Part shown: in pieces, positions 1 to 46,030 of the stretch
How positions within the stretch are numbered: position 1 is the stretch's first letter
How the letters are laid out: the number at the start of each line of letters is the position of its first letter
Assembly (NCBI GenBank): GCA_039030315.1
Contig: JBCCEL010000003.1
Coordinates: forward strand, 1 to 46,030
DNA: 46,030 nucleotides
Source: Pseudomonadota bacterium
Lineage (GTDB): Bacteria > Pseudomonadota > Alphaproteobacteria > Rhizobiales > CAJQND01
Direction: 5' to 3'
Notes under the pieces: generated by a model
Seen by the model: only the letters and a program-made list of their open reading frames with translations
The model's database searches: none
Told to the model about the DNA's origin: nothing
Position numbers and translations under genes: made by a program

Positions 1-1599
1 CACGTATTTCTGGATCTTACCGGTCGAGGTTTTTGGAAGCGACCCGAAGACCACTGTCTTCGGCGCCTTGAAGTGCGCCATGTTGTCCCGGCAAAAGTCG
101 ATGATCTCCGACTCGTCGCAGGCCGCGTCCGGCTTCAACGTTACGAAAGCGCAGGGCGTCTCTCCCCACTTTTCATCTGACTTTGCGACGACGGCAGCCG
201 CGGTGATGGCCGCGTGCTTGTAGAGGGTGTCCTCAACCTCGATGGAGGAAATGTTCTCCCCGCCGGAGATGATGATGTCCTTGGAGCGGTCCTTGAGCTG
301 GATGTAGCCGTCAGCATGGCGCACGCCGAGATCGCCGGAGTGAAACCATCCGCCGGCAAAGGCCTCGTTGGTGGCGTCCGGGTTCTTCAGGTAGCCCTTC
401 ATCACGATATTGCCCTGGAACATGACCTCACCCATCGTCTCGCCGTCCCGCGGCACAGGCGTCATGGTCTCCGGGTCCATCACGTCCAGATCCTCCAGTG
501 CCGGATAGCGCACCCCCTGGCGCGCCTTCCTGGCGGCCCGCCCGGAGCCGTCCAGTTCATCCCACTCGGACTTCCACTGGTTGACCACGGCCGGTCCGTA
601 GGTTTCGGTCAGGCCGTAGACATGGGTGACGTTGAAGCCGGCATCGGCCATGCCGGCGAGCACGGCTTCCGGTGGCGGTGCCGCCGCGGTTATGAACTGG
701 ACCGCATGGGGCAGCTCGCGCTTTTCCGACGCTGGCGCATTGAGCAGCGTCGACATGACGATCGGCGCCCCGCACATGTGGGTGACCTTGTGTTCTGCAA
801 TGGCATCGAAGATCGCGCCGGCCCGCACCCAGCGCAGACAGACATGCGTTCCGGCCACAACCGAGACCGACCAGGGGAAGCACCAGCCGTTGCAGTGGAA
901 CATGGGCAGGGTCCACAGGTAGGTGCAGGCCTGAGGCATGGAGGCGGAGACCACGTTGCCATAGCCCATGAGGTAGGCGCCGCGGTGATGGTACACCACG
1001 CCCTTCGGGTTGCCGGTCGTGCCGGAGGTATAGTTGAGCGAGATGGCGTTCCATTCATCCTCCGGCGGAGCCCAGGCGAACTCAGGATCGCCGTCTGCGA
1101 TGAACGCCTCGTACTCCATGCTGCCGAGCAGAGCGCCCTCCTGCTGAAACTCCGGATCGTCATAATCGATGACCAGAGGATCGGCATCCGCCAGCTTCAG
1201 CGCTTCGGCCATGGTGGCTGAAAACTCACGGTCGGTGATCACCACCTTGGCGTTCGCGTGATCCAGCATGAAGGCCACATTGGCCGCATCCAGCCGGGTA
1301 TTGATGGAGTGCAGAACCCCGCCGGTCATGGGCACGCCGTAGTGGCACTCCAGCATGGGCGGCGTGTTGGACAGCATGGCCGAAACCGTGTCGCCCTTGC
1401 CGATTCCGTGGCGCTGCAGCACCGAGGCCAGCTTGCGGGCACGCGCATAGAACTCGCCATACGTAAAGCGCTGGCTTCCGTGAATGATCGCGGTCCGGTC
1501 CGGGAACACCATGGCGGAGCGCTGCAGGAAGGAGAGCGGCGTCAGTTGCTGGTAGTTGGCCGCATTCTTGTCTAGGTCTGTTTCGTAAGGATTGCTCAT
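1..1599 (-). CDS. Acyl-CoA synthetase (AMP-binding, DmdB/FadD-like), C-terminus runs off the window
   Basis: Translated by hand (missing from the ORF track): MSNPYETDLDKNAANYQQLTPLSFL..., AMP-binding YTSGTTGNPKGV, YGLTE, GWFHSGD, ending LPKTSTGKIQKYV at position 1. Confidence 0.92.
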   Translation of the reverse strand, partial: MSNPYETDLDKNAANYQQLTPLSFLQRSAMVFPDRTAIIHGSQRFTYGEFYARARKLASVLQRHGIGKGDTVSAMLSNTPPMLECHYGVPMTGGVLHSINTRLDAANVAFMLDHANAKVVITDREFSATMAEALKLADADPLVIDYDDPEFQQEGALLGSMEYEAFIADGDPEFAWAPPEDEWNAISLNYTSGTTGNPKGVVYHHRGAYLMGYGNVVSASMPQACTYLWTLPMFHCNGWCFPWSVSVVAGTHVCLRWVRAGAIFDAIAEHKVTHMCGAPIVMSTLLNAPASEKRELPHAVQFITAAAPPPEAVLAGMADAGFNVTHVYGLTETYGPAVVNQWKSEWDELDGSGRAARKARQGVRYPALEDLDVMDPETMTPVPRDGETMGEVMFQGNIVMKGYLKNPDATNEAFAGGWFHSGDLGVRHADGYIQLKDRSKDIIISGGENISSIEVEDTLYKHAAITAAAVVAKSDEKWGETPCAFVTLKPDAACDESEIIDFCRDNMAHFKAPKTVVFGSLPKTSTGKIQKYV

Positions 1600-1881
1600 G
1601 GCGCAGGCAGTCTTCTGGCTGAAAGGGCTGGAGTTTGCGCCAAGCTATTCAAAGCGGCGGCCAAGAGCAATCGGAGGTTCGTCGCACGGAGTTTCAAGGC
1701 CCTTCCACCAATCAAGGAGAGCATGGCCGCTCATTCAGGTCAGAAGCTAAAGACATGCTCCCGCTCAAGATTTCCATCGCAGCAGTGGTCCCAGCTGATC
1801 TCTGAGCACATTCGGACCTTGCTCTAGCGGCCAGTTCCGGAGGCTCGACATTGACTTGACCGATCGCTGAGTCGTCTCAAA

Positions 1882-2454
1882 TTAAAAATATCCCTGTTCC
1901 GAAGAACCTTTGATCTCATTTGTACCAATAAGCTGAAAATGTCGGCAAATCTCGAAAGCATTAACCCTCGCTGAATTAGCTTCTGCATCCAAATGCAGGC
2001 ACCCATCGCGTGGTATTGCAGAAATTTCAAATTCTCTCAGGAAGCGGTGTAGTTCTTCCACCGTTGAAATTTTACCACGCATCACTCGATCGGCATTGTC
2101 GATACGCCGGATGAGTTCGCGTTCAGAACAGGAAAGAAAAACCGGCAATATTATACCACCGTTGCGATGAACTATTTCCTCAAACTGATTGAGTTCATTT
2201 CCATCGCTGGAGCCAGAATAACAATATGTCATAACAACTATAGGAACGCTATGCTTGAAAGCGCTATCGAGAACTATCAGCCGAATCGAATGTACCAGCG
2301 ACCAAAATCCTGGCGCACCAAACTCGAAGATGGTGCGTGCGATATCGATAGCGGAATGATTGTCAAAAATCCTTCCGCTTACGATTTTAGCCACTTCCAT
2401 TGCAACTGCCAGTTTTCCACTGGCCGGCGCCCCATGAATCATGATTAATTTCAT
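1882..2454 (-). CDS. Small P-loop nucleotide/shikimate kinase-like protein (AAA_33-like)
   Basis: N-terminal Walker A variant GAPASGKL; FDNH after strand 2; LID-like ELIRRIDNADR; 190 aa; AT-rich. Confidence 0.75.
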   Translation of the reverse strand: MKLIMIHGAPASGKLAVAMEVAKIVSGRIFDNHSAIDIARTIFEFGAPGFWSLVHSIRLIVLDSAFKHSVPIVVMTYCYSGSSDGNELNQFEEIVHRNGGIILPVFLSCSERELIRRIDNADRVMRGKISTVEELHRFLREFEISAIPRDGCLHLDAEANSARVNAFEICRHFQLIGTNEIKGSSEQGYF

Positions 2455-2625
2455 ACTATCAGGCTTGATGCTTGCGGTGTTACATTAAGATAATACTTAT
2501 CTTCTTAAACGCAATTAATAAGTATTATTTATGTAATTTTGTGGAAAATTTTCAGAAAATTGAAAAAAGCTTTACCAAAAAACGCGCAGAAATTAAATAG
2601 GCCTTATTACTTCAAAATCTAATCG

Positions 2626-3903
2626 CTAAGTTCCACTGGAAACAAATACTCTTCTTCGATATGGCCGAGCTATCCGATGCACGTGGCCGATTTTCTCGAT
2701 TGCCGAATCATACCACGCTACCTCCAAGTCCCGAAACATGAACCTGGTTCTCAATTCTCCAGAATCTGGAACGGCGGAAACCAGGTGCAACGGTATTCCC
2801 GCCCCACGTGCAACGCCGGACTCAATCAGTGAGTTCAGATTACCCTCACTGACATCGGCAATCAAAAACTCGCTCTTCCGAATGCGCCCTACGATAGCTT
2901 CTGCTGCGGATTGCGCACCCACCCTTTCCCCCAGCACACACGGCATATTGGTTACTCTTTCGATCATCCCCTTCAGCCGCAGCAGTAGATCCCTGTCGGT
3001 CTTAAATGACCCCGTCAGAAACGAATATGCCGGAGCGATGGGCTCGCTATATCTGCCATCAAACAGGTCAAATGCCTCATGCAGGTTTTGGTCATCCTTA
3101 CCCGTCGGAGCCGGAAAAACACGTGCACCGACGCAATTTGCCACCAATTCCGGTGAGACTTGAACCCCCTCCTCTGCAAAAAGCAAGACGGGGCGCTCGC
3201 AAGATTGCGCGATTTGCGCTTCTTTCAGCACCCATTTCGATGTGAACCCGTTTGCCTCATTCCTTTTCCTGTATGGCAATACGCATACCAATCCACCGCA
3301 CGATTCGATGATGCGTCGGACACGGTCTCCAGACCCGAAGTTTGGATAATTGGGCGCGTCTCCAATCGCTCGGTATCGGCGCCGCGACATCTCCCGCCAA
3401 ACCGAATCTGCACAATGGGCTTCGTCTTGATGCCATGACCGCGCTAAGTATACATCGTAACGGCTCGATACTGTTGGTGCGGGGTCAGATACTAGTCCTT
3501 GTAAAATGGCAATTGCAGCTTCCGTTTCAAAATTGAATGCCCGAATTACTGGGGTATTGCTAAGAAACTTGGGAACCGACGCCTCGTCCAATTGCATCGC
3601 TACTATACGAAATCTTGGATCAGAACGACGCTCCTGAAGAGCTACATTAAATTCATCTTCACACCAACTCGAATTGGTCCAATCTTCCGAAACACAAAAC
3701 ACGGCCGCCCTTGAATCTTCCATTGCACGCGTTAGACCTGAAGCCAGTCGATCGCCTCCAAACAATCCGTCTTGATCCCACCAAACGTTCAAGCCTGCTG
3801 TCTCGGATAGCCATTTGGCCATCGGCTGCACCTGCTCCACATTGCTGTGGGAATAACTAAGGAACAGATCCCAGCTTCGTTTTTGGAACAAATCGGTGGT
3901 CAT
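2626..3903 (-). CDS. TIR-domain protein with a second TIR-like domain and a C-terminal nucleoside 2-deoxyribosyltransferase (NDT)-like domain
   Basis: Domain 1 WDLFLSYSH...WWD...SSWCEDEF; domain 2 YDVYLARSW...SKWVLKEAQIA...PVLLF; domain 3 IADVSEGNLNSLIESGVARG. ATG at 3903 (alternative TTG 3909). Confidence 0.8.
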   Translation of the reverse strand: MTTDLFQKRSWDLFLSYSHSNVEQVQPMAKWLSETAGLNVWWDQDGLFGGDRLASGLTRAMEDSRAAVFCVSEDWTNSSWCEDEFNVALQERRSDPRFRIVAMQLDEASVPKFLSNTPVIRAFNFETEAAIAILQGLVSDPAPTVSSRYDVYLARSWHQDEAHCADSVWREMSRRRYRAIGDAPNYPNFGSGDRVRRIIESCGGLVCVLPYRKRNEANGFTSKWVLKEAQIAQSCERPVLLFAEEGVQVSPELVANCVGARVFPAPTGKDDQNLHEAFDLFDGRYSEPIAPAYSFLTGSFKTDRDLLLRLKGMIERVTNMPCVLGERVGAQSAAEAIVGRIRKSEFLIADVSEGNLNSLIESGVARGAGIPLHLVSAVPDSGELRTRFMFRDLEVAWYDSAIEKIGHVHRIARPYRRRVFVSSGT

Positions 3904-4104
3904 GCTCAAACCTAGTATAGATCAGCGCAGAGCAGAAAAATAACAGCAATTCAGCTGACTGCAAGGGTTCGAAATCGACCTTAAACATCAGTGATTTGGG
4001 CAGTTGACTCATCGATCTCAAAAGTAGAGGAACACCCAAATTGCAGCAAGGCGGTCAGATCATAGTGATCCGTGCCTGCGATATCTGCCGGCAAACTCTT
4101 CGAG

Positions 4105-4602
4105 CTACACAATCTGCAGCTCCGCCAGTATCTCTGCGACAATCTCCATTCCCGCAGCCCAGCCCTTGTCCATGCCGGCGATCGCTTCGGCAAAGCAGGC
4201 GATTTCCGCCTCGCTGGCGTCGTGCGGCACCCATGTGAGCTTCATGTCGGTCTTGGTGCCCGCCTGCTCAAAGGTCACCGTCGTGAGCAGAACCCTCGGC
4301 CAGTCCGGCATCATGGGGTTAGTGGCAATGTTCCAGTCCGCATCCGCCATGGAGTGAAGCCAGACCAGCCGGGACGGGGGCGTCACTTCGGTGTACTCCA
4401 CTCTCTGGTAGCCGGAGTTCTCCCCGAACTTCATCTCATTGAGCCAGAGTCCGCCGACACTCACGTCGAGTTTGTGGATGACGGTTTCCACGCCGGGTCC
4501 GTACCATCGCGAAAGAAACGCCTCCTCCGTCCAGGTTCGCCACACCAGCTCGCGCGGCGCATCGAATGTCCGTTCAAGGACGTAAACGGGGAGTTCGCTC
4601 AT
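4105..4602 (-). CDS. SRPBCC (AHSA1-like) domain protein
   Basis: LERTFDAPRELVWRTWT...WYGP...GW pattern; overlaps the stop of the ArsR gene. Confidence 0.9.
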   Translation of the reverse strand: MSELPVYVLERTFDAPRELVWRTWTEEAFLSRWYGPGVETVIHKLDVSVGGLWLNEMKFGENSGYQRVEYTEVTPPSRLVWLHSMADADWNIATNPMMPDWPRVLLTTVTFEQAGTKTDMKLTWVPHDASEAEIACFAEAIAGMDKGWAAGMEIVAEILAELQIV

Positions 4603-4967
4603 AGCTCCTGTCCTCTGCCTTCAGTCTTCTTGAGATCGTCGAGGAGATCGTCCAACTGGTCAAAGCTTGAGGACCAGAACGCCTGGAATTCCTCAAGCCA
4701 CTGCACCGCGCCTCGCATGGGCTCCGCCTTGAGCCGGGCCGGCCGCCTCTGCCGGTCAACCTGGCGCTCCACCAGCCCGGCCTGCTCCAGAACCTTCAGA
4801 TGCCTCGAGATCGCGGGCTGACTGATCCGAAACGGGGCCGCGATTTCATTGACGGAGGCCTCGCCTCCTGCGAGCCGCGAGAGTATGGCCCTCCTTGTAG
4901 GATCGGCCAGGGCCGCAAAGACTGCATCCAGATGGTGGCTTTCCGTTCCATAACCAAAATGTTCCAT
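4599..4967 (-). CDS. ArsR/SmtB family transcriptional regulator
   Basis: LDAVFAALADPTRRAIL...SQPAISRHLKVLEQAGLV; classic ArsR-SRPBCC pair. Confidence 0.92.
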   Translation of the reverse strand: MEHFGYGTESHHLDAVFAALADPTRRAILSRLAGGEASVNEIAAPFRISQPAISRHLKVLEQAGLVERQVDRQRRPARLKAEPMRGAVQWLEEFQAFWSSSFDQLDDLLDDLKKTEGRGQEL

Positions 4968-5002
4968 AACTTATATGTTATATAATTCCTCATGAATGTC
5001 AA
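4945..5002 (-). promoter_or_regulatory. Sigma-70 promoter with overlapping putative ArsR operator
   Basis: TTGACA (5002-4997), 16 nt, TAACAT (4980-4975), 7 nt, ATG 4967; palindrome ATAAC-N6-GTTAT at 4966-4981 within 16-bp-periodic repeats. Confidence 0.6.
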
Positions 5003-5123
5003 CCGCTGGAAGAGTTTGCGGGGCCAGGGGCGGTGACTGTGACTGTGAATGCCCAGAGTCGCGGGCAAGGTGCCGAGATCGCGAGTGTACGGGGAGAAAC
5101 GGCCCGCCGGTGAACTCAGGCGG

Positions 5124-5699
5124 TCACCTGATGCGTTTGCCGTTCTTGAACCGGCAGGTCTGGGTCAATTTTTTGGCCCCTGAGATCCTGTAGCATTTGC
5201 CGGTCCCGTGCTGGCGCCCGTTTCTCCAGGGGCCGATGTAGCCTGCCCCTCTCGGCAGGAAGACCTCACCCTGCCCGTGTCTCTGGTTGTCGACATAGTT
5301 GCCGGCATACCAGACACCGTTCGGCCAGCGGTACTTTCCGTGCCCCTGTTTCTTGTTCGCGCGAAAGTATCCCGCGTAAGTCGATCCGTTGTGGAATTCG
5401 ATTTCGCCGAAACCTTCCATGATCCCCCGCTTGTACTCAACCTTGTAGCGGTCCGTGTTGAGGACGCCCTGCACCACGTGGCGGATCACCAGCCGGCCCT
5501 TGCCGTGCGCTTTTCCGTTCGCGCATTTGCCGGACCATGAGTAGGACGGCTTGCCGTGCGGAAAGAAGTTCCACAGAACACAACCTTCCTTGGTCTTCAC
5601 CCAACCCTCTGCAGCGTGCGCATCTGGCGTGTTCATCCCGGGGGCAAGGGCAAACCACAACCCCATGGCACCAGTAAGGGAAAGCGTCCAACTTGCCAT
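5124..5699 (-). CDS. Exported MORN-repeat protein
   Basis: Repeats YAGYFRANKKQGHGKYRWPNG / YAGNYVDNQRHGQG / YIGPWRNGRQHGTG; signal peptide; AGGAGA RBS before ATG 5699. Confidence 0.85.
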   Translation of the reverse strand: MASWTLSLTGAMGLWFALAPGMNTPDAHAAEGWVKTKEGCVLWNFFPHGKPSYSWSGKCANGKAHGKGRLVIRHVVQGVLNTDRYKVEYKRGIMEGFGEIEFHNGSTYAGYFRANKKQGHGKYRWPNGVWYAGNYVDNQRHGQGEVFLPRGAGYIGPWRNGRQHGTGKCYRISGAKKLTQTCRFKNGKRIR

Positions 5700-5949
5700 T
5701 TCAGGTTCTCCTATATCCCGCCGGATTACCGAAGTTCTGACGCAAGAGCCCATGACCGCAGGAATAGTCTGAGCCTCCTGAAACTCTTTTCGAACATCAC
5801 CAAGCAGTATTCGCGGCCAACTGTTTGTTCGCGAGCGTACCATGAATTGCACCGCTGCGATGCCGCTCCGGGTGCGCAGATGGAATGCCGGTTGAGGCAA
5901 TGCCTTCACGCCCCTAAACTCAGCCCTGCAGGACAGGGCGCAAGGGAGA

Positions 5950-6906
5950 ATGGCGATGGTGCAGTCGGTTGATATCGGAACCATGTTCGGCGCTGGCGGA
6001 GCCGATACCTTTTTGGGGCTGCCGCCCTGTTTTGACGTAACGCAGATAGATGCCAGGATCGCCATGATCGGCGCACCGTGCGCCACGCCCTACCCATCGG
6101 TCGGCCCCTATTGCGCCGGCGCGCCGGCAGCACTGCGGACGGCCATGGCACCCTACGCGGAGAACCGCCACCACATGGATTTCGATCTTGGAGGGACCAT
6201 ATTTCCGGGCGACGAGGTGACCGCCGTCGACTGCGGCGACATCGCCTACGACGAGACCGAGCCGCGGGCAAACCGCAAGCGGATCCGGGACGCGGTTTGC
6301 TGGATACTTGACCGCGGCGCCGTTCCCATGGTCCTCGGCGGAGACGACTCCATCCCGATCCCGGTGGTGCAGGCCTTTGAAGGCAGAGGCGATCTCACCA
6401 TCCTCCAGATCGACGCACACATTGACTGGCGCGAGGAAGTCGGCGGCGTGCAGATGGGGCTGTCCAGCACCATGCGCCGGTCGTCGGAAACACCGCACGT
6501 GACGCGCATCGTTCAGGCCGGTCAGCGGGCAATCGGTTCCGCCCGTCCCGGCGACCACGAGGACGCGCTGGCGTGGGGCGTGAAATTCGTTCCAGCAGGC
6601 GCCATTCACGCCGCAGGTATTGCCCCGGTGCTGGACCATGTCGAGCCCGGCAGCAATGTGCTGATCTCGCTGGACGTGGACGCTCTCGACCCGTCTCTGG
6701 TGCCGGGTGTCATCGGCCCCGCGCCGGGCGGTCTTACGTATCACCAGGTGGTCGGCTTGATCGCCGGCGTTGCCCAAAGAGCCCGCATCGCAGGCTTCAC
6801 GATTGTAGAGTTCCTACCGGACCGAGACGTCAACGGCATCGGCGCGCTCACATCGGCCCGCATCATCGTCAACGCGCTCGGGCACATCGCCCGGCAGGTC
6901 GCCTGA
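5950..6906 (+). CDS. Agmatinase/arginase-family ureohydrolase
   Basis: GGDDS, DAHID, SLDVDALDP, PGGL, VEF motifs. Confidence 0.88.
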   Translation: MAMVQSVDIGTMFGAGGADTFLGLPPCFDVTQIDARIAMIGAPCATPYPSVGPYCAGAPAALRTAMAPYAENRHHMDFDLGGTIFPGDEVTAVDCGDIAYDETEPRANRKRIRDAVCWILDRGAVPMVLGGDDSIPIPVVQAFEGRGDLTILQIDAHIDWREEVGGVQMGLSSTMRRSSETPHVTRIVQAGQRAIGSARPGDHEDALAWGVKFVPAGAIHAAGIAPVLDHVEPGSNVLISLDVDALDPSLVPGVIGPAPGGLTYHQVVGLIAGVAQRARIAGFTIVEFLPDRDVNGIGALTSARIIVNALGHIARQVA

Positions 6907-6915
6907 GGAGAAAAC

Positions 6916-7731
6916 ATGTCAGTCAGTTTTGATTTTTCCGGCAAGACGGTCTTCGTCTCCGGCGGAACCAGTGGGATCAATCTCGGAGTCGCCGAAGGCT
7001 TTGCAGCCGCGGGGGCAAGGGTCTTCGTCATCAGCCGCAGTGAAGACAAGGTTGCCGCCGCGGTGGAACGCCTGAGGGTAGCCGGCGCGGAGGCGGCGGA
7101 CGGGCGATCAGCGGATGTCCGCGACCACGATGCGGTGAAGCAGACCTTTGAAGACTGCGCCGGAATGTTCGGTAAGATCGATGTCCTGATCTCGGGCGCG
7201 GCTGGAAACTTTCCGGCGATGGCCAACGACATCTCATCCAACGGCTTCCGTGCCGTACTGGAGATCGACGTGCTGGGCACCCACCACGTGATGACCTCTG
7301 CCTATCCTCATCTCAAGAAGCCGGGGGCTTCGGTCATCAACATTTCCGCCCCCCAGGCAGTGGTTCCGATGATCGGGCAGGTTCACGTCTGCGCGGCCAA
7401 GGCGGGAGTGGACATGATCACCAAGACCCTGGCGCTGGAATGGGGTGCCGAGGGCATCCGGATCAACTCGGTCATTCCCGGTCCGATCGAGGATACGGAG
7501 GGAATGCGCCGTCTGGCCCCGGGCGAAGAGGCCATGAAGGCGGTCAGCGAAACGGTTCCCCTCAGGCGGAACGGCAAGGCGCAGGACATCGCAAACATGT
7601 GCATGATGCTCTCTTCGGATGCGGCCAACTATGTCAGCGGCGTCATCGTGCCGGTAGACGGAGGCTGGTATCTCGGAGGTGTCGGCACCGCGCTTGAACG
7701 GACGCTCGCAGGCCTGAAGAGCAGCTCATGA
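6916..7731 (+). CDS. SDR oxidoreductase (2,4-dienoyl-CoA reductase-like)
   Basis: SGGTSGINLG, GAAGNF, HVCAAKAGV, PGPIEDTEG. Confidence 0.88.
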   Translation: MSVSFDFSGKTVFVSGGTSGINLGVAEGFAAAGARVFVISRSEDKVAAAVERLRVAGAEAADGRSADVRDHDAVKQTFEDCAGMFGKIDVLISGAAGNFPAMANDISSNGFRAVLEIDVLGTHHVMTSAYPHLKKPGASVINISAPQAVVPMIGQVHVCAAKAGVDMITKTLALEWGAEGIRINSVIPGPIEDTEGMRRLAPGEEAMKAVSETVPLRRNGKAQDIANMCMMLSSDAANYVSGVIVPVDGGWYLGGVGTALERTLAGLKSSS

Positions 7732-8573
7732 GCAGGTTCTCTGTCACGACAATGGGGCAACCCGAGTTGGACACTGCTGTCGGCTGGGCGCAGGCAGAAG
7801 GCTGGAACCCTGGCACCGACGACGCGCCGGCCTTCCTGGCCGCGGACGAGGGCGGGTTCCTGATGGGACATCTGGACGATGAGCCCGTCTCCTCGATCTC
7901 GGTTGTGCGTTACGGCGAGACCTACGGCTTTCTCGGCTTCTACATCTGCCGGCCCGAGTACCGCGGGCAGGGTTTCGGATTGAAGACCTGGGATGCCGGT
8001 ATGGCCAGGCTGGAGGGTCGGACAGTGGGCCTCGACGGTGTGGTCGAGCAGCAGGACAACTACAGGAAATCCGGCTTTGTCCTGGCGCACAACAACATCC
8101 GGCATGGAGGATGCGTTGATGTGGATCAGGGATCAGACCGCTCGGTCCGCACGGTGAGCCTTGAGGATGTCGCGGCGATCCTGCGCTATGACGGCGTGTT
8201 TTTCCCGGCCGATCGCAGCCGGTTCGTTTCGGCCTGGCTCAGCGGCGCCGGCACGCGCCGTGCCCGGGTTTGCATCGAGGATGGAGAAGTGCGGGGTTAC
8301 GGCGTTGTCCGCCAGTGTGATCGTGGCTCGAAGATCGGCCCGCTGTTTGCGGATACGGAGGCCATCGCCGAGCGCCTGTTCCTCCAGCTTGCGGCCGCCG
8401 CGCCGGACATGCCGGTCTACCTCGACACGCCCGAAACGAACCCCGCAGCCGTTGCGCTTGCCCGCCGTAACGGTCTGGAGCCGGTGTTCGAGACCGCACG
8501 GATGTATCGTGGCGAGGCCCCGCAGCTTCCGGCGGACCGGACCTTCGGCATCACGACCTTTGAACTGGGCTAG
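7728..8573 (+). CDS. Tandem GNAT N-acetyltransferase (YitH-like)
   Basis: WAQAEGWNPG, GFYICRPEYRGQGFG, KIGPLFAD, terminal GITTFELG. Confidence 0.88.
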   Translation: MSRFSVTTMGQPELDTAVGWAQAEGWNPGTDDAPAFLAADEGGFLMGHLDDEPVSSISVVRYGETYGFLGFYICRPEYRGQGFGLKTWDAGMARLEGRTVGLDGVVEQQDNYRKSGFVLAHNNIRHGGCVDVDQGSDRSVRTVSLEDVAAILRYDGVFFPADRSRFVSAWLSGAGTRRARVCIEDGEVRGYGVVRQCDRGSKIGPLFADTEAIAERLFLQLAAAAPDMPVYLDTPETNPAAVALARRNGLEPVFETARMYRGEAPQLPADRTFGITTFELG

Positions 8574-8757
8574 AAGCCCCCAGTCTTGCCATCTGTGTTC
8601 ACCAGCCCTGCGGAGCGACGGTACTTCGCCGGGTTCGTGGAACCCACGATCGAAGATGCACCGAAGGCGCGATGCAGGGGCGCCCGTTAACCACGCCCCT
8701 TGACCGAAGTTTCACCGCTTGTTGCTAGGCTCTCCCCTTAGATTGGAGAACGCAGCC

Positions 8758-9351
8758 GTGACATTCGAAGACGAAATCAAGCCAATCCATTGGCATGACA
8801 TGCTTTCCGGGATGGGCACCCGCAAGGAGAGGCTCGCCGTCCGCAGCGGGATCGCTGTAGGGGCTATCCTGTTTGCCCTACTGTCAGTCACCATGGCGGT
8901 GTTTGTCTATGCCGTCTTCGCCGCCTTTTCCAGGAAGGGCGTTGACGGCGTACTGGCCGACCCCATGATCCTCGGACTCATTGCAGCCGGCACAGTCGTG
9001 GGAATCGTCGCCATCTTCTATCTGGTGTTCGACAAGCGGGCTCTCCAGTTGCTTTGGGGCCTGCGTAACGGCCCCGCTGTGGAACCGGGCATGCTGCGGC
9101 CGGACATCAATACCGGCAACGTCCGCGTGACGCTCGGCGATGACGCAATCGAACTGCGCATGCCGCACGACCTTGACCGGGTCAAATGGTCTGCATTCAC
9201 GGAGCTGCGCGAAACGGCCGATACGATCATGCTCATGTTCAACCGGAAGGTCGGCGTGGTTGTGCCGAAAGCCGTGCTGGTGCGTGATGGATTGCTGGAC
9301 GAAGCGCGGGCACACATTTCTTCAAGGCTTCCAACGGAGCCGGCACAATGA
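8758..9351 (+). CDS. YcxB-family membrane protein
   Basis: Two TM helices then KWSAFTELRET...VVPK; GTG start after GGAGAA. Confidence 0.65.
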   Translation: MTFEDEIKPIHWHDMLSGMGTRKERLAVRSGIAVGAILFALLSVTMAVFVYAVFAAFSRKGVDGVLADPMILGLIAAGTVVGIVAIFYLVFDKRALQLLWGLRNGPAVEPGMLRPDINTGNVRVTLGDDAIELRMPHDLDRVKWSAFTELRETADTIMLMFNRKVGVVVPKAVLVRDGLLDEARAHISSRLPTEPAQ

Positions 9352-9938
9352 CCGAGCTGGCTCTGACCGGCACTGTGGAACCGGAGCATCACGCGGTGTT
9401 TGCGCACAGGCTGGCCTCGCGGCAGTTCGCGCACCATTTCGGCTCCACCCGGCTGTTGCTCAGCCCCTGGACGATGTGGATCGCATTCGCCCTCGTCCTT
9501 GGGCTCGTCGGGCATCTGGCTTATGGAGCCGGCTCGAGCTGGTGGCACTACGGCCACCCACACCTCTACTTCGGTGACTGGGTGCTGCTGGGCCTGGGCA
9601 CGCTGTTCCTGGCGTCGTTTGCCAGAGGAGGACGAACTCCAAACCTGGAGACAGTCGTCGCCAAGGCGATCGGAGATCACTGCATAGCTGGTATTACGAC
9701 CGGAACCGTCGCCGTGCGGGCAAGCGAAGGGGGAATAGGCGTCGCGCATGACCTGCGCGAGACGCACTATGCCTGGACGTCGTTCCTGGAGGTGTTCGAG
9801 CTGAAGGGCTCGGTGTTCCTGCGTTCAACTGCGTCATCGGGCGTGATCATCCCGGACAATGCGTTCACCGGCGATGAGGATCGTGCAACATTGCTGGAAC
9901 TGGCGAAGCGCGGCATCCCCCAACCGGTGCCGGTCTGA
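9348..9938 (+). CDS. YcxB-family membrane protein
   Basis: Two TM helices then YAWTSFLEVFE...IIPDNAF; ATGA overlap with the previous gene. Confidence 0.65.
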   Translation: MTELALTGTVEPEHHAVFAHRLASRQFAHHFGSTRLLLSPWTMWIAFALVLGLVGHLAYGAGSSWWHYGHPHLYFGDWVLLGLGTLFLASFARGGRTPNLETVVAKAIGDHCIAGITTGTVAVRASEGGIGVAHDLRETHYAWTSFLEVFELKGSVFLRSTASSGVIIPDNAFTGDEDRATLLELAKRGIPQPVPV

Positions 9939-9944
9939 ATTAGG

Positions 9945-10655
9945 TCAGAAGTTCTCCACCCAGGGCCTCAGCTCAACTTCCCAGGTCCAGGCGGAACGGT
10001 CCTGCTTCAGGATGTGCATGTAGGTCTCGGCGATCGCGTCGGGTGAGAGCATGCTGTCCGGATTGTCCGCGCCGTCCATGCGTTCAGGACGCAGCGGATT
10101 GCGGATGCCGCCGTCGATAACGAAGTGGGCAACATGAATGCCCTGCGGACCGAGCTCGCGGGCCATGGATTGAGCCATGCCGCGCAGGGCGAACTTGCCC
10201 ATGGCGAATGGAGCGGACTTGGCATATCCCTTCACCGAAGCTGACGCGCCGGTCAGCAGGATGGCTCCGTGCTTGTTCGGCAGCATGCGCTTCACGGCCT
10301 CCTGCGCCACAAGGAAACCGCCATAGGCGGAGACCATGATGGCGGACTTCACGCCCTCCGCGGTTAGGTCTGCAAACGCGCCGCGCTCGCGGCCTGAAGC
10401 ATTGTAGAGCACGACGTCAGGCGTGCTGCCCTTCTGGTCGAGGGTGTCGTACAGGCTGCTCACCGCGGCAGGGTCAGTTGCATCGCAGGCATAGGCACGG
10501 GCGCCGGTCTGCGAGCATAGATCGGCAAGATCATCCGGCGAGCGCGACGCGAGTGAGACGCTCCAGCCTTCCGTAGCGCAGAGGCGGGCGAAGGACGCCG
10601 ACAGGCCCGGGCCCGCGCCGACAATCAGTGCACTCTTGTATTCCGGTCTTGCCAT
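9945..10655 (-). CDS. SDR family oxidoreductase
   Basis: GAGPGLS, YNAS, TGASAS, FAMGKFALRG, GIHVAHFVIDG, WTWEVELRP. Confidence 0.9.
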   Translation of the reverse strand: MARPEYKSALIVGAGPGLSASFARLCATEGWSVSLASRSPDDLADLCSQTGARAYACDATDPAAVSSLYDTLDQKGSTPDVVLYNASGRERGAFADLTAEGVKSAIMVSAYGGFLVAQEAVKRMLPNKHGAILLTGASASVKGYAKSAPFAMGKFALRGMAQSMARELGPQGIHVAHFVIDGGIRNPLRPERMDGADNPDSMLSPDAIAETYMHILKQDRSAWTWEVELRPWVENF

Positions 10656-10712
10656 CTCGCATCTCCCTTGATCTGTTTGGCGCGAAATCTAGCAGATGTG
10701 GAGCGGAACGCC

Positions 10713-11528
10713 ATGACAGTCTCAATCGAAAAGTCCGGACGGGTCTGGACCGTCATTCACAGCCGCCCGGAAGCGCGCAACGCCATGGATCCAGACAGCG
10801 CCGACGCGCTCAATGCGGCGTTCCTGGAGTTTGATGCGAGCGAGGGGGCGGACGTGGCGGTGCTCTACGGCGAAGGCGGCGCCTTCTGTGCCGGCTGGGA
10901 CCTGAAATACGCGGCCAGCCTTGAGAGTACTGAAGCGGTGCGCGAGATAGATTTTCCCGCCGACTTCAACGAAAGCGACAATGGCAGCGGCCTGCCGCGC
11001 GGCCCCCTCGGTCCGACACGACTGAGACTGTCCAAGCCGGTTATCGGCGCCGTGGCCGGGCCCGCGGTTGCCGGCGGCATGGAACTGGCGCTGTGGTGTG
11101 ACTGCCGGGTGATGGAGGAGAGCGCCTATCTCGGCGTTTACTGCCGGCGCTGGGGCATTCCGCTTCTGGACGGCGGCACGGTCCGGCTGCCCCGTCTTGT
11201 CGGTATGGGCAAGGCGCTGGAGATCGCCATGACCGGCCGCAAGGTGCCGGCGGAAGAATGCTACCGCATCGGCCTTTGCGAAAAGGTTGTCGCGAACGGA
11301 GCTGCCCGCGAGCAGGCCGAGGCGCTGGCGCACGAAATCGCGAGGTTCCCCCAGGCCTGCGTTCGCGCCGACCGGGCTTCGATCTACAACCAGTGGAACA
11401 AACCGCTCTGGCAGGCCATGCGCGAGGAATGGGAAGGCGGCATCGATGTCGTCAATCACGAAGGCATCGCCGGGGCAACACGGTTCAAGGACGGTGCCGG
11501 ACGGGGCGGTGATTTCAGAAACATCTGA
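10713..11528 (+). CDS. Crotonase/enoyl-CoA hydratase family protein
   Basis: RPEARNA, FCAGWDL, AVAGGMELALWCD, RRWGIPLLDGG. Confidence 0.92.
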   Translation: MTVSIEKSGRVWTVIHSRPEARNAMDPDSADALNAAFLEFDASEGADVAVLYGEGGAFCAGWDLKYAASLESTEAVREIDFPADFNESDNGSGLPRGPLGPTRLRLSKPVIGAVAGPAVAGGMELALWCDCRVMEESAYLGVYCRRWGIPLLDGGTVRLPRLVGMGKALEIAMTGRKVPAEECYRIGLCEKVVANGAAREQAEALAHEIARFPQACVRADRASIYNQWNKPLWQAMREEWEGGIDVVNHEGIAGATRFKDGAGRGGDFRNI

Positions 11529-11834
11529 GCGGACAGCACTGCCATTTGTTGAGGATTGTCGTTTCGGCACCTGCCGGTACGCGCGCTCGCGCTCCTGAAG
11601 AGATGGTGGCATCGAAGATTTGAATCTATCCATCTAGATAAGTATTTTATAAATAGAAGGCCTCCTTTTTTGAATTAAATTTATGAATACACTTCTGAAT
11701 TTCTGGCAAAAAAATACTTAAACCAATAAATTAGTCTGGAGGAACCAGCCTGCAGGCAGCGGCATCTGGACAGTGCTGGACAGCTTGCTTAGGATAGCCG
11801 TCGTAAAGAGCGAGGTGACTGGAGAGGATATCCG

Positions 11835-14777
11835 ATGCAGTGGCGGAACGCGCTCCGACAACGAAAGCTGGCGGCCCTGGTTCTTCTGGTGGCAGCGGCT
11901 ACGCAACTCATCAGCGCCGGTCATGCGCAGAACAAGGTGCCCCACGCACCGATCGCGCGGCCGGAGCCGGGCAAGCATCTTGCGCCCATAAAATCCGTCG
12001 CACGCGACCGCGCCGGGCGCTGGTTGGTATCGGGTTCCGCCGACAAGACCGCGCGGTTGTGGGACCTGGCAACGGGCAAGCTGCTGCGCACGACTTTCCT
12101 TCCCCAGGACCTGGGCAACGTTGGCTCGGTCCATTCGGTCACAATGGCGCCGGACGGCAGCTGGTATGCCGCCGGAGGCATCACGGGCTTCGGCAGAGCC
12201 GGAGAGATATATGTCTTCGAGAGGCGGACTGGCGCCTTGAAGACCACGATAAGTGTACCAGAGACGACCTTCAGCATGGTCGTGTCCCAGGATGGCAAGC
12301 GGCTCGCAGCTGCGGGCTACTATGGAGTGAAACTGTTCCGGACAAGCGACTTTTCGCTCATCGCTGAAGACTCCGACTACAATGGGCCAGTCTACTCCGT
12401 CGATCTGGCTGCGGACGGACGGATGGTTACCACCGAAGAGTTTGGTGCGCTTCGCCTTTACCGTAAAGATCTTGAGCTGGTCGCCAAGACAAAAAAACTC
12501 TCTGCGAATGACCCCTTCTCCGTGAAGTTCTCTCCCGATGGTAAGGAAATCGGAGTTGGATATTACGACAACACATCCCTGGATATTGTTTCGGGGCAGG
12601 ATCTCAAGCTTGTTCATAAGATCGACACCACCGGGATGGACAACGGCGATCTCAATTCGGTGAGCTGGACCGCGGATGGCCGGTTTTGCGGCGCAGGCTC
12701 GTATGACGATGTAAACCACCAAAACCCGGTTATCTGCTGGTCCGATCGGGGACGTGGTCCAAGAAAGAAGTTTCTCCACACCAACATTACCGACACGCCG
12801 TCTGATTTTATCGACCTTGGGGACGGCGGTCTGGCGATAGGCAGCGCCGATCCTGTGTTGATGCGCATAAACGCCAGGAATCAGGTCGTATGGAGCCATC
12901 GTACCGAGATCGCCGACTTTCGTGGACAGAGGTCGCACGGTGGCCTGCCCATGCGGCTATCGAAAAGCGGGACACTCGTAGAGTTTGGCTGGAAGCAATG
13001 GGGCAAGCCCCGTGTTGTCTTCGACCCTATTGAAGGCCGCCTGGCGTTCCGCCCTCAGAGCAGCAGTACAACCGACCTCGAAGCGGCGAAGGAGACTGCG
13101 CCAGAACTGAGTCTCACCGGCTGGCGGAACGGTTTGAGCCCAAAGCTTGATGGTAAGCCATTGAAGCTGAGAGCTCAGGAGAGGTCCCGCTCGATCGCAA
13201 TAGCGCCGGATGAGCAGTCGTTTCTGTTAGGTGCTGACTGGTCGCTCCAGTCATTCGACCGTACCGGTGAGAGGCAGTGGACTCTGCGGTCTTCTGCGGC
13301 AGCCTGGTCAACCTCGATATCGGGAGACGGACGGCTTGCCGTGGCGGGTTTTGGGGACGGCACCCTGCGCTGGTACCGGATGAAGGACGGTCAGGAGCTG
13401 CTCAGGGCGTTCTTCCAGGCTGATGGCCGCTGGGCGGCCTGGACGCCGGAAGGCTTCTTTTCCGCTTCGCCAGGCAGCGAGGACCTCATCGGCTATGTGG
13501 TCAACCGGAGCAGTGGCCGCATGCCGGAGTTCGTCTGGGCAACGCAGCTCCGGAACCACTATTACCGCCCGGACCTGGTCGCGGCCAAGCTCGCCGGCAA
13601 CGAAGATCAGATCCGCGAAGCGCTGGCCAAGGTGGGCGATGTCAGGAATCTCCTGTCCAACATCAACACGCCGAAAATCGAGCAGATCGGTCCGGAACGC
13701 GTCACGATCAAGGACACCGAGTATGTGCACAAGGTCCGGGTTGATGAGAAGGACGCCGGCAACGTCGTCGTCCGCTACCGGATAAACGGCCGCGAAGTCC
13801 GTTCGGCCGGCGATCGCGCCTTGAAAGACGGCCGCCCGGGCGTCGTCTTTGAGAAGCCGCTGACGCTTGATGAAGGCTGTTCGCGTGTTGAAGCCAGGGC
13901 TGAGCGGCTTGACGGTTCCCTGGCATCGGAAACCATCGATCAGGAAATCTGCGTTGACGTCACCGAGCGGCAAAGGCCGCGCCTCTTCGCGCTGTTTATC
14001 GGCATCAGCGACTACTATGACGGCGCGCTCGCGCTAAAGCATGCGGCCAGCGATGCCGAGCGCTTCCGCGATGCGCTGAAAACCCGCGCCGTAAAGTCCT
14101 TCGGCGCACAATCGCTGTATGAAGAAATTCGCTTCACCCTGCTGTCGGACAGCGAGGCGCGCAAAAAGGATGTTGTTAAGGCGTTTGAGCGTCTCGCCAG
14201 GGAGGTCAAGCCGCACGACACGTTCATCGTCTACTTCGCAGGCCATGGCTTCGCCACGGACGGGCGCTACCACTTCGTGCCTCAGGACGCGGCCTTTTCC
14301 AATCGTGACGCGCTGGTCAAAGCGAGCCTCAGCGAGGAGGAACTGATCGACCTGATCGGCCAGATCAACACATCCCGCAGCTTGATCCTGCTCGACACCT
14401 GTTACGGCGGCGCTTTCGAAGGCATTGGTGAAACCCAGATAGCAGGGCTGACGCGCGGGATGGAACGCAAGGCCGCGATCGACCGCTTCATGCGGCAGTC
14501 CGGCCGGGCGGTTCTCGCCGCTTCCACCGATGTCCAGACGGCGCTTGAGGGCTACGAGCACAACGGCAAGAAGTACGGCCTCTTCACTTGGGTGTTGCTT
14601 CAGGGACTGGCCAAGGCCGACCAGGAAACCGGCGACCGGAACGGCCTTATCGGCGCCAGCGACCTTTACAGCTACCTCAAGAAACACGTGCCGGAAATCA
14701 GCAAGCGCTATTTCGGGCGCCGGCAGATTCCCATGGGCCGTGTGGAAGGCAGTGTCGAATTCGCCGTTGCGGACTGA
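11835..14777 (+). CDS. Exported WD40-repeat protein with C-terminal caspase-like (peptidase C14) domain
   Basis: Signal peptide; WD40 SGSADKTARLWD; WAAWTPEGFF linker; LFIGISDY, YFAGHG and LLDTCYGG (His/Cys dyad), YGLFTWVLLQGL. Confidence 0.88.
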   Translation: MQWRNALRQRKLAALVLLVAAATQLISAGHAQNKVPHAPIARPEPGKHLAPIKSVARDRAGRWLVSGSADKTARLWDLATGKLLRTTFLPQDLGNVGSVHSVTMAPDGSWYAAGGITGFGRAGEIYVFERRTGALKTTISVPETTFSMVVSQDGKRLAAAGYYGVKLFRTSDFSLIAEDSDYNGPVYSVDLAADGRMVTTEEFGALRLYRKDLELVAKTKKLSANDPFSVKFSPDGKEIGVGYYDNTSLDIVSGQDLKLVHKIDTTGMDNGDLNSVSWTADGRFCGAGSYDDVNHQNPVICWSDRGRGPRKKFLHTNITDTPSDFIDLGDGGLAIGSADPVLMRINARNQVVWSHRTEIADFRGQRSHGGLPMRLSKSGTLVEFGWKQWGKPRVVFDPIEGRLAFRPQSSSTTDLEAAKETAPELSLTGWRNGLSPKLDGKPLKLRAQERSRSIAIAPDEQSFLLGADWSLQSFDRTGERQWTLRSSAAAWSTSISGDGRLAVAGFGDGTLRWYRMKDGQELLRAFFQADGRWAAWTPEGFFSASPGSEDLIGYVVNRSSGRMPEFVWATQLRNHYYRPDLVAAKLAGNEDQIREALAKVGDVRNLLSNINTPKIEQIGPERVTIKDTEYVHKVRVDEKDAGNVVVRYRINGREVRSAGDRALKDGRPGVVFEKPLTLDEGCSRVEARAERLDGSLASETIDQEICVDVTERQRPRLFALFIGISDYYDGALALKHAASDAERFRDALKTRAVKSFGAQSLYEEIRFTLLSDSEARKKDVVKAFERLAREVKPHDTFIVYFAGHGFATDGRYHFVPQDAAFSNRDALVKASLSEEELIDLIGQINTSRSLILLDTCYGGAFEGIGETQIAGLTRGMERKAAIDRFMRQSGRAVLAASTDVQTALEGYEHNGKKYGLFTWVLLQGLAKADQETGDRNGLIGASDLYSYLKKHVPEISKRYFGRRQIPMGRVEGSVEFAVAD

Positions 14778-14782
14778 GTACA

Positions 14783-16042
14783 GTGGCACGACTGGAAGAA
14801 GAACAGCTCGAGCAAATCGCGAGAATTGTCGACCTTGTGCTTCAAAGGCGCGAGGAAGAGCAGAGCGCGCAGAAGTCGCGGACCAACCGCATGTTCGATC
14901 TGATGCTGGAACATTGGGGGGCGACGACCGTTGTCTTCGCACTGGCGGCGCTGCTGGCCGCCAGCTTGTTCTACGGCGCCTCGCCGTTCTTCTATGTCAA
15001 GAAACTGGCAATCGAGGACGCAGAGGTGTCCGCCAAGCAGGAAAAGCACGCGTACGAGGCAAACCTTGCGCGCCGGTATCATCAGCTCGGCCTGCGCCTC
15101 CTGGACCAGGGCCTGTGGACCGCTGCGGATCTTGAGTTCAAGCGGGCCGAACAGCTGGACCCAAACAACCTGCAGATCGCCCTGGCCCGCCGCAATGTGG
15201 CAATCTTCAAGGAGGTTCCGGCAGACGAGTACGATCCGGCACTCGTGGAATTGCGCCTCTTGCATTTCTTCAACGACCGTAGCGAGGAGGAAGCAGACAA
15301 GCCGCCATTGATCAGCGACCCCCATGCCCTGGCGCGGCTGGGTGATATCTACAGGCTCAATCAGGACGCCCGGAAGGCGCGGGCGCGATATGAAAGCGCA
15401 CTCAGAAAGCGCCCGCAGCTCGCACACGCCCATGCCGGACTTGCGCAGTTGAGCCTGGACCAGAAGGATTACCCCGGCGCCTTCAGGCACTATGAAAAGG
15501 CGCTCGAACTGTCGCCGTCCAACTCGGTCTATCTGGCCAACCTCGGCTCTGCATTCCTGGAAAGCGGCGATGCCGGCAAGGCCATTCCGGTGCTGCGCAG
15601 GGCGATCGCCCTGGATCCGAACCTCCTGGTCCCCTATCTCGATCTTGCGCGCGCTTTTCGCCACAAGCGCGATCACCGCCAGTCCTGGCGGATCATGAAG
15701 TACCTGCTGTCGTCCTTCGACCAGGCCGCACTGTTCAAACCTGAGGGCAAGAACGCGAGACTTTGGGTATTCGCGATCGGCGACAGACAGTTTTTGCTCG
15801 CAACAACCGCCGCCAAAACCGCCTATATCCATGCCTCGTCGGCATTATCGGCCCATCTTGCAGGCCGGCGGAATGCGGCAGAGGAAGTTGCCGGGAGAAT
15901 TTCCTGGGCGCCCGGCCATGAGTTTGATGTTCGCAGTGCCGTGGAAGCCGAGGCATTGCAGCTGCTGAAGGGGCAGCCGGAACATGAAGAACGCATCAGA
16001 GCATTCTTCAAGCTGCCCACCTACGCAAGGGCGCAACGCTGA
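14783..16042 (+). CDS. Membrane-anchored TPR protein
   Basis: GTG 5 nt after the caspase stop; one TM segment; TPRs (YEKALELSPSN, LRRAIALDPN). Confidence 0.8.
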   Translation: MARLEEEQLEQIARIVDLVLQRREEEQSAQKSRTNRMFDLMLEHWGATTVVFALAALLAASLFYGASPFFYVKKLAIEDAEVSAKQEKHAYEANLARRYHQLGLRLLDQGLWTAADLEFKRAEQLDPNNLQIALARRNVAIFKEVPADEYDPALVELRLLHFFNDRSEEEADKPPLISDPHALARLGDIYRLNQDARKARARYESALRKRPQLAHAHAGLAQLSLDQKDYPGAFRHYEKALELSPSNSVYLANLGSAFLESGDAGKAIPVLRRAIALDPNLLVPYLDLARAFRHKRDHRQSWRIMKYLLSSFDQAALFKPEGKNARLWVFAIGDRQFLLATTAAKTAYIHASSALSAHLAGRRNAAEEVAGRISWAPGHEFDVRSAVEAEALQLLKGQPEHEERIRAFFKLPTYARAQR

Positions 16043-16061
16043 CGCGCCACTGCCTCCGGTT

Positions 16062-17309
16062 TCACCACCCCTCCCCTGATGCCAGCGCAAGGCCATCGAC
16101 CACAGCGGTAAAGGCTTCGCTGCGTTGCACCTGGGCCTGGCGGCAGACCGTCCGGACCGCCGTTACGACAATTTCCATGAGGCTTGAGCCGCCAACCAGA
16201 ATGGCGGTGCGGATGTCCTCCGGCCGGGTCCCCGCACGGACCAGGGTTTCGGACATCGCTTCCTGCAACCGGTCCCCGAAGGGTGCGAGCGATCCGGAGA
16301 AAGCCGCAGGCGTGGTGGGTGCATGGAGGCCGGCCTCGATGATACTCAGGTCGATGCCATCCCCCGCACCATGTGCATTGGCCGCAATCTTGCCGGCCTC
16401 CACCGCGAAGGCGAGTTCGTGGCCGAGACGGTCGGCGATCACACGCTCAAGGCGCCGGATCTTGTCCGGCTCCAGGGCGAAGCGCAGCATGTCCTTCAGC
16501 TTGCGCTCGGTTTCGGCGGTATAGAGAAACGGGATCTCCGCCCAGGTGGCCAACTCCTGGTAGAGCGCGTTGGGAACCGGAAGAAGCCCTGCGCCGAAAG
16601 CCCGCCGCATCTTTCCGCCAAGCCCCATCAAAGGCATGACGTGGTCGAGCGAGATCTTCCGGTCGAAGTCCGTGCCGCCAAGGCGGATACCGTGGCTGGC
16701 GAGGATGTCCACGCTGCAGCCGGCAGCGCGGAAAACGGAGAAGTCCGAGGTGCCGCCACCGATGTCCACGATCAGTCCGGCCTCTCCTTTCGCGCTGAGC
16801 CCCGAGCAGGCCCGCGCGGCGGCTTCAGGCTCATACAGGAAACGGACTTCCTCGAACCCGGCGGCAAGGTAGCAGGCTCTGAGATCGTCTTCCGCCTTTC
16901 CGTCCCTGTCGTTGTCGCGGGAGTGAAAGTGAACCGGGCGGCCGGAGAGCACGCGCGTGAAACTGGTTGCGGTTTCCGCCTCGGCCCGCACTTTCAGCGT
17001 CGAGAGAAAGCCCGTGACGATCTCCGCCAGGGTCCGGCGCCTGCCTCCGATTGGCCGGCTCTCGTGAAACAGCGGAGTGCCGAGAATGCTCTTCAGCGCT
17101 CTCATGTAGCGCCCCTCCTCCCCCTCGATCAGCGCATCGTTCGCAGCGCTCCCGATACACATCGGGCCACCGTCGGAGGGAAAGAACACCGAGGTCGGCA
17201 GCGTGTCGGCCCCGGGCTCGATGCCCAGGCGACGTGGCACTCCGCCGTCGAGAACCGCTGCGGCAGAATTGGACGTGCCGAAGTCAACCGCAAGCACTGG
17301 CGCGGACAT
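16062..17309 (-). CDS. Hsp70-family protein (YegD-like)
   Basis: VDFGTSNS, SGRPVHFH, YEPEAAA, DIGGGTSDF, GGTDFD, VGGSS. Confidence 0.9.
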   Translation of the reverse strand: MSAPVLAVDFGTSNSAAAVLDGGVPRRLGIEPGADTLPTSVFFPSDGGPMCIGSAANDALIEGEEGRYMRALKSILGTPLFHESRPIGGRRRTLAEIVTGFLSTLKVRAEAETATSFTRVLSGRPVHFHSRDNDRDGKAEDDLRACYLAAGFEEVRFLYEPEAAARACSGLSAKGEAGLIVDIGGGTSDFSVFRAAGCSVDILASHGIRLGGTDFDRKISLDHVMPLMGLGGKMRRAFGAGLLPVPNALYQELATWAEIPFLYTAETERKLKDMLRFALEPDKIRRLERVIADRLGHELAFAVEAGKIAANAHGAGDGIDLSIIEAGLHAPTTPAAFSGSLAPFGDRLQEAMSETLVRAGTRPEDIRTAILVGGSSLMEIVVTAVRTVCRQAQVQRSEAFTAVVDGLALASGEGW

Positions 17310-17502
17310 GGATAGGCTCTCCGTCGGAAGGGGCCGGTGCGGTACAGGAAAACCGCCCGCCGGGCAAGGGCAGCCGGTCACGTTCGACAGGGCTGAGAAG
17401 GAAAACGGACGGGGAGCCGCAGCAAAGCGCCAAACCCGGCCAATCCGATCATCATCTGCCCGCCCCGAGCCCTTGTGCGCGCTCGGCTATCCGGCAACAG
17501 TT

Positions 17503-17529
17503 TTCCGCTTCGCGCTAGAAGCGGTCATT
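17503..17529 (+). repeat. Short palindromic repeat unit, outer left flank of the EPS island
   Basis: TTCCGCTTC-GCGCTA-GAAGCGGTCATT hairpin; related unit in opposite orientation at 37752-37775. Confidence 0.5.
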
Positions 17530-17589
17530 GGCGAAACGGTGAGTTTGGGGGTTTCAACGGAAGCCCTGATGAACCTTCGAACGGGGACT

Positions 17590-17608
17590 AAGTGCCAACA
17601 GCGGACAT
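17590..17608 (+). repeat. 19-bp inverted repeat, left copy
   Basis: AAGTGCCAACAGCGGACAT, exact reverse complement of 37714-37732. Confidence 0.85.
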
Positions 17609-17683
17609 CGAATTTGTCCTGTTGGGCTGAGGATCGCTGGCTTGAATGCGGACAAGCCACTCAAGCTTGCCCGCACCCGGCGT

Positions 17684-19498
17684 TTAGATGATCAAGGTGT
17701 CGGCGTCGAAGTATCCTTCGGCAGTCACGTCGAACACATCCTGCAGAACGACCACGTCCGTGAACGGGTTTCCATCCTGACCAAGATTGACCGAAACCGT
17801 TGTGCCACGGTCTCCCTGCGTGAACATCACCAGTTGATCCAGCTCCAGGGAACTGTCCAGCCCAAGTCCTGAGAAGTCCAGGACATCGGCGGTGCCGAAG
17901 TCCGCGATCCTGTCTGTCGACACTGCGCCCAGCTCGTTCAGGACATCGTCGGAGGCCCAGACGAACGTGTCGGCGCCGAGACCGCCGAACATCTTGTCGT
18001 TGCCGAAACCGCCGGAGATGATGTCGTTGCCCGTGCCGGCCGACAGGTAGTCATTGCCGAGACCGCCTGAAAGGACGTCATTGCCGGAACCGCCATAAAC
18101 ACGGTCGTTGTGCTCGCCGCCATGGACGATGTCATCGCCGGAACCGCCGACGACGCGATCCTGGCCGCTGCCGCCATACAGCTCGTCATTGCCGGAGTGA
18201 CCGTTCAGCGTATCGGCTCCGGATTCGCCGTCAATACGATCATTGCCGCTATTGCCGTTGAGCACGTCGTCGCCGCTCCCGCCGGTGAGAACGTCATCGC
18301 CGGAATTGCCGCTGAGCTCGTCATTACCGGAGCCGCCGCTCAAGGTATCCGCCCCTGAGCCCGCGGAGATGACGTCATCCCCGCCATCGCCGTGCAACTC
18401 GTCGTCGCCTGAGCCGCCGGTGATGGTGTCTGCGCCATCGCCTCCGGAGGCATAGTCGTGGCCGGAGTTGCCGGTGATGATGTCATTGCCTGAGTTTCCG
18501 GAGATCCGGTCATCACCGGAGTTCCCGGCCAGCGTGTCGTTGCCGTCGCCGCCCTGGATGATGTCATCTCCGCTGATCCCGTGGATTTCATCATCGCCGA
18601 TGCCGCCGTAGAGGATGTCGTCATCCGGCAGATTGCCGGTTCCATTGCTCTGCGGAAGAAGGGCGACCGTGTTCTGCTGGCCGATCTCGACCCGGATGAT
18701 GGTGTCGTCGTAGTCATTGTCGCCACCGCCATAGAGATCCTCGAAACCGATCAGCAGTTCGCCGGTGACGGTGCTGGCGCGGGACACCACGTGGGAGTAC
18801 TGGTCCGGGTTCGGGGCGTAATTGTCGTCGGCGGAGGCCTGGGAGTGGAAGATGCCGTAACCGTACTGGCTGCGGATATGCACTTCCTCGTTCGGACCAT
18901 CTCCGACCCACCACAGTTCGACCAATTGATCGCCGATGTTCCCGGGCTGCCCATCGGGCGTACGGAACTCGTAGTGGCCGGTATCGGCCGAAAGTGCTTC
19001 CCGGTTGAGATACCCTTTGCCATAGCCGTTCGAGACCACGAAAAACCCGAGCTGGGTCCCGTCGGCCACATCGAACGACGTCTGGCTCTGGTTCGGCACC
19101 AGATCGCCGCCGCTGCCGGCCTTTGACGCATTGGGGAACAGGATCTTGACATTACCAATGTTTCCGTCGGCAGAAATCTCGTAAACGCCGAGAGCGTTGC
19201 GGAAACCTGCGCCTTCATCGACGAAGGTGACCTTCGCCGTTGTCGCCTGCTGGATCACCAGTTCAGACATGTCGATATAGGCCGGCTTGCCGTTGCCATA
19301 GATGATGTCGTCGCCGCCCTGGCCGTAGATGAGGTCGTTGCCGGCGCCGCCATAGACCTCATCGTTGCCGCTGAGGGCGATGATCGTATCGTCGCCGCCG
19401 TAGCCGGCAAGGACTTCGGATCGTCCTGTGCCCCGCAGGCTGTCGTCCCCGCCTGTCCCGAGGACAGGCGAGATATTCCATTGCGTATCCACGCTCAT
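17684..19498 (-). CDS. RTX Ca2+-binding repeat protein with DUF4114-like domain (probable type I secretion substrate)
   Basis: Many GGxGxDxLx nonapeptides; TFVDEGAGFRNALGVY...GFEDLYGGGDNDYDD; C-terminal ADTFVW...DRIADF...DVLDFS; no Sec signal. Confidence 0.85.
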   Translation of the reverse strand: MSVDTQWNISPVLGTGGDDSLRGTGRSEVLAGYGGDDTIIALSGNDEVYGGAGNDLIYGQGGDDIIYGNGKPAYIDMSELVIQQATTAKVTFVDEGAGFRNALGVYEISADGNIGNVKILFPNASKAGSGGDLVPNQSQTSFDVADGTQLGFFVVSNGYGKGYLNREALSADTGHYEFRTPDGQPGNIGDQLVELWWVGDGPNEEVHIRSQYGYGIFHSQASADDNYAPNPDQYSHVVSRASTVTGELLIGFEDLYGGGDNDYDDTIIRVEIGQQNTVALLPQSNGTGNLPDDDILYGGIGDDEIHGISGDDIIQGGDGNDTLAGNSGDDRISGNSGNDIITGNSGHDYASGGDGADTITGGSGDDELHGDGGDDVISAGSGADTLSGGSGNDELSGNSGDDVLTGGSGDDVLNGNSGNDRIDGESGADTLNGHSGNDELYGGSGQDRVVGGSGDDIVHGGEHNDRVYGGSGNDVLSGGLGNDYLSAGTGNDIISGGFGNDKMFGGLGADTFVWASDDVLNELGAVSTDRIADFGTADVLDFSGLGLDSSLELDQLVMFTQGDRGTTVSVNLGQDGNPFTDVVVLQDVFDVTAEGYFDADTLII

Positions 19499-19534
19499 GG
19501 GAAATTCCTTCTTGGAGTTCGAGTTGGAGTGGAG

Positions 19535-20938
19535 TTACCAGCCGATGCCCTGGTAGCCAGGCTGCACCGGGAGGTCTTTGAAGAGCCGCACGAGGTCGAT
19601 GACTTTGACATCGCCGCCGCGGCGTCTAAGGGCTTCGCGGTACTGGTCCGAAGCGTGGGTCACCACGACCAGCTCCGCTGCGTCGAGCACGTCCTCGACG
19701 TCATTGCTCAGCATGCCTGGCAGCGCGTCCACCGTCGGCTTCAGATGGGGACAGACGCTGCTGACATAGGAGAACTGATCTGAAATCCGGGTCTCGGGGG
19801 TGATCGCCTCGTCATGTGCCGAAACCTCATAGCCTTCGCCCAGAAGCTGGTTCAGAACTTCCAGGATGGGGCTCTCGCGCAGGTCGTCCGTGCCGCGTTT
19901 GAAGGCGAGGCCGAGGAAGCCGACTTTCCTTGCGCCACTGCCGCGCACCATCTCGACAGCGTCGGCTATCTGCGTCTCGTTGGATTTGCCGAGGCTGTCG
20001 ATCAGCGGCACGTTGACGTCCAGCTCACCGGCGAGATGGGCGACCGCACGCACTTCTTTCGGCAGGCAGGAGCCGCCATAGGCAAAACCGGGCTTCAGAT
20101 AATAGGGCGACAGGTTCAGTTTCTGATCCTGCACGAATATGTTCATGACGTCGTGGCTGTCGATGCCGAGCGGCTTGCAGATGCGGCCGATCTCGTTGGC
20201 GAAGCAGACCTTGGTGGCGTGCCAGACATTGTCGGCGTACTTGACCATCTCCGCAGCTTCGATCGTCGTCAGCAACGGCGCTTCGTCGACCGGACGATAG
20301 ATGTTCGCCACAACGCGGGCCGTGTAGTCGTCGCTTGCACCGATGACGGTCTTGGGCGGGGCGCGGAAGTCTTCGATCGCGGTACCTTCACGCAGGAATT
20401 CCGGGTTGAAGCAGACCCCGAAATCGCGGCCCATCGTCTTGCCGGAGGCTGCCTCGATTTCCGGCACCATCACGTTCAGGGTCGTGCCGGGCGGAATCGA
20501 ACACCGCATGACGATGATGTGATGTTCGTATTTCAGGGCCAGAGCCTGTCCGATGGCACGAGCCGACTTGATGATGGCAGTGTAGTCGCAGCCGCCGCCT
20601 TCCTTGGTGGGCGTGCCGACCGAGACGAAAGTGACGTCGGTATCAACGACAGCTGCGATGAGATCGCCCGTCGTGCTGATGAGATGGTTGTCGACGCCTT
20701 CGCCGAGCAGATCGGTCAGGCCGGCCTCATGGATGGGAGACTTGCCGCTTCCGACGGCCGCGCGTTTGACGGGATCGATGTCGCAGCCGACGACGCGGTG
20801 CCCGAGACTGGAGAGGCAGGCGGTCGAGACGGCACCGACATAGCCCAGTCCAACCACGCTGATGGCCGGCAGGTTCTTGACGAGTTTGAGGTGAGCGGGT
20901 GTGGCCGTGGCCTGGTTGATTTGAGCGAGAGCGTTCAT
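19535..20938 (-). CDS. algD: GDP-mannose 6-dehydrogenase
   Basis: GLGYVG, FNPEFLREG, KLNLSPYYLKPGFAYGGSCLPKE, GLAFKRGTDDLRESP, terminal YQGIGW; alg8/alg44/algA context. Confidence 0.9.
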   Translation of the reverse strand: MNALAQINQATATPAHLKLVKNLPAISVVGLGYVGAVSTACLSSLGHRVVGCDIDPVKRAAVGSGKSPIHEAGLTDLLGEGVDNHLISTTGDLIAAVVDTDVTFVSVGTPTKEGGGCDYTAIIKSARAIGQALALKYEHHIIVMRCSIPPGTTLNVMVPEIEAASGKTMGRDFGVCFNPEFLREGTAIEDFRAPPKTVIGASDDYTARVVANIYRPVDEAPLLTTIEAAEMVKYADNVWHATKVCFANEIGRICKPLGIDSHDVMNIFVQDQKLNLSPYYLKPGFAYGGSCLPKEVRAVAHLAGELDVNVPLIDSLGKSNETQIADAVEMVRGSGARKVGFLGLAFKRGTDDLRESPILEVLNQLLGEGYEVSAHDEAITPETRISDQFSYVSSVCPHLKPTVDALPGMLSNDVEDVLDAAELVVVTHASDQYREALRRRGGDVKVIDLVRLFKDLPVQPGYQGIGW

Positions 20939-20979
20939 TTTCGAGAGCCTTCTGTTTGGGTTCAGCTGCTCTCACCAAC

Positions 20980-20994
20980 TCAACTGTCATGCCA
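20980..20994 (-). promoter_or_regulatory. Sigma-54 promoter of algD-RTX (variant -12)
   Basis: TGGCAT-GACAG-TTGA (GA rather than GC at -12). Confidence 0.6.
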
Positions 20995-21022
20995 ATCCCG
21001 GCATGAAAATAAAATCATTTAA

Positions 21023-21035
21023 TTTCAAAAGATTA
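21023..21035. promoter_or_regulatory. Putative IHF site
   Basis: TTTCAAAAGATTA, one mismatch to WATCAANNNNTTR, next to an A/T tract, between promoter and enhancer motifs. Confidence 0.55.
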
Positions 21036-21067
21036 GCTAGGGATCATCGGATTTTTCCACTGATCGT

Positions 21068-21135
21068 TTTTCATTGCAGAAACCGCCGTTTTCAAAATCG
21101 AAATGCCACCAATCCGGCGCTTTCGAAACTGAAAA
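21068..21135. promoter_or_regulatory. Putative enhancer (UAS) cluster A
   Basis: TTTTCAttgCAGAAA 21068-82, TTTTCAaaaTCGAAA 21089-103, TTTCGAaacTGAAAA 21121-35. Confidence 0.65.
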
Positions 21136-21138
21136 TGC

Positions 21139-23088
21139 TCAAGCGCCGGACGCCCGTCGGATTTCGAAAAGTGGGTTGCTGCCGAGAAAGCTCTGCAGGT
21201 TGCCGAAAGACCAGGATTTCGCAGTCTCACATTTGCCGTCAGCGCAGTGTGCGAGTTTCACGGTCAGCTGGAACGGTGCTGCCGGATAGAAGAGATTTGC
21301 GTAGGCCAGGAGTTGATGGCCAGAGGATGCTCCGGGAATCAATCTGGAATAGCGCTCCCGCAGTTTGGCTGTCGCGAAAGCATCCCATCCGGCGCCGGGC
21401 ATCCAGCGGCGCGCGCGCGGTCCCTTGCCGTCCAGGTCCCGGGCCAGGATCGCGCCCTGGTCCAGCAGACGGTCCAGCGTGGTCTGCAATGACCTGCGCT
21501 GCCGGGGGGCCAGGGCATGCCGGATGGCGCCGAGGCCCATCAGGCTGAGGCCGGCGTGGTTGACGTCTTCGACACGCCTTGGATTGGGTTCCGGTTTCCG
21601 GACGGGGCGGAGTTTGGAGATCCGGTCCGCCTTCTGCCAGCCCCGATAGTACCGGGGAACCCAATATCTCCAGAGCGCCCCTCGCGCGTCAGCGGACCAG
21701 GTTTGCACGAACGCATCCGCAATTCGGGATGCGCGGGCATTGAGGTGCGGACGTTTTTCGGCCGTGCCAACCCGGTCGAGCACCGTTGCCCAGGTCAGAT
21801 GCCAGTTCCAGGGCGCCCATATGCCATCGAAGCGGAACGGCGCTCCGTACTGGATGCGGTAGTGCCCCGTCCGCTCGTCGTAATGGCGTTCGTACGATCT
21901 GATGAGGCGCGAAGCGTTCCTCTGAACCTTGTGTTGAAGCCCCGGCGTGCATCTTTCGCCCAGGCGTTCACATGCCCGCAGCAGCGCGCCCGATATCATG
22001 GCCTGATTGATCTGAAACGACACCGGGCTGCGCCGGTCGATCGAGTAGATACGGGAGGCCCAGGCAGCAGCGGGATTGAACTCGCCGCCGATCCCCAGGT
22101 CCCTGTTCCGAACGGACAAGGTGTTGCGCATCGCCAGGGTGGCGAGATCGGCGAACACGCGGTGACCGGTCTTCTGATAAAGCGTCGCCAGGGTCAGGGT
22201 CCGATAGGACTGTGTCCAGCTTTGTTTGCCCGCTTCATCGGATGCAAGCGATGCCGGTTCGCCAAGTCCGCGCAAGAGCACACCGTTGATGGCGTGGAAG
22301 GCCATCTTCGCGGCGGGCGTTCCGGAGATCGAGAGGATCGCAGCTCCGTGTTGTCCCTTGAGGAGCCTGGGCGCCAGCGTCTCATCGGCTTCGGTCGCAC
22401 GGAGCTTCGAGACCTCACCGGACTTCATGTCCAGCTCGAGGAGGTCACTCCCCCGTTTGGGATCGCAATAGGCCTGAAGAAGAATGGAACGGCGCGTTGC
22501 CTTGGTGCCCAGAACTGCGCATCCCTCATAGGAGCCCAGCAGCATGCCATCCCGTGCGACGCGGTTGCCCTTGCGGGAATATCTGTAGAAGCGCGTGCGC
22601 TGCGCGCGCTTGTCGAACACGGACACGATCAATTCGTGCCGCCGGAAAACGAGGACACGGACGACCGCGAGCCGGGGCCACTCCAGGACTGGCTCGCCAT
22701 TATGGATCAGCTCGACCCTGGATTTGGGGCCTTTGGTTGTGCGGATGTAGACAAAGTCGCCGCCGGGACCGAAGCGGAAGCCGCCGATCCGCGACACGTC
22801 ATCGATGTCCTTGCCGTCAACGACGACCGTATCGCCGAACGTCACGGTCGGCCGGAACGCGCCCTTCTCCCAGAAGGACCGCAGCTCATAACCGCCCTTG
22901 CGCCCGACGCTGTTCAGCCCCCGCATGGAGACGCCGTTTTGGCTCGCAAGTCCTGTCGCCGTGTTGAAGGAGAAGCCCTTGCCGCTTTGCTCGATAATGT
23001 AACCGCCGCCCGCAAACGCCGGCGATGCGCCAACCAAAGCAGCGAGGGCGCAAGCTGCCGCTTGCGCCCGGTTTGGTGAGATCGACAT
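21139..23088 (-). CDS. Exported protein of unknown function (beta-rich N-terminus, aromatic/basic helical C-terminus)
   Basis: ATG 23088 just after the algI stop; signal peptide ending ASPAFA; last gene of the acetylation operon. Confidence 0.75.
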   Translation of the reverse strand: MSISPNRAQAAACALAALVGASPAFAGGGYIIEQSGKGFSFNTATGLASQNGVSMRGLNSVGRKGGYELRSFWEKGAFRPTVTFGDTVVVDGKDIDDVSRIGGFRFGPGGDFVYIRTTKGPKSRVELIHNGEPVLEWPRLAVVRVLVFRRHELIVSVFDKRAQRTRFYRYSRKGNRVARDGMLLGSYEGCAVLGTKATRRSILLQAYCDPKRGSDLLELDMKSGEVSKLRATEADETLAPRLLKGQHGAAILSISGTPAAKMAFHAINGVLLRGLGEPASLASDEAGKQSWTQSYRTLTLATLYQKTGHRVFADLATLAMRNTLSVRNRDLGIGGEFNPAAAWASRIYSIDRRSPVSFQINQAMISGALLRACERLGERCTPGLQHKVQRNASRLIRSYERHYDERTGHYRIQYGAPFRFDGIWAPWNWHLTWATVLDRVGTAEKRPHLNARASRIADAFVQTWSADARGALWRYWVPRYYRGWQKADRISKLRPVRKPEPNPRRVEDVNHAGLSLMGLGAIRHALAPRQRRSLQTTLDRLLDQGAILARDLDGKGPRARRWMPGAGWDAFATAKLRERYSRLIPGASSGHQLLAYANLFYPAAPFQLTVKLAHCADGKCETAKSWSFGNLQSFLGSNPLFEIRRASGA

Positions 23089-23102
23089 GGATGAGATCCG
23101 TT

Positions 23103-24596
23103 CTAGAAGTTGAAGTAGATGAATTCGGTCAGGTCCCCGAGGCGGTAGACCTGCAGCAGGGCCACCGCGAAAACACCGCTCACCGCCATTGCCCAGCGCC
23201 GGCTCGGGCGCCAGCTCACGGCTGCCGACCGGCGGATATGCTGCGCCGCGTCGATGACGGGGCGGTACTTGCGGACGAGTTCGATGGAGTTCGGGGCGTA
23301 GAAGACAACCAGCGCCAGAGCGATGAACTGCACCCACGGCAGGCCGGTTTGCGCCAGTACGCCCGACCAGGCCTTCACATCGTAGAGCTCAGTGAAGCCC
23401 AGCATACCGGACATGACGGCCAGCGCCCCATCCAGAGTCTCCGCCCGGAACGGCACCCAGGCGAAGATGACCGCAAGCATGGTGAGACCCTGAGCAAGGC
23501 TCGAGGAAAGTGCGCGGGTGAGCGGAGAGACGTCCTTCCGGCGCGGAAACACTGCCGACCAGGCATGGTTGATTGCAAGGTAAACACCGTGCAGTGCGCC
23601 CCAGAGGACGAAGTTCCAGCTCGCTCCGTGCCAGAGACCGCCAAGCACCATGGTCGCGAAAAGGTTGAGATAACGGCGGAACCTGCCGTGGCGATTGCCG
23701 CCGAGCGGTATGTAGAGATAGTCACGCAGGAAGCGGGAGAGCGTGATGTGCCAGCGGCGCCAGAAGTCGACAATGCTGGTGGCCTTGTAGGGCGAGTTGA
23801 AGTTGATCGGCAGGCGGATGCCGAACATGCGCGCCAGCCCGAGGGCCATGTCGCAATAGCCGGAGAAATCGAAATAGATCTGGAACGTATAGGCCAGCGC
23901 GCCGATCCAGGCGGCCTCGGCCGGCACGGCGTGGCCCGCATCCGCCAGGCTGAAGACCGATGTTGCCAGCGGCGCGATGCCGTCGGCCAGAACGATCTTC
24001 TTGAAGAGCCCGATGGCGAACAGAGTCCCGCCAACTGCCAGGTTCAGGAACAGTTTGCTCTGAAAGACCTTCAGGGTGAACTGCGGGATCGTGTCCTTCT
24101 GCAGCACGATCGGTCCGGCGATCAACTGCGGGAAGAACACCACGAACAGGCAGTACCTGGAGAAGTCGCACTCGCTGATCTCCCCGCGCCATGTGTCGCA
24201 AAGGAACGATATCTGCTGGAACGTGAAGAACGAGATGGCAAGGGGTAGGATGATGCCAAGTGCCGGGAGGTCAGCACCCGGCAGCAGGTTGATATTGCCG
24301 ATAAGGAAGTCGGCATATTTGAAATAGGCAAGCGTGGCGAGGTTCCCGGCGATACCGGCTGCCAACACCGGCTTTGACCTGGTCCGCAGGATCATCCGGT
24401 GCAGGCCGAAGTTCGCCAGCACCGAACCGATGAGCAGCAGCAGGTGGATCGGGCTCCACCAGGCGTAGAACGCCAGAGAAGCGGCGATCAGCCACCAGAT
24501 GATGGCACTTTCCCGGCCCCAGGCGCGCAAGGCGAGATAGCCCAGCAGCACCGGCGGCAGAAACAGGTAGATGAATTCAAGGGAACTGAAGACCAT
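23103..24596 (-). CDS. algI: MBOAT O-acetyltransferase (AlgI-like)
   Basis: MVFSSLEF, PLAISFFTFQQIS, FFPQLIAGPI, QIYFDFSGYCDMA, FWRRWHITLS, GLWHGA, FIYFNF. Confidence 0.9.
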   Translation of the reverse strand: MVFSSLEFIYLFLPPVLLGYLALRAWGRESAIIWWLIAASLAFYAWWSPIHLLLLIGSVLANFGLHRMILRTRSKPVLAAGIAGNLATLAYFKYADFLIGNINLLPGADLPALGIILPLAISFFTFQQISFLCDTWRGEISECDFSRYCLFVVFFPQLIAGPIVLQKDTIPQFTLKVFQSKLFLNLAVGGTLFAIGLFKKIVLADGIAPLATSVFSLADAGHAVPAEAAWIGALAYTFQIYFDFSGYCDMALGLARMFGIRLPINFNSPYKATSIVDFWRRWHITLSRFLRDYLYIPLGGNRHGRFRRYLNLFATMVLGGLWHGASWNFVLWGALHGVYLAINHAWSAVFPRRKDVSPLTRALSSSLAQGLTMLAVIFAWVPFRAETLDGALAVMSGMLGFTELYDVKAWSGVLAQTGLPWVQFIALALVVFYAPNSIELVRKYRPVIDAAQHIRRSAAVSWRPSRRWAMAVSGVFAVALLQVYRLGDLTEFIYFNF

Positions 24597-24610
24597 GGTT
24601 CTGCCTCGTC

Positions 24611-25798
24611 TCAAGTCTGGGAGTTGTTTTCGCCGGCCTGCTTGAGCAGGGCCTGCAGGAGGGTCTTGGAGCCGGTGTGGCCAAGCGAACTGCCCCTGCG
24701 GGCGAGTTTCAGGGCTCCGGCCATGTCTTTCGGCGCAAGCTTGCCTTCGGCACAGATGCGGGCGAGCTCTTCCATGGCTCCGGCATGGGAAGCCTTCACA
24801 CCCTTCTGGAACCAGGCAACGGCGCCGTCTTTCTTCAGGCCGTGCAGTTGCTTGAGATGCAGCCGGCCAAGTTTGGTCATTGCCCCGCCATGTCCGGCTT
24901 CCGCGGCGCGCTTGAGCCAGCCGATTGCCTCATCGGCACTCTTCGGTCCGGCTTTATCGACCAAAAGCAGGTTCGCCAGATCGTGCATCGCCCCGGGGTT
25001 ACCGAGATGACTGGCGTGGCGGAACCAGTAGAAAGCTCTTTCTCTCGAGCGCTGGACGAATTCGCCATCGCGGTAAAGCCGCCCCAGGGTCTTGGCCGGG
25101 CTGCCGGAGCCGGAGCGGGCTTTCGTCTTCAGGGCATTGATTGCGCGGGCCGCCAAGGCCCGGGCCCGTTCCGGATCCTTCCTGACGCCGTGATGGCCCT
25201 TCAGCAGGATACGGGCATACTTCAGAGAAACCGCCTCAAAGCCGGCCCTCGCAGCCCCTTCGTAGTGATACAGCGCGCGGCTCTGATCGGCGTCCACGCC
25301 GATGCCGCGCGTAAAGTGGCCAGCCAGCTGCACGTGTGCCTTCTCATAACCCCAGTCCAGCGCCTTCAGGAACCACTCGACAGCGATGCGGTTGCAATCC
25401 GGTCCCGATGATCTCTGATAGAGCCGGCCCAGTTCGAAGGCCGCTTCACCGCGCAGGGAAAACTTGAACTGAACGGCGCGCAGAAGCGCCATGCGGCCCT
25501 TCTCCAGATCGGGCGACACGCCCCAGCCGCGGGACAGTATTTTTCCGTGATGAAACAGCGCGTGCGGATAGCCCTGATGGGCATAGCGTTCGATGATCTC
25601 GGCTGCCTCGGTCCACTTGCCCAGCTTCTGCAGGCCGCGGGCCTGGTTCAGGTGTTCGGTGACGAGCGGATCAGTGGGCGGTTCCTTGGCAAGGTCCGGA
25701 AGTCCGCGCCAAAAGAACACGGTTGCGCAGAGGGCGCACAGGACCACGAAGGGCGCGACATTCACGAGAAACAGCTGAGGGTTTTCAGGCCGGGTCAT
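24611..25798 (-). CDS. Sel1-like repeat protein (AlgK-like scaffold)
   Basis: N-terminal TM; Sel1 repeats (WFLKALDWG, WFRHASHLG, WLKRAAEAG); alg context. Confidence 0.8.
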   Translation of the reverse strand: MTRPENPQLFLVNVAPFVVLCALCATVFFWRGLPDLAKEPPTDPLVTEHLNQARGLQKLGKWTEAAEIIERYAHQGYPHALFHHGKILSRGWGVSPDLEKGRMALLRAVQFKFSLRGEAAFELGRLYQRSSGPDCNRIAVEWFLKALDWGYEKAHVQLAGHFTRGIGVDADQSRALYHYEGAARAGFEAVSLKYARILLKGHHGVRKDPERARALAARAINALKTKARSGSGSPAKTLGRLYRDGEFVQRSRERAFYWFRHASHLGNPGAMHDLANLLLVDKAGPKSADEAIGWLKRAAEAGHGGAMTKLGRLHLKQLHGLKKDGAVAWFQKGVKASHAGAMEELARICAEGKLAPKDMAGALKLARRGSSLGHTGSKTLLQALLKQAGENNSQT

Positions 25799-27077
25799 TT
25801 GCACGCCTCCAGATCCTGCAGTTCGAGCCTTCGGTCATCGTCACGATTCCGTCTGTAACTGTGTCGGAAACCGCCTTCCCATGGACGGGACAGGCAATAC
25901 CGGCCCGTGACCTGGCAGCAGCGTTTTCGACAGAAACCGCATTGGTCAGCAGCTGGCCGACCTCGCCCACGATGTTGCGGGCGGCACGGGCGTTGAAGTG
26001 ATAGGCATCGGTAAAGTTGCCGAGATTACGGGTGAACGGGTTGTCGAAATCCAGATCGACGACCGGCGCCAGGGCGGCGAGCCTCAAGCGCAGGCGGCGG
26101 TCGAGATCCGAGCGGCCAAACTCTGCGATCCGCGCCTGCATTTCGGGGATCGTCGGCGGAATCACGAAAACCAGGTTGACGCCGTTCGCCCTGCTCCACT
26201 CGGCAATCTCGGCAATCTTCGCCCAGAGGTCCTCTGAAAACCTGAAACGCTTCCAGTCGGACTTTCCGTTCTTGCGGACCTGCCTGGCAAAGCGGGCCGG
26301 AAGATCACGATTGATGGAAATGTTCTGCCAGAGCCTAGCCCAGCGGCCATACCCGTAGCCGTGGCCCTGCCCGCGGCCATAGACGGGATAGGGAACCGGC
26401 TCCCGCAGTTCCGGCAGGCGGCAGCCAAAGCATACGTCAGGCTGCAGCAGGGTCCCGAGGCTGGTGCGGCCGGGCGAGCCCAGATCGGCCGCTCTGGCGG
26501 GTGTGGTGAAACCCGGAAGCAGACCACGCAGCGTTGCCAACTGGCGTGGATATCTTGCCTCGACCTGCCGCCAGGATATTCGGGTGACGAACCAGCTGGT
26601 GAAATACTTGACCGGGTTTCCTGCAAGCTTCAGGGCCTCCGGCACACGGTTCATGCCAGACTTGTGGGCCGGATCGAAACTGCGGAGCTGGATGCCGACC
26701 ACCAGGTTCTTCGGCTTCGGCTGCGTCTTGAGATAGCGGAAGGTCTCGTGGATCTCGTGGATCGTCGCGCCGCCATAGGCGAAGTTGAAGGCGCGCTTGA
26801 TGCCGAGCTCGCTCCAGTATTTGTCGCGCAAGGCGCGCGCGCGACTATCGCCGAGAATGATCGTTTCCGGCGGCCGTTTCCTGGAATGGGCAATGACCTT
26901 CCACAATGGATAGTGGGCCTTTTCGCTGATCTTTTTCTTGGCGAGCCCGAGCGGCAGTCCGCCAAGCCGGTCATACGGATCGACGGCAAGGTTAAGCGCG
27001 ATGGGAAGCGCCCCGAGGCACGCCGATGCCGCCAGAGCGGCGATATACGGTTTTGGAATGGACGAGCGTTTTGACAT
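25785..27077 (-). CDS. SGNH-like O-acetyltransferase partner (AlgX/AlgJ/DltD-type)
   Basis: N-terminal anchor + VDPY; ILGDSR, FNFAYGG, FTDAYHFN (DxxH). ATG 27077 chosen because ATG 27128 lies inside the sigma-54 promoter. Confidence 0.72.
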   Translation of the reverse strand: MSKRSSIPKPYIAALAASACLGALPIALNLAVDPYDRLGGLPLGLAKKKISEKAHYPLWKVIAHSRKRPPETIILGDSRARALRDKYWSELGIKRAFNFAYGGATIHEIHETFRYLKTQPKPKNLVVGIQLRSFDPAHKSGMNRVPEALKLAGNPVKYFTSWFVTRISWRQVEARYPRQLATLRGLLPGFTTPARAADLGSPGRTSLGTLLQPDVCFGCRLPELREPVPYPVYGRGQGHGYGYGRWARLWQNISINRDLPARFARQVRKNGKSDWKRFRFSEDLWAKIAEIAEWSRANGVNLVFVIPPTIPEMQARIAEFGRSDLDRRLRLRLAALAPVVDLDFDNPFTRNLGNFTDAYHFNARAARNIVGEVGQLLTNAVSVENAAARSRAGIACPVHGKAVSDTVTDGIVTMTEGSNCRIWRRANDPA

Positions 27078-27117
27078 TTCAAGCTTGCTTCGCAGTGGGT
27101 GGTCTGCACCTCCTCCC

Positions 27118-27132
27118 GCAAGCGGCATGCCA
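27118..27132 (-). promoter_or_regulatory. Sigma-54 promoter of the SGNH-Sel1-algI-unknown operon
   Basis: TGGCAT-GCCGC-TTGC, canonical -24/-12 spacing. Confidence 0.8.
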
Positions 27133-27159
27133 TTGTTAGCAAACGTATTTATTTAATAA

Positions 27160-27172
27160 AAACAATAACTTA
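27160..27172. promoter_or_regulatory. Putative IHF site
   Basis: AAACAATAACTTA, one mismatch to consensus, preceded by an A/T tract. Confidence 0.55.
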
Positions 27173-27193
27173 CCAGATCATCACTACGCGCCC

Positions 27194-27250
27194 TTTCGAT
27201 ATTGAAAACCACCGGTTTTCAATATCGAAATCGCGGTTTCAATATCCGGC
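27194..27250. promoter_or_regulatory. Putative enhancer (UAS) cluster B
   Basis: TTTCGAtatTGAAAA 27194-208 and TTTTCAataTCGAAA 27216-230 (17-bp perfect inverted repeat, 3-nt spacer); partial third copy over the alg8 stop. Confidence 0.7.
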
Positions 27251-28831
27251 AAAGGACCTCAGCAGCGTGCCGGACGGAATTTCGATGAGCCGGGTATAGT
27301 GCACGGTCGAGAGCACCAGCAGAGCTGCCGCCAGTGCCGTGCACCAATTGTCCATGGCGTTGCGGAAGAGTTGCAGGAGCGCATCGCCGCTTGCAGCAGC
27401 GGTCTGGTTGCCCCGGTTCGACCAGCGCTGTTTGGAGAGACGGAATATGCAGTAGACCTTCACGGAGGCATTGATGAGCTGATTGAGATAGAGAATCCAG
27501 GGATAGGCCATCTGGATGCGGCGGGAGTAGCCGAACAGGAAAAGCGAGAGCAGCATGCGGCTGAGCGCGATGAAGATGAGATAGGACAGGATGTAGGTCG
27601 GGCCCTGCAGCAGCGTGGCAGCGACGGCCAGGACCGGGCTTACCAGCATGGTCCACATCGAAAGGCGCTGATCCACCAGGCACCACCAGATGAAGAAGGG
27701 CATCCGGTGCGGACCGAGCTTGATGGCCCGGGCACCGTTGCGCAGCATGTTGCCGGACCAGCGCCGGAAGTTCTGCACCATCCGGTCCATGCCGGAGCCT
27801 TCGATCACCTCGACCGTGTAGCCGAGGGCATCCGGCACGTAACGCATGTGGGCGCCATGCTTCAGCATGAAGTACCAGGTGCTCTTGTCGTCGCCTGAGA
27901 GGAAGCGGAAGTTCCCCCAGAGCCAATGCTCCAGGTGATCGGCTTCAAGCAACCGGATGAACTCCAGCTGCAAAAGATTTCTGGCCCGAAAGACGGACAT
28001 GCGGCCGGTCAAGGTCAGCACCCGGCCGGAAAGCGCATGTGATTGCATCGCCAATCGGCGCTGGGCGAAGCGCATTTTCAGCCAGGTCTCGATCCAGCGC
28101 GGGCCAATGCAGATGACCTCCTCGTCGGTCGTGCAGGCCTGCAGGTCCGGGTAGAGCTTGAACAGCGGCATGCAGCGGCTGATCGCCCCTTCGGCGAGAA
28201 TGAAGTCGCCGTCCATGAAGACGACCAGATCGTCCTCATCGATCGGCAGCCGGCACATGGCGCGCAGAACCAGGCCGATCGCCGCCCGTTTGCCGGACAC
28301 ATTTTGCCGGATAATGCGCAGGGTGATGTCGGTGTCGCCCGCCTCGCGCCGCAGAAAGTCTTCTATGATGTCTTCATCGAAGCGGTCGGAGGAGCCGAGC
28401 CAGATCGTGCCCGGGACACCGGAGTTCCTGATCTCCAGCAGAATGGAGCGGACCACCTTTTCCGTGATCGAGCGGTGCTCCTTGTAGGTGGTCATCATGA
28501 AATGCATGTGCCGGGGGCGCCAGCCAGACTCCCAGATCTTGCGCCCCTCTTCGCGCATGCGCGGGTAGACGTACTTGCCGTAAATGACCGCCCGCACCGC
28601 GTGTGTGAACCACCAGCCGTAACGCCAGATGCCGAGCGCGCCGATCACGAAGGTGATCTGCGCCACCTCCCGATCCCAGATGCTGTTTGGCAGGGTCAGG
28701 ACGGCAATCAGGCAGCAGCCGAAATAGAGCGCGATCTTGAAGAGCGCGAAGGGTGTCCACTTCCGCCAGCCCGTCGGCCAGTCGGTCGGATCGTCGAGAT
28801 TGGCGACCTTATCAAGCTTCACTGCCGGCAT
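27239..28831 (-). CDS. alg8: GT2 alginate polymerase (Alg8-like)
   Basis: IGALGIWRYGW, GKRAAIG, MDGD, VLTLTGRMSVFRA, FLSGDDKSTWY, RRWSGNMLR, DQRLSMWT. Confidence 0.88.
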   Translation of the reverse strand: MPAVKLDKVANLDDPTDWPTGWRKWTPFALFKIALYFGCCLIAVLTLPNSIWDREVAQITFVIGALGIWRYGWWFTHAVRAVIYGKYVYPRMREEGRKIWESGWRPRHMHFMMTTYKEHRSITEKVVRSILLEIRNSGVPGTIWLGSSDRFDEDIIEDFLRREAGDTDITLRIIRQNVSGKRAAIGLVLRAMCRLPIDEDDLVVFMDGDFILAEGAISRCMPLFKLYPDLQACTTDEEVICIGPRWIETWLKMRFAQRRLAMQSHALSGRVLTLTGRMSVFRARNLLQLEFIRLLEADHLEHWLWGNFRFLSGDDKSTWYFMLKHGAHMRYVPDALGYTVEVIEGSGMDRMVQNFRRWSGNMLRNGARAIKLGPHRMPFFIWWCLVDQRLSMWTMLVSPVLAVAATLLQGPTYILSYLIFIALSRMLLSLFLFGYSRRIQMAYPWILYLNQLINASVKVYCIFRLSKQRWSNRGNQTAAASGDALLQLFRNAMDNWCTALAAALLVLSTVHYTRLIEIPSGTLLRSFAGY

Positions 28832-30419
28832 GATCTTCTCGTGACCAGAAATTGGCAATGCGCGCGAACAGATCGTTCGTCATACGCCGGTCGAAGATGA
28901 CCACAGCCGGCAGTCCGGCCCGGATTTCCCGCTTGCGATCTCCGGCGGACAGGAGGAGCGAGACGGAGGCCGTACGCTCGCCATTCGCCTTCCAGGTATA
29001 TTGCGACGATTTTAGATCCAGGTGCCCGGACTTCCGGTTGATACCGATCACCGTCGCCTCCACGTGCCGGCCGAGGGCCGGAACGTAGACTCTTGCCCTG
29101 TCGTTCATGCCAATCCGCAGCACTTCGTTTTGGTCGAGGAATGCCGTCACCGTGGGAGGTACGTCCTGCTCCAGAGCGAGCACCGGCTGCTCCTTCGAAA
29201 TGGCCAGGCCGGCGGCGACCGGCATGGAAACAATTTGACCGTCGAAAGGGGCGCGGATTACACGCGCTGCCTGCATCTGCCTGAGCCCTTGCAGCTTGGC
29301 CCGGGCGAGCTTGAGCCGGCCATGCGCCTCGTCCAGATCCAGTGCCAGCATATCGAGGTCGACAACGAATTCCTTGTGATTGTAGTGGCGCTTGTCCGAT
29401 GCGGAATGCATGACGGTGGCCTGTTCTACCGAAAGCTCAAGCTCGCGCACCTGGGCCGCAGCGCGGAGCTGGCGGGACCTCGCCTCCTCCAGAGCCTTGG
29501 CGTTCGAGAAGCCCTTCTTATGCAGCGTGGCGACGCGGGCGTAGTTGGCATCCGCTGCGTTCAGGGCAACGCGCCGCGCCTCAAGCCGCGCGCGGGCGAC
29601 GTCGAGATCGGTCTTGTTGATGGTCTGATAGAGTTTCAGGCGCTCCGCTTCGATCCGGTAGCGCTCCTTCGCGCGCAGGTACTTCGCGCCGGCATCCTTT
29701 GCTTCGGCGTCAGCCGCCATGATCTGCGCATCGAGGCGCGGGTCTTCGATCTCCGCAACGACGGCGCCCCGGCGGACATGATCTCCCAGGGAGTAGCGGA
29801 CAGATCGCAAAACTCCGTCGACCGGCATCCGCAGCGTCTGCACAGGAACGGAGACCACCGCCGACTGAACCTCCAGCCGCATGATCGAGGAGTAGGTGAG
29901 CAAACCGCCATATCCGAATACCGCCGACCCCAGCAGGATATAGAGGCAGGACATCAGGATCGTCTTGACCGGCCAGCGCGAAACCGGCGCGTCCGATTGC
30001 GGGTTCGGGTCCGGCTGGGTCGAGATTGGCGTCACCGGAATGTCGATGCGGCAGATTGCGTCTTCCACCGTCCCCATCTGCCCGCGGATCAGGTCCTCGA
30101 TGAAGTGAGACATCAGATCCCGGGACCGCTCGGGCACCTCGGTGTACTCGAACGCGACGGTCCTCTCGGTCTCAACGAGGCGGACAACACGCGCCTTGAG
30201 CTCAAAGCCGATGTCGAACCCCTGGAACGGCAGAACCAGGTTAAGCTGCAGTTCGGTGCCGATGGCCGGCAAATCACCGGCAACACCGTCGAGCCGCAGG
30301 CCGCCGAGGCTCCAGTCCGTCGCACGGTACTGAACGGCATCCCCTCCCATCTTCACATGCAGCGGAGCGGTGACGCGGTGGTGGCGTCTCTGGCAGGGGC
30401 GTTCGCGAATGACTTTCAT
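28812..30419 (-). CDS. alg44: PilZ + membrane-fusion co-polymerase (Alg44-like)
   Basis: c-di-GMP motifs QRRHHR (RxxxR) and DWSLGG; TM; HlyD-like coiled coil and IRAPFDG; GGAGA RBS before ATG 30419. Confidence 0.85.
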   Translation of the reverse strand: MKVIRERPCQRRHHRVTAPLHVKMGGDAVQYRATDWSLGGLRLDGVAGDLPAIGTELQLNLVLPFQGFDIGFELKARVVRLVETERTVAFEYTEVPERSRDLMSHFIEDLIRGQMGTVEDAICRIDIPVTPISTQPDPNPQSDAPVSRWPVKTILMSCLYILLGSAVFGYGGLLTYSSIMRLEVQSAVVSVPVQTLRMPVDGVLRSVRYSLGDHVRRGAVVAEIEDPRLDAQIMAADAEAKDAGAKYLRAKERYRIEAERLKLYQTINKTDLDVARARLEARRVALNAADANYARVATLHKKGFSNAKALEEARSRQLRAAAQVRELELSVEQATVMHSASDKRHYNHKEFVVDLDMLALDLDEAHGRLKLARAKLQGLRQMQAARVIRAPFDGQIVSMPVAAGLAISKEQPVLALEQDVPPTVTAFLDQNEVLRIGMNDRARVYVPALGRHVEATVIGINRKSGHLDLKSSQYTWKANGERTASVSLLLSAGDRKREIRAGLPAVVIFDRRMTNDLFARIANFWSREDHAGSEA

Positions 30420-30449
30420 TTGGCAGGTCTCCATGTCGCCCGAACAGGA

Positions 30450-30464
30450 GCAACCGGCATGCCA
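30450..30464 (-). promoter_or_regulatory. Sigma-54 promoter of alg44-alg8
   Basis: TGGCAT-GCCGG-TTGC(T), canonical. Confidence 0.8.
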
Positions 30465-30513
30465 GCGAATCCGGCCTCTTTCTCACCGGAAATGGGAAGA
30501 CGGGGCCTCCAGA

Positions 30514-30551
30514 TTTCGAAATTCGAAATCCGGTCTTTTCGAATTTTGGAA
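30514..30551. promoter_or_regulatory. Putative enhancer (UAS) cluster C, shared by divergent promoters
   Basis: TTTCGAaatTCGAAA 30514-28 (perfect arms) and TTTCGAattTTGGAA 30537-51. Confidence 0.65.
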
Positions 30552-30663
30552 TCCCGGGCGAAACCGGCATGGCGCAAAACGAGCGTGCCAATCTGCAAAA
30601 TCTCCCGGAATTCTGCGGATCACGCCCATGCCGGCACCCGTGACACTCACGCCATGCCAGTTC

Positions 30664-30678
30664 TGGCCAATCCCTTGC
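30664..30678 (+). promoter_or_regulatory. Sigma-54 promoter of algA-pmm
   Basis: TGGCCA-ATCCC-TTGC (GG-N10-GC). Confidence 0.65.
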
Positions 30679-30732
30679 GACTGGAGGGCCAAGCGCGGCG
30701 TGCCATCGCCGCCCGGTCCAAAGGAGATGCAA

Positions 30733-32199
30733 ATGACCTCAAACAAAATCACCCCGATCATTCTTGCCGGCGGTGCCGGCACCCGTCTGTGGCCGGTGTC
30801 GCGCGAAGAAAGCCCGAAGCAGTTCTGCCGGCTGCTCGACGGACAAAGCCTGTTCCAGGCGACAGCAAAGCGTGTCTCCGACCCGGCACTGTTCAACGCT
30901 CCGATCATCGTCACCGGCGCCCAATACGCCGGCCTGGCCGAACAGCAGCTTGCAGAGTACGGACTGGAAGCCTCTGCGATCGTCTGCGAACCCATGGGCC
31001 GCGACACCGCACCCGCGATCGCCGCCGCTCTGGCTGCCGCGCGTCCGGGTCCGGTGGCGGAAAACTATCTTGTGCTGCCGTCCGACCATGCCATTGAAGA
31101 CGACGAAGCCTTGAAGACTGCCATCCGGACGGGCCGCGATCTCATCCGGCACAGCCGGCATCTCGTGACCTTCGGCATCGCGCCCAGCCGGCCCGACACA
31201 GGCTTCGGATACATCCGGGCCGAACGCGACGAACTCCGGCCGGGTGTCCATGCGGTCAGCCGCTTCATCGAGAAGCCGGATGCCGCTCGGGCGGCGAACC
31301 TCATCCGCGAGGCGGGCACATCCTGGAACGCCGGCATCTTCCTGTTCAACGGTCGCGACATGCTCGATGAGCTGGAGCGGCATGCCCCCGAGCTTCTCTA
31401 CATGGTCAGGAAGAGCCTCGCGAACGGCACCATGTCCGGCAGCAAGGTCTTCCCCGATGCAGCCGCTTTCGCGAAGGCGCCGAAGCTTTCCATCGACTAC
31501 GCCGTCATGGAGCACACCGAAAGAGCGGCCGTAGTTCCGGTCGATCCCGGCTGGAGCGATCTCGGCGCCTGGTCGGCCATCTGGGAGCGCGGGGAAAGCG
31601 ATGTGGTCGGCAATGTTCTCGAAGGTGATGCCATCGCGGTCAACAGCACCGGCTCGCTCGTCCGCACCGACGGGCCGACAGTGGCCATTGCCGGCGTGGA
31701 TGACCTGGTGGTGGTCGCCAACCGCGACGCCGTGCTTGTGGCCAGGAAGGACGATGCACAGTCGGTCAAGACACTGGTTGAAACCATGAAGGCGGAAGAT
31801 CGCGTCGAGCAGAAGCGTCACGCCGGCGAGGACCGTCCGTGGGGCCGGTTCGATTCCATCGACCGCGGCGAGCATCACCAGGTCAAGCGTATCAGGGTGC
31901 ATCCCGGTGGCCGTCTGTCGCTGCAGTATCACCATCACCGTTCGGAACACTGGGTCGTGGTGTCCGGCACTGCCCAGGTGACTGTCGGCGACAATGTCAT
32001 GGCTCTTGGTCCTTGCGAGCAGGTCTTCATCCCGCAGGGCGAGGTGCACCGCCTGGAAAACCTCGGCTCCGAACCGGTTGAAATCATTGAGGTTCAGTAC
32101 GGAGACTACCTTGGCGAAGACGACATCGTGCGTGTTGAGGATGTCTACGGCCGCGAAGCCGTTCCCGCCGCACTCGACGAAAATCTCGCAGCCGCGTAA
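30733..32199 (+). CDS. algA: Mannose-1-phosphate guanylyltransferase / mannose-6-phosphate isomerase (AlgA/ManC)
   Basis: ILAGGAGTRLWPVSR, PKQF, FIEKP, SIDYAVME, WSDLG, cupin RPWG...SLQYHHHRSEHW; AAGGAG RBS. Confidence 0.93.
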   Translation: MTSNKITPIILAGGAGTRLWPVSREESPKQFCRLLDGQSLFQATAKRVSDPALFNAPIIVTGAQYAGLAEQQLAEYGLEASAIVCEPMGRDTAPAIAAALAAARPGPVAENYLVLPSDHAIEDDEALKTAIRTGRDLIRHSRHLVTFGIAPSRPDTGFGYIRAERDELRPGVHAVSRFIEKPDAARAANLIREAGTSWNAGIFLFNGRDMLDELERHAPELLYMVRKSLANGTMSGSKVFPDAAAFAKAPKLSIDYAVMEHTERAAVVPVDPGWSDLGAWSAIWERGESDVVGNVLEGDAIAVNSTGSLVRTDGPTVAIAGVDDLVVVANRDAVLVARKDDAQSVKTLVETMKAEDRVEQKRHAGEDRPWGRFDSIDRGEHHQVKRIRVHPGGRLSLQYHHHRSEHWVVVSGTAQVTVGDNVMALGPCEQVFIPQGEVHRLENLGSEPVEIIEVQYGDYLGEDDIVRVEDVYGREAVPAALDENLAAA

Positions 32200-32208
32200 G
32201 GACACATC

Positions 32209-32961
32209 ATGGACCGCATGTATCTCTTCGACGTCGATGGCACGCTGACCGAACCCCGTCAGCCCATCGACCCCGATTTTGCCCAGTTCTTCGAGCGCTT
32301 TTGCAAATCGCACCCGGTCTATCTCGTCTCCGGCAGCGATCTGCCCAAGCTGGAAGAGCAGTTGCCGAGATCAATCCTCGCTCACGCAAAAGGTGTTTTC
32401 ACCTGTTCGGCGGCAGAACTCTGGGTCGATGGCAAGGCCAGCTATCAGCTCGATCATGAGTTCCCGAAGGAACTTGTGGAAGCCCTTGAGGGTTTTGTCG
32501 ATCTCAGCCAGTATCCGCGCCGTTTCGGCAATCATATCGAGTTCCGGACCGGCATGATCAATTTCAGTGTCGTTGGCCGGAACGCCGAGCACAGCGACCG
32601 GCAGACCTATTTCGCCTGGGACCAGCAGGAGGGCGAACGCAAGGAATTCATCCGCCGCTTCGTTCAGACCTACACGGACTACGAGGCCTCGGCGGGTGGC
32701 GAGATCAGCATCGATATTGTGCCGAAGGGCTGGAACAAGTCCCGGGCACTGGACGTTCTCAAGCAGGATTTTCCGGATGCAACGATCACCTTCTTCGGGG
32801 ACCGCATGGCGCCGGGCGGAAACGACTATCCATTGGCAGAAGCCCTGAAGGCAGATTCCCCCCGGCATCAGGCCGTTTCGGTCGGCACGTTCTACGAAAC
32901 CTGGCGGCTGCTCAGCGCCTTATCCGCACCAGGACATGAGGTTTTCCGGCAGGCGTCCTGA
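32209..32961 (+). CDS. HAD-IIB phosphomannomutase, eukaryote (PMM2/Sec53) type
   Basis: LFDVDGTLT, VSGSD, IEFRTGMINFSVVGR, GGEISID, PKGWNK, FFGD...GGNDY. Confidence 0.85.
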   Translation: MDRMYLFDVDGTLTEPRQPIDPDFAQFFERFCKSHPVYLVSGSDLPKLEEQLPRSILAHAKGVFTCSAAELWVDGKASYQLDHEFPKELVEALEGFVDLSQYPRRFGNHIEFRTGMINFSVVGRNAEHSDRQTYFAWDQQEGERKEFIRRFVQTYTDYEASAGGEISIDIVPKGWNKSRALDVLKQDFPDATITFFGDRMAPGGNDYPLAEALKADSPRHQAVSVGTFYETWRLLSALSAPGHEVFRQAS

Positions 32962-32989
32962 GCTCCTGTTTCCTCACAGCACAGGCACT

Positions 32990-33016
32990 TGGCGGGCAAT
33001 TTGCCCGCCATTTTTT
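32990..33016 (+). terminator. Rho-independent terminator of algA-pmm
   Basis: TGGCGGGCAA-T-TTGCCCGCCA followed by TTTTTT. Confidence 0.75.
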
Positions 33017-34472
33017 ACTGGTCGTCGCGCGTCCAGTCTTCACGCTTGCGGTAGAGGGTCGAGGGGCTCATCTTCAGCACCTTGGAGGCCTTCGGGACGC
33101 TGCCCCCGCAATAGTCGAAAGTGGCCATGACAACGTCCCGTTCCAGCTCGGCAAACGTCCGCCCGAGCACCACGCGCACGATCTTGTTGCCTTCGCCATC
33201 CACACCGGTCGACGCCGCCGCGGGGCGCTGCGCCGGAGCTGCGGTTTCTTGAGCTATGGGCGCAGCTGCGGACGGTTTCGCCGTGCTGGAGGAGCGTGAC
33301 GGGCCACCGATGCGGATCATCTCATCCGTCAGCACTTCGCCATCGTTGAGAACAACCGCATTCCGTATGACGTTCTGCAACTCGCGGACGTTGCCGGGCC
33401 AGCCATGGGCCAGAAGCATATCCTCGGCCTCAACGGAGAACGCCTGAAAAGTCTTACCCTCTTCCTGCGAGAAGCTTTCGAGAAAGGCCTGGCCGATTTC
33501 CAGGACGTCGGCATCGCGTTCCCTGAGCGGTGGCAGGTGGATCGGCAATACATGGAGACGGTAGTAGAGATCTTCGCGGAACCGGCCCTGCTCAACCTCT
33601 TCGTGCGGGTTCCGATTGGTGGCGCAGATCACGCGCACATCGACCGGCACTACCTTGTCGCTGCCCACCCTCTGAACCGTGCCGGTCTGCAGGAAGCGCA
33701 GCAGTTTGGTCTGCAGATCGACATCCATCTCGCAGATCTCATCGAGAAACAGCGTCCCGCCATCGGCCGCCGCCGCCGCACCCTCACGGTCTCCGGTGGC
33801 GCCGGTGAACGCCCCTTTGACGTGTCCGAAAATCTCGGACTCGATCAGGTCCTTCGGAATGGCGGCACAGTTCAGCGGCACGAAAGGCTTGCCGGCACGG
33901 GGTCCCGACTTGTGGATCGCCTCGGCGCAGACCTCCTTGCCTGTCCCGCTTTCCCCGGTGATGAAAACGGTCGCCTTGGAGCGGGCCACGTTCTCGATCA
34001 TTTTGAAAACGCCAAGCATGACCGGTGACTTGCCGATGAACCCGTGGAAATTGCCGTCAGCATAGTCATTGCGGATCTCCGCAATGGCCTCATGCAGCTG
34101 CTCGCGTTCGCAGGCATTGCGGATGGTCGTGATCATCCGCTCTTCGGCGGCGGGCTTGACGATGAAGTCATACGCGCCGGCCCGCATGGCATCGACGGCG
34201 GTCTTGATGGAGCCGCTCCCGGTCACCACCACGACGGTGACGGAGATCTTCTGCTCCTCCACATGCTTGAGGATGTCCATCCCGTTGGCATCCGGAAGGT
34301 TCAGATCCAGCAGCATCGCCTGAAACTTGCCGTCTTCGAGCTCAGCCAAGGCGGCCTTGCCGGTGTCGACATGCACGCAGTCGAACCCCGCGCGCTCCAG
34401 CCAGTCCTTGTAGACAACGGCGAGCGAGAAGGCGTCTTCGACCAGCAGGACTTTCTGTTTTCCCCGGGGCAT
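33015..34472 (-). CDS. Sigma-54-dependent response regulator (REC-AAA+-HTH), LuxO-like
   Basis: REC LLDLNLPD; GFIGKS; GESGTGKEVCAEAIH; NCAAIPKDLIESEIFGHVKGAFTGA; HTH SPSTLYRK. Confidence 0.9.
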   Translation of the reverse strand: MPRGKQKVLLVEDAFSLAVVYKDWLERAGFDCVHVDTGKAALAELEDGKFQAMLLDLNLPDANGMDILKHVEEQKISVTVVVVTGSGSIKTAVDAMRAGAYDFIVKPAAEERMITTIRNACEREQLHEAIAEIRNDYADGNFHGFIGKSPVMLGVFKMIENVARSKATVFITGESGTGKEVCAEAIHKSGPRAGKPFVPLNCAAIPKDLIESEIFGHVKGAFTGATGDREGAAAAADGGTLFLDEICEMDVDLQTKLLRFLQTGTVQRVGSDKVVPVDVRVICATNRNPHEEVEQGRFREDLYYRLHVLPIHLPPLRERDADVLEIGQAFLESFSQEEGKTFQAFSVEAEDMLLAHGWPGNVRELQNVIRNAVVLNDGEVLTDEMIRIGGPSRSSSTAKPSAAAPIAQETAAPAQRPAAASTGVDGEGNKIVRVVLGRTFAELERDVVMATFDYCGGSVPKASKVLKMSPSTLYRKREDWTRDDQ

Positions 34473-34496
34473 GCCCCTCTCCAGGACCGTTTAGGT

Positions 34497-37400
34497 TCAA
34501 TCTTTGCGTGAATTCATACCGTTCAGCGCGCCCAAAGTTAGCTCGCAAAGCTTTCCCAGTTCTTGTGCTTTTGCAAGGGCGCGCTCCGGCTTCTCGCCGC
34601 GGGCATCCGTGTTCACCCGCTGCGCCAGCGCCTGAAGCGCGCTCGCTCCGAACGTACCGGCAATGCCCTTGATCAGGTGGCTGGACTTCTCAAGTATCTG
34701 TATGTCTTCGCTCTTGCCGGCCTCGATCACTCTCTGCCCATGAGCATCAAGCTCGGATGCGAAGGCCGTCAGTGCCTTCTCCGCCGTGGCCGGGTTCATG
34801 CCGCCAATGACCGTGTTGAAGACGCTCATGTCGAAATGATCGTTGTCCCGGTGGGAGTCATCTTGCGAGCCCCGTCTCTGTATCTTCTCCGGATCCGCCT
34901 GCCGGGAGATCGCCCGGGCCAGCTCAAGTCTGGAGACAGGCTTGGCGACGAACTCGTTCATTCCCGCGGCAAGAGCTGTCTGGCGGTCCTCATCCAGCGC
35001 GTAAGCCGTCAGCGCAATGATTGGAATCCGGGCGACCTTGCCATCCAGACCGCGGATTTCCTTCGTGGCCTCAAGCCCGTCCATTTCCGGCATGGACACA
35101 TCCATCAGGACAACGTCATAGGGCCGGTTCTGGACCGCCTCGACGGCCTCCAGCCCATTGCCCACCACGTCGACGAGACAGCCGAGCCGTTCCAGCATGT
35201 TCCCGATCACCAGCTGGTTGGTCGTGTTGTCCTCGGCCAGGAGCACGCGAAGCTCTCCGACGGCAGGCAAATCCTGTTCGCTTTCCAGTTCGTCGATGGG
35301 AACCGCATCGGCGGCGTCGGCAATCTTCAGCGGAATGTCGAACCAGAACGTACTGCCCTTGCCGGGCTTGCTCTCAAAATCGATCTTACCGCCCATGTTC
35401 AGTACGAGGGACTTGGAGATGGCGAGCCCCAGACCGGTCCCGCCAAACTTCCGGGAATAGGAGGCATCCAGCATCGAGAATTCGGCGAACAACTCGCCAT
35501 GGTGCTCTTCCGGGATGCCGATACCAGTGTCCTTGACGGAAAAGCGAAGCGTCGAGACACCGTCCTTGCGGGCCCGCTGGCGGACCGAGATCCCGACCTG
35601 ACCGCCTTCGGAGAACTTGATGGCGTTCCAGGTAAGATTGAGCAGGATCTGCCGGATACGGCCCGCATCGCCGGTCACCGCATCCGGAACGGTCTTGCCG
35701 ATGTCTATGGAAAGCTCGACGGAGTTCTCCTTCGCCCGGTGGGAGACAAGGCTCTCCACCCCGTTGATCAGCGGATCGAGCAGAAACACGCCCTCGTCAA
35801 GATCGAGCCGGCCGGCCTCCAGTTTGGAGAAGTCGAGGATGTCGTTGATGATCGTCAGCAACGCCTTGCCGGAGACCCGCGCGGTCCGGATCAGCCGTTG
35901 TTGCTCTTTGCGGTCCGGTTCATCGCTGAGCAGCCCCAGAATCCCGAGAACCCCGTTCAACGGCGTGCGGATCTCGTGGGACATCATGGCCAGGAAGCTG
36001 GCTTTTGCCCGGTTGGCGGTTTCGGCGCGCTCCTTCTCCAGGAGAATCTGCTCCTCTGCCGCCTTCTTCTCGGTGATGTCCCGCGCATAGCCGAGGAAGA
36101 TGGTTCCATCGGGACCTTCGGCCTGCTGGATCGCAAGTTCGATCATGAACTCGTGGCCTTCCGCATGCAGGGCCTCGATCTCGATGCGCTGGCCGATCAG
36201 CGGGCCCTCGCCAGTGTTGAGAAAATGCTCGATGGCCGTTTCGTGCGCGTCACGGTAGCGATGCGGGATGATGAACTCGGACATCTTGCGTCCGACAACA
36301 TCGGCACGCATGAAACCGAAGATCTGTTCGGCCGCCGGGTTGAATTCCTTGATCTCCGCATGGTCGTCAATCACGATGATCGCGTCGAGTGCGGAGCGGA
36401 CGGTGGTGCTGAGCTGTTCCTCGCTGCGCTGGAGATTGGCCTCGCGTTCCTTCAACTCGGTGATATCGACCCGGAAGCCGACCGTGCCCCCATCGTCAGT
36501 GCCGCGCTCGATGATGCGCAGCCACTGCCCGTTGCCGAGATGCTGTTCGACCATGCCCGATTTGGCGCGATGCGCTTCAAGACGGCCGGCGACCCATTCA
36601 TCCAGAGTCTGATCCTTGAGCTCGTATTGCCCCGCCTCAGCCCCCTTCCGGATGATCTGTTCGAAGGTATTGCCGGGAATGATGTAATCGGCGCTGGCCG
36701 AATAGATCTTCTTGTAGCGCTCGTTGCAGACAACCAGCCGGTCGTCCTTGTCGTAGAGCACGAAACCATCCGGGAGAGATTCGATCGCATCGGTCAGCCG
36801 CTTGTTGCTTGCTTCAGCGGCTTGGTTGGCCTTTTCGAGGGCCTCGTTCTGCTCCTGCGCAGAGGACGCGAGTGTCTGCACCTCCTCATGCACCCGGCGG
36901 TACCGCAGAATGAGCTGGGCCAGCAGCGCCGTGGTCATCAGGAACACCAGCACCAGGAATGCGGAAATCTGCTGCAGGCTTCCCGGCATGAAAGCGCCCG
37001 CCGGACTGATGGTTTGCGATACCACCAGCGCGCCGCGCACATCGCCGACCTTCCAGTCCTTCCTCGGAGAGTCGCTCCGCGCATTGTGGCAGGCGACGCA
37101 GCTTTCACTCATCACGATGGGCGTTGCATATTCGAACGTCTCCTTGCCACCGGCCGATGCCGGGCCGAAGAATTCCACCTCGCCGTTCTTCACCAGCGCC
37201 GCCAGCGCCTTCCGGTCGAACACCGAGAGCGTCCGCTCCTTCCTGAGCGGGAAAGGATAGTCGCTGATCAGACGGAAATTCGCCCGGGCGCCGCTCGCCT
37301 CGAATTCCTTGGAGAGTTCGATCGACAAGGTCGCCGGCAGCGGTATGGCGTTCGCGATATTGCGGAAGTCATGCGTGACAGTCAGGCCCTCGAGGTCCTG

Positions 37401-37598
37401 CACCCGCGCCACGATCTCCTTGGAATAGAAGCTCTGAACCGTCGCCACCAGCTGCGCATTGCTCCGCGCCGACTCCAGCAAAATCTGCTGGCGCACCTCC
37501 GTTGTGTGCTTCTGGACGAGGTAGAAAATGACACCGCCCGACAGCAGCAGGAAAGCCACAAGCGCCCAGAAAATCTTGTTGAACCCGATGCTCTTCAT
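34497..37598 (-). CDS. Hybrid sensor kinase: periplasmic heme-c (DUF3365-like), PAS, FixL-like PAS, HisKA, HATPase, REC, Hpt
   Basis: CVACH between two TMs; FNPAAEQIFG...RDAH; MSHEIRTP; GGTGLGL; LMDVSMP; SHLIKGIAGTFGA. Confidence 0.9.
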   Translation of the reverse strand: MKSIGFNKIFWALVAFLLLSGGVIFYLVQKHTTEVRQQILLESARSNAQLVATVQSFYSKEIVARVQDLEGLTVTHDFRNIANAIPLPATLSIELSKEFEASGARANFRLISDYPFPLRKERTLSVFDRKALAALVKNGEVEFFGPASAGGKETFEYATPIVMSESCVACHNARSDSPRKDWKVGDVRGALVVSQTISPAGAFMPGSLQQISAFLVLVFLMTTALLAQLILRYRRVHEEVQTLASSAQEQNEALEKANQAAEASNKRLTDAIESLPDGFVLYDKDDRLVVCNERYKKIYSASADYIIPGNTFEQIIRKGAEAGQYELKDQTLDEWVAGRLEAHRAKSGMVEQHLGNGQWLRIIERGTDDGGTVGFRVDITELKEREANLQRSEEQLSTTVRSALDAIIVIDDHAEIKEFNPAAEQIFGFMRADVVGRKMSEFIIPHRYRDAHETAIEHFLNTGEGPLIGQRIEIEALHAEGHEFMIELAIQQAEGPDGTIFLGYARDITEKKAAEEQILLEKERAETANRAKASFLAMMSHEIRTPLNGVLGILGLLSDEPDRKEQQRLIRTARVSGKALLTIINDILDFSKLEAGRLDLDEGVFLLDPLINGVESLVSHRAKENSVELSIDIGKTVPDAVTGDAGRIRQILLNLTWNAIKFSEGGQVGISVRQRARKDGVSTLRFSVKDTGIGIPEEHHGELFAEFSMLDASYSRKFGGTGLGLAISKSLVLNMGGKIDFESKPGKGSTFWFDIPLKIADAADAVPIDELESEQDLPAVGELRVLLAEDNTTNQLVIGNMLERLGCLVDVVGNGLEAVEAVQNRPYDVVLMDVSMPEMDGLEATKEIRGLDGKVARIPIIALTAYALDEDRQTALAAGMNEFVAKPVSRLELARAISRQADPEKIQRRGSQDDSHRDNDHFDMSVFNTVIGGMNPATAEKALTAFASELDAHGQRVIEAGKSEDIQILEKSSHLIKGIAGTFGASALQALAQRVNTDARGEKPERALAKAQELGKLCELTLGALNGMNSRKD

Positions 37599-37713
37599 GC
37601 CAGGCCCCAAATCCAGTAGTTCCGCCGCACAATCGTCCGGTTAACTGAATCGTTCAACCTGCTTGCACATTCAGGTACCACAGCCAAGCACAAGCCAAGG
37701 AGCCGGCGCGGTC

Positions 37714-37732
37714 ATGTCCGCTGTTGGCACTT
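37714..37732 (-). repeat. 19-bp inverted repeat, right copy
   Basis: ATGTCCGCTGTTGGCACTT, exact reverse complement of 17590-17608. Confidence 0.85.
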
Positions 37733-37751
37733 TTACTCCTTTAGCCCGATC

Positions 37752-37775
37752 GCAGCTTTCGGGTCTAAAGCGGAA
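37752..37775 (-). repeat. Short palindromic repeat unit, outer right flank of the EPS island
   Basis: Minus strand TTCCGCTTT-AGACCCG-AAAGCTGC, related to 17503-17529. Confidence 0.5.
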
Positions 37776-37916
37776 GGAAAATCCCGATTGCACATGTCGC
37801 AACAGGGGCACTTTCTGCCTTCTCTCGGCGGCGGTGAGCCCTGCCTCTTTCGGAGAGTGTGGAGTGGAGTGTGTGTTAGGTTCCGGGCACAGCCCCCTTC
37901 CGACAGGCACCTTTTC

Positions 37917-38309
37917 ATGAAAAAGATCATCGCCCCCACCGGCATGCCGCCGCCGGCGAGCCACTACGATCACGGTGTACTTGTGCCCGCGCCCCGTGAA
38001 ACGCTCTACCTTGCCGGTCAGCTCGGCACGCGGCCGGACGGCACGATCTCCGGTACATTTGAGGAGCAAGCGCAGCAAGCCTGGCGCAATGTCCTCCTTC
38101 TGCTTGATGAGGCGCAGATGTCAGTCGGCGATATCGTGAAGGTGACATCCTTCCTCGTCCACCGCGAGCACGTGGAGGCATATGTCGCCTGCCACAAGGA
38201 TGCTGTTGGAGACCACAAACCGCCATGGACTCTGCTCATCGTCGCAGGGCTCGGCAGTCCGGACTATCTGGTCGAGCTGGACGTTACAGCGGTGCGCCTG
38301 CCGGAGTGA
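37917..38309 (+). CDS. RidA family protein
   Basis: YDHGV, LYLAGQLG, EQAQQAWRN, DIVKVTSFL, PPWTLLIVAGL, LVELD; Trp in place of the catalytic Arg. Confidence 0.85.
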   Translation: MKKIIAPTGMPPPASHYDHGVLVPAPRETLYLAGQLGTRPDGTISGTFEEQAQQAWRNVLLLLDEAQMSVGDIVKVTSFLVHREHVEAYVACHKDAVGDHKPPWTLLIVAGLGSPDYLVELDVTAVRLPE

Positions 38310-39152
38310 TCACTTCTGCGGTCCGAGGAAGGACATTTCCCGCTCCGCCAGGAAGACATTCGAGTAGAGATTCGCAATCCACTGCCGGCCACTCGCCGTC
38401 GCCTGCAGATAGCGGATCGCCGTCTGGATGTGGGGGGCGACGGAGTTCCAGTAGAACTGGGGGTACTTGTGGACCAGATCGGCCGGGCTGTCATAGCCGA
38501 GCTGCTTGTTGAGGCCGGCTTCCTCGAACTCCCAGTAAAGTGCATTGGCCTTGCGGATATAGTGCGGATCGCCCAACTGGCCGATCAGGTCCGCGGCCCG
38601 CATGAGGCTGACTTCCTCCGCCTCGCTGTCGTCATCGGGGATCATGCACGGAAACCGCGATCCCTCGACCATGCGGGCGATGCGGTCCGCGTCCAGCAGA
38701 CCGATGTCGCGGATCCGGTCCAGCACATAGAGCTTCGAGCGGTCCACATGATAAGGCGAAAGCGCAGCATCGGACGAACCGCGCGGCAGTTTCACCTTCT
38801 CGCCCTCCGCATTGATGACATAGCCGTCGTCCCCGTCCTTCAGGAGGATACCGCGCACATAGCCGATATCGTGGGTCAGACAGGCGATAATGAGGTGCGC
38901 GTAGTCCTCTGGCTCCATATGCGTGCGCAGGGCGCGGCCGCGCATGATGTCGTGGCCGGCGAAAGTCACGAGCATGGTGTGCTCGATGTTGTGATAGAGC
39001 GCATCCGAGTTACCGATGCTTTCCAGCGCAATCCGCGCGATGGACGGCACGAGCTCGGCGAGTTCCGCATTGGAGGAGCCGAAACGACGCTGCATATAGG
39101 AGGTCAGGAAATTCCCCAGGGAATCTGCTGCAAGCTCGGGAATGGTCGCCAT
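38310..39152 (-). CDS. HD-domain metal-dependent phosphohydrolase
   Basis: DALYHNIEHT, HDIGYVRG, YHVDRSK, AADLIGQLGDP; alternative GTG start 39182. Confidence 0.82.
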   Translation of the reverse strand: MATIPELAADSLGNFLTSYMQRRFGSSNAELAELVPSIARIALESIGNSDALYHNIEHTMLVTFAGHDIMRGRALRTHMEPEDYAHLIIACLTHDIGYVRGILLKDGDDGYVINAEGEKVKLPRGSSDAALSPYHVDRSKLYVLDRIRDIGLLDADRIARMVEGSRFPCMIPDDDSEAEEVSLMRAADLIGQLGDPHYIRKANALYWEFEEAGLNKQLGYDSPADLVHKYPQFYWNSVAPHIQTAIRYLQATASGRQWIANLYSNVFLAEREMSFLGPQK

Positions 39153-39316
39153 TTTCGAACTGGTCTTGGTCACCGGGAGCACTCACCTACTGTCCACTGC
39201 TGATCCTAGCCCCATGCAGAGCGATTGTCTTGCAGGGATGACATCCCCCCGGAACGCGCGCATGGTTCAGATGAGAGCAAGGACCGCCCCCTGGTTTCCA
39301 TAAGCCGAGTCTGGCG

Positions 39317-40525
39317 TTATTCCGCCTGCGCTTCCATCAGCGCCACGAACCGTTCAAACAGATAGAACGAATCCTGCGGTCCCGGAGAAGCCTCCGGATG
39401 GTGCTGCACGGAGAAGATCGGCTTGCCATCCACCGCCAGTCCGCAATTGCTGCCGTCGAAAAGGGAACGATGTGTTTCGGAAACCCCGTCCGGCAGACTT
39501 TCCACGTCCACCGCAAATCCGTGATTCATGGACGTGATCTCCACCTTGCCCGTCGTGTGATCCTGCACAGGGTGGTTCGCACCGTGATGGCCCTGATGCA
39601 TTTTCTTAGTCTTCGCACCCAGCGCAAGGGCGAGCATCTGGTGACCGAGACAGATGCCGAAGATCGGCTTGCCGCTGGCCACGAGCTTCCTGATCTCCGG
39701 CACGGCATATTCGCCCGTGGCCGCCGGATCGCCCGGCCCGTTGGCGAGGAAGATGCCGTCCGGCTCCATGGCAAGAACGTCCTCGGCCTTCGTTGTGGCA
39801 GGCACGACCGTCACCGCACAGCCTGCTTCGGCCAGGCAGCGCAGAATGTTGCGCTTGGCACCGAAATCCACGGCCACGACCTTGAACTTCGGCTCCGTCA
39901 GCCGGCCGAAGCCTTCATCCCACTTCCAGCGTGTCTCGTCCCAGTCATAGCGCTGTGCCGTGGTGACGCCCGGCACCAGGTCTTCCCCCTCCATGGGAGT
40001 CAGCGCCGCGGCACGGGCCTTCAGGGCATCAAGGTCGAATTCGCCGGAAGGATCATGGGCGATCACCGCGTTCGGCATGCCTTTCTCGCGGACCAGCGCC
40101 GTCAGCGCCCGGGTATCGATGCCGCAGATCGCAACAATCCCGCGAGCCTTGAGCCAGTCGTTGAAGTGCCGCGCCGCCCGATAGTTAGAAGGCTCGGTGA
40201 TCTCCGTCTTGAAAACAGCGCCGCGCACACCGGACGATGCCGCCAGGTTGGTCGTCTCGATGTCCTCGTCATTGGCCCCGACATTGCCGATGTGGGGAAA
40301 GGTGAACGTGATGATCTGACCCGCATAGGATGGATCGGTGAGGATCTCCTGGTAGCCGGTCATCGCCGTATTGAAGCAGACCTCGCCGTCCGCCGCATCG
40401 ATGGCACCGAGGCCAAATCCCTCGATCACGGTGCCGTCCGCCAGGACCAAAACTGCCGTCTGCGTCGGCACAGACCACGGTGCAGGCGCGCCTTGGCCTG
40501 AAATTTCAACTGTTGATGTGGGCAT
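39317..40525 (-). CDS. carA: Carbamoyl-phosphate synthase small subunit
   Basis: [45 protein letters not shown]. Confidence 0.97.
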
Positions 40526-40661
40526 GTTCGCATCCTGGGCGGAAATTGCGCTCCCGCCGGAATTTTCTGTCTGAGTACAGAAGGTTACGCCTTGATTGGC
40601 CGGAAACTAGGCAGAACGCACGAAAAGGTCAAGCTTCGTTCCACAAGAAAAAAATCATTAA

Positions 40662-40674
40662 TATCAACAGGTTA
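40662..40674. promoter_or_regulatory. Putative IHF site in the carA/YqeY divergent region
   Basis: TATCAACAGGTTA, exact WATCAANNNNTTR match with upstream A tract. Confidence 0.5.
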
Positions 40675-40766
40675 GTTTTCGGCAAAACATTTGATTCCAC
40701 CCGCGCACCTGTTCTATGGTTTTCCTCTCTGTGGCGGAGGGACGCCTGAAGAGGCGTTAGAGCGGG

Positions 40767-41231
40767 ATGACAACATCGGTGCGGGACGCGATCAATGGTG
40801 CGCTGAAGGAGGCCACCAGGGCGCAGGAGAAGCGGCGCATGGCGACCTTGCGGCTGATGAACGCCGCGATCAAGGACAGATCCATCCAGAACAGGACGGC
40901 CGGCAAGGGTGAAGAGGTCGCGGAGGCCGAAATCCTTGAGATCCTCGCCAAGATGATCAAGCAGCGCCGGGAATCGGCGGAAACTTATGACGGCGCCGGC
41001 CGGCTTGAGCTTGCGGAACAGGAGCGCGACGAAATCGCGATCATCGAGGAGTTCCTGCCAAGGCAGATGTCGGAAGACGAGGTCCAGGCCGCCGTAGAGG
41101 CCGTTATCGCCGAAATTGGCGCCGAAGGCCTCAAGGATATGGGCCGCACCATGGGTGCGCTGAAGGAGCGGTTCACCGGCCAGATGGATTTCGGCAAGGC
41201 CAGCGGGCTCGTTAAGGCCAGGCTGGGCTGA
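40767..41231 (+). CDS. GatB/YqeY domain protein
   Basis: TLRLMNAAIKD, KMIKQRRES, FLPRQMS, KDMGRTM; usual alphaproteobacterial position divergent from carA. Confidence 0.92.
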   Translation: MTTSVRDAINGALKEATRAQEKRRMATLRLMNAAIKDRSIQNRTAGKGEEVAEAEILEILAKMIKQRRESAETYDGAGRLELAEQERDEIAIIEEFLPRQMSEDEVQAAVEAVIAEIGAEGLKDMGRTMGALKERFTGQMDFGKASGLVKARLG

Positions 41232-41271
41232 CAGCGGCGCATCCGATGGATCTCAGCCTCAGCGGCTGACT

Positions 41272-41288
41272 TTCAAACATTCTTAACC
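41272..41288 (+). promoter_or_regulatory. CtrA-box-like site
   Basis: TTCA-AACATTC-TTAACC (consensus TTAA-N7-TTAAC) upstream of a pilin gene. Confidence 0.6.
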
Positions 41289-41349
41289 ACAATCACCGAG
41301 GGTGCCCCAGGGGAAGCCGGGATAATTTCCTGATCTTCTGGGGCCAAGA

Positions 41350-41631
41350 ATGAGAAAAAATCGCCGCATTTCATGCCTTCGTGCGTATTCATCTAGCTTT
41401 ATACGTTCAAACTCCGGCGCAACGGCTCTGGAATACGCTGTGATTGCAGCGTTTCTTTCGGTCGCAATCGTTGTATCCGTCCAGAACGTGGGGCTGACAC
41501 TGCACAACGACTTCTACCTCCGGGTCAAGGATGCGTTCGCCTGGGCCATTCCGGACAAGGCGCCGGCGCGCACGATCGCCCAGGATCGTGCGGCAGACCC
41601 GATCGTGACGGGGTCCGTCCCCGAAAAGTAA
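41350..41631 (+). CDS. Flp-family type IVb pilin with C-terminal extension
   Basis: FIRSNSG|ATALEYAVIAAFLSVAIV prepilin motif. Confidence 0.78.
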   Translation: MRKNRRISCLRAYSSSFIRSNSGATALEYAVIAAFLSVAIVVSVQNVGLTLHNDFYLRVKDAFAWAIPDKAPARTIAQDRAADPIVTGSVPEK

Positions 41632-41673
41632 ACCGCCTTTGAGTTCACCGATCCCTTCCCGGTCAACCTGAAG

Positions 41674-41690
41674 TTCATACAAATTTAACC
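41674..41690 (+). promoter_or_regulatory. CtrA-box-like site
   Basis: TTCA-TACAAAT-TTAACC upstream of the pilin paralog. Confidence 0.6.
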
Positions 41691-41750
41691 ATGCTGCCCG
41701 ACCGTTCCGGGGAAGAACGCGGAACTGTGTCCTTGGGGAAATAGGCAGCA

Positions 41751-42032
41751 ATGATATCGGATGACGGAAAAGGCGGCGCCGGAGGCGGCATTGGCGAACA
41801 ACTGAGGTCCCTTGCAGGCGGCAGAGCCCTGCAGATCGCCGGGGCGGCGCTGGTGCTTTCTGTCGTCGCGGTCGAAGCGCTTCATCATCTGCGCCACCAC
41901 GTCAGCGCCGATTTTGTCGTGCGCGTGCAGCATGCGCTGGTGCGCGCCATCCGGAACGAACCACCCGGACGGATTGTCGTCCAGGACCAGGAAGCCGACC
42001 CGGTCATCACCGGCTCGACGCCTGAGCAATAG
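41751..42032 (+). CDS. Diverged paralog of the upstream Flp-like protein
   Basis: C-terminal half aligns without gaps (DFVVRV...ADPVITGSTPEQ vs DFYLRV...ADPIVTGSVPEK). Confidence 0.65.
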   Translation: MISDDGKGGAGGGIGEQLRSLAGGRALQIAGAALVLSVVAVEALHHLRHHVSADFVVRVQHALVRAIRNEPPGRIVVQDQEADPVITGSTPEQ

Positions 42033-42086
42033 GCCGCTCCCGATTGTCACGTTGCGCACGGGGTATGGCGCACCTACCTTGAAGGC

Positions 42087-42788
42087 ATGACGCAACAATC
42101 CGGTGCAACCATGTCCTCCCCCTCCCCCAGAACCGCAATTGTCGATGCAACCCTGAAACTGGCCGCCGACAAGGGCTGGACCCGCCTCAAGCTCTCGGAA
42201 ATCGCAACCGAGGCGGGAGTGACGCTATCCGACATCGCGGAGAATTTTTCCTCCAAGGCCGATATCCTGAGTGCCTTCATGGCCCGCACCGACGCCCAAT
42301 TGCTGGAGCGGCTGGAAGCAGAAGGCATTGATGCTGAACTGCCGCGCGACAAGCTTTTCGATGTTCTCATGTGCCGGTTCGAGCTTCTGGAACCGCACAA
42401 GCCGGCCTTGCGCCGCATCTCTGCTGATCTCAGGCAGAATCCGCAGGACTGGGCTGTGGCCGGGAGCGCCGCCATGCGCTCGCAGAACTGGATGCTGGCC
42501 GGTGCCGGCATTGAGGACACAGGTTTCCGTGCTCTGCTGAAGAGCGGCGGGCTGGCATTTGTCTATTCCCGCGTCTTCCAGACCTGGCTGGACGAGGATG
42601 ATCCTGGTCTGTCGAAAACCATGGCCGAGCTCGACCGCCGCCTGCGCCAGGGCGAAACCTGGCTCGAACGATCCGGTACTCCGGTGGCCATCGGCAATGC
42701 GGTTTTCCAGTTTGCCAAAGCGTTCATGCGCGATAGAAACCGGCGCAGAAGCGGGTCGTCCGGCCCGTCCGCCTCACCAGCCGAATAA
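42087..42788 (+). CDS. TetR/AcrR family regulator
   Basis: IVDATLKLAADKGW...EIATEAGV; RDKLFDVLMCRFE; SKTMAELDRRL. Confidence 0.85.
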   Translation: MTQQSGATMSSPSPRTAIVDATLKLAADKGWTRLKLSEIATEAGVTLSDIAENFSSKADILSAFMARTDAQLLERLEAEGIDAELPRDKLFDVLMCRFELLEPHKPALRRISADLRQNPQDWAVAGSAAMRSQNWMLAGAGIEDTGFRALLKSGGLAFVYSRVFQTWLDEDDPGLSKTMAELDRRLRQGETWLERSGTPVAIGNAVFQFAKAFMRDRNRRRSGSSGPSASPAE

Positions 42789-42796
42789 GACCCTTT

Positions 42797-43153
42797 ATGA
42801 CCAGTTCCTCCCGCGCGCCCGAGATCACCTTCGACGACTTCCTGAAAGTGGATGTCCGCGTCGGCACCGTCACCGACGCCCAGCCCTATCCGGAAGCCCG
42901 GGTCCCGGCCATCAAGCTCTGGATCGATTTCGGCGAGGAGATCGGCACGAAGAAAACCTCGGCCCAGATCACAAAGCATTACACGGTCGAAGATATGGTC
43001 GGCCGGAAGGTCTGCGCCGTCGTCAACTTCCCGCCCCGCCAGATCGGCAAGTTCATGTCCGAAGTCCTGACCCTGGGCATGCCCGACGAGGACGGCGACG
43101 TGGTCCTTGTCGTCCCCGACAAGGACATCCCCAACGGTGGCCGGCTCTACTGA
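42797..43153 (+). CDS. csaA: tRNA-binding/secretion chaperone CsaA
   Basis: ITFDDFLKVDVRVG, SAQIT, VVNFPPRQIG, SEVLTLG. Confidence 0.9.
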   Translation: MTSSSRAPEITFDDFLKVDVRVGTVTDAQPYPEARVPAIKLWIDFGEEIGTKKTSAQITKHYTVEDMVGRKVCAVVNFPPRQIGKFMSEVLTLGMPDEDGDVVLVVPDKDIPNGGRLY

Positions 43154-43167
43154 GCCCAACCGGCACA

Positions 43168-44274
43168 TCACTCAGGCAGCCCCATCCGTCTGCAGGCTGC
43201 CGGAACAATGCGCTTGCCCAGCCGGCGCGAACAGGCGTCGGGCGCCACGGTCTCACCGGTCAGCAGGTCATGTATGAGCTCTGACGGCACGCCAAGCTCG
43301 GGCAAACCGACCGAGTGCTCGTACCTGGCAATCGCATAACGCGTCTTCGGCCCGAACTCACCGTCCGCCTTGCCGTCAAGAAAGTGCAGCTGCCTGAGCC
43401 TGGCCTGAATCTTCCGGATACTGACCGGGTCCCACAGTTTCCGGTGATGCAGAAAATGCGGCAGGGAATCTGCGAAAATTCTTGCCCTCGCCGCCCGGTT
43501 CAGCGTCTTTCTCCGGCCATCCTCGGGGTCGGTGTAACGCGAACTACCGGAATTGACCGCGACAACGACGAGCTTTCCGGAATCGTCCCTGAGAAAGATC
43601 GGAGCGCCGGACGTTCCACTGATGGTGGCGCAGTCATGGGCGACCGCATCATTGCCGAAGTTGACCGCCGGGGTCCTGAAGCGGCACTTGCCGGAATATG
43701 TCCACCGCTGTCCCCGGCGCCGGCGCATGAAGTATTCAGCCGAAATCATCACGGCGTGCTGCTTGCCGTCCAGGGTTCTGGAGGGCAGTCCGAGCATTTC
43801 CCGCACGGACAGGACGGAGCGGCAAACGGGGACGGCCAGCCGGATCATGGCCCAGTCGGATTCCAGTCTGCTGGCGTCCCGTTTCGTCGTTGTCCCCAAA
43901 TAGCTCGAGCGTTTGACCCCGAATGCAATGTTTACCTTCCGGGCCGACGGTGACCTGCCCTTGATCCCACTCTCCCTGAGTCTGCCGTCGTCTTCCACCA
44001 GGAACCTGAACTTGAGGCCCGCAGATCTCCAGCGTTCCTTCCTTGTCTGCAGGCAGTGATGAGACGTAACGGCGACATCGGGCGCAACACAGAATCCCGT
44101 GCAAAGCCCGCCACGGGACCCGAACACCCCTATTCCCGGCAGAAGATGCCTGAACCCGGCGGGTATGGAGGATGTCCTCTTGTTCTTGCCCAGGATATCC
44201 GCCGGTGCACCCGTTGACCAAAGCAGGCTGAAGATCGCGGGCAAGAGTGCAAGAAGTCGACAGAGAGCAATCAT
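43168..44274 (-). CDS. Exported trypsin-like serine protease with C-terminal peptidoglycan-binding domain
   Basis: CTGF...TSHHC, DWAMIRL, HDC...GTSGAP; IQARLRQL...DGEFGPKTRYAI. Confidence 0.8.
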   Translation of the reverse strand: MIALCRLLALLPAIFSLLWSTGAPADILGKNKRTSSIPAGFRHLLPGIGVFGSRGGLCTGFCVAPDVAVTSHHCLQTRKERWRSAGLKFRFLVEDDGRLRESGIKGRSPSARKVNIAFGVKRSSYLGTTTKRDASRLESDWAMIRLAVPVCRSVLSVREMLGLPSRTLDGKQHAVMISAEYFMRRRRGQRWTYSGKCRFRTPAVNFGNDAVAHDCATISGTSGAPIFLRDDSGKLVVVAVNSGSSRYTDPEDGRRKTLNRAARARIFADSLPHFLHHRKLWDPVSIRKIQARLRQLHFLDGKADGEFGPKTRYAIARYEHSVGLPELGVPSELIHDLLTGETVAPDACSRRLGKRIVPAACRRMGLPE

Positions 44275-44492
44275 CACGTCCGCTTTTGCCGGTTCCACAT
44301 GGTCGGTAGAGGTTTGAAATCCCGATCGGATCCCCCGCAGCCGAGCTGCAGCCCCATGCCGCCTGCGATCTTGCCGCAGAATGACAAGGCCGGGAAGCCT
44401 TATGTCCAGGAGGACTGCACCTTTCACATTTCACTTCGCAAAGGCGCAGGATGGCGCTAGTGGGAAAGCCAGACAGCCGGAGCAGCCATCCC

Positions 44493-45596
44493 ATGAAAAT
44501 TGCCAAACTGGAAACCTTTGCCAAGCAGGCCGTCGGCTTTGTCCGCGTCACCACCGATACCGGCGATCAGGGTTGGGGGCAGGTCTCCACCTATCACGCG
44601 GACATCACCTGCCAGGTGTTCCACCGCCAGGTCGCGCCCTATGCGCTGGGCACGGACGCCATCGACTTCGACGACACGCTCGACATCATCACCGAGCGCG
44701 AGCACAAGTTCCCCGGTTCCTATCTGAGGCGCGCCATGGCCGGCCTCGACACGGCGCTGTGGGACATGCGTGGCAAGCTGGAGGACAAGCCCGTGGTGTC
44801 GCTGCTCGGCGCGGAGGCGCGGCCCATCCGTGCCTATGCTTCCTCCATGAAGCGGGATATCACACCTAAGGACGAGGCCGACCGATTGTGCGGTCTGAGA
44901 GACGAATTCGGCTTCGATGCCTTCAAGTGGCGCGTCGGCGCCGAGGTTGGCCGCGACCAGGACGAATGGCCGGGCCGCACAGAGGAGGTCGTTCCGACCG
45001 TGGCCCGCGCCCTCGGCGACGGCATCGCCAAGCTGGTGGACGGCAATTCCTGCTATTCGCCGCCAAAGGCCATAGAGGTCGGCCGGCTCCTGGAGGCGGA
45101 AGGCATCGGCCATTTCGAGGAGCCCTGTCCCTACTGGGAGCTGGACCAGACCAAACAGGTGACGGATGCCCTGTCCATCGATGTGACCGGCGGCGAACAG
45201 GACTGTGATCTGGCGACCTGGAAACGCATGATCGACATGCGCGCCGTCGACATCGTCCAGCCGGACGTCATGTATATGGGCGGCATCAACCGGACGCTTC
45301 GTGTGGCTAGAATGGCGGAGAAGGCGGGCCTGCCCTGCACCCCGCATTGCGCCAACCTTTCCCTGGTGACCATCTGCACCATGCATTTCCTCGGCGCCAT
45401 CCCGAACGCCGGCAAGTACCTGGAGTTCTCCATCGAGGGCGAGGATTACTACCCCTGGCAGATCGGCCTGTTTCAGGGCGAACCTTTCCGCATTACAGAC
45501 GGCAAGGCCCAGATCCCCGAAGCACCGGGCTGGGGAGTGGAGATCAACCCGGACTGGTTCGATGGCGCGGTGCATCAGGTGAGCGAGCTCGAATAG
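44493..45596 (+). CDS. Mandelate racemase/muconate lactonizing enzyme family protein
   Basis: DTALWDMRGK, AYAS, VDGN, FEEP, GGEQ, VQPD, PGWGVE. Confidence 0.9.
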   Translation: MKIAKLETFAKQAVGFVRVTTDTGDQGWGQVSTYHADITCQVFHRQVAPYALGTDAIDFDDTLDIITEREHKFPGSYLRRAMAGLDTALWDMRGKLEDKPVVSLLGAEARPIRAYASSMKRDITPKDEADRLCGLRDEFGFDAFKWRVGAEVGRDQDEWPGRTEEVVPTVARALGDGIAKLVDGNSCYSPPKAIEVGRLLEAEGIGHFEEPCPYWELDQTKQVTDALSIDVTGGEQDCDLATWKRMIDMRAVDIVQPDVMYMGGINRTLRVARMAEKAGLPCTPHCANLSLVTICTMHFLGAIPNAGKYLEFSIEGEDYYPWQIGLFQGEPFRITDGKAQIPEAPGWGVEINPDWFDGAVHQVSELE

Positions 45597-45604
45597 GCCC
45601 GGAG

Positions 45605-46030
45605 ATGAAACTGGAGGGAGAGCGCCTCGCCGGCAGACTGTTCGAAACGCTCGCCCGGCTGACAGCAGACCCTCCCGGCGTGACCCGCGCCGCCTACGGC
45701 GCTGGTGAACAGCTGGCCCATGATCAACTTGCCGCCGCAGCCACGGCCATCGGCTTGGGGGTCACGACCGATGCTGCGGGAAATCTCTACATGACACAAA
45801 CCGGGAGAGACCGTTCCGCGCCCGGGCTCTTCATCGGCTCCCATCTCGACACCGTGCCCCATGGCGGCAACTATGACGGCGCCGCGGGCGTCATCGCCGG
45901 CGTCGCCGCACTCGCCATCCTGGCAGAGACCGGGCAAAGCCCGGCGCAGGACGTCACCGTGATGGCAATCCGCGCAGAAGAGGCTGCGTGGTTCCCCCTC
46001 TCCTATCTCGGCAGCAAGGCCGCGCTGGGC
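45605..46030 (+). CDS. Zn-dependent M20 amidohydrolase (N-carbamoylase/allantoate type), partial
   Basis: Translated by hand: GVTR, DAAGN, GSHLDTVPHGGNYDGAAG, RAEE; runs off the window. Confidence 0.88.
   Translation, partial: MKLEGERLAGRLFETLARLTADPPGVTRAAYGAGEQLAHDQLAAAATAIGLGVTTDAAGNLYMTQTGRDRSAPGLFIGSHLDTVPHGGNYDGAAGVIAGVAALAILAETGQSPAQDVTVMAIRAEEAAWFPLSYLGSKAALG

Follow-up and report, generated by a model that had tools for sequence, protein, structure and literature searches.

An EPS gene cluster of 20 kb (17684..37610) in the window, the whole 46,030 nt stretch of alphaproteobacterial DNA analysed here, lies between two copies of one short sequence in opposite orientation. AAGTGCCAACAGCGGACAT occurs at 17590–17608 on the plus strand and its exact reverse complement at 37714–37732; the arms are 20,105 nt apart. 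The earlier note on this DNA had described a perfect 19 bp inverted repeat, and all 19 of 19 bases do agree. It read the arms as ends or recombination sites of a cargo module mobilized in trans, or as sites permitting inversion. The question raised by this locus is whether the pair marks a mobile or invertible island, or whether it has another origin.

According to Pfam and NCBIfam, the cluster begins with a series of minus-strand genes encoding an RTX/DUF4114 protein (17684–19498), an NDP-sugar dehydrogenase (19535–20938), a 732 aa protein with no assignment (21139–23337), an MBOAT protein (23103–24614), a Sel1-repeat protein (24611–25804), a 447 aa protein with no assignment (25785–27128), a GT2 synthase (27239–28858) and a PilZ+HlyD protein (28812–30434). 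The genes for ManC (30370–32199) and PMM (32209–32961) follow on the plus strand, and those for a sigma-54 response regulator (33015–34472) and a hybrid histidine kinase (34497–37610) are again on the minus strand. A canonical sigma-54 −24/−12 promoter, TGGCATGCCGGTTGCT (30449..30464, minus strand), precedes the PilZ+HlyD gene, with AT-rich palindromes upstream of it at ~30510–30550, and a second candidate sigma-54 promoter is located at 27117–27132. The GC content is flat (0.60–0.64) over the cluster and its flanks.

Both arms are intergenic, with called genes on either side. The left arm is found 75 nt past the stop of the RTX-repeat gene (17684) and 208 nt before the start of an Hsp70-like gene (17381). 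The right arm is 103 nt before the histidine kinase start if this is the TTG at 37610, or 115 nt if it is the ATG at 37598, and 185 nt before the start of a RidA gene (37918). When the two border spacers, each of ~300 nt, were compared by blastn-short, the 19-mer block gave E = 3e-7 and the rest was at noise level; a MAFFT alignment of the two spacers revealed no conserved block besides the 19-mer. In the assembly holding the window (G000; 6,174,183 bases in 600 contigs, 88% complete), the two arms are the only matches to the 19-mer at 0, 1 or 2 mismatches, and a third, unrelated match appears first at 3 mismatches. Sub-motifs of the 19-mer are not over-represented in this assembly, nor does it hold canonical units of the family described below, and a dispersed repeat within G000 was rejected on these three grounds. 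The genome-wide count proposed in the earlier note thus gave two copies, a number too low for bracketing of the cluster to be expected by chance; it is in other alphaproteobacteria that the repeat proves to be an abundant family.

Among 596 Gb of public genomes, the exact 19-mer was found in 38 stretches, of which 34 are alphaproteobacterial according to their record titles, against an expectation of ~4 by chance (596 Gb × 2 / 4^19). The canonical form elsewhere is a hairpin, ATGTCCGCT-AAGTGCCAAC-AGCGGACAT, of which the 19-mer is the loop plus the 3' arm. At 27 of the 38 loci, the 9 nt preceding the 19-mer match ATGTCCGCT at at least seven of nine positions, and 23 of these 27 have another family unit no more than 130 nt upstream. 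This type-3 hairpin most often terminates a REP/BIME-like array, in which up to three hairpin types share the common stem ATGTCCGCT/AGCGGACAT; the sequence beyond ...GGACAT differs between all loci. Five long-read MAGs contain 32, 48, 51, 120 and 160 perfect-stem units, and a reversed-pattern control gave 0 units in each. Of the 22 loci with ORFs of at least 150 aa on both sides, 16 have the next ORF past the ACAT end running towards the unit. The left arm in the window has this same converging geometry; the right arm, between two divergent gene starts, has the geometry of the minority (6/22). Hosts of the family are soil and sediment Alphaproteobacteria, including Pseudolabrys, Beijerinckiaceae and many MAGs. 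The earlier note had mentioned dispersed GTCCGCT...AGCGGAC units in alphaproteobacteria, and correctly so; the 19-mer, and probably the outer hairpins as well, can be counted among them. There was no Rfam match in the window or in five canonical array loci, and neither a published description nor a functional test of the family was found in the literature searched (titles and abstract openings). Duplicated segments beside the arrays in two MAGs encode ordinary genes and not transposases. On a Klebsiella plasmid, a near-canonical type-3 hairpin is situated 92 nt past an IS110-family transposase gene; a link with IS110 was set aside, as no relative of this transposase occurs in G000 or at the 38 loci.

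The arms in the window can be aligned with this family. The left arm (17590..17608, plus strand) corresponds, in a REP-like unit of type 3, to the loop AAGTGCCAAC and the 3' arm AGCGGACAT (E = 0.001 with an nhmmer type-3 profile against the whole of G000), and the right arm (37714..37732), with the identical 19-mer on the opposite strand, scores E = 0.041 in the same search. They are the only significant matches to this profile in the assembly; the next has E = 0.97. Both have lost the 5' arm: where ATGTCCGCT is expected, the left arm has ACGGGGACT (4/9 matches) and the right arm AAGGAGTAA (2/9 matches). In G036, a genome from another family of the same order, 26 of 27 bases are common with the left arm, 11 of them outside the 19-mer, which indicates that the 'armless' variant recurs. 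Canonical type-1, type-2 or type-3 units were not found in G000; the loose pattern GTCCGCT...AGCGGAC matches once, in a hairpin whose loop is unrelated, and there are 0 matches to the family pattern GTCCGCTTT...AAAGCGGAC in what is a fragmented assembly, 88% complete.

Outer hairpins at the two borders, in mirrored orientation and at unequal spacing from the 19-mer, had also been noted earlier, and both are present, 63 nt away on the left and 22 nt on the right. The left one, TTCCGCTTCGCGCTAGAAGCGGTC (17503..17526), reads TTCCGCTTC-GCGCTA-GAAGCGGTC and is at most two substitutions from the generic family stem GTCYGCT...AGCRGAC. It is undetected by a type-1 profile, and the loose stem has a background of 966 matches in 6.17 Mb, giving a ~2% chance of one in 130 nt. 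The right one, GCTTTCGGGTCTAAAGCGGAA (37755..37775), reads TTCCGCTTTAGACCCGAAAGC on the minus strand and resembles a degenerate type-2 unit, the canonical form of which is GTCCGCTTTACCCCCGAAAGC; a type-2 nhmmer profile matches 37755–37774, the E-value being 7.5e-4 when the borders alone are searched, 0.057 for the window and 7.6 for the whole genome. These hairpins look like further degenerate units of the repeat family to which the 19-mer belongs. By eye, the right border appears to hold one more related piece, ATGTCGCAACAGGGGCACTT (37794..37813, plus strand); its ends are those of the reverse complement of the 19-mer, with the centre inverted. On the left, GTCCTGTTGGGC (17616..17627, plus strand) pairs with CCAACAGCGGAC of the arm in a predicted hairpin downstream of the RTX-repeat gene. 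When 17560–17690 was folded on both strands, both the MFE and the centroid structure contained this hairpin (z = −2.5 and −2.35). A further hairpin with a 15 bp stem (17644..17678, minus strand) was predicted directly past the RTX-repeat gene stop; it is terminator-like and lacks a U-run.

Enterobacterial REP/BIME elements are short imperfect intergenic palindromes, which occur in arrays with polarity, mostly past the 3' ends of genes. The present family is like them in its imperfect palindromes of ~26–29 nt, its restriction to intergenic DNA, its arrays with fixed spacers and polarity, its siting at 3' ends and its tens to hundreds of copies per genome. It is unlike them in sequence and in having three loop classes on one common stem; in addition, G000 holds only two armless relics, and a search of four repeat-rich genomes found no RAYT in three. 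No RAYT/Y1 transposase (PF01797) was found in G000 or in three of these genomes (G401, G402 and G403), whereas the fourth (G404) has two copies. Another group of palindromic elements, RIME, comprises Rhizobium-specific intergenic mosaic elements of the types RIME1 and RIME2. As mosaic palindromic intergenic elements in Rhizobiales these are also comparable by description.

The balance tips slightly towards reading the arms as relic intergenic REP/BIME-like units at the edges of the cluster, with the inverted symmetry as a by-product. They would be truncated units of an intergenic hairpin family that is abundant in other Alphaproteobacteria, and G000 would have kept relics only, one short degenerate array per border spacer, each turning its type-3 end toward the cluster. 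A pair of units from one family that face opposite ways is bound to form an inverted repeat; the 19 bp repeat would thus follow from family membership, and its perfection would carry no transposon signature. Occurring exactly in 38 stretches of public genomes, the 19-mer is no transposon end peculiar to this locus. The left unit, 75 nt past a gene stop, would lie in the usual place for the family and appears to form a new local hairpin; its most probable role would be that of a 3' stabilizer or an insulator, acting in cis on the transcript of the RTX gene. The repeat units themselves would not move the island.

Some observations do not follow readily from this reading; the minority geometry of the right arm and the armless variant in G036 count among them, and two more concern the pair itself. 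If two sites were placed at random in 6.17 Mb, the calculated probability that they would lie 20 kb apart is ~0.0065, which counts against it. With only two copies at this distance, their closeness is non-random and a shared history is needed; we infer that it reflects the history of the flanking DNA. Secondly, the arms are identical at 19/19 positions, to one another as well as to the family consensus, in contrast to the degenerate units beside them and to the 5' arms, which are missing in both cases. Neutral decay alone would hardly have spared the same 19 bases twice, a hint of selection on the half-site or of a recent common origin.

The most serious alternative, which we nevertheless consider unlikely, is that recombination takes, or once took, place at the arms. 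In one version, the cluster moved in or was inverted by recombination between inverted units, as in REP-mediated rearrangement; in the other, an enzyme supplied in trans recognizes the type-3 half-site, which is the cargo module of the earlier note. The sole two copies in G000 do bracket one functional module, and their half-site is perfectly conserved beside decayed neighbours. Comparison with four congeners also gives some encouragement. Two of them (G005 and G002) carry the same genes, RTX gene through kinase, with 58–86% protein identity, adjoining other genes than in G000; searches of G003 and of G004, which is 100% complete, did not find the cluster. The synteny break with G005 and G002 falls inside the two ~300 nt spacers holding the arms, and the arrangement of the region differs from that in each of the four. 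A repeat that is not abundant in G000, with a synteny break in the spacers that bear it, makes a role in rearrangement possible.

Set against this, the inverted repeat is absent from the cluster borders in G005 and G002, and the 19-mer occurs in 0 of 13 metagenomic relatives of the cluster. The DNA missing from the congeners extends from 11.6 to 39.3 kb, well past the arms. Since genes outside them (those for WD40-caspase, TPR, Hsp70-like, RidA and 290 aa proteins) are absent as well, it is this span, rather than 17.6–37.7 kb, that forms the accessory block. The flanking genes that would frame an empty site are themselves missing: no orthologue of the Hsp70-like gene was found in eight genomes of the same family, and the RidA and 290 aa genes have no DNA match in the four congeners. 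The best match to the Hsp70-like gene elsewhere, with 57% identity, is in G035, where homologues of the two flanks are separated by 7 kb containing unrelated genes. A metagenome scan with the left junction, GGACTAAGTGCCAACARCGGA, gave 0 hits. One run covers the stretch, in short Logan contigs at ~7–10× over 17101–37100, with the right arm outside; among the matches listed, neither a joint nor a loose end falls at the left arm, which speaks neither for nor against inversion or excision.

The hallmarks of a mobile element are also lacking. No transposase, integrase or recombinase family gave a Pfam match among the 40 ORF translations scanned from the window, and the bases outside the arms (...GGGGACT and TTTACTCC...) form no direct repeat and thus no target duplication, in line with the observations of the earlier note. 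The proposed check for a recombinase or HUH gene was run on the ORFs of the window against Pfam and on G000 for PF01797, with no match in either. A tRNA-derived att site was rejected, as the window contains no tRNA. Non-autonomous transposons bounded by terminal inverted repeats and MITE-like cargo elements are similar in their perfect inverted repeats, here of 19 bp, and in carrying cargo without a transposase; in this case, however, there is no target duplication, and G000 has neither a second element nor an autonomous partner. With no other 'end' copy in G000, there is no family of such modules. Moreover, perfect conservation is confined to the inner end of the array at each border, with the remaining array outside the arms, the reverse of what transposon tips would present. 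REPINs, of the REPIN–RAYT systems of Pseudomonas (Bertels and Rainey; PMC5581495), are likewise inverted pairs of REP units, treated as non-autonomous DNA mobilized in trans. They are doublets tens of bases apart forming one hairpin, with a single-copy Y1 transposase flanked by units; the arms in the window are 20 kb apart, and no such transposase was found in G000. None of the analyses run supports a cargo module mobilized in trans with the arms as its ends or recombination sites. Target duplication, further end copies in G000 and repeats at the borders of the congener clusters or in the 13 metagenomic relatives are all lacking, the conserved part is innermost and the missing DNA exceeds the arms. 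A length of 19 bp is also short for RecA-dependent exchange, which counts against recombination sites in general.

It is distinctly unlikely that the 19-mer is an operator or nucleoid-protein site co-regulating two outward-facing genes. ATGTCCGCTGTTGGCACTT faces the flanking gene in both copies, 208 nt (Hsp70-like) and 185 nt (RidA) before the start, and the block of identity is sharply bounded in otherwise unrelated spacers, with the half-site conserved in the absence of its hairpin partner. G036 has a near-identical 27-mer at two loci, in each case ~100 nt upstream of arsR. However, the 19-mer has no internal dyad symmetry, no candidate regulator was found, and elsewhere the unit lies mostly past gene ends (16/22) and not before starts. 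Its TGGCAC resembles a sigma-54 −24 element, yet the invariant −12 GC is missing, and the real promoters and palindromic sites of the cluster are different. A sigma-54 promoter was rejected for the 19-mer, the −12 position after TGGCAC being CCCC on the left and CTCC on the right.

One form of the enzyme-in-trans version goes further and seems improbable: the armless type-3 half-site, a loop with a single arm, would be the recognition site of an enzyme other than a RAYT, acting in trans, and would bound large cargo. The 20 kb EPS-plus-regulator cassette would then be, equally improbably, a giant non-autonomous element from a REP-like family. Inward-facing half-sites as cargo boundaries would explain why the same 19 bases were spared twice amid decay, why these are the sole two copies and why the cluster occupies differing places in the congeners. 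Pure coincidence between two unrelated sequences is highly improbable: although perfect 19-mer inverted pairs are expected across very many windows (a calculated ~0.004 per 46 kb window), both arms are intergenic, match a defined family with 38 occurrences elsewhere against ~4 expected and have apparent further family units beside them, and 0 of 100 dinucleotide shuffles contained at least two matches to the 19-mer.

If the arms are indeed relic REP/BIME-like units, the finding is an ordinary one as regards the island, and a caution for island-hunting by inverted repeats. If the half-site is instead a recombination site, REP-like repeats would be linked to the movement of large cargo. Two side results are possibly worth more than the island finding. 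One is the cluster, a self-contained, sigma-54-controlled EPS module of the Alg8/Alg44 type, the position of which varies between congeners. The other is the repeat family, with three hairpin types on a single stem, ordered arrays and tens to more than 100 copies in long-read soil MAGs; no RAYT was found in three of the four of these tested.

The segment between the two inverted 19-mer copies (the left and right arms), which the earlier note described as an EPS island plus regulators, encodes by Pfam and NCBIfam assignment a synthase-dependent EPS cluster of the Alg8/Alg44 type, together with regulators of its own. On the minus strand are genes for an RTX-repeat/DUF4114 protein (17684–19498), an NDP-sugar dehydrogenase (19535–20938), a 732-aa protein with no known product (21139–23337), an MBOAT acyltransferase (23103–24614), a Sel1-repeat protein (24611–25804), a 447-aa protein with no known product (25785–27128), a family-2 glycosyltransferase (27239–28858), a PilZ+HlyD protein (28812–30434), a sigma-54-dependent response regulator (33015–34472) and a hybrid histidine kinase (34497–37610); ManC (30370–32199) and a phosphomannomutase (32209–32961) are encoded on the plus strand. 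The cluster is named alginate-like only, because every NCBIfam alginate equivalog stays below its cut-off there. It contains a complete sigma-54 circuit, comprising the hybrid histidine kinase, a LuxO/NtrC-like activator (together 33015–37610) and two canonical -24/-12 promoters, TGGCATGCCGGTTGCT at 30449–30464 and TGGCATGCCGCTTGCG at 27117–27132. AT-rich palindromes upstream of these promoters (27189–27235 and 30510–30550) look like candidate activator-binding sites. The start called for the 447-aa ORF is probably wrong, since the promoter at 27117–27132 overlaps it.

Outside the arms, an Hsp70-like gene (16062–17381, minus strand) and genes for a TPR protein and a WD40-caspase protein lie to the left, and RidA (37918–38309, plus strand), a 290-aa protein and carA to the right. 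The trio to the left (11835–17381; WD40+caspase, 980 aa; TPR, 484 aa; Hsp70-like, 439 aa) is reminiscent of a conflict or defence system. The GC profile over the region of the cluster is flat; a TIR-domain protein (2626–3909) is encoded in a low-GC patch (0.476) at 2–4 kb of the window.

Homologues of the cluster in two congeners, G005 and G002, have 70–75 % DNA identity and 58–86 % protein identity, the latter similar to that of neighbouring core genes (80–85 %). The cluster was not found in the congeners G004 (100 % complete) or G003. In G005 its RTX end adjoins a tRNA 3' fragment, a P4-type integrase and a VapE-like gene, and its kinase end an unknown gene, an SDR and folE2; these differing neighbours indicate that the cluster occupies different places within the genus. 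The G005 borders are unlike those of the window except for a 16-nt kinase-promoter block. The stretch beyond the RTX end in G005 (L031, contig C16, ~4200–9200), with its tRNA 3' fragment lacking an intact tRNA (ARAGORN), P4-type integrase and VapE-like primase, represents either a small integrative element or the scar of one. Synteny with the congeners breaks somewhere inside both arm-holding spacers, the resolution at this divergence being no finer than the spacers. Within 11.6–39.3 kb only the cluster has a counterpart in the four congeners, which lack orthologues of the Hsp70-like, RidA and 290-aa genes. carA is followed directly by an arginase-like gene in all four congeners searched (G002–G005), whereas in the window 33 kb separates carA from the arginase-like gene (5950), and the two genes point in opposite directions (5950–11633, 39317–41231). 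Relative to the genus, the region has thus been both inverted and enlarged by an insertion.

The 19-mer AAGTGCCAACAGCGGACAT is situated at 17590–17608 and its exact reverse complement at 37714–37732, and 100 shuffles of the window that preserved dinucleotides never gave two matches. The block is the sole significant similarity between the two ~300-nt border spacers (blastn-short E = 3e-7; alignment). Mirrored outer hairpins are present at 17503–17526 and 37755–37775, separated from the arms by 63 nt on the left and 22 nt on the right. Both the perfect inverted repeat and the unequally spaced hairpins had been described in the earlier note, which also proposed a genome-wide copy count. The window is the entire contig C3 of a MAG of 6.17 Mb (600 contigs, 88 % complete), and this assembly holds only these two copies of the 19-mer, at 0, 1 or 2 mismatches alike, with no over-representation of its sub-motifs.

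A wider repeat family was first hinted at by G036, a genome from a different taxonomic family of this order, which has 26 of 27 bases in common with the left arm. When one genome per species was scanned, the exact 19-mer was located in 38 stretches (~4 expected by chance), 34 of them labelled alphaproteobacterial (Pseudolabrys, Beijerinckiaceae, Hyphomicrobiales, Methyloceanibacter and many soil MAGs). Alignment of the 38 loci on the motif identifies the 19-mer as the loop and 3' arm of a hairpin (type 3), ATGTCCGCT-AAGTGCCAAC-AGCGGACAT. Typically one or two more hairpins, which share the stem but have other loops, ATGTCCGCTTTGGGTCAAAAGCGGACAT and ATGTCCGCTTTACCCCNGAAAGCGGACAT, stand upstream at a spacing of ~17–20 nt, giving REP/BIME-like arrays with three loops on one stem. 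The array is polar, with the 19-mer as its terminus, because the sequence past ...GGACAT differs at every locus. A canonical 5' arm (at least 7/9 matches) is present in 27 of the 38 loci, 23 of which also have an upstream unit; it is missing in 11, and 10 of these also lack the upstream unit. Five repeat-rich long-read MAGs (G401–G405) each contain 32–160 perfect-stem units (reversed control pattern, 0). The dispersed GTCCGCT...AGCGGAC units in alphaproteobacteria of which the earlier note spoke are thus borne out. In the window's own order, canonical units were present in 7/251 sampled genomes, in one or two copies, often close to contig ends. In 16 of the 22 loci having ORFs on both sides, the next ORF past the ACAT end runs toward the unit, indicating that the arrays are usually located after gene ends. 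No Rfam family matches the arrays, and a Y1/RAYT gene was not found in three of four repeat-rich genomes tested. REP/BIME-like elements are already known as a kind; no description of this family was found in the published abstracts searched.

An armless variant (without the 5' arm), GGGACTAAGTGCCAACAACGGA, is present in both paralogous arsR-arsC-acr3 upstream regions of G036 (L012, contig C24, 4300–4765; L002/L011, contig C50), one of which has ~90 nt extra, containing a 10-bp hairpin. A near-canonical type-3 hairpin (25/28 bases, both arms) also occurs on the Klebsiella pneumoniae plasmid NZ_CP031801.1 (L017, ~2993–3020 of the locus), 92 nt beyond the stop codon of an IS110-family transposase gene. 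IS110-family elements are known to target REP sequences; this transposase has no relative in the window's genome or in the 38 repeat loci.

Unit profiles built from the 38 loci were run against the window's genome. With the type-3 profile the two arms are the only significant matches (E = 0.001 and 0.041; next 0.97). A type-2-like unit at 37755–37774 has E = 7.5e-4 when the borders alone are searched, 0.057 over the window and 7.6 over the genome. The left outer hairpin, not detected by the type-1 profile, is at most two substitutions from the generic stem; as the genome has 966 equally loose matches, the probability of this is ~2 %. These matches suggest that each border holds a short degenerate array outside the cluster, with its type-3 end toward the cluster. 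The canonical 5' arm is absent from both arms (4/9 matches left, 2/9 right). The left arm pairs with GTCCTGTTGGGC on the island side to form a hairpin 40–75 nt past the RTX-gene stop, and a stronger 15-bp hairpin stands between the two; local pairing of the right arm is no better than in shuffles (z = -0.9). At 37794–37813, ATGTCGCAACAGGGGCACTT has both ends as in the 19-mer reverse complement and an inverted central hexamer. It is a candidate for a third unit of the right-border array, in rearranged form.

The earlier note took the arms for ends or recombination sites of a cargo module mobilized in trans, or for sites that permit inversion. The absence of transposase, integrase and target duplication that it reported is borne out: 40 scanned ORF translations of the window matched no transposase, integrase or recombinase family, and no direct repeat lies outside the arms. 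The repeat family is real, but its reading as transposon ends is unsupported, as there is no further copy of the arm sequence in the genome and no inverted repeat common to both G005 cluster borders. The genome-specific DNA also exceeds the bracketed segment, and among 13 metagenomic cluster relatives there is no intergenic 19-mer (≤4 mismatches) and no family unit, a single weak match (L085) being inside a gene. Recombination or mobilization at the arms is unlikely. A functional half-site, for recombination or binding, is kept alive by three observations: the same 19 bases are intact in both arms amid degenerate partners and neighbouring units, two randomly placed sites in 6.17 Mb would fall ≤20 kb apart with a chance of ~0.0065 (our own arithmetic), and two loci in G036 have the armless variant ahead of arsR, again with the same outer flank. 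A regulatory binding site, for which these observations would also speak, is less likely still than recombination or mobilization.

The most likely account, held with moderate confidence, is that the arms are relics of the REP/BIME-like family that lie at the cluster's edges. The left arm occupies the position past a gene end that is usual for the family and would probably act in cis on the transcript or DNA, and the inverted symmetry would be a by-product of two family units in opposite orientation.

Follow-up and report, generated by a model that had tools for sequence, protein, structure and literature searches.

A putative alginate-type synthase cluster with non-orthologous periplasmic parts and a linked lectin gene in a marine alphaproteobacterium

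The alginate operon of Pseudomonas and Azotobacter, algD-8-44-K-E-G-X-L-I-J-F-A, has a mechanism that is reviewed in PMC9734138. A cluster in a marine alphaproteobacterium shares some of these genes and lacks many others, which raises the question what polymer it would make, and with which parts. We analysed positions 17684-37610 of the window (the whole stretch of DNA, 46,030 nucleotides), which comes from a genome of 6.17 Mb in 600 contigs. Genes were called by Pfam/NCBIfam, and a complete operon of the above gene order from genome G087, checked by Pfam, served as the canonical comparator.

All genes named in a first-pass annotation of this DNA were recovered in place, and its split into four transcription units is plausible in view of gene spacing and divergence. 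Six overlapping or tightly spaced genes run from 30419 to 21139, and a 200-nt gap separates them from a second unit, GMD-RTX. The divergent manC-PMM unit ends at a terminator-like hairpin (32990-33010), and an NtrC-type regulator and a histidine kinase form the fourth unit. However, the inventory had overlooked the RTX gene and the gene of a 649-aa protein, here called U649, and the accompanying interpretation also missed sigma-54 control. Our results suggest, as a moderately probable reading, a synthase for O-acetylated polymannuronate under c-di-GMP and sigma-54 control, whose periplasmic parts are not orthologous to those of the alginate system and which has a secreted lectin of its own.

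Precursor genes and the synthase pair

Judged by sequence, the cluster contains clear orthologues of canonical AlgD, Alg8, AlgI and AlgA (38–45% identity, E 1e-85 to 1e-144). The GDP-mannose 6-dehydrogenase (GMD, 467 aa; 19535..20938, minus strand) has AlgD (1mfz) as its best PDB match (E 9.3e-118; the top-scoring UDP-glucose dehydrogenase reaches 1.7e-72) and is 44% identical to canonical AlgD over 446 aa (E 1.6e-133). The AlgA orthologue, a mannose-1-phosphate guanylyltransferase/mannose-6-phosphate isomerase (ManC/PMI; about 30733..32199, plus strand), scores 545 bits with TIGR01479, above the cut-off, and shares 45% identity with canonical AlgA over 472 aa (E 3.9e-144). An AlgC-type mutase is lacking, and its role would fall to a eukaryote-type (HAD-IIB) phosphomannomutase (PMM; 32209..32961, plus strand; PF03332, 111 bits).

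The only glycosyltransferase of the cluster is a mannuronan-synthase-like GT2 protein of 530 aa (27239..28831, widest 28858, minus strand), orthologous to Alg8. It is 38–39% identical to canonical Alg8 over 431 aa with 2 gaps (E 5e-101 to 5.9e-100), although 38% identity does not fix the sugar or the linkage. The adjacent gene (28812..30419, widest 30434, minus strand) encodes an Alg44-like co-polymerase of 535 aa from the ATG at 30419, with PilZ and HlyD_3 matches in Pfam. The protein consists of a PilZ domain, a transmembrane helix and, in the periplasm, a membrane-fusion domain that carries a long helical insertion. Its PilZ domain carries the c-di-GMP motifs RRHHR and DWSLGG (RxxxR, DxSxxG), and the N-terminal half of the protein aligns with canonical Alg44 over 218 columns (hhalign probability 98.3%, E 1.8e-14). 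In a profile search, residues 189-460 matched EmrA (4tko, E 1.2e-13). In contrast to the canonical operon, gene order is 44-8 rather than 8-44, and the Alg44-like protein is ~145 aa longer, with the EmrA-like helical insertion.

Acetylation proteins, U649 and export

Like the alginate operon, the cluster is of the synthase-dependent type and combines an MBOAT and SGNH acetylation module with a Sel1/TPR-type periplasmic protein. The MBOAT O-acyltransferase (23103..24614, minus strand, likely start ATG 24596; MBOAT, 118 bits) is the AlgI orthologue, with 43% identity over 378 aa (E 1.3e-85). Its presumed SGNH partner (25785..27077, ORF to 27128, minus strand; 430 aa from the likely start) has an N-terminal anchor and is DUF1574-like, which differs from the alginate system. 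It was assigned by motifs and by its relatives: G93-D94-S95-R96 and D374-x-x-H377 are invariant, and 20 of the 26 members in the alignment match DUF1574, with an E of 2.6e-6 at best, while the window's own copy had no Pfam match at E up to 1. hhalign found no relation to AlgJ (probability 3.5%). PMC9487903 lists DUF1574 in the SGNH clan as a family of no known function.

The Sel1-repeat protein (24611..25798, widest 25804, minus strand; 395 aa; Sel1, 91.8 bits) had been labelled AlgK-like, which holds for the repeat type but not for membership of the AlgK family. It scores 36 bits with NF038194 against a cut-off of 700, and has no significant BLASTP match to canonical AlgK (E 0.19). Moreover, its sequence shows an N-terminal hydrophobic anchor helix and no lipobox, whereas AlgK is a lipoprotein. 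Complex prediction for the Sel1 and SGNH proteins gave a score of 0.53, against 0.00 for the best of 3 controls, with at least 65% of contacts agreeing between runs and a partner pLDDT of at least 74. Of the reference cases, 58 of 80 solved complexes attained the mark used, as did 2 of 110 mismatched pairs, but scores of at most 0.60 include only 7 of those 80 solved complexes and both passing mismatched pairs. The prediction thus hints, weakly, at a complex of the two proteins.

U649 (21139..23088, minus strand) is a candidate polymer-processing enzyme. It has a signal peptide, and its AF2 model (pLDDT 90.3) shows a beta-propeller (~30-256) resembling TolB and prolyl oligopeptidase in structure comparison, an (alpha/alpha)6 six-hairpin barrel (~256-606) and a small C-terminal beta domain. 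The barrel resembles many six-hairpin enzymes (Z 15.1–11.7), for instance the GH8 endoglucanase 6vc5 (Z 13.4) and the PL5 lyase Smlt1473 (Z 12.5). Similarity is about equal for hydrolases, lyases and epimerases, and no family stands out. U649 matches no Pfam or NCBIfam family and is not related in sequence to AlgL (hhalign probability 0.04%); its own family comprises 325 representatives among 1.84 billion. AlgL, and GH8 BcsZ/CMCax of cellulose, are likewise (alpha/alpha)6 barrel enzymes inside synthase-dependent operons, but U649 differs in its additional TolB-like propeller and in having no Pfam model.

The reported lack of algE, algG, algL and algF was borne out by a genome-wide search with HMMs and queries, including ALGX. 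AlgK, AlgE, AlgG, AlgX/J, AlgL and AlgF were not detected in the source genome, although this is not proof of absence because the genome is only 88% complete. The same queries do find their targets in a canonical control genome. AlgE, AlgG, AlgX/J, AlgL and AlgF were also not detected in the genomes of four relatives; in one relative, G404, Alginate_exp matches weakly and over part of its length (29.9 bits), at a site distant from the cluster. The earlier idea of an acetylated polymannuronate-like synthase is therefore upheld by the AlgD, Alg8, AlgI and AlgA orthologues and the absent canonical accessories, but not in its substitute export part. Pfam/NCBIfam searches of the window revealed no gene for an outer-membrane protein, TolC, a porin or type I secretion, and across 80 related loci none of the latter three recurs and no additional gene family is common to more than 4. 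Since no such gene was found, ideas about export rest on one domain feature, the long EmrA/HlyD-like helical insertion in the Alg44-type partner, with which it might dock to a TolC-type channel.

Regulation, RTX lectin and distribution in relatives

A sigma-54 -24/-12 promoter element, TGGCATGCCGGTTGCT, lies upstream of the Alg44-like gene (30449..30464, minus strand); no other site in the window matches with one mismatch or fewer. An equivalent element precedes this gene in 65 of 72 loci, whereas the two controls, the opposite strand and the interior of the gene, gave 12 of 72 and 0 of 72. TTCGAAA-type palindromes, read directly ~50–100 nt upstream of the promoter (30512..30560), are candidate activator binding sites; the hairpin-forming repeat was also detected in a separate scan. 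Next to the cluster are an NtrC-family sigma-54 activator with REC, AAA+ sigma-54 interaction and Fis HTH domains (33015..34472, minus strand; Sigma54_activat, 234.6 bits) and a hybrid histidine kinase (34497..37610, minus strand) in which Pfam recognised a Tll0287-like sensor, PAS, HisKA, HATPase, REC and Hpt. In Pseudomonas, algD depends on AlgU. In this cluster, the conserved sigma-54 promoter and the adjacent NtrC-type two-component pair would take the place of the Pseudomonas regulation; they are additions relative to the alginate operon, as are the RTX lectin and U649.

The RTX protein (604 aa; 17684..19498, minus strand) contains short N-terminal RTX repeats, a central LecB-like DUF4114 domain (44.3 bits, cut-off 27) and a long C-terminal RTX beta-roll (HemolysinCabind, 267 bits in 12 stretches). 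It is likely a type I-secreted, calcium-dependent lectin. DUF4114 is described as a calcium-dependent sugar-binding domain (PMC9109919) and has been shown to be the part of an Acanthamoeba protein that binds mannose (PMC11934332). The central domain (205 aa; 18668..19282, minus strand; AF2 pLDDT 84.6) has an invariant loop, E-D...G-G-D-x-D-x-D-D. Its best 17 Foldseek matches in the PDB were all LecB/PA-IIL/BclA/BC2L-C/CV-IIL lectins (probability 0.80–0.98), but these matches are weak (E 3e-3 to 3e-2, TM by target 0.39–0.55), and its sequence profile reached no LecB in the PDB. The DUF4114 signature and acidic calcium loop agree with the LecB (PA-IIL) family, and the gene sits beside exopolysaccharide genes, as would suit a matrix lectin; LecB reportedly binds the Psl matrix polysaccharide. 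However, the domain is larger (~205 aa with insertions, against ~115 aa) and is embedded in an RTX secretion substrate. Azotobacter vinelandii also has RTX-repeat proteins in its alginate system, the type I-secreted mannuronan C5-epimerases AlgE1-7. In contrast to these, the window's protein lacks the beta-helix catalytic A-module and its only non-RTX domain is DUF4114/LecB-like, which argues for a binder rather than an epimerase.

Distribution was counted over 44 loci whose 10-kb flanks are complete; they belong to marine Alphaproteobacteria and, in a few cases, to Gammaproteobacteria. Cultured carriers include Roseibium sediminicola CAU 1639 and Pelagibius sp. Alg239-R121. A five-gene core was together and syntenic in 42 of the 44: GT2 (44), Alg44-like (43), MBOAT (43), SGNH (42) and Sel1 (42). 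Accessory genes were more variable, with the RTX lectin in 32, HK in 31, GMD in 27, NtrC in 26, U649 in 25, ManC in 24 and PMM in 16. The suspicion that similar clusters had already been predicted computationally is correct insofar as JGI labels two relatives 'glycosyltransferase Alg8', but a full-text literature search found no description of the cluster.

Alternative explanations and proposed mechanism

The GT2 might make a polymer other than mannuronan, with the GDP-mannose genes feeding a different pathway. This would fit a quick tree, in which the GT2 falls in a distinct clade, with a long branch of full support between that clade and canonical Alg8, and it would fit the linkage data, as 17 of 44 loci have no GMD within 10 kb and 20 of 44 have no ManC. 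Yet Alg8 is the reciprocal best BLASTP match of the GT2 within the canonical operon, and the blocks DGD, TGRMSVFRA, GDDKS-WY and RW-GN-LR are common to both. GMD also remains linked in the minimal Alg44-Alg8-AlgD-RTX clusters L068, L082 and L086. In addition, hybrid locus L110 pairs a window-type GT2 (56% identity) with canonical AlgI, AlgJ, AlgX-like and AlgF genes, and thereby ties this clade to alginate-type acetylation. We regard another polymer as improbable. An even slimmer chance is given to U649 being a new kind of mannuronan C5-epimerase instead of a depolymerase, in which case the product would be true alginate with guluronate. Uronate lyases and C5-epimerases have chemistry in common, and some C5-epimerases, those of heparosan and dermatan, use alpha/alpha barrels. 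Several invariant Arg, Tyr and His of U649 would suit an anionic substrate, and in an Atlas structure search 2 of the best 10 clusters listed were named 'D-glucuronyl C5-epimerase' (TM 0.62 and 0.60). These names were assigned automatically, however, and no Glce-type structure was among the best 50 VIA matches listed. Furthermore, U649 has no Pfam match to an epimerase family of the heparosan/dermatan type, its distant relatives weakly match GH76 (5/53), GH88 (3/53) and GlcNAc_2-epim (2/53), and 19 of 44 loci lack the gene.

Of the alternatives, the one we take most seriously, while still thinking it unlikely, concerns the lectin, which could be an adhesin for foreign glycans, such as those of algal or host surfaces, and share no more than its regulation or inheritance with the cluster. 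According to the titles of the PDB matches, the ligands of LecB-family lectins are neutral mannose or fucose, and record titles together with a marine metagenome place most carriers in marine samples. On the other hand, its gene is the commonest accessory gene, and the linkage is kept in at least three arrangements: after GMD, upstream of the Alg44-like gene, or on the opposite strand after U649.

In the polymannuronate reading that we prefer, PMM, ManC and GMD would provide GDP-mannuronate, which the Alg8-type GT2 would polymerise to a homopolymer when c-di-GMP binds the Alg44-type PilZ domain. The operon would be transcribed from the sigma-54 promoter, driven by the adjacent NtrC-type regulator and hybrid kinase. 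In the periplasm, O-acetylation of the chain would fall to the AlgI-type MBOAT together with the DUF1574-like, anchored SGNH protein, with the anchored Sel1 protein possibly holding the acetylation parts, and U649 may cut or otherwise process the chain, as a counterpart of AlgL or BcsZ elsewhere. Because AlgG is lacking, the product is probably an acetylated polymannuronate without guluronate. The outer-membrane route would be encoded elsewhere than near the cluster, and the chain could leave through a TolC-type channel docked by the Alg44-type insertion. Outside the cell, the type I-secreted RTX lectin would bind the polymer, or tether it to surfaces.

The synthase core and its canonical counterparts

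Our results show that proteins of the window correspond to AlgD, Alg8, Alg44, AlgI and AlgA of the canonical alg system. The reference for this comparison was a stretch of 20 kb around one 38% match to GT2, the Alg8 orthologue of the cluster. It came from a phylum sample of 401 genomes, 19 of which had a GT2 match including the window's own genome (three others at 56–59% identity and fifteen at 32–40%). By Pfam, the reference operon is a canonical algD-alg8-alg44-algK-algE-algG-algX-algL-algI-algJ, followed by AlgF and AlgA. In BLASTP searches, GT2 was 38–39% identical to canonical Alg8 over 431–465 aa (E 5.9e-100 over 465 aa), with only 2 gaps in 431 columns and with the DGD, TGRMSVFRA, GDDKS-WY and RW-GN-LR blocks kept. 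The nucleotide-sugar dehydrogenase GMD matched AlgD (44% over 446 aa, E 1.6e-133), the acyltransferase-type protein MBOAT matched AlgI (43%, E 1.3e-85), and ManC matched AlgA (45%, E 3.9e-144). Among solved structures GMD is closest to AlgD itself (PDB 1mfz, E 9.3e-118, vs 1.7e-72 for the best UDP-glucose dehydrogenase).

The fifth correspondence, of the PilZ-HlyD membrane-fusion protein (28812–30419, minus strand) to Alg44, was weak by BLASTP (20.5% over 234 aa, E 5e-4). A profile built from 28 Alg44-like sequences matched canonical Alg44 with an hhalign probability of 98.3% (E 1.8e-14) over the N-terminal 218 columns, which span the PilZ domain, the linker, the membrane helix and the first periplasmic strand. 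The protein has Pfam PilZ and HlyD_3 domains and the c-di-GMP motifs RRHHR (RxxxR) and DWSLGG (DxSxxG); a sequence search of the PDB did not reach the solved Alg44 PilZ domain.

Gene calls were taken from the ORF listing and from Pfam and NCBIfam scans of the window, which is one entire contig (C3) of an 88% complete metagenome-assembled genome (6.17 Mb, 600 contigs). The only sequencing run listed as sharing its words (a fraction of 0.95) is DNA of a marine metagenome, possibly the source sample, and RNA runs were absent from the listing. The Alg44-like gene opens a minus-strand run from 30434 down to 17684. It is followed by GT2, a 447-aa ORF without a family (the SGNH protein), a Sel1-repeat protein, MBOAT, a 649-aa protein without a family (U649), then after a gap of 200 nt by GMD, and last by an RTX-repeat protein with a DUF4114 domain. 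Relatives and database records point to likely true starts at ATG 30419 for the Alg44-like gene, 28831 for GT2, 27077 for the SGNH gene and 25798 for Sel1. A divergent plus-strand unit encodes ManC, a bifunctional mannose-1-phosphate guanylyltransferase/isomerase (TIGR01479, 545 bits), and a phosphomannomutase (PMM, 32209–32961) of the eukaryotic HAD-IIB type (PF03332), not of the AlgC/ManB alpha-phosphohexomutase type. Beyond PMM, Pfam identified an NtrC-type sigma-54 activator and then a hybrid histidine kinase, both on the minus strand.

Other genes of the contig lie outside this arrangement. At 11835–17381 lie, in this order, a 980-aa protein with a WD40 beta-propeller and a caspase domain (Peptidase_C14), a TPR protein and a truncated Hsp70/MreB-like ATPase; these genes are unlinked to the cluster in related loci, and the TPR and Hsp70-like pair was found in 0 of 80 loci. 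A TIR-domain protein of 427 aa (2626–3909, minus strand) lies inside the only low-GC patch of the window (2001–4000, GC 0.476 vs ~0.61), and may be a fragment of an acquired defence island.

Periplasmic proteins, putative lectin and candidate export route

The first-pass annotation recognised no algE, algG, algL or algF in the cluster, and a search of the whole genome (88% complete) found none of them elsewhere. Four cluster-carrying relatives (Anderseniella, Pelagibius, Labrenzia and Parvibaculaceae loci, three of them chromosome-level) were searched as well. AlgX/AlgJ (PF16822), AlgF (PF11182) and AlgL (PF05426) were found neither in the window's own genome nor in the four relatives, and canonical AlgG as a single query likewise returned nothing from these five genomes. 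The AlgE porin (Alginate_exp, PF13372) was missing from the window's own genome at its 88% completeness and from three of the four relatives; the fourth has a weak partial match of 29.9 bits far from the cluster, compared to 350 bits in the control, a genome with a verified canonical alg operon. All of these queries match in that control genome.

The description of the Sel1-repeat protein as AlgK-like held only for the type of repeat: it scores 36 bits against NF038194, which has a cut-off of 700, and its BLASTP match to canonical AlgK has an E value of 0.19. Across the whole genome, the best NF038194 match reaches 44.5 bits against that cut-off. In contrast to AlgK, which is a lipoprotein, the Sel1 protein is probably anchored in the inner membrane, because its N-terminus is a hydrophobic helix and its sequence lacks a lipobox. 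Complex prediction for the periplasmic parts of the Sel1 and SGNH proteins gave a score of 0.53 (best control 0.00), with runs that agree in at least 65% of contacts and a partner pLDDT of at least 74. For comparison, 58 of 80 solved complexes and 2 of 110 mismatched pairs pass the mark for such scores, and scores up to 0.60 include only 7 of the 80 solved complexes and both passing mismatches. The models thus lend weak support to a Sel1-SGNH complex.

The SGNH protein (25785–27077, minus strand) has an invariant G-D-S-R (GDS block I) and D-x-x-H (block V) in an alignment of 26 of the 61 available sequences. DUF1574 (PF07611) matches 20 of these 26 members (best E 2.6e-6), the window's own copy being unmatched at E values up to 1. 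In its passage on the family, a 2022 review lists DUF1574 as a member of the SGNH clan with no known activity, function or structure (PMC9487903). Homology to AlgJ or AlgX was considered and rejected, as the hhalign probability was 3.5% and BLASTP against both returned nothing. The SGNH profile found only chance-level rows in the PDB, and a search of the Atlas gave only unnamed clusters, one of them with 12% DUF1574.

U649 (21139–23088, minus strand) was modelled confidently (pLDDT 90.3, from an alignment of 23 of 31 sequences) as a TolB-like propeller and an (alpha/alpha)6 barrel behind a signal peptide. Assignment of the barrel needed VIA-align, since Foldseek hits of the whole protein were mostly to propellers, along with long and spurious alignments to complement proteins. 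The barrel aligns with 7tem (Z 15.1, rmsd 3.5, 283 residues) and YteR (Z 14.1), and the matches from Z 15.1 to 11.7 comprise GH105, GH76, GH8, cellobiose 2-epimerases, PL5 and other lyases, none of which stands out. The family has 325 representatives among 1.84 billion proteins, with a near-invariant Y-E-D-x-(N/S)-H-A-G block. Pfam gave 0 hits for the window's protein and weak matches for some distant relatives (GH76 in 5, GH88 in 3 and GlcNAc 2-epimerase in 2 of 53); the family profile found nothing meaningful among PDB sequences. As a homologue of AlgL the protein was rejected (hhalign probability 0.04%, BLASTP E 0.066), though it may act in the role of AlgL. We read U649 as the system's candidate polymer-processing enzyme, and its predicted fold would be equally compatible with a hydrolase, a lyase or an epimerase.

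The RTX protein (604 aa, 17684–19498, minus strand) has tandem GGxGxD nonapeptide repeats (267 bits in 12 stretches, Pfam). An AlgE-type epimerase or a toxin would be alternative identities, yet no catalytic or pore-forming domain was found, and the NCBIfam matches to hemolysins, serralysins and others lie on the repeats, far under their cut-offs. Between the repeats lies a core of 205 aa, which matches DUF4114 (PF13448) with 44.3 bits against a cut-off of 27. DUF4114 is described as a calcium-dependent sugar-binding domain in PMC9109919, and PMC11934332 reports experiments that show it to be a mannose-binding domain. Modelled with a pLDDT of 84.6, the core had LecB, BclA, BC2L-C and CV-IIL lectins as its first 17 Foldseek matches without exception; these matches are weak (probability at most 0.98, E 3e-3 to 3e-2), and the sequence profile of the core did not reach LecB in the PDB. 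All 26 aligned homologues share the core, whose acidic loop is invariant and may resemble the DNDYND calcium loop of LecB. Because of the DUF4114 domain, the lectin fold matches, the conserved core and a linkage to the synthase that is kept through several rearrangements, we read the RTX protein as a predicted lectin that would be secreted and bind the polymer, and do not regard it as a stand-in for the epimerase.

For export, the Alg44-like protein provides the only lead. Canonical Alg44 is ~145 residues shorter, and the extra stretch, which follows the first periplasmic strand and precedes the HlyD_3 domain, aligns with the helical region of EmrA (4tko, E 1.2e-13). EmrA-family helical hairpins dock to TolC in tripartite pumps, and by analogy the EmrA-like hairpin might indicate the route. 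Pfam found no type I secretion genes (ABC, MFP or TolC) in the window. Likewise, no porin, TolC, type I secretion gene or other extra family occurred in more than 4 of 80 related loci, in a survey by greedy longest-ORF calling (≥180 aa) that can miss short or overlapped genes. An unlikely reading, to which we give only a small chance, joins these elements into a new synthase-dependent architecture. In it, the Alg44-like protein would dock its long helical hairpin to a TolC-type channel, by which the polyuronate would leave the cell, U649 would found a new enzyme family acting on mannuronan as an epimerase or depolymerase, and the dedicated RTX-LecB lectin would form a calcium-dependent matrix from the polymer. 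Such export would resemble that of a drug pump and would replace the TPR-plus-porin route of alginate, cellulose, Pel and PNAG.

Distribution and control of the cluster

A scan of one genome per species yielded 314 stretches with a GT2 relative, the best 80 of which are 67–92% identical. Carriers are mostly marine Alphaproteobacteria, with Anderseniella nearest (91–92%), and further include Pelagibius, Denitrobaculum, Roseibium/Labrenzia, Hoeflea, Sneathiella, Emcibacter, Cohaesibacter and Hellea; a few are Colwellia, Kangiella and Bermanella MAGs. A check of the distribution confirmed that the cluster recurs, as the Alg44-like, GT2, SGNH, Sel1 and MBOAT genes occur together in 42 of the 44 loci with full 10-kb flanks. 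The same 44 loci contain the RTX lectin in 32 cases, the kinase in 31, GMD in 27, the activator in 26, U649 in 25, ManC in 24 and PMM in 16. Three loci (L068, L082 and L086) have only the Alg44-like, GT2, GMD and RTX genes. Among 400 further genomes sampled evenly across the class, the window type was found 4 times (62–81%), an intermediate once (56%) and a distant Alg8-like protein 13 times (31–41%). One complete alphaproteobacterial genome (G706:C1) has window-type GT2 matches at 2–1168 and 3684793–3685176, counted as two because the circular record is opened within the gene.

A quick maximum-likelihood tree (IQ-TREE) of 47 rows comprised the window, 28 of 76 clean ORFs and 18 phylum-sample matches, after exclusion of one row with an internal stop. 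In this tree, a fully supported long branch splits the window type and the 56–59% type from canonical Alg8. GT2 of four loci in Colwellia, Bermanella and Kangiella MAGs (L025, L037, L041 and L050) nests inside the alphaproteobacterial clade, and these loci have the same gene order. This nesting suggests transfer between classes, unless the contigs were mis-binned. Mis-binning is the likely explanation for another case, a contig binned as Anaerolineae (Chloroflexota) whose cluster is near-identical to that of an alphaproteobacterial MAG (L068 vs L082, end branches 0.016 and 0.015).

Intermediates also occur. The hybrid locus L110 (G332:C13:25000-44900) combines a window-type GT2 (56%) with canonical AlgI, AlgJ, AlgX-like and AlgF proteins; it further has a stand-alone PMI/cupin fragment, GMD and an 864-aa RTX protein, which bears DUF642 and DUF6923, not the lectin domain. 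Both cluster types occur in the window's own order, since L111 (G168:C71:9000-28900) from that order is a canonical-like AlgD-Alg8-Alg44...AlgG-AlgL locus with an Alg8 45% identical to the canonical one.

A predicted sigma-54 -24/-12 element (GG-N10-GC), TGGCATGCCGGTTGCT, lies at 30449–30464, ~30 nt upstream of the Alg44-like start, with palindromes further upstream. It differs from the sigma-54 consensus at one position, and no other site in the window comes as close; matches with up to two mismatches occur at chance level (22 vs 23.6 expected). The weight of the element as a putative promoter comes only from its position and its conservation: an equivalent element precedes the Alg44-like gene in 65 of 72 loci, whereas the two controls, the opposite strand and the gene interior, yielded 12 and 0 of 72. 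Scans for sigma-70 promoters and terminators were at or under chance, except for a hairpin after PMM. With this element and an adjoining NtrC-type enhancer-binding protein (Sigma54_activat) and hybrid kinase, the cluster would fit a sigma-54 dependent operon.

Novelty and significance

The first-pass annotation cautioned that similar clusters may already be predicted. This is partly so: JGI labels two relatives 'Alg8'. A full-text literature search, with subscription journals and supplements outside its reach, found no description of the cluster type, and no paper that links alg8/alg44, mannuronic acid or mannuronate polymers with the carrier genera. We rate the synthase core as ordinary, and its periphery, lectin and control as not.

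To our knowledge, nearly all that is established on alginate synthesis comes from Pseudomonas and Azotobacter. Judged from their genes, many marine Alphaproteobacteria would combine the same synthase core with a different periplasmic and outer-membrane apparatus, and cultured, harmless carriers (Roseibium, Pelagibius, Coralliovum) make the system testable. It bears on how a synthase-dependent polymer might get past the outer membrane when a TPR/porin pair is lacking, on the role of DUF1574 SGNH proteins and of the orphan propeller/six-hairpin family, and on the possibility that bacteria make a dedicated secreted lectin to go with an exopolysaccharide. If made, an acetylated polymannuronate from an epimerase-free pathway would be of use as a material, and might be one of the constituents of gels and particles in the sea.

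Follow-up and report, generated by a model that had tools for sequence, protein, structure and literature searches.

How is an alginate-like exopolysaccharide cluster switched on in an alphaproteobacterium, and which protein reads the repeated DNA elements that lie upstream of its genes? The window (the whole stretch of 46,030 nucleotides that was analyzed) comes from a host assembly of 6.17 Mb and contains an alginate-like, GDP-mannuronate-based exopolysaccharide cluster arranged in four transcription units (Table 1). AlgD and AlgA, by which an alginate cluster is recognized, are both represented: the best solved relative of the dehydrogenase is the GDP-mannose 6-dehydrogenase 1MFZ (397 bits versus 248 for UDP-glucose dehydrogenase), and the GMP/PMI (AlgA-type) protein reaches 546.6 bits on TIGR01479, above the cut-off. 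An alginate cluster is further expected to encode the Alg8 polymerase, Alg44 (PilZ plus fusion protein), AlgK, AlgI, and AlgE/AlgG/AlgX/AlgL; a domain search found PilZ+HlyD, GT2, Sel1, and MBOAT proteins in this one. By sequence, no solved relative was found for the GT2 protein, the 430-aa and 732-aa proteins of unit B match no family or solved chain, and no epimerase, lyase, or porin was identified in the cluster.

Table 1. Genes and candidate regulatory elements of the locus, in window coordinates.
Feature	Position	Strand	Description
Unit A genes	17684–20938	−	Two genes
RTX-repeat/DUF4114 protein gene	17684–19498	−	Unit A
GDP-mannose 6-dehydrogenase gene	19535–20938	−	Unit A
Promoter A, sigma-54-type	20980–20994	−	TGGCAT-GACAG-TTGA; upstream of the GDP-mannose 6-dehydrogenase gene
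IHF-like site A	21023–21035	+	TTTCAAAAGATTA; one mismatch to WATCAANNNNTTR; 66% AT spacer
Boxes A	21068–21135		21068–21082 (weak, 11.5 bits), 21089–21103 (24.1 bits), 21121–21135 (19.9 bits)
Lone half-site A	21163–21168		Within the end of the gene upstream of boxes A
Unit B genes	21139–27077	−	430-aa protein without family, Sel1-repeat (AlgK-like), MBOAT (AlgI-like), 732-aa protein without family
430-aa protein gene	25785–27077	−	First gene behind promoter B
Promoter B	27118–27132	−	TGGCAT-GCCGC-TTGC (TGGCATGCCGCTTGC); upstream of the 430-aa gene
IHF-like site B	27160–27172	+	AAACAATAACTTA; one mismatch to WATCAANNNNTTR; 67% AT spacer
Boxes B	27194–27230		27194–27208 and 27216–27230; 24.1 bits each, mutual reverse complements
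Lone half-site B	27237–27242
Unit C-minus	27239–30434	−	PilZ+HlyD (Alg44-like), 28812–30434; family-2 glycosyltransferase (GT2), 27239–28858
Promoter C-minus	30450–30464	−	TGGCAT-GCCGG-TTGC (TGGCATGCCGGTTGC); upstream of the Alg44-like + GT2 operon
Boxes C	30514–30551		30514–30528 (palindrome, 26.4 bits, the genome's best match), 30537–30551 (15.0 bits)
Promoter C-plus	30664–30678	+	TGGCCA-ATCCC-TTGC (TGGCCAATCCCTTGC); upstream of the manC + HAD operon
Unit C-plus	30727–32961	+	Mannose-1-phosphate guanylyltransferase/isomerase (manC), HAD-IIB hydrolase
Hairpin terminator	32990–33010		3′ of unit C-plus
LuxO-family enhancer-binding protein	33015–34472	−	Receiver domain, AAA+ with GAFTGA, HTH_8
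Hybrid sensor kinase	34497–37610	−	Adjoins the activator; Tll0287-like sensor, PAS, HisKA, HATPase, receiver, Hpt

The initial annotation had placed a −24/−12 element ahead of each unit, and all four were found where it put them. A sigma-54 promoter is expected to carry GG at −24 and GC at −12, ten bases apart (TGGCAC-N5-TTGCW). Promoters B, C-minus, and C-plus do so; promoter A is non-canonical, its −12 element being TTGA without the C. TGGCAY-N5-TTGM matches three times in the window against 0.41 expected, a number that none of 100 shuffles reached, and TGGC-N7-TTGC matches seven times against 2.45 expected, the four other matches comprising both strands of the terminator hairpin and two coding positions. 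Related loci share these elements: TGGC-N7-TTGC precedes the Alg44-like gene in 57 of 74 loci and follows the GT2 gene in 48 of 76, and 36 of 40 have it 45–63 bp ahead of manC. At the dehydrogenase gene, 37 of 43 relatives have an upstream TGGCAY with a non-canonical −12. The deviation of promoter A is thus itself conserved (TTGA 22, TTGC 0, among the 43), and TGGCAY-N5-TTGA stands 53–60 bp ahead of the dehydrogenase start codon in many relatives. Because the promoters are conserved in relatives, the enhancer-binding-protein layout proposed for them is supported. The genome encodes rpoN (contig C196, 8550–10052; 456 bits versus a cut-off of 277), and no sigma-70-like promoter was found in the three intergenic regions, which is weak evidence in favor of sigma-54 control. 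The description of the locus as a complete sigma-54 regulon holds for the four promoters, the boxes, and the IHF-like sites, but “complete” is too wide, since the genome has 41 matches to TGGCAY-N5-TTGC, encodes two more genuine activators, one of them LuxO-like as well, and is only 88% complete.

Upstream of the promoters stand clustered 15-mers. The form in which they were first described, TTTCGANNNTSRAAA, matches the window six times where 0.01 matches are expected, corresponding to five distinct sites (one is palindromic) that start at 21089, 21121, 27194, 27216, and 30514. Together with two weaker copies, these five strong boxes occupy the 50–150 bp upstream of the promoters that had been claimed for them. 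Measured to the upstream edge of the −24 element, boxes A lie at 74–141 bp and boxes B at 62–98 bp; boxes C are common to both divergent promoters, at 50–87 bp from the minus-strand and 113–150 bp from the plus-strand one. The start-to-start spacings, 21 and 32 bp in region A, 22 bp in B, and 23 bp in C, agree with the 20–23 or 32 bp read initially. TTTCA half-sites are also common in the window. For the genome-wide motif scan that the initial annotation had suggested, we used a matrix of 37 sites from seven relatives, with the window left out; its top four matches in the genome are all boxes in these three intergenic regions, and window boxes account for 5 of the 11 matches of at least 19 bits. 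TTTCRA-N2-TYGAAA occurs five times in the genome, three of them within the window regions. By clusters of half-sites, regions A and B are the richest places in the genome (six each), and region C, with four, is level with seven others.

Between promoter and boxes in regions A and B lie two IHF-like sites, in keeping with the two cases noted initially. One-mismatch sites of this kind number 14 in the window, these two included, and in shuffled spacers A and B one arises in 13–15% of trials. That frequency, and the AT-richness of the spacers, would suit an origin of motif and promoters as chance products of AT-rich intergenic DNA. We give such an origin virtually no weight; it is rejected by the counts and the conservation, as the number of motif matches far exceeds expectation, the four best matrix matches of the genome fall in the window, and place, spacing, and orientation are conserved across dozens of loci. 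Comparison of orthologous intergenic regions, likewise suggested at the outset, found that promoters, boxes, box spacing, and IHF-like sites keep their positions across as many as 76 related loci. An IHF-like site occupies the A position in 27 of 35 related loci (6.5 expected), mostly 30–49 bp upstream of −24, and the B position in 36 of 61 (9.6 expected). The genome has three HU/IHF-family genes, every one below the ihfA cut-off.

The candidate reader of the boxes is encoded next to the cluster. Its Pfam domains are Response_reg, Sigma54_activat (234.6 bits), AAA_lid_14, and HTH_8, and its translation contains LLDLNLPD with the receiver aspartate, the Walker A sequence GESGTGKE, and GAFTGA; with the C-terminal Fis-type HTH, every feature expected of an NtrC-class enhancer-binding protein is present. 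Its claimed resemblance to LuxO is borne out by the LuxO model, which gives the best score of all models (580.8 bits versus 381.9 on NtrC), and by its best solved relative, LuxO 5EP0 (456 bits). Because that score falls below the LuxO orthologue cut-off of 800 bits (NCBIfam NF041946), we file the protein as LuxO-family and not as LuxO. The adjoining hybrid kinase is likely its phosphodonor. A kinase match is present in 37 of the 44 related loci with full flanks. Of 80 loci, 40 have an activator of at least 40% identity; among the 44 with full flanks, 24 have one and 20 have none within 10 kb. The adjacent activators of the gammaproteobacterial loci L017, L033, and L042 share the SPSTLYRK helix. 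In Roseibium loci the kinase reaches the end of the locus, so the activator may sit just beyond.

Each of the four units is probably driven by a sigma-54 promoter whose boxes are read by this adjacent, kinase-activated LuxO-family activator; box binding by the activator, the phosphorelay, DNA bending, and RpoN dependence are what we infer from the sequence. By way of its own receiver and Hpt domains, the kinase would relay phosphate to the receiver of the activator, and the activated protein would bind as dimers, building a hexamer, at two or three 15-bp boxes (TTTCGA-N3-TCGAAA, one half often being the weaker TTTTCA) set two or three helical turns apart and 50–150 bp ahead of each promoter. 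Where the AT-rich spacer has an IHF-like site, as at two of the promoters, a bend there would carry the activator to the closed sigma-54 complex. Promoter opening would be achieved by ATP hydrolysis through the GAFTGA loop, and a single box pair would serve both divergent promoters.

The geometry of the boxes had been likened to that of the Vibrio LuxO site, TTGCA-W3-TGCAA, and that site is confirmed in print, excerpts of PMC10162802 giving it as TTGCAWWWTGCAA (TTGCA-N3-TGCAA). Since most related clusters have this canonical box at corresponding positions, the TTCGA box of the window is a variant of the LuxO box; in the window's Anderseniella-like clade it reads TTCGA-N3-TCGAA, with GC exchanged for CG in each half-site. 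The spacings of 32 and ≈20 bp in region A are found again in loci L001–L004, that of 22 bp in region B in L002, L003, L004, L006, and L062, and that of 23 bp in region C in L002, L003, L004, and L006. We counted boxes 20–170 bp upstream of the promoters in the relatives, leaving the window out. Within the clade, at least two TTCGA-type boxes occur at the four promoters in 5/5, 4/7, 5/5, and 5/5 loci, and no locus has at least two of the TTGCA type, whereas among the other loci at least two TTGCA-type boxes occur in 28/54, 25/55, 17/30, and 16/32 (shuffle expectation at most 0.1), a grouping that partly follows the counted feature, although the activator tree recovers the same clade. Word counts over the regulatory regions give 13–17 TTCGA versus 0–3 TTGCA in the window and five fully covered loci; 7, 8, and 4 TTCGA versus no TTGCA in the shorter loci L001, L007, and L062; and 7–22 TTGCA versus 0–5 TTCGA in most other loci. 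Mixed or hybrid boxes appear in two lineages, L005, the window's sister in the activator tree, and L011, the sister of the clade.

A different protein might read the boxes, either the second LuxO-family activator of the genome (contig C43, 8290–9735; 554.5 bits) or some unrelated regulator, for instance a repressor, with the adjacent activator acting elsewhere or via other sites. The paralogue could in principle do so, and the recognition helix in the HTH of the adjacent activator has stayed the same where the box departs from the canonical form: SPSTxYRK is invariant across the TTCGA-box and TTGCA-box lineages. Another reader is nonetheless improbable. In 30 related genomes the closest relative of the C43 protein is 48% identical, which is also its identity to the window's activator, yet same-genus loci have TTCGA boxes; no box cluster is linked to it on its own contig; and box type tracks the tree of the adjacent activator.

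The adjacent activator may itself bind without telling GC from CG at the core, in which case the step from TTGCA to TTCGA would be drift within a relaxed specificity. The mixed or hybrid boxes of L005 and L011 occur with the same HTH, the invariant helix and the frequent TTTCA half-sites would fit, and excerpts of PMC10162802 report that changing the G of TTGCA in Vibrio fischeri had little effect on LuxO-dependent activity. The C and A of TTGCA did matter there, however. The core is also strongly kept within each group, as the word counts indicate, and the genome of the window retains GC-type boxes at another sigma-54 promoter, on contig C7; we therefore regard such drift as rather unlikely. 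No single HTH residue separates the two box lineages, and because the helix is invariant as well, the altered box is not matched by any simple change in the protein. That one marine Hyphomicrobiales clade moved all enhancers at the four promoters in step from TTGCA to TTCGA, with the activator helix unchanged save I473L, is a reading we hold tentatively, at somewhat less than even confidence.

The proposed TTCGA-boxed sigma-54 polysaccharide switch is a known kind of control in a new box variant, and the closest known system is SypG of V. fischeri with its four syp promoters. As described in excerpts of PMC3843225 and PMC10162802, the syp polysaccharide locus is transcribed from four sigma-54 promoters, and upstream of every one lies an enhancer for a LuxO-like response regulator; the gene for this regulator, SypG, belongs to the locus and adjoins that of a hybrid sensor kinase, and the enhancer is a 15-bp element quoted in PMC10162802 as TTCTCANNNTGMDWN. 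The window has the same layout of several sigma-54 promoters, repeated enhancers, and an activator with a hybrid kinase at one polysaccharide locus (four promoters, three box clusters, and the adjacent pair), and its 15-bp box has the geometry of TTCTCANNNTGMDWN. It differs in the box core, TTCGA in lieu of TCTCA, with TTCTCANNNTGMDWN unmatched at left-half positions 3–5. The genes are alginate-like (GDP-mannose dehydrogenase, PilZ/HlyD, GT2, Sel1, MBOAT) and not syp homologues, no SypE/SypA branch is seen in the window, and the host is an alphaproteobacterium.

The LuxO/qrr system is similar in its activator, in the geometry of its box (most relatives of the window have the canonical TTGCA-N3-TGCAA itself), and presumably in the delivery of phosphate through an Hpt step. 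Unlike the separate LuxU, however, the Hpt of the window is a domain of the kinase. The putative targets are polysaccharide operons that code for proteins instead of small RNAs, the box core has CG in place of the GC of TTGCAWWWTGCAA, and the activator stays below the LuxO cut-off. No Qrr was found in the incomplete genome, in a search whose control likewise gave no match. In Pseudomonas aeruginosa, the kinase and NtrC-family response regulator KinB/AlgB and RpoN bear on expression of the algD operon of an alginate cluster; algD transcription is mainly AlgU-dependent, and the sigma-54 function of AlgB is not known to be required for its action; in the window, by contrast, each unit has its own −24/−12 promoter and enhancer.

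If the preference of the activator has truly moved, these loci would offer a natural series, to be followed step by step, for the co-evolution of a transcription factor and its sites. L011 and L005 are lineages caught with hybrid boxes. In that case, the wide distribution of LuxO-family activators with canonical LuxO boxes beside alginate-like clusters in marine Alpha- and Gammaproteobacteria would suggest that controlling a surface polysaccharide is an older role of the family than quorum sensing.

The genes of the cluster, which span 17.7-37.6 kb of the window, read as an alginate-like, GDP-mannuronate-based polysaccharide cluster when judged by their predicted products, and none of them was recognized as an epimerase, lyase or porin. 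Searches of solved structures returned no relative for the family-2 glycosyltransferase (GT2) or the 732-aa protein and EmrA as the sole match to the PilZ/HlyD protein. The window makes up all of contig C3. The genome is a 6.17 Mb draft in 600 contigs, 88% complete with 4.5% contamination, and the closest public relatives of the window are metagenome-assembled Anderseniella and Rhodobiaceae genomes. Rfam models gave no match in the window, and we found no paper on the cluster or its regulation.

Coordinates and annotation of the cluster genes and of the regulatory and neighboring features in the window
Feature	Position (nt)	Strand	Remark
RTX-repeat protein		minus	cluster
GDP-mannose 6-dehydrogenase		minus	best solved relative 1MFZ, 397 bits
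732-aa protein		minus	matches no family
MBOAT acyltransferase		minus	cluster
Sel1-repeat protein		minus	cluster
430-aa protein		minus	matches no family
Family-2 glycosyltransferase (GT2)		minus	cluster
PilZ+HlyD (Alg44-like) protein		minus	cluster
manC		plus	TIGR01479, 546.6 bits
HAD-IIB hydrolase		plus	cluster
Sigma-54 activator	33015-34472	minus	adjoins hybrid kinase
Hybrid kinase, 1037 aa	34497-37610	minus	Tll0287-like sensor, two PAS, HisKA, HATPase, receiver, Hpt
Promoter A	20980-20994	minus	-12 reads TTGA
Promoter B	27118-27132	minus	
Promoter C-minus	30450-30464	minus	
Promoter C-plus	30664-30678	plus	
Boxes, region A	21068-21135		spacing 21 + 32 bp
Boxes, region B	27194-27230		spacing 22 bp
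Boxes, region C	30514-30551		spacing 23 bp; common to both C promoters
Stretch between promoter C-minus and its boxes	30474-30492		
Perfect hairpin	32990-33010		T tracts on both sides; between convergent HAD and activator genes
980-aa protein	11835-14777		caspase-like (EACC1-associated) domain; unrelated to the promoter and box finding
Npun_R2479-family HD-domain protein	38310-39182		unrelated to the promoter and box finding

All four of the -24/-12 elements that the initial annotation had assigned to the cluster are present. The pattern TGGCAY-N5-TTGM has three matches in the window, against 0.41 expected, and these are promoters A, B and C-minus. The pattern TGGC-N7-TTGC has seven matches, against 2.45 expected, with promoter C-plus among them; of the four that lie elsewhere, two are inside coding sequence and two are the two strands of the hairpin, a likely two-way terminator that mimics the pattern in either direction. 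Genome-wide, both strands together have only 41 matches to TGGCAY-N5-TTGC, two of them in the window.

Conservation of the promoters was assessed in the best 80 of 314 related stretches obtained by a glycosyltransferase scan, onto which twelve window proteins were mapped by tblastn; the window itself was left out of all counts. A TGGC-N7-TTGC element is present in 57 of 74 loci in the 200 bp ahead of the Alg44-like gene, in 48 of 76 no more than 330 bp past the GT2 gene, and in 36 of 40 before manC; shuffles yield at most 0.003 per locus. The manC element carries TGGCAY in just 4 of the 40 loci, its -24 usually reading TGGCC or TGGCAA. At the dehydrogenase promoter, the canonical -12 TTGC is found in none of 43 loci (L001-L059), and TGGCAY is present in 37 of the 43, followed after five nucleotides by TTGA (22 loci), TTGT (4), TGGC (4) or similar. 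Because this combination of TGGCAY with a non-TTGC -12 recurs in so many relatives, we regard the odd -12 of promoter A as a conserved property instead of a weak chance match; it may set the basal level or the activator dependence of the unit.

The 15-mer described in the initial annotation as the candidate activator box has six matches in the window (five distinct sites), against 0.01 expected, and the proposed distance of 50-150 bp between box and promoter agrees with the measured positions. Strict forms of the box are very rare across the whole genome; the two richest half-site clusters genome-wide are regions A and B, and region C shares its rank with seven other places. We also tried the palindrome form TTTCRANNNTYGAAA, which at up to one mismatch finds just two sites and falls into the wrong register where the second half is TTTTCA, so the annotated form describes the boxes better. 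To avoid circularity, a box matrix was built without the window, from 37 sites of seven relatives. In the genome-wide scan that had been proposed as a check, window boxes take the top four places across 6.17 Mb and account for 5 of the 11 hits of at least 19 bits. Four of the six hits at this level outside the window were inspected (contigs C430, C477, C47 and C44) and were rejected as regulon members, being in coding sequence or having no nearby -24/-12 element; the remaining two are on C485 and C260. The ends of two of these contigs (C430:4100-4476 and C477:1-100) carry inverted copies of one ABC-ATPase gene fragment, which is probably an assembly artefact and is the source of two of the high matrix hits. 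In region C, a segment lying between promoter C-minus and the boxes reads …TTTCTCACCGGAAATGGG…, and the same place in the related loci L002-L005 reads …GGTGAGAA…; another factor may bind there.

The IHF-like sites noted at two promoters would carry little weight on the window alone, because shuffles of each window spacer yield such a site in 13-15% of trials. They are conserved in relatives at the same two promoters. When the 75 bp preceding the -24 element are searched with at most one mismatch, a site is present in 36 of 61 loci at the promoter after GT2 (9.6 expected) and in 27 of 35 at the dehydrogenase promoter (6.5 expected), mostly 30-49 bp upstream and in a single orientation. The genome holds three HU/IHF-family genes, all under the ihfA cut-off.

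Two papers give the LuxO site as TTGCAWWWTGCAA, which the five V. cholerae ChIP-seq sites fit, and the SypG enhancer as TTCTCANNNTGMDWN (PMC10328515, PMC10162802). The geometry that the window's boxes were said to share with the LuxO box is borne out: the length is the same 15 bp, and the core has changed from GC to CG in both halves. The weaker half that is frequent in the window, TTTCA, corresponds to a G-to-T substitution with which LuxO still worked in V. fischeri (PMC10162802). Most relatives have TTTGCA-N3-TGCAAA-type boxes at the positions, relative to the promoters, where the window has TTTCGA-N3-TCGAAA. Counted over all regulatory regions, TTCGA/TCGAA words number 13-17 and TTGCA/TGCAA words 0-3 in the window and five close loci (L002, L003, L004 and L006, with the mixed L005 set apart), whereas most other loci have 7-22 TTGCA/TGCAA and 0-5 TTCGA/TCGAA words. 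The shorter loci L001, L007 and L062 have 7, 8 and 4 TTCGA words and no TTGCA words. Two loci are mixed and contain hybrid boxes, L005 with 9 TTGCA and 10 TTCGA words and L011 with 10 and 6.

We then counted boxes with TTCGA half-sites (CG-type, up to two mismatches) and TTGCA half-sites (GC-type) at 20-170 bp upstream of detected promoters in four promoter classes. At least two CG-type boxes are present in 5/5, 4/7, 5/5 and 5/5 loci of the window's clade but in only 1, 2, 0 and 0 of the other loci, and at least two GC-type boxes in no clade locus of any class but in 28/54, 25/55, 17/30 and 16/32 of the others, a grouping of loci that partly follows the box type being counted. The same clade is present in a maximum-likelihood tree built on 41 activators (seven rows, SH-aLRT 100); it includes L005, and L011 is sister to it (SH-aLRT 96). 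In sequence terms, the window carries a variant form of the LuxO box.

The activator comprises a receiver with its aspartate, Walker A, GAFTGA, an AAA lid and HTH_8. On the NCBIfam LuxO model it reaches 580.8 bits (cut-off 800), compared with 381.9 for NtrC, and among solved structures its best match is LuxO 5EP0. We therefore classify it as a predicted LuxO-family protein rather than an orthologue of LuxO. The neighboring kinase carries the Hpt domain as a fusion. An activator of at least 40% identity is found in 40 of the 80 loci and in 24 of the 44 with full flanks, 37 of which have a kinase hit; the Roseibium loci end inside the kinase. The same cluster occurs in L017 and L033 (Colwellia), L042 (Kangiella) and L029 (Bermanella), with GT2 at 74-77% identity and GC-type boxes. 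In three of these gammaproteobacterial loci, a more distant activator adjoins the cluster and has the SPSTLYRK helix as well, a sign that cluster and regulator may have spread horizontally as one.

All 41 activators share the recognition helix SPSTxYRK without variation. The combination of K464, K467, M468 and L473 is shared by the CG clade and L011, each of these residues being found elsewhere as well. With the long-branch rows L020, L045, L053 and L055 dropped, the alignment has no HTH column exclusive to the CG clade, and its sole fixed and exclusive residues, at positions 139 and 161, are both outside the HTH; the box change is thus without a simple protein correlate. The activator's box preference may have moved or may simply be relaxed.

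The initial annotation had called the system a complete sigma-54 regulon. This appears to hold for the TTCGA boxes and not for sigma-54 control as a whole, as the genome has three real sigma-54 activators and a GC-box promoter elsewhere. Besides the window's activator, these are an NtrC/AtoC-like protein with its kinase on contig C197 and a second LuxO-family activator at C43:8290-9735 (L084, L085; 554.5 bits on the LuxO model, HTH ISPSTVYRR), which adjoins a glycosyltransferase-like gene and has no relative above 48% identity in about 30 related genomes. On contig C7, two canonical GC-type boxes (36456-36500; L082, L115) lie 55-100 bp upstream of TGGCATGGGTCTTGC at 36556, and the gene that follows is PLP-aminotransferase/MocR-like, without an HTH, and was not found at E ≤1e-80 in eight genomes of the family. 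We take the C43 paralogue and the C7 gene to be accessory or foreign to the genome, and contig C43 or C7 could be contamination (genome estimate 4.5%). The CG-type boxes might have evolved to insulate the regulon from a C43 activator reading the C7 boxes, an idea that is not needed, since clade members without the paralogue also have CG-type boxes, and that could still apply in this genome. A Qrr search of the genome gave no match, and the control in the same search matched nowhere either. As far as the 88% of the genome that was assembled shows, the TTCGA-box regulon seems limited to the window's four units.

In the proposed wiring, the Hpt-bearing sensor kinase would signal to the LuxO-family activator, which would act through the boxes and IHF-like bends on the four sigma-54 promoters, presumably by the ordinary enhancer-binding-protein mechanism. 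The closest known system is SypG with the four syp promoters of V. fischeri. The two share their logic, activator family and box geometry, but their structural genes and box core differ. In the V. fischeri work, the question of how HTH specificity is set went unanswered since purification of SypG did not succeed (PMC10162802). For Labrenzia, a genus carrying the cluster, a citing sentence describes RpoN as a positive regulator of biofilm in L. aggregata.

The promoter and box finding is real and draws good support from conservation across the relatives. Two aspects appear new: the box variant, for which intermediates exist, and the extension of LuxO-type control to an alginate-like polysaccharide of marine bacteria. 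The dehydrogenase promoter (TTGA at -12) and the manC promoter (TGGCM at -24) each keep a departure of their own from the sigma-54 consensus, and these departures may tune the individual units. The LuxO/SypG box family gains a third core, TTCGA beside TTGCA and TCTCA, and natural intermediates are available for studying how HTH specificity is set. Overall, these data provide a wiring diagram, fully specified and open to testing, for a polysaccharide cluster with a wide distribution among marine bacteria.
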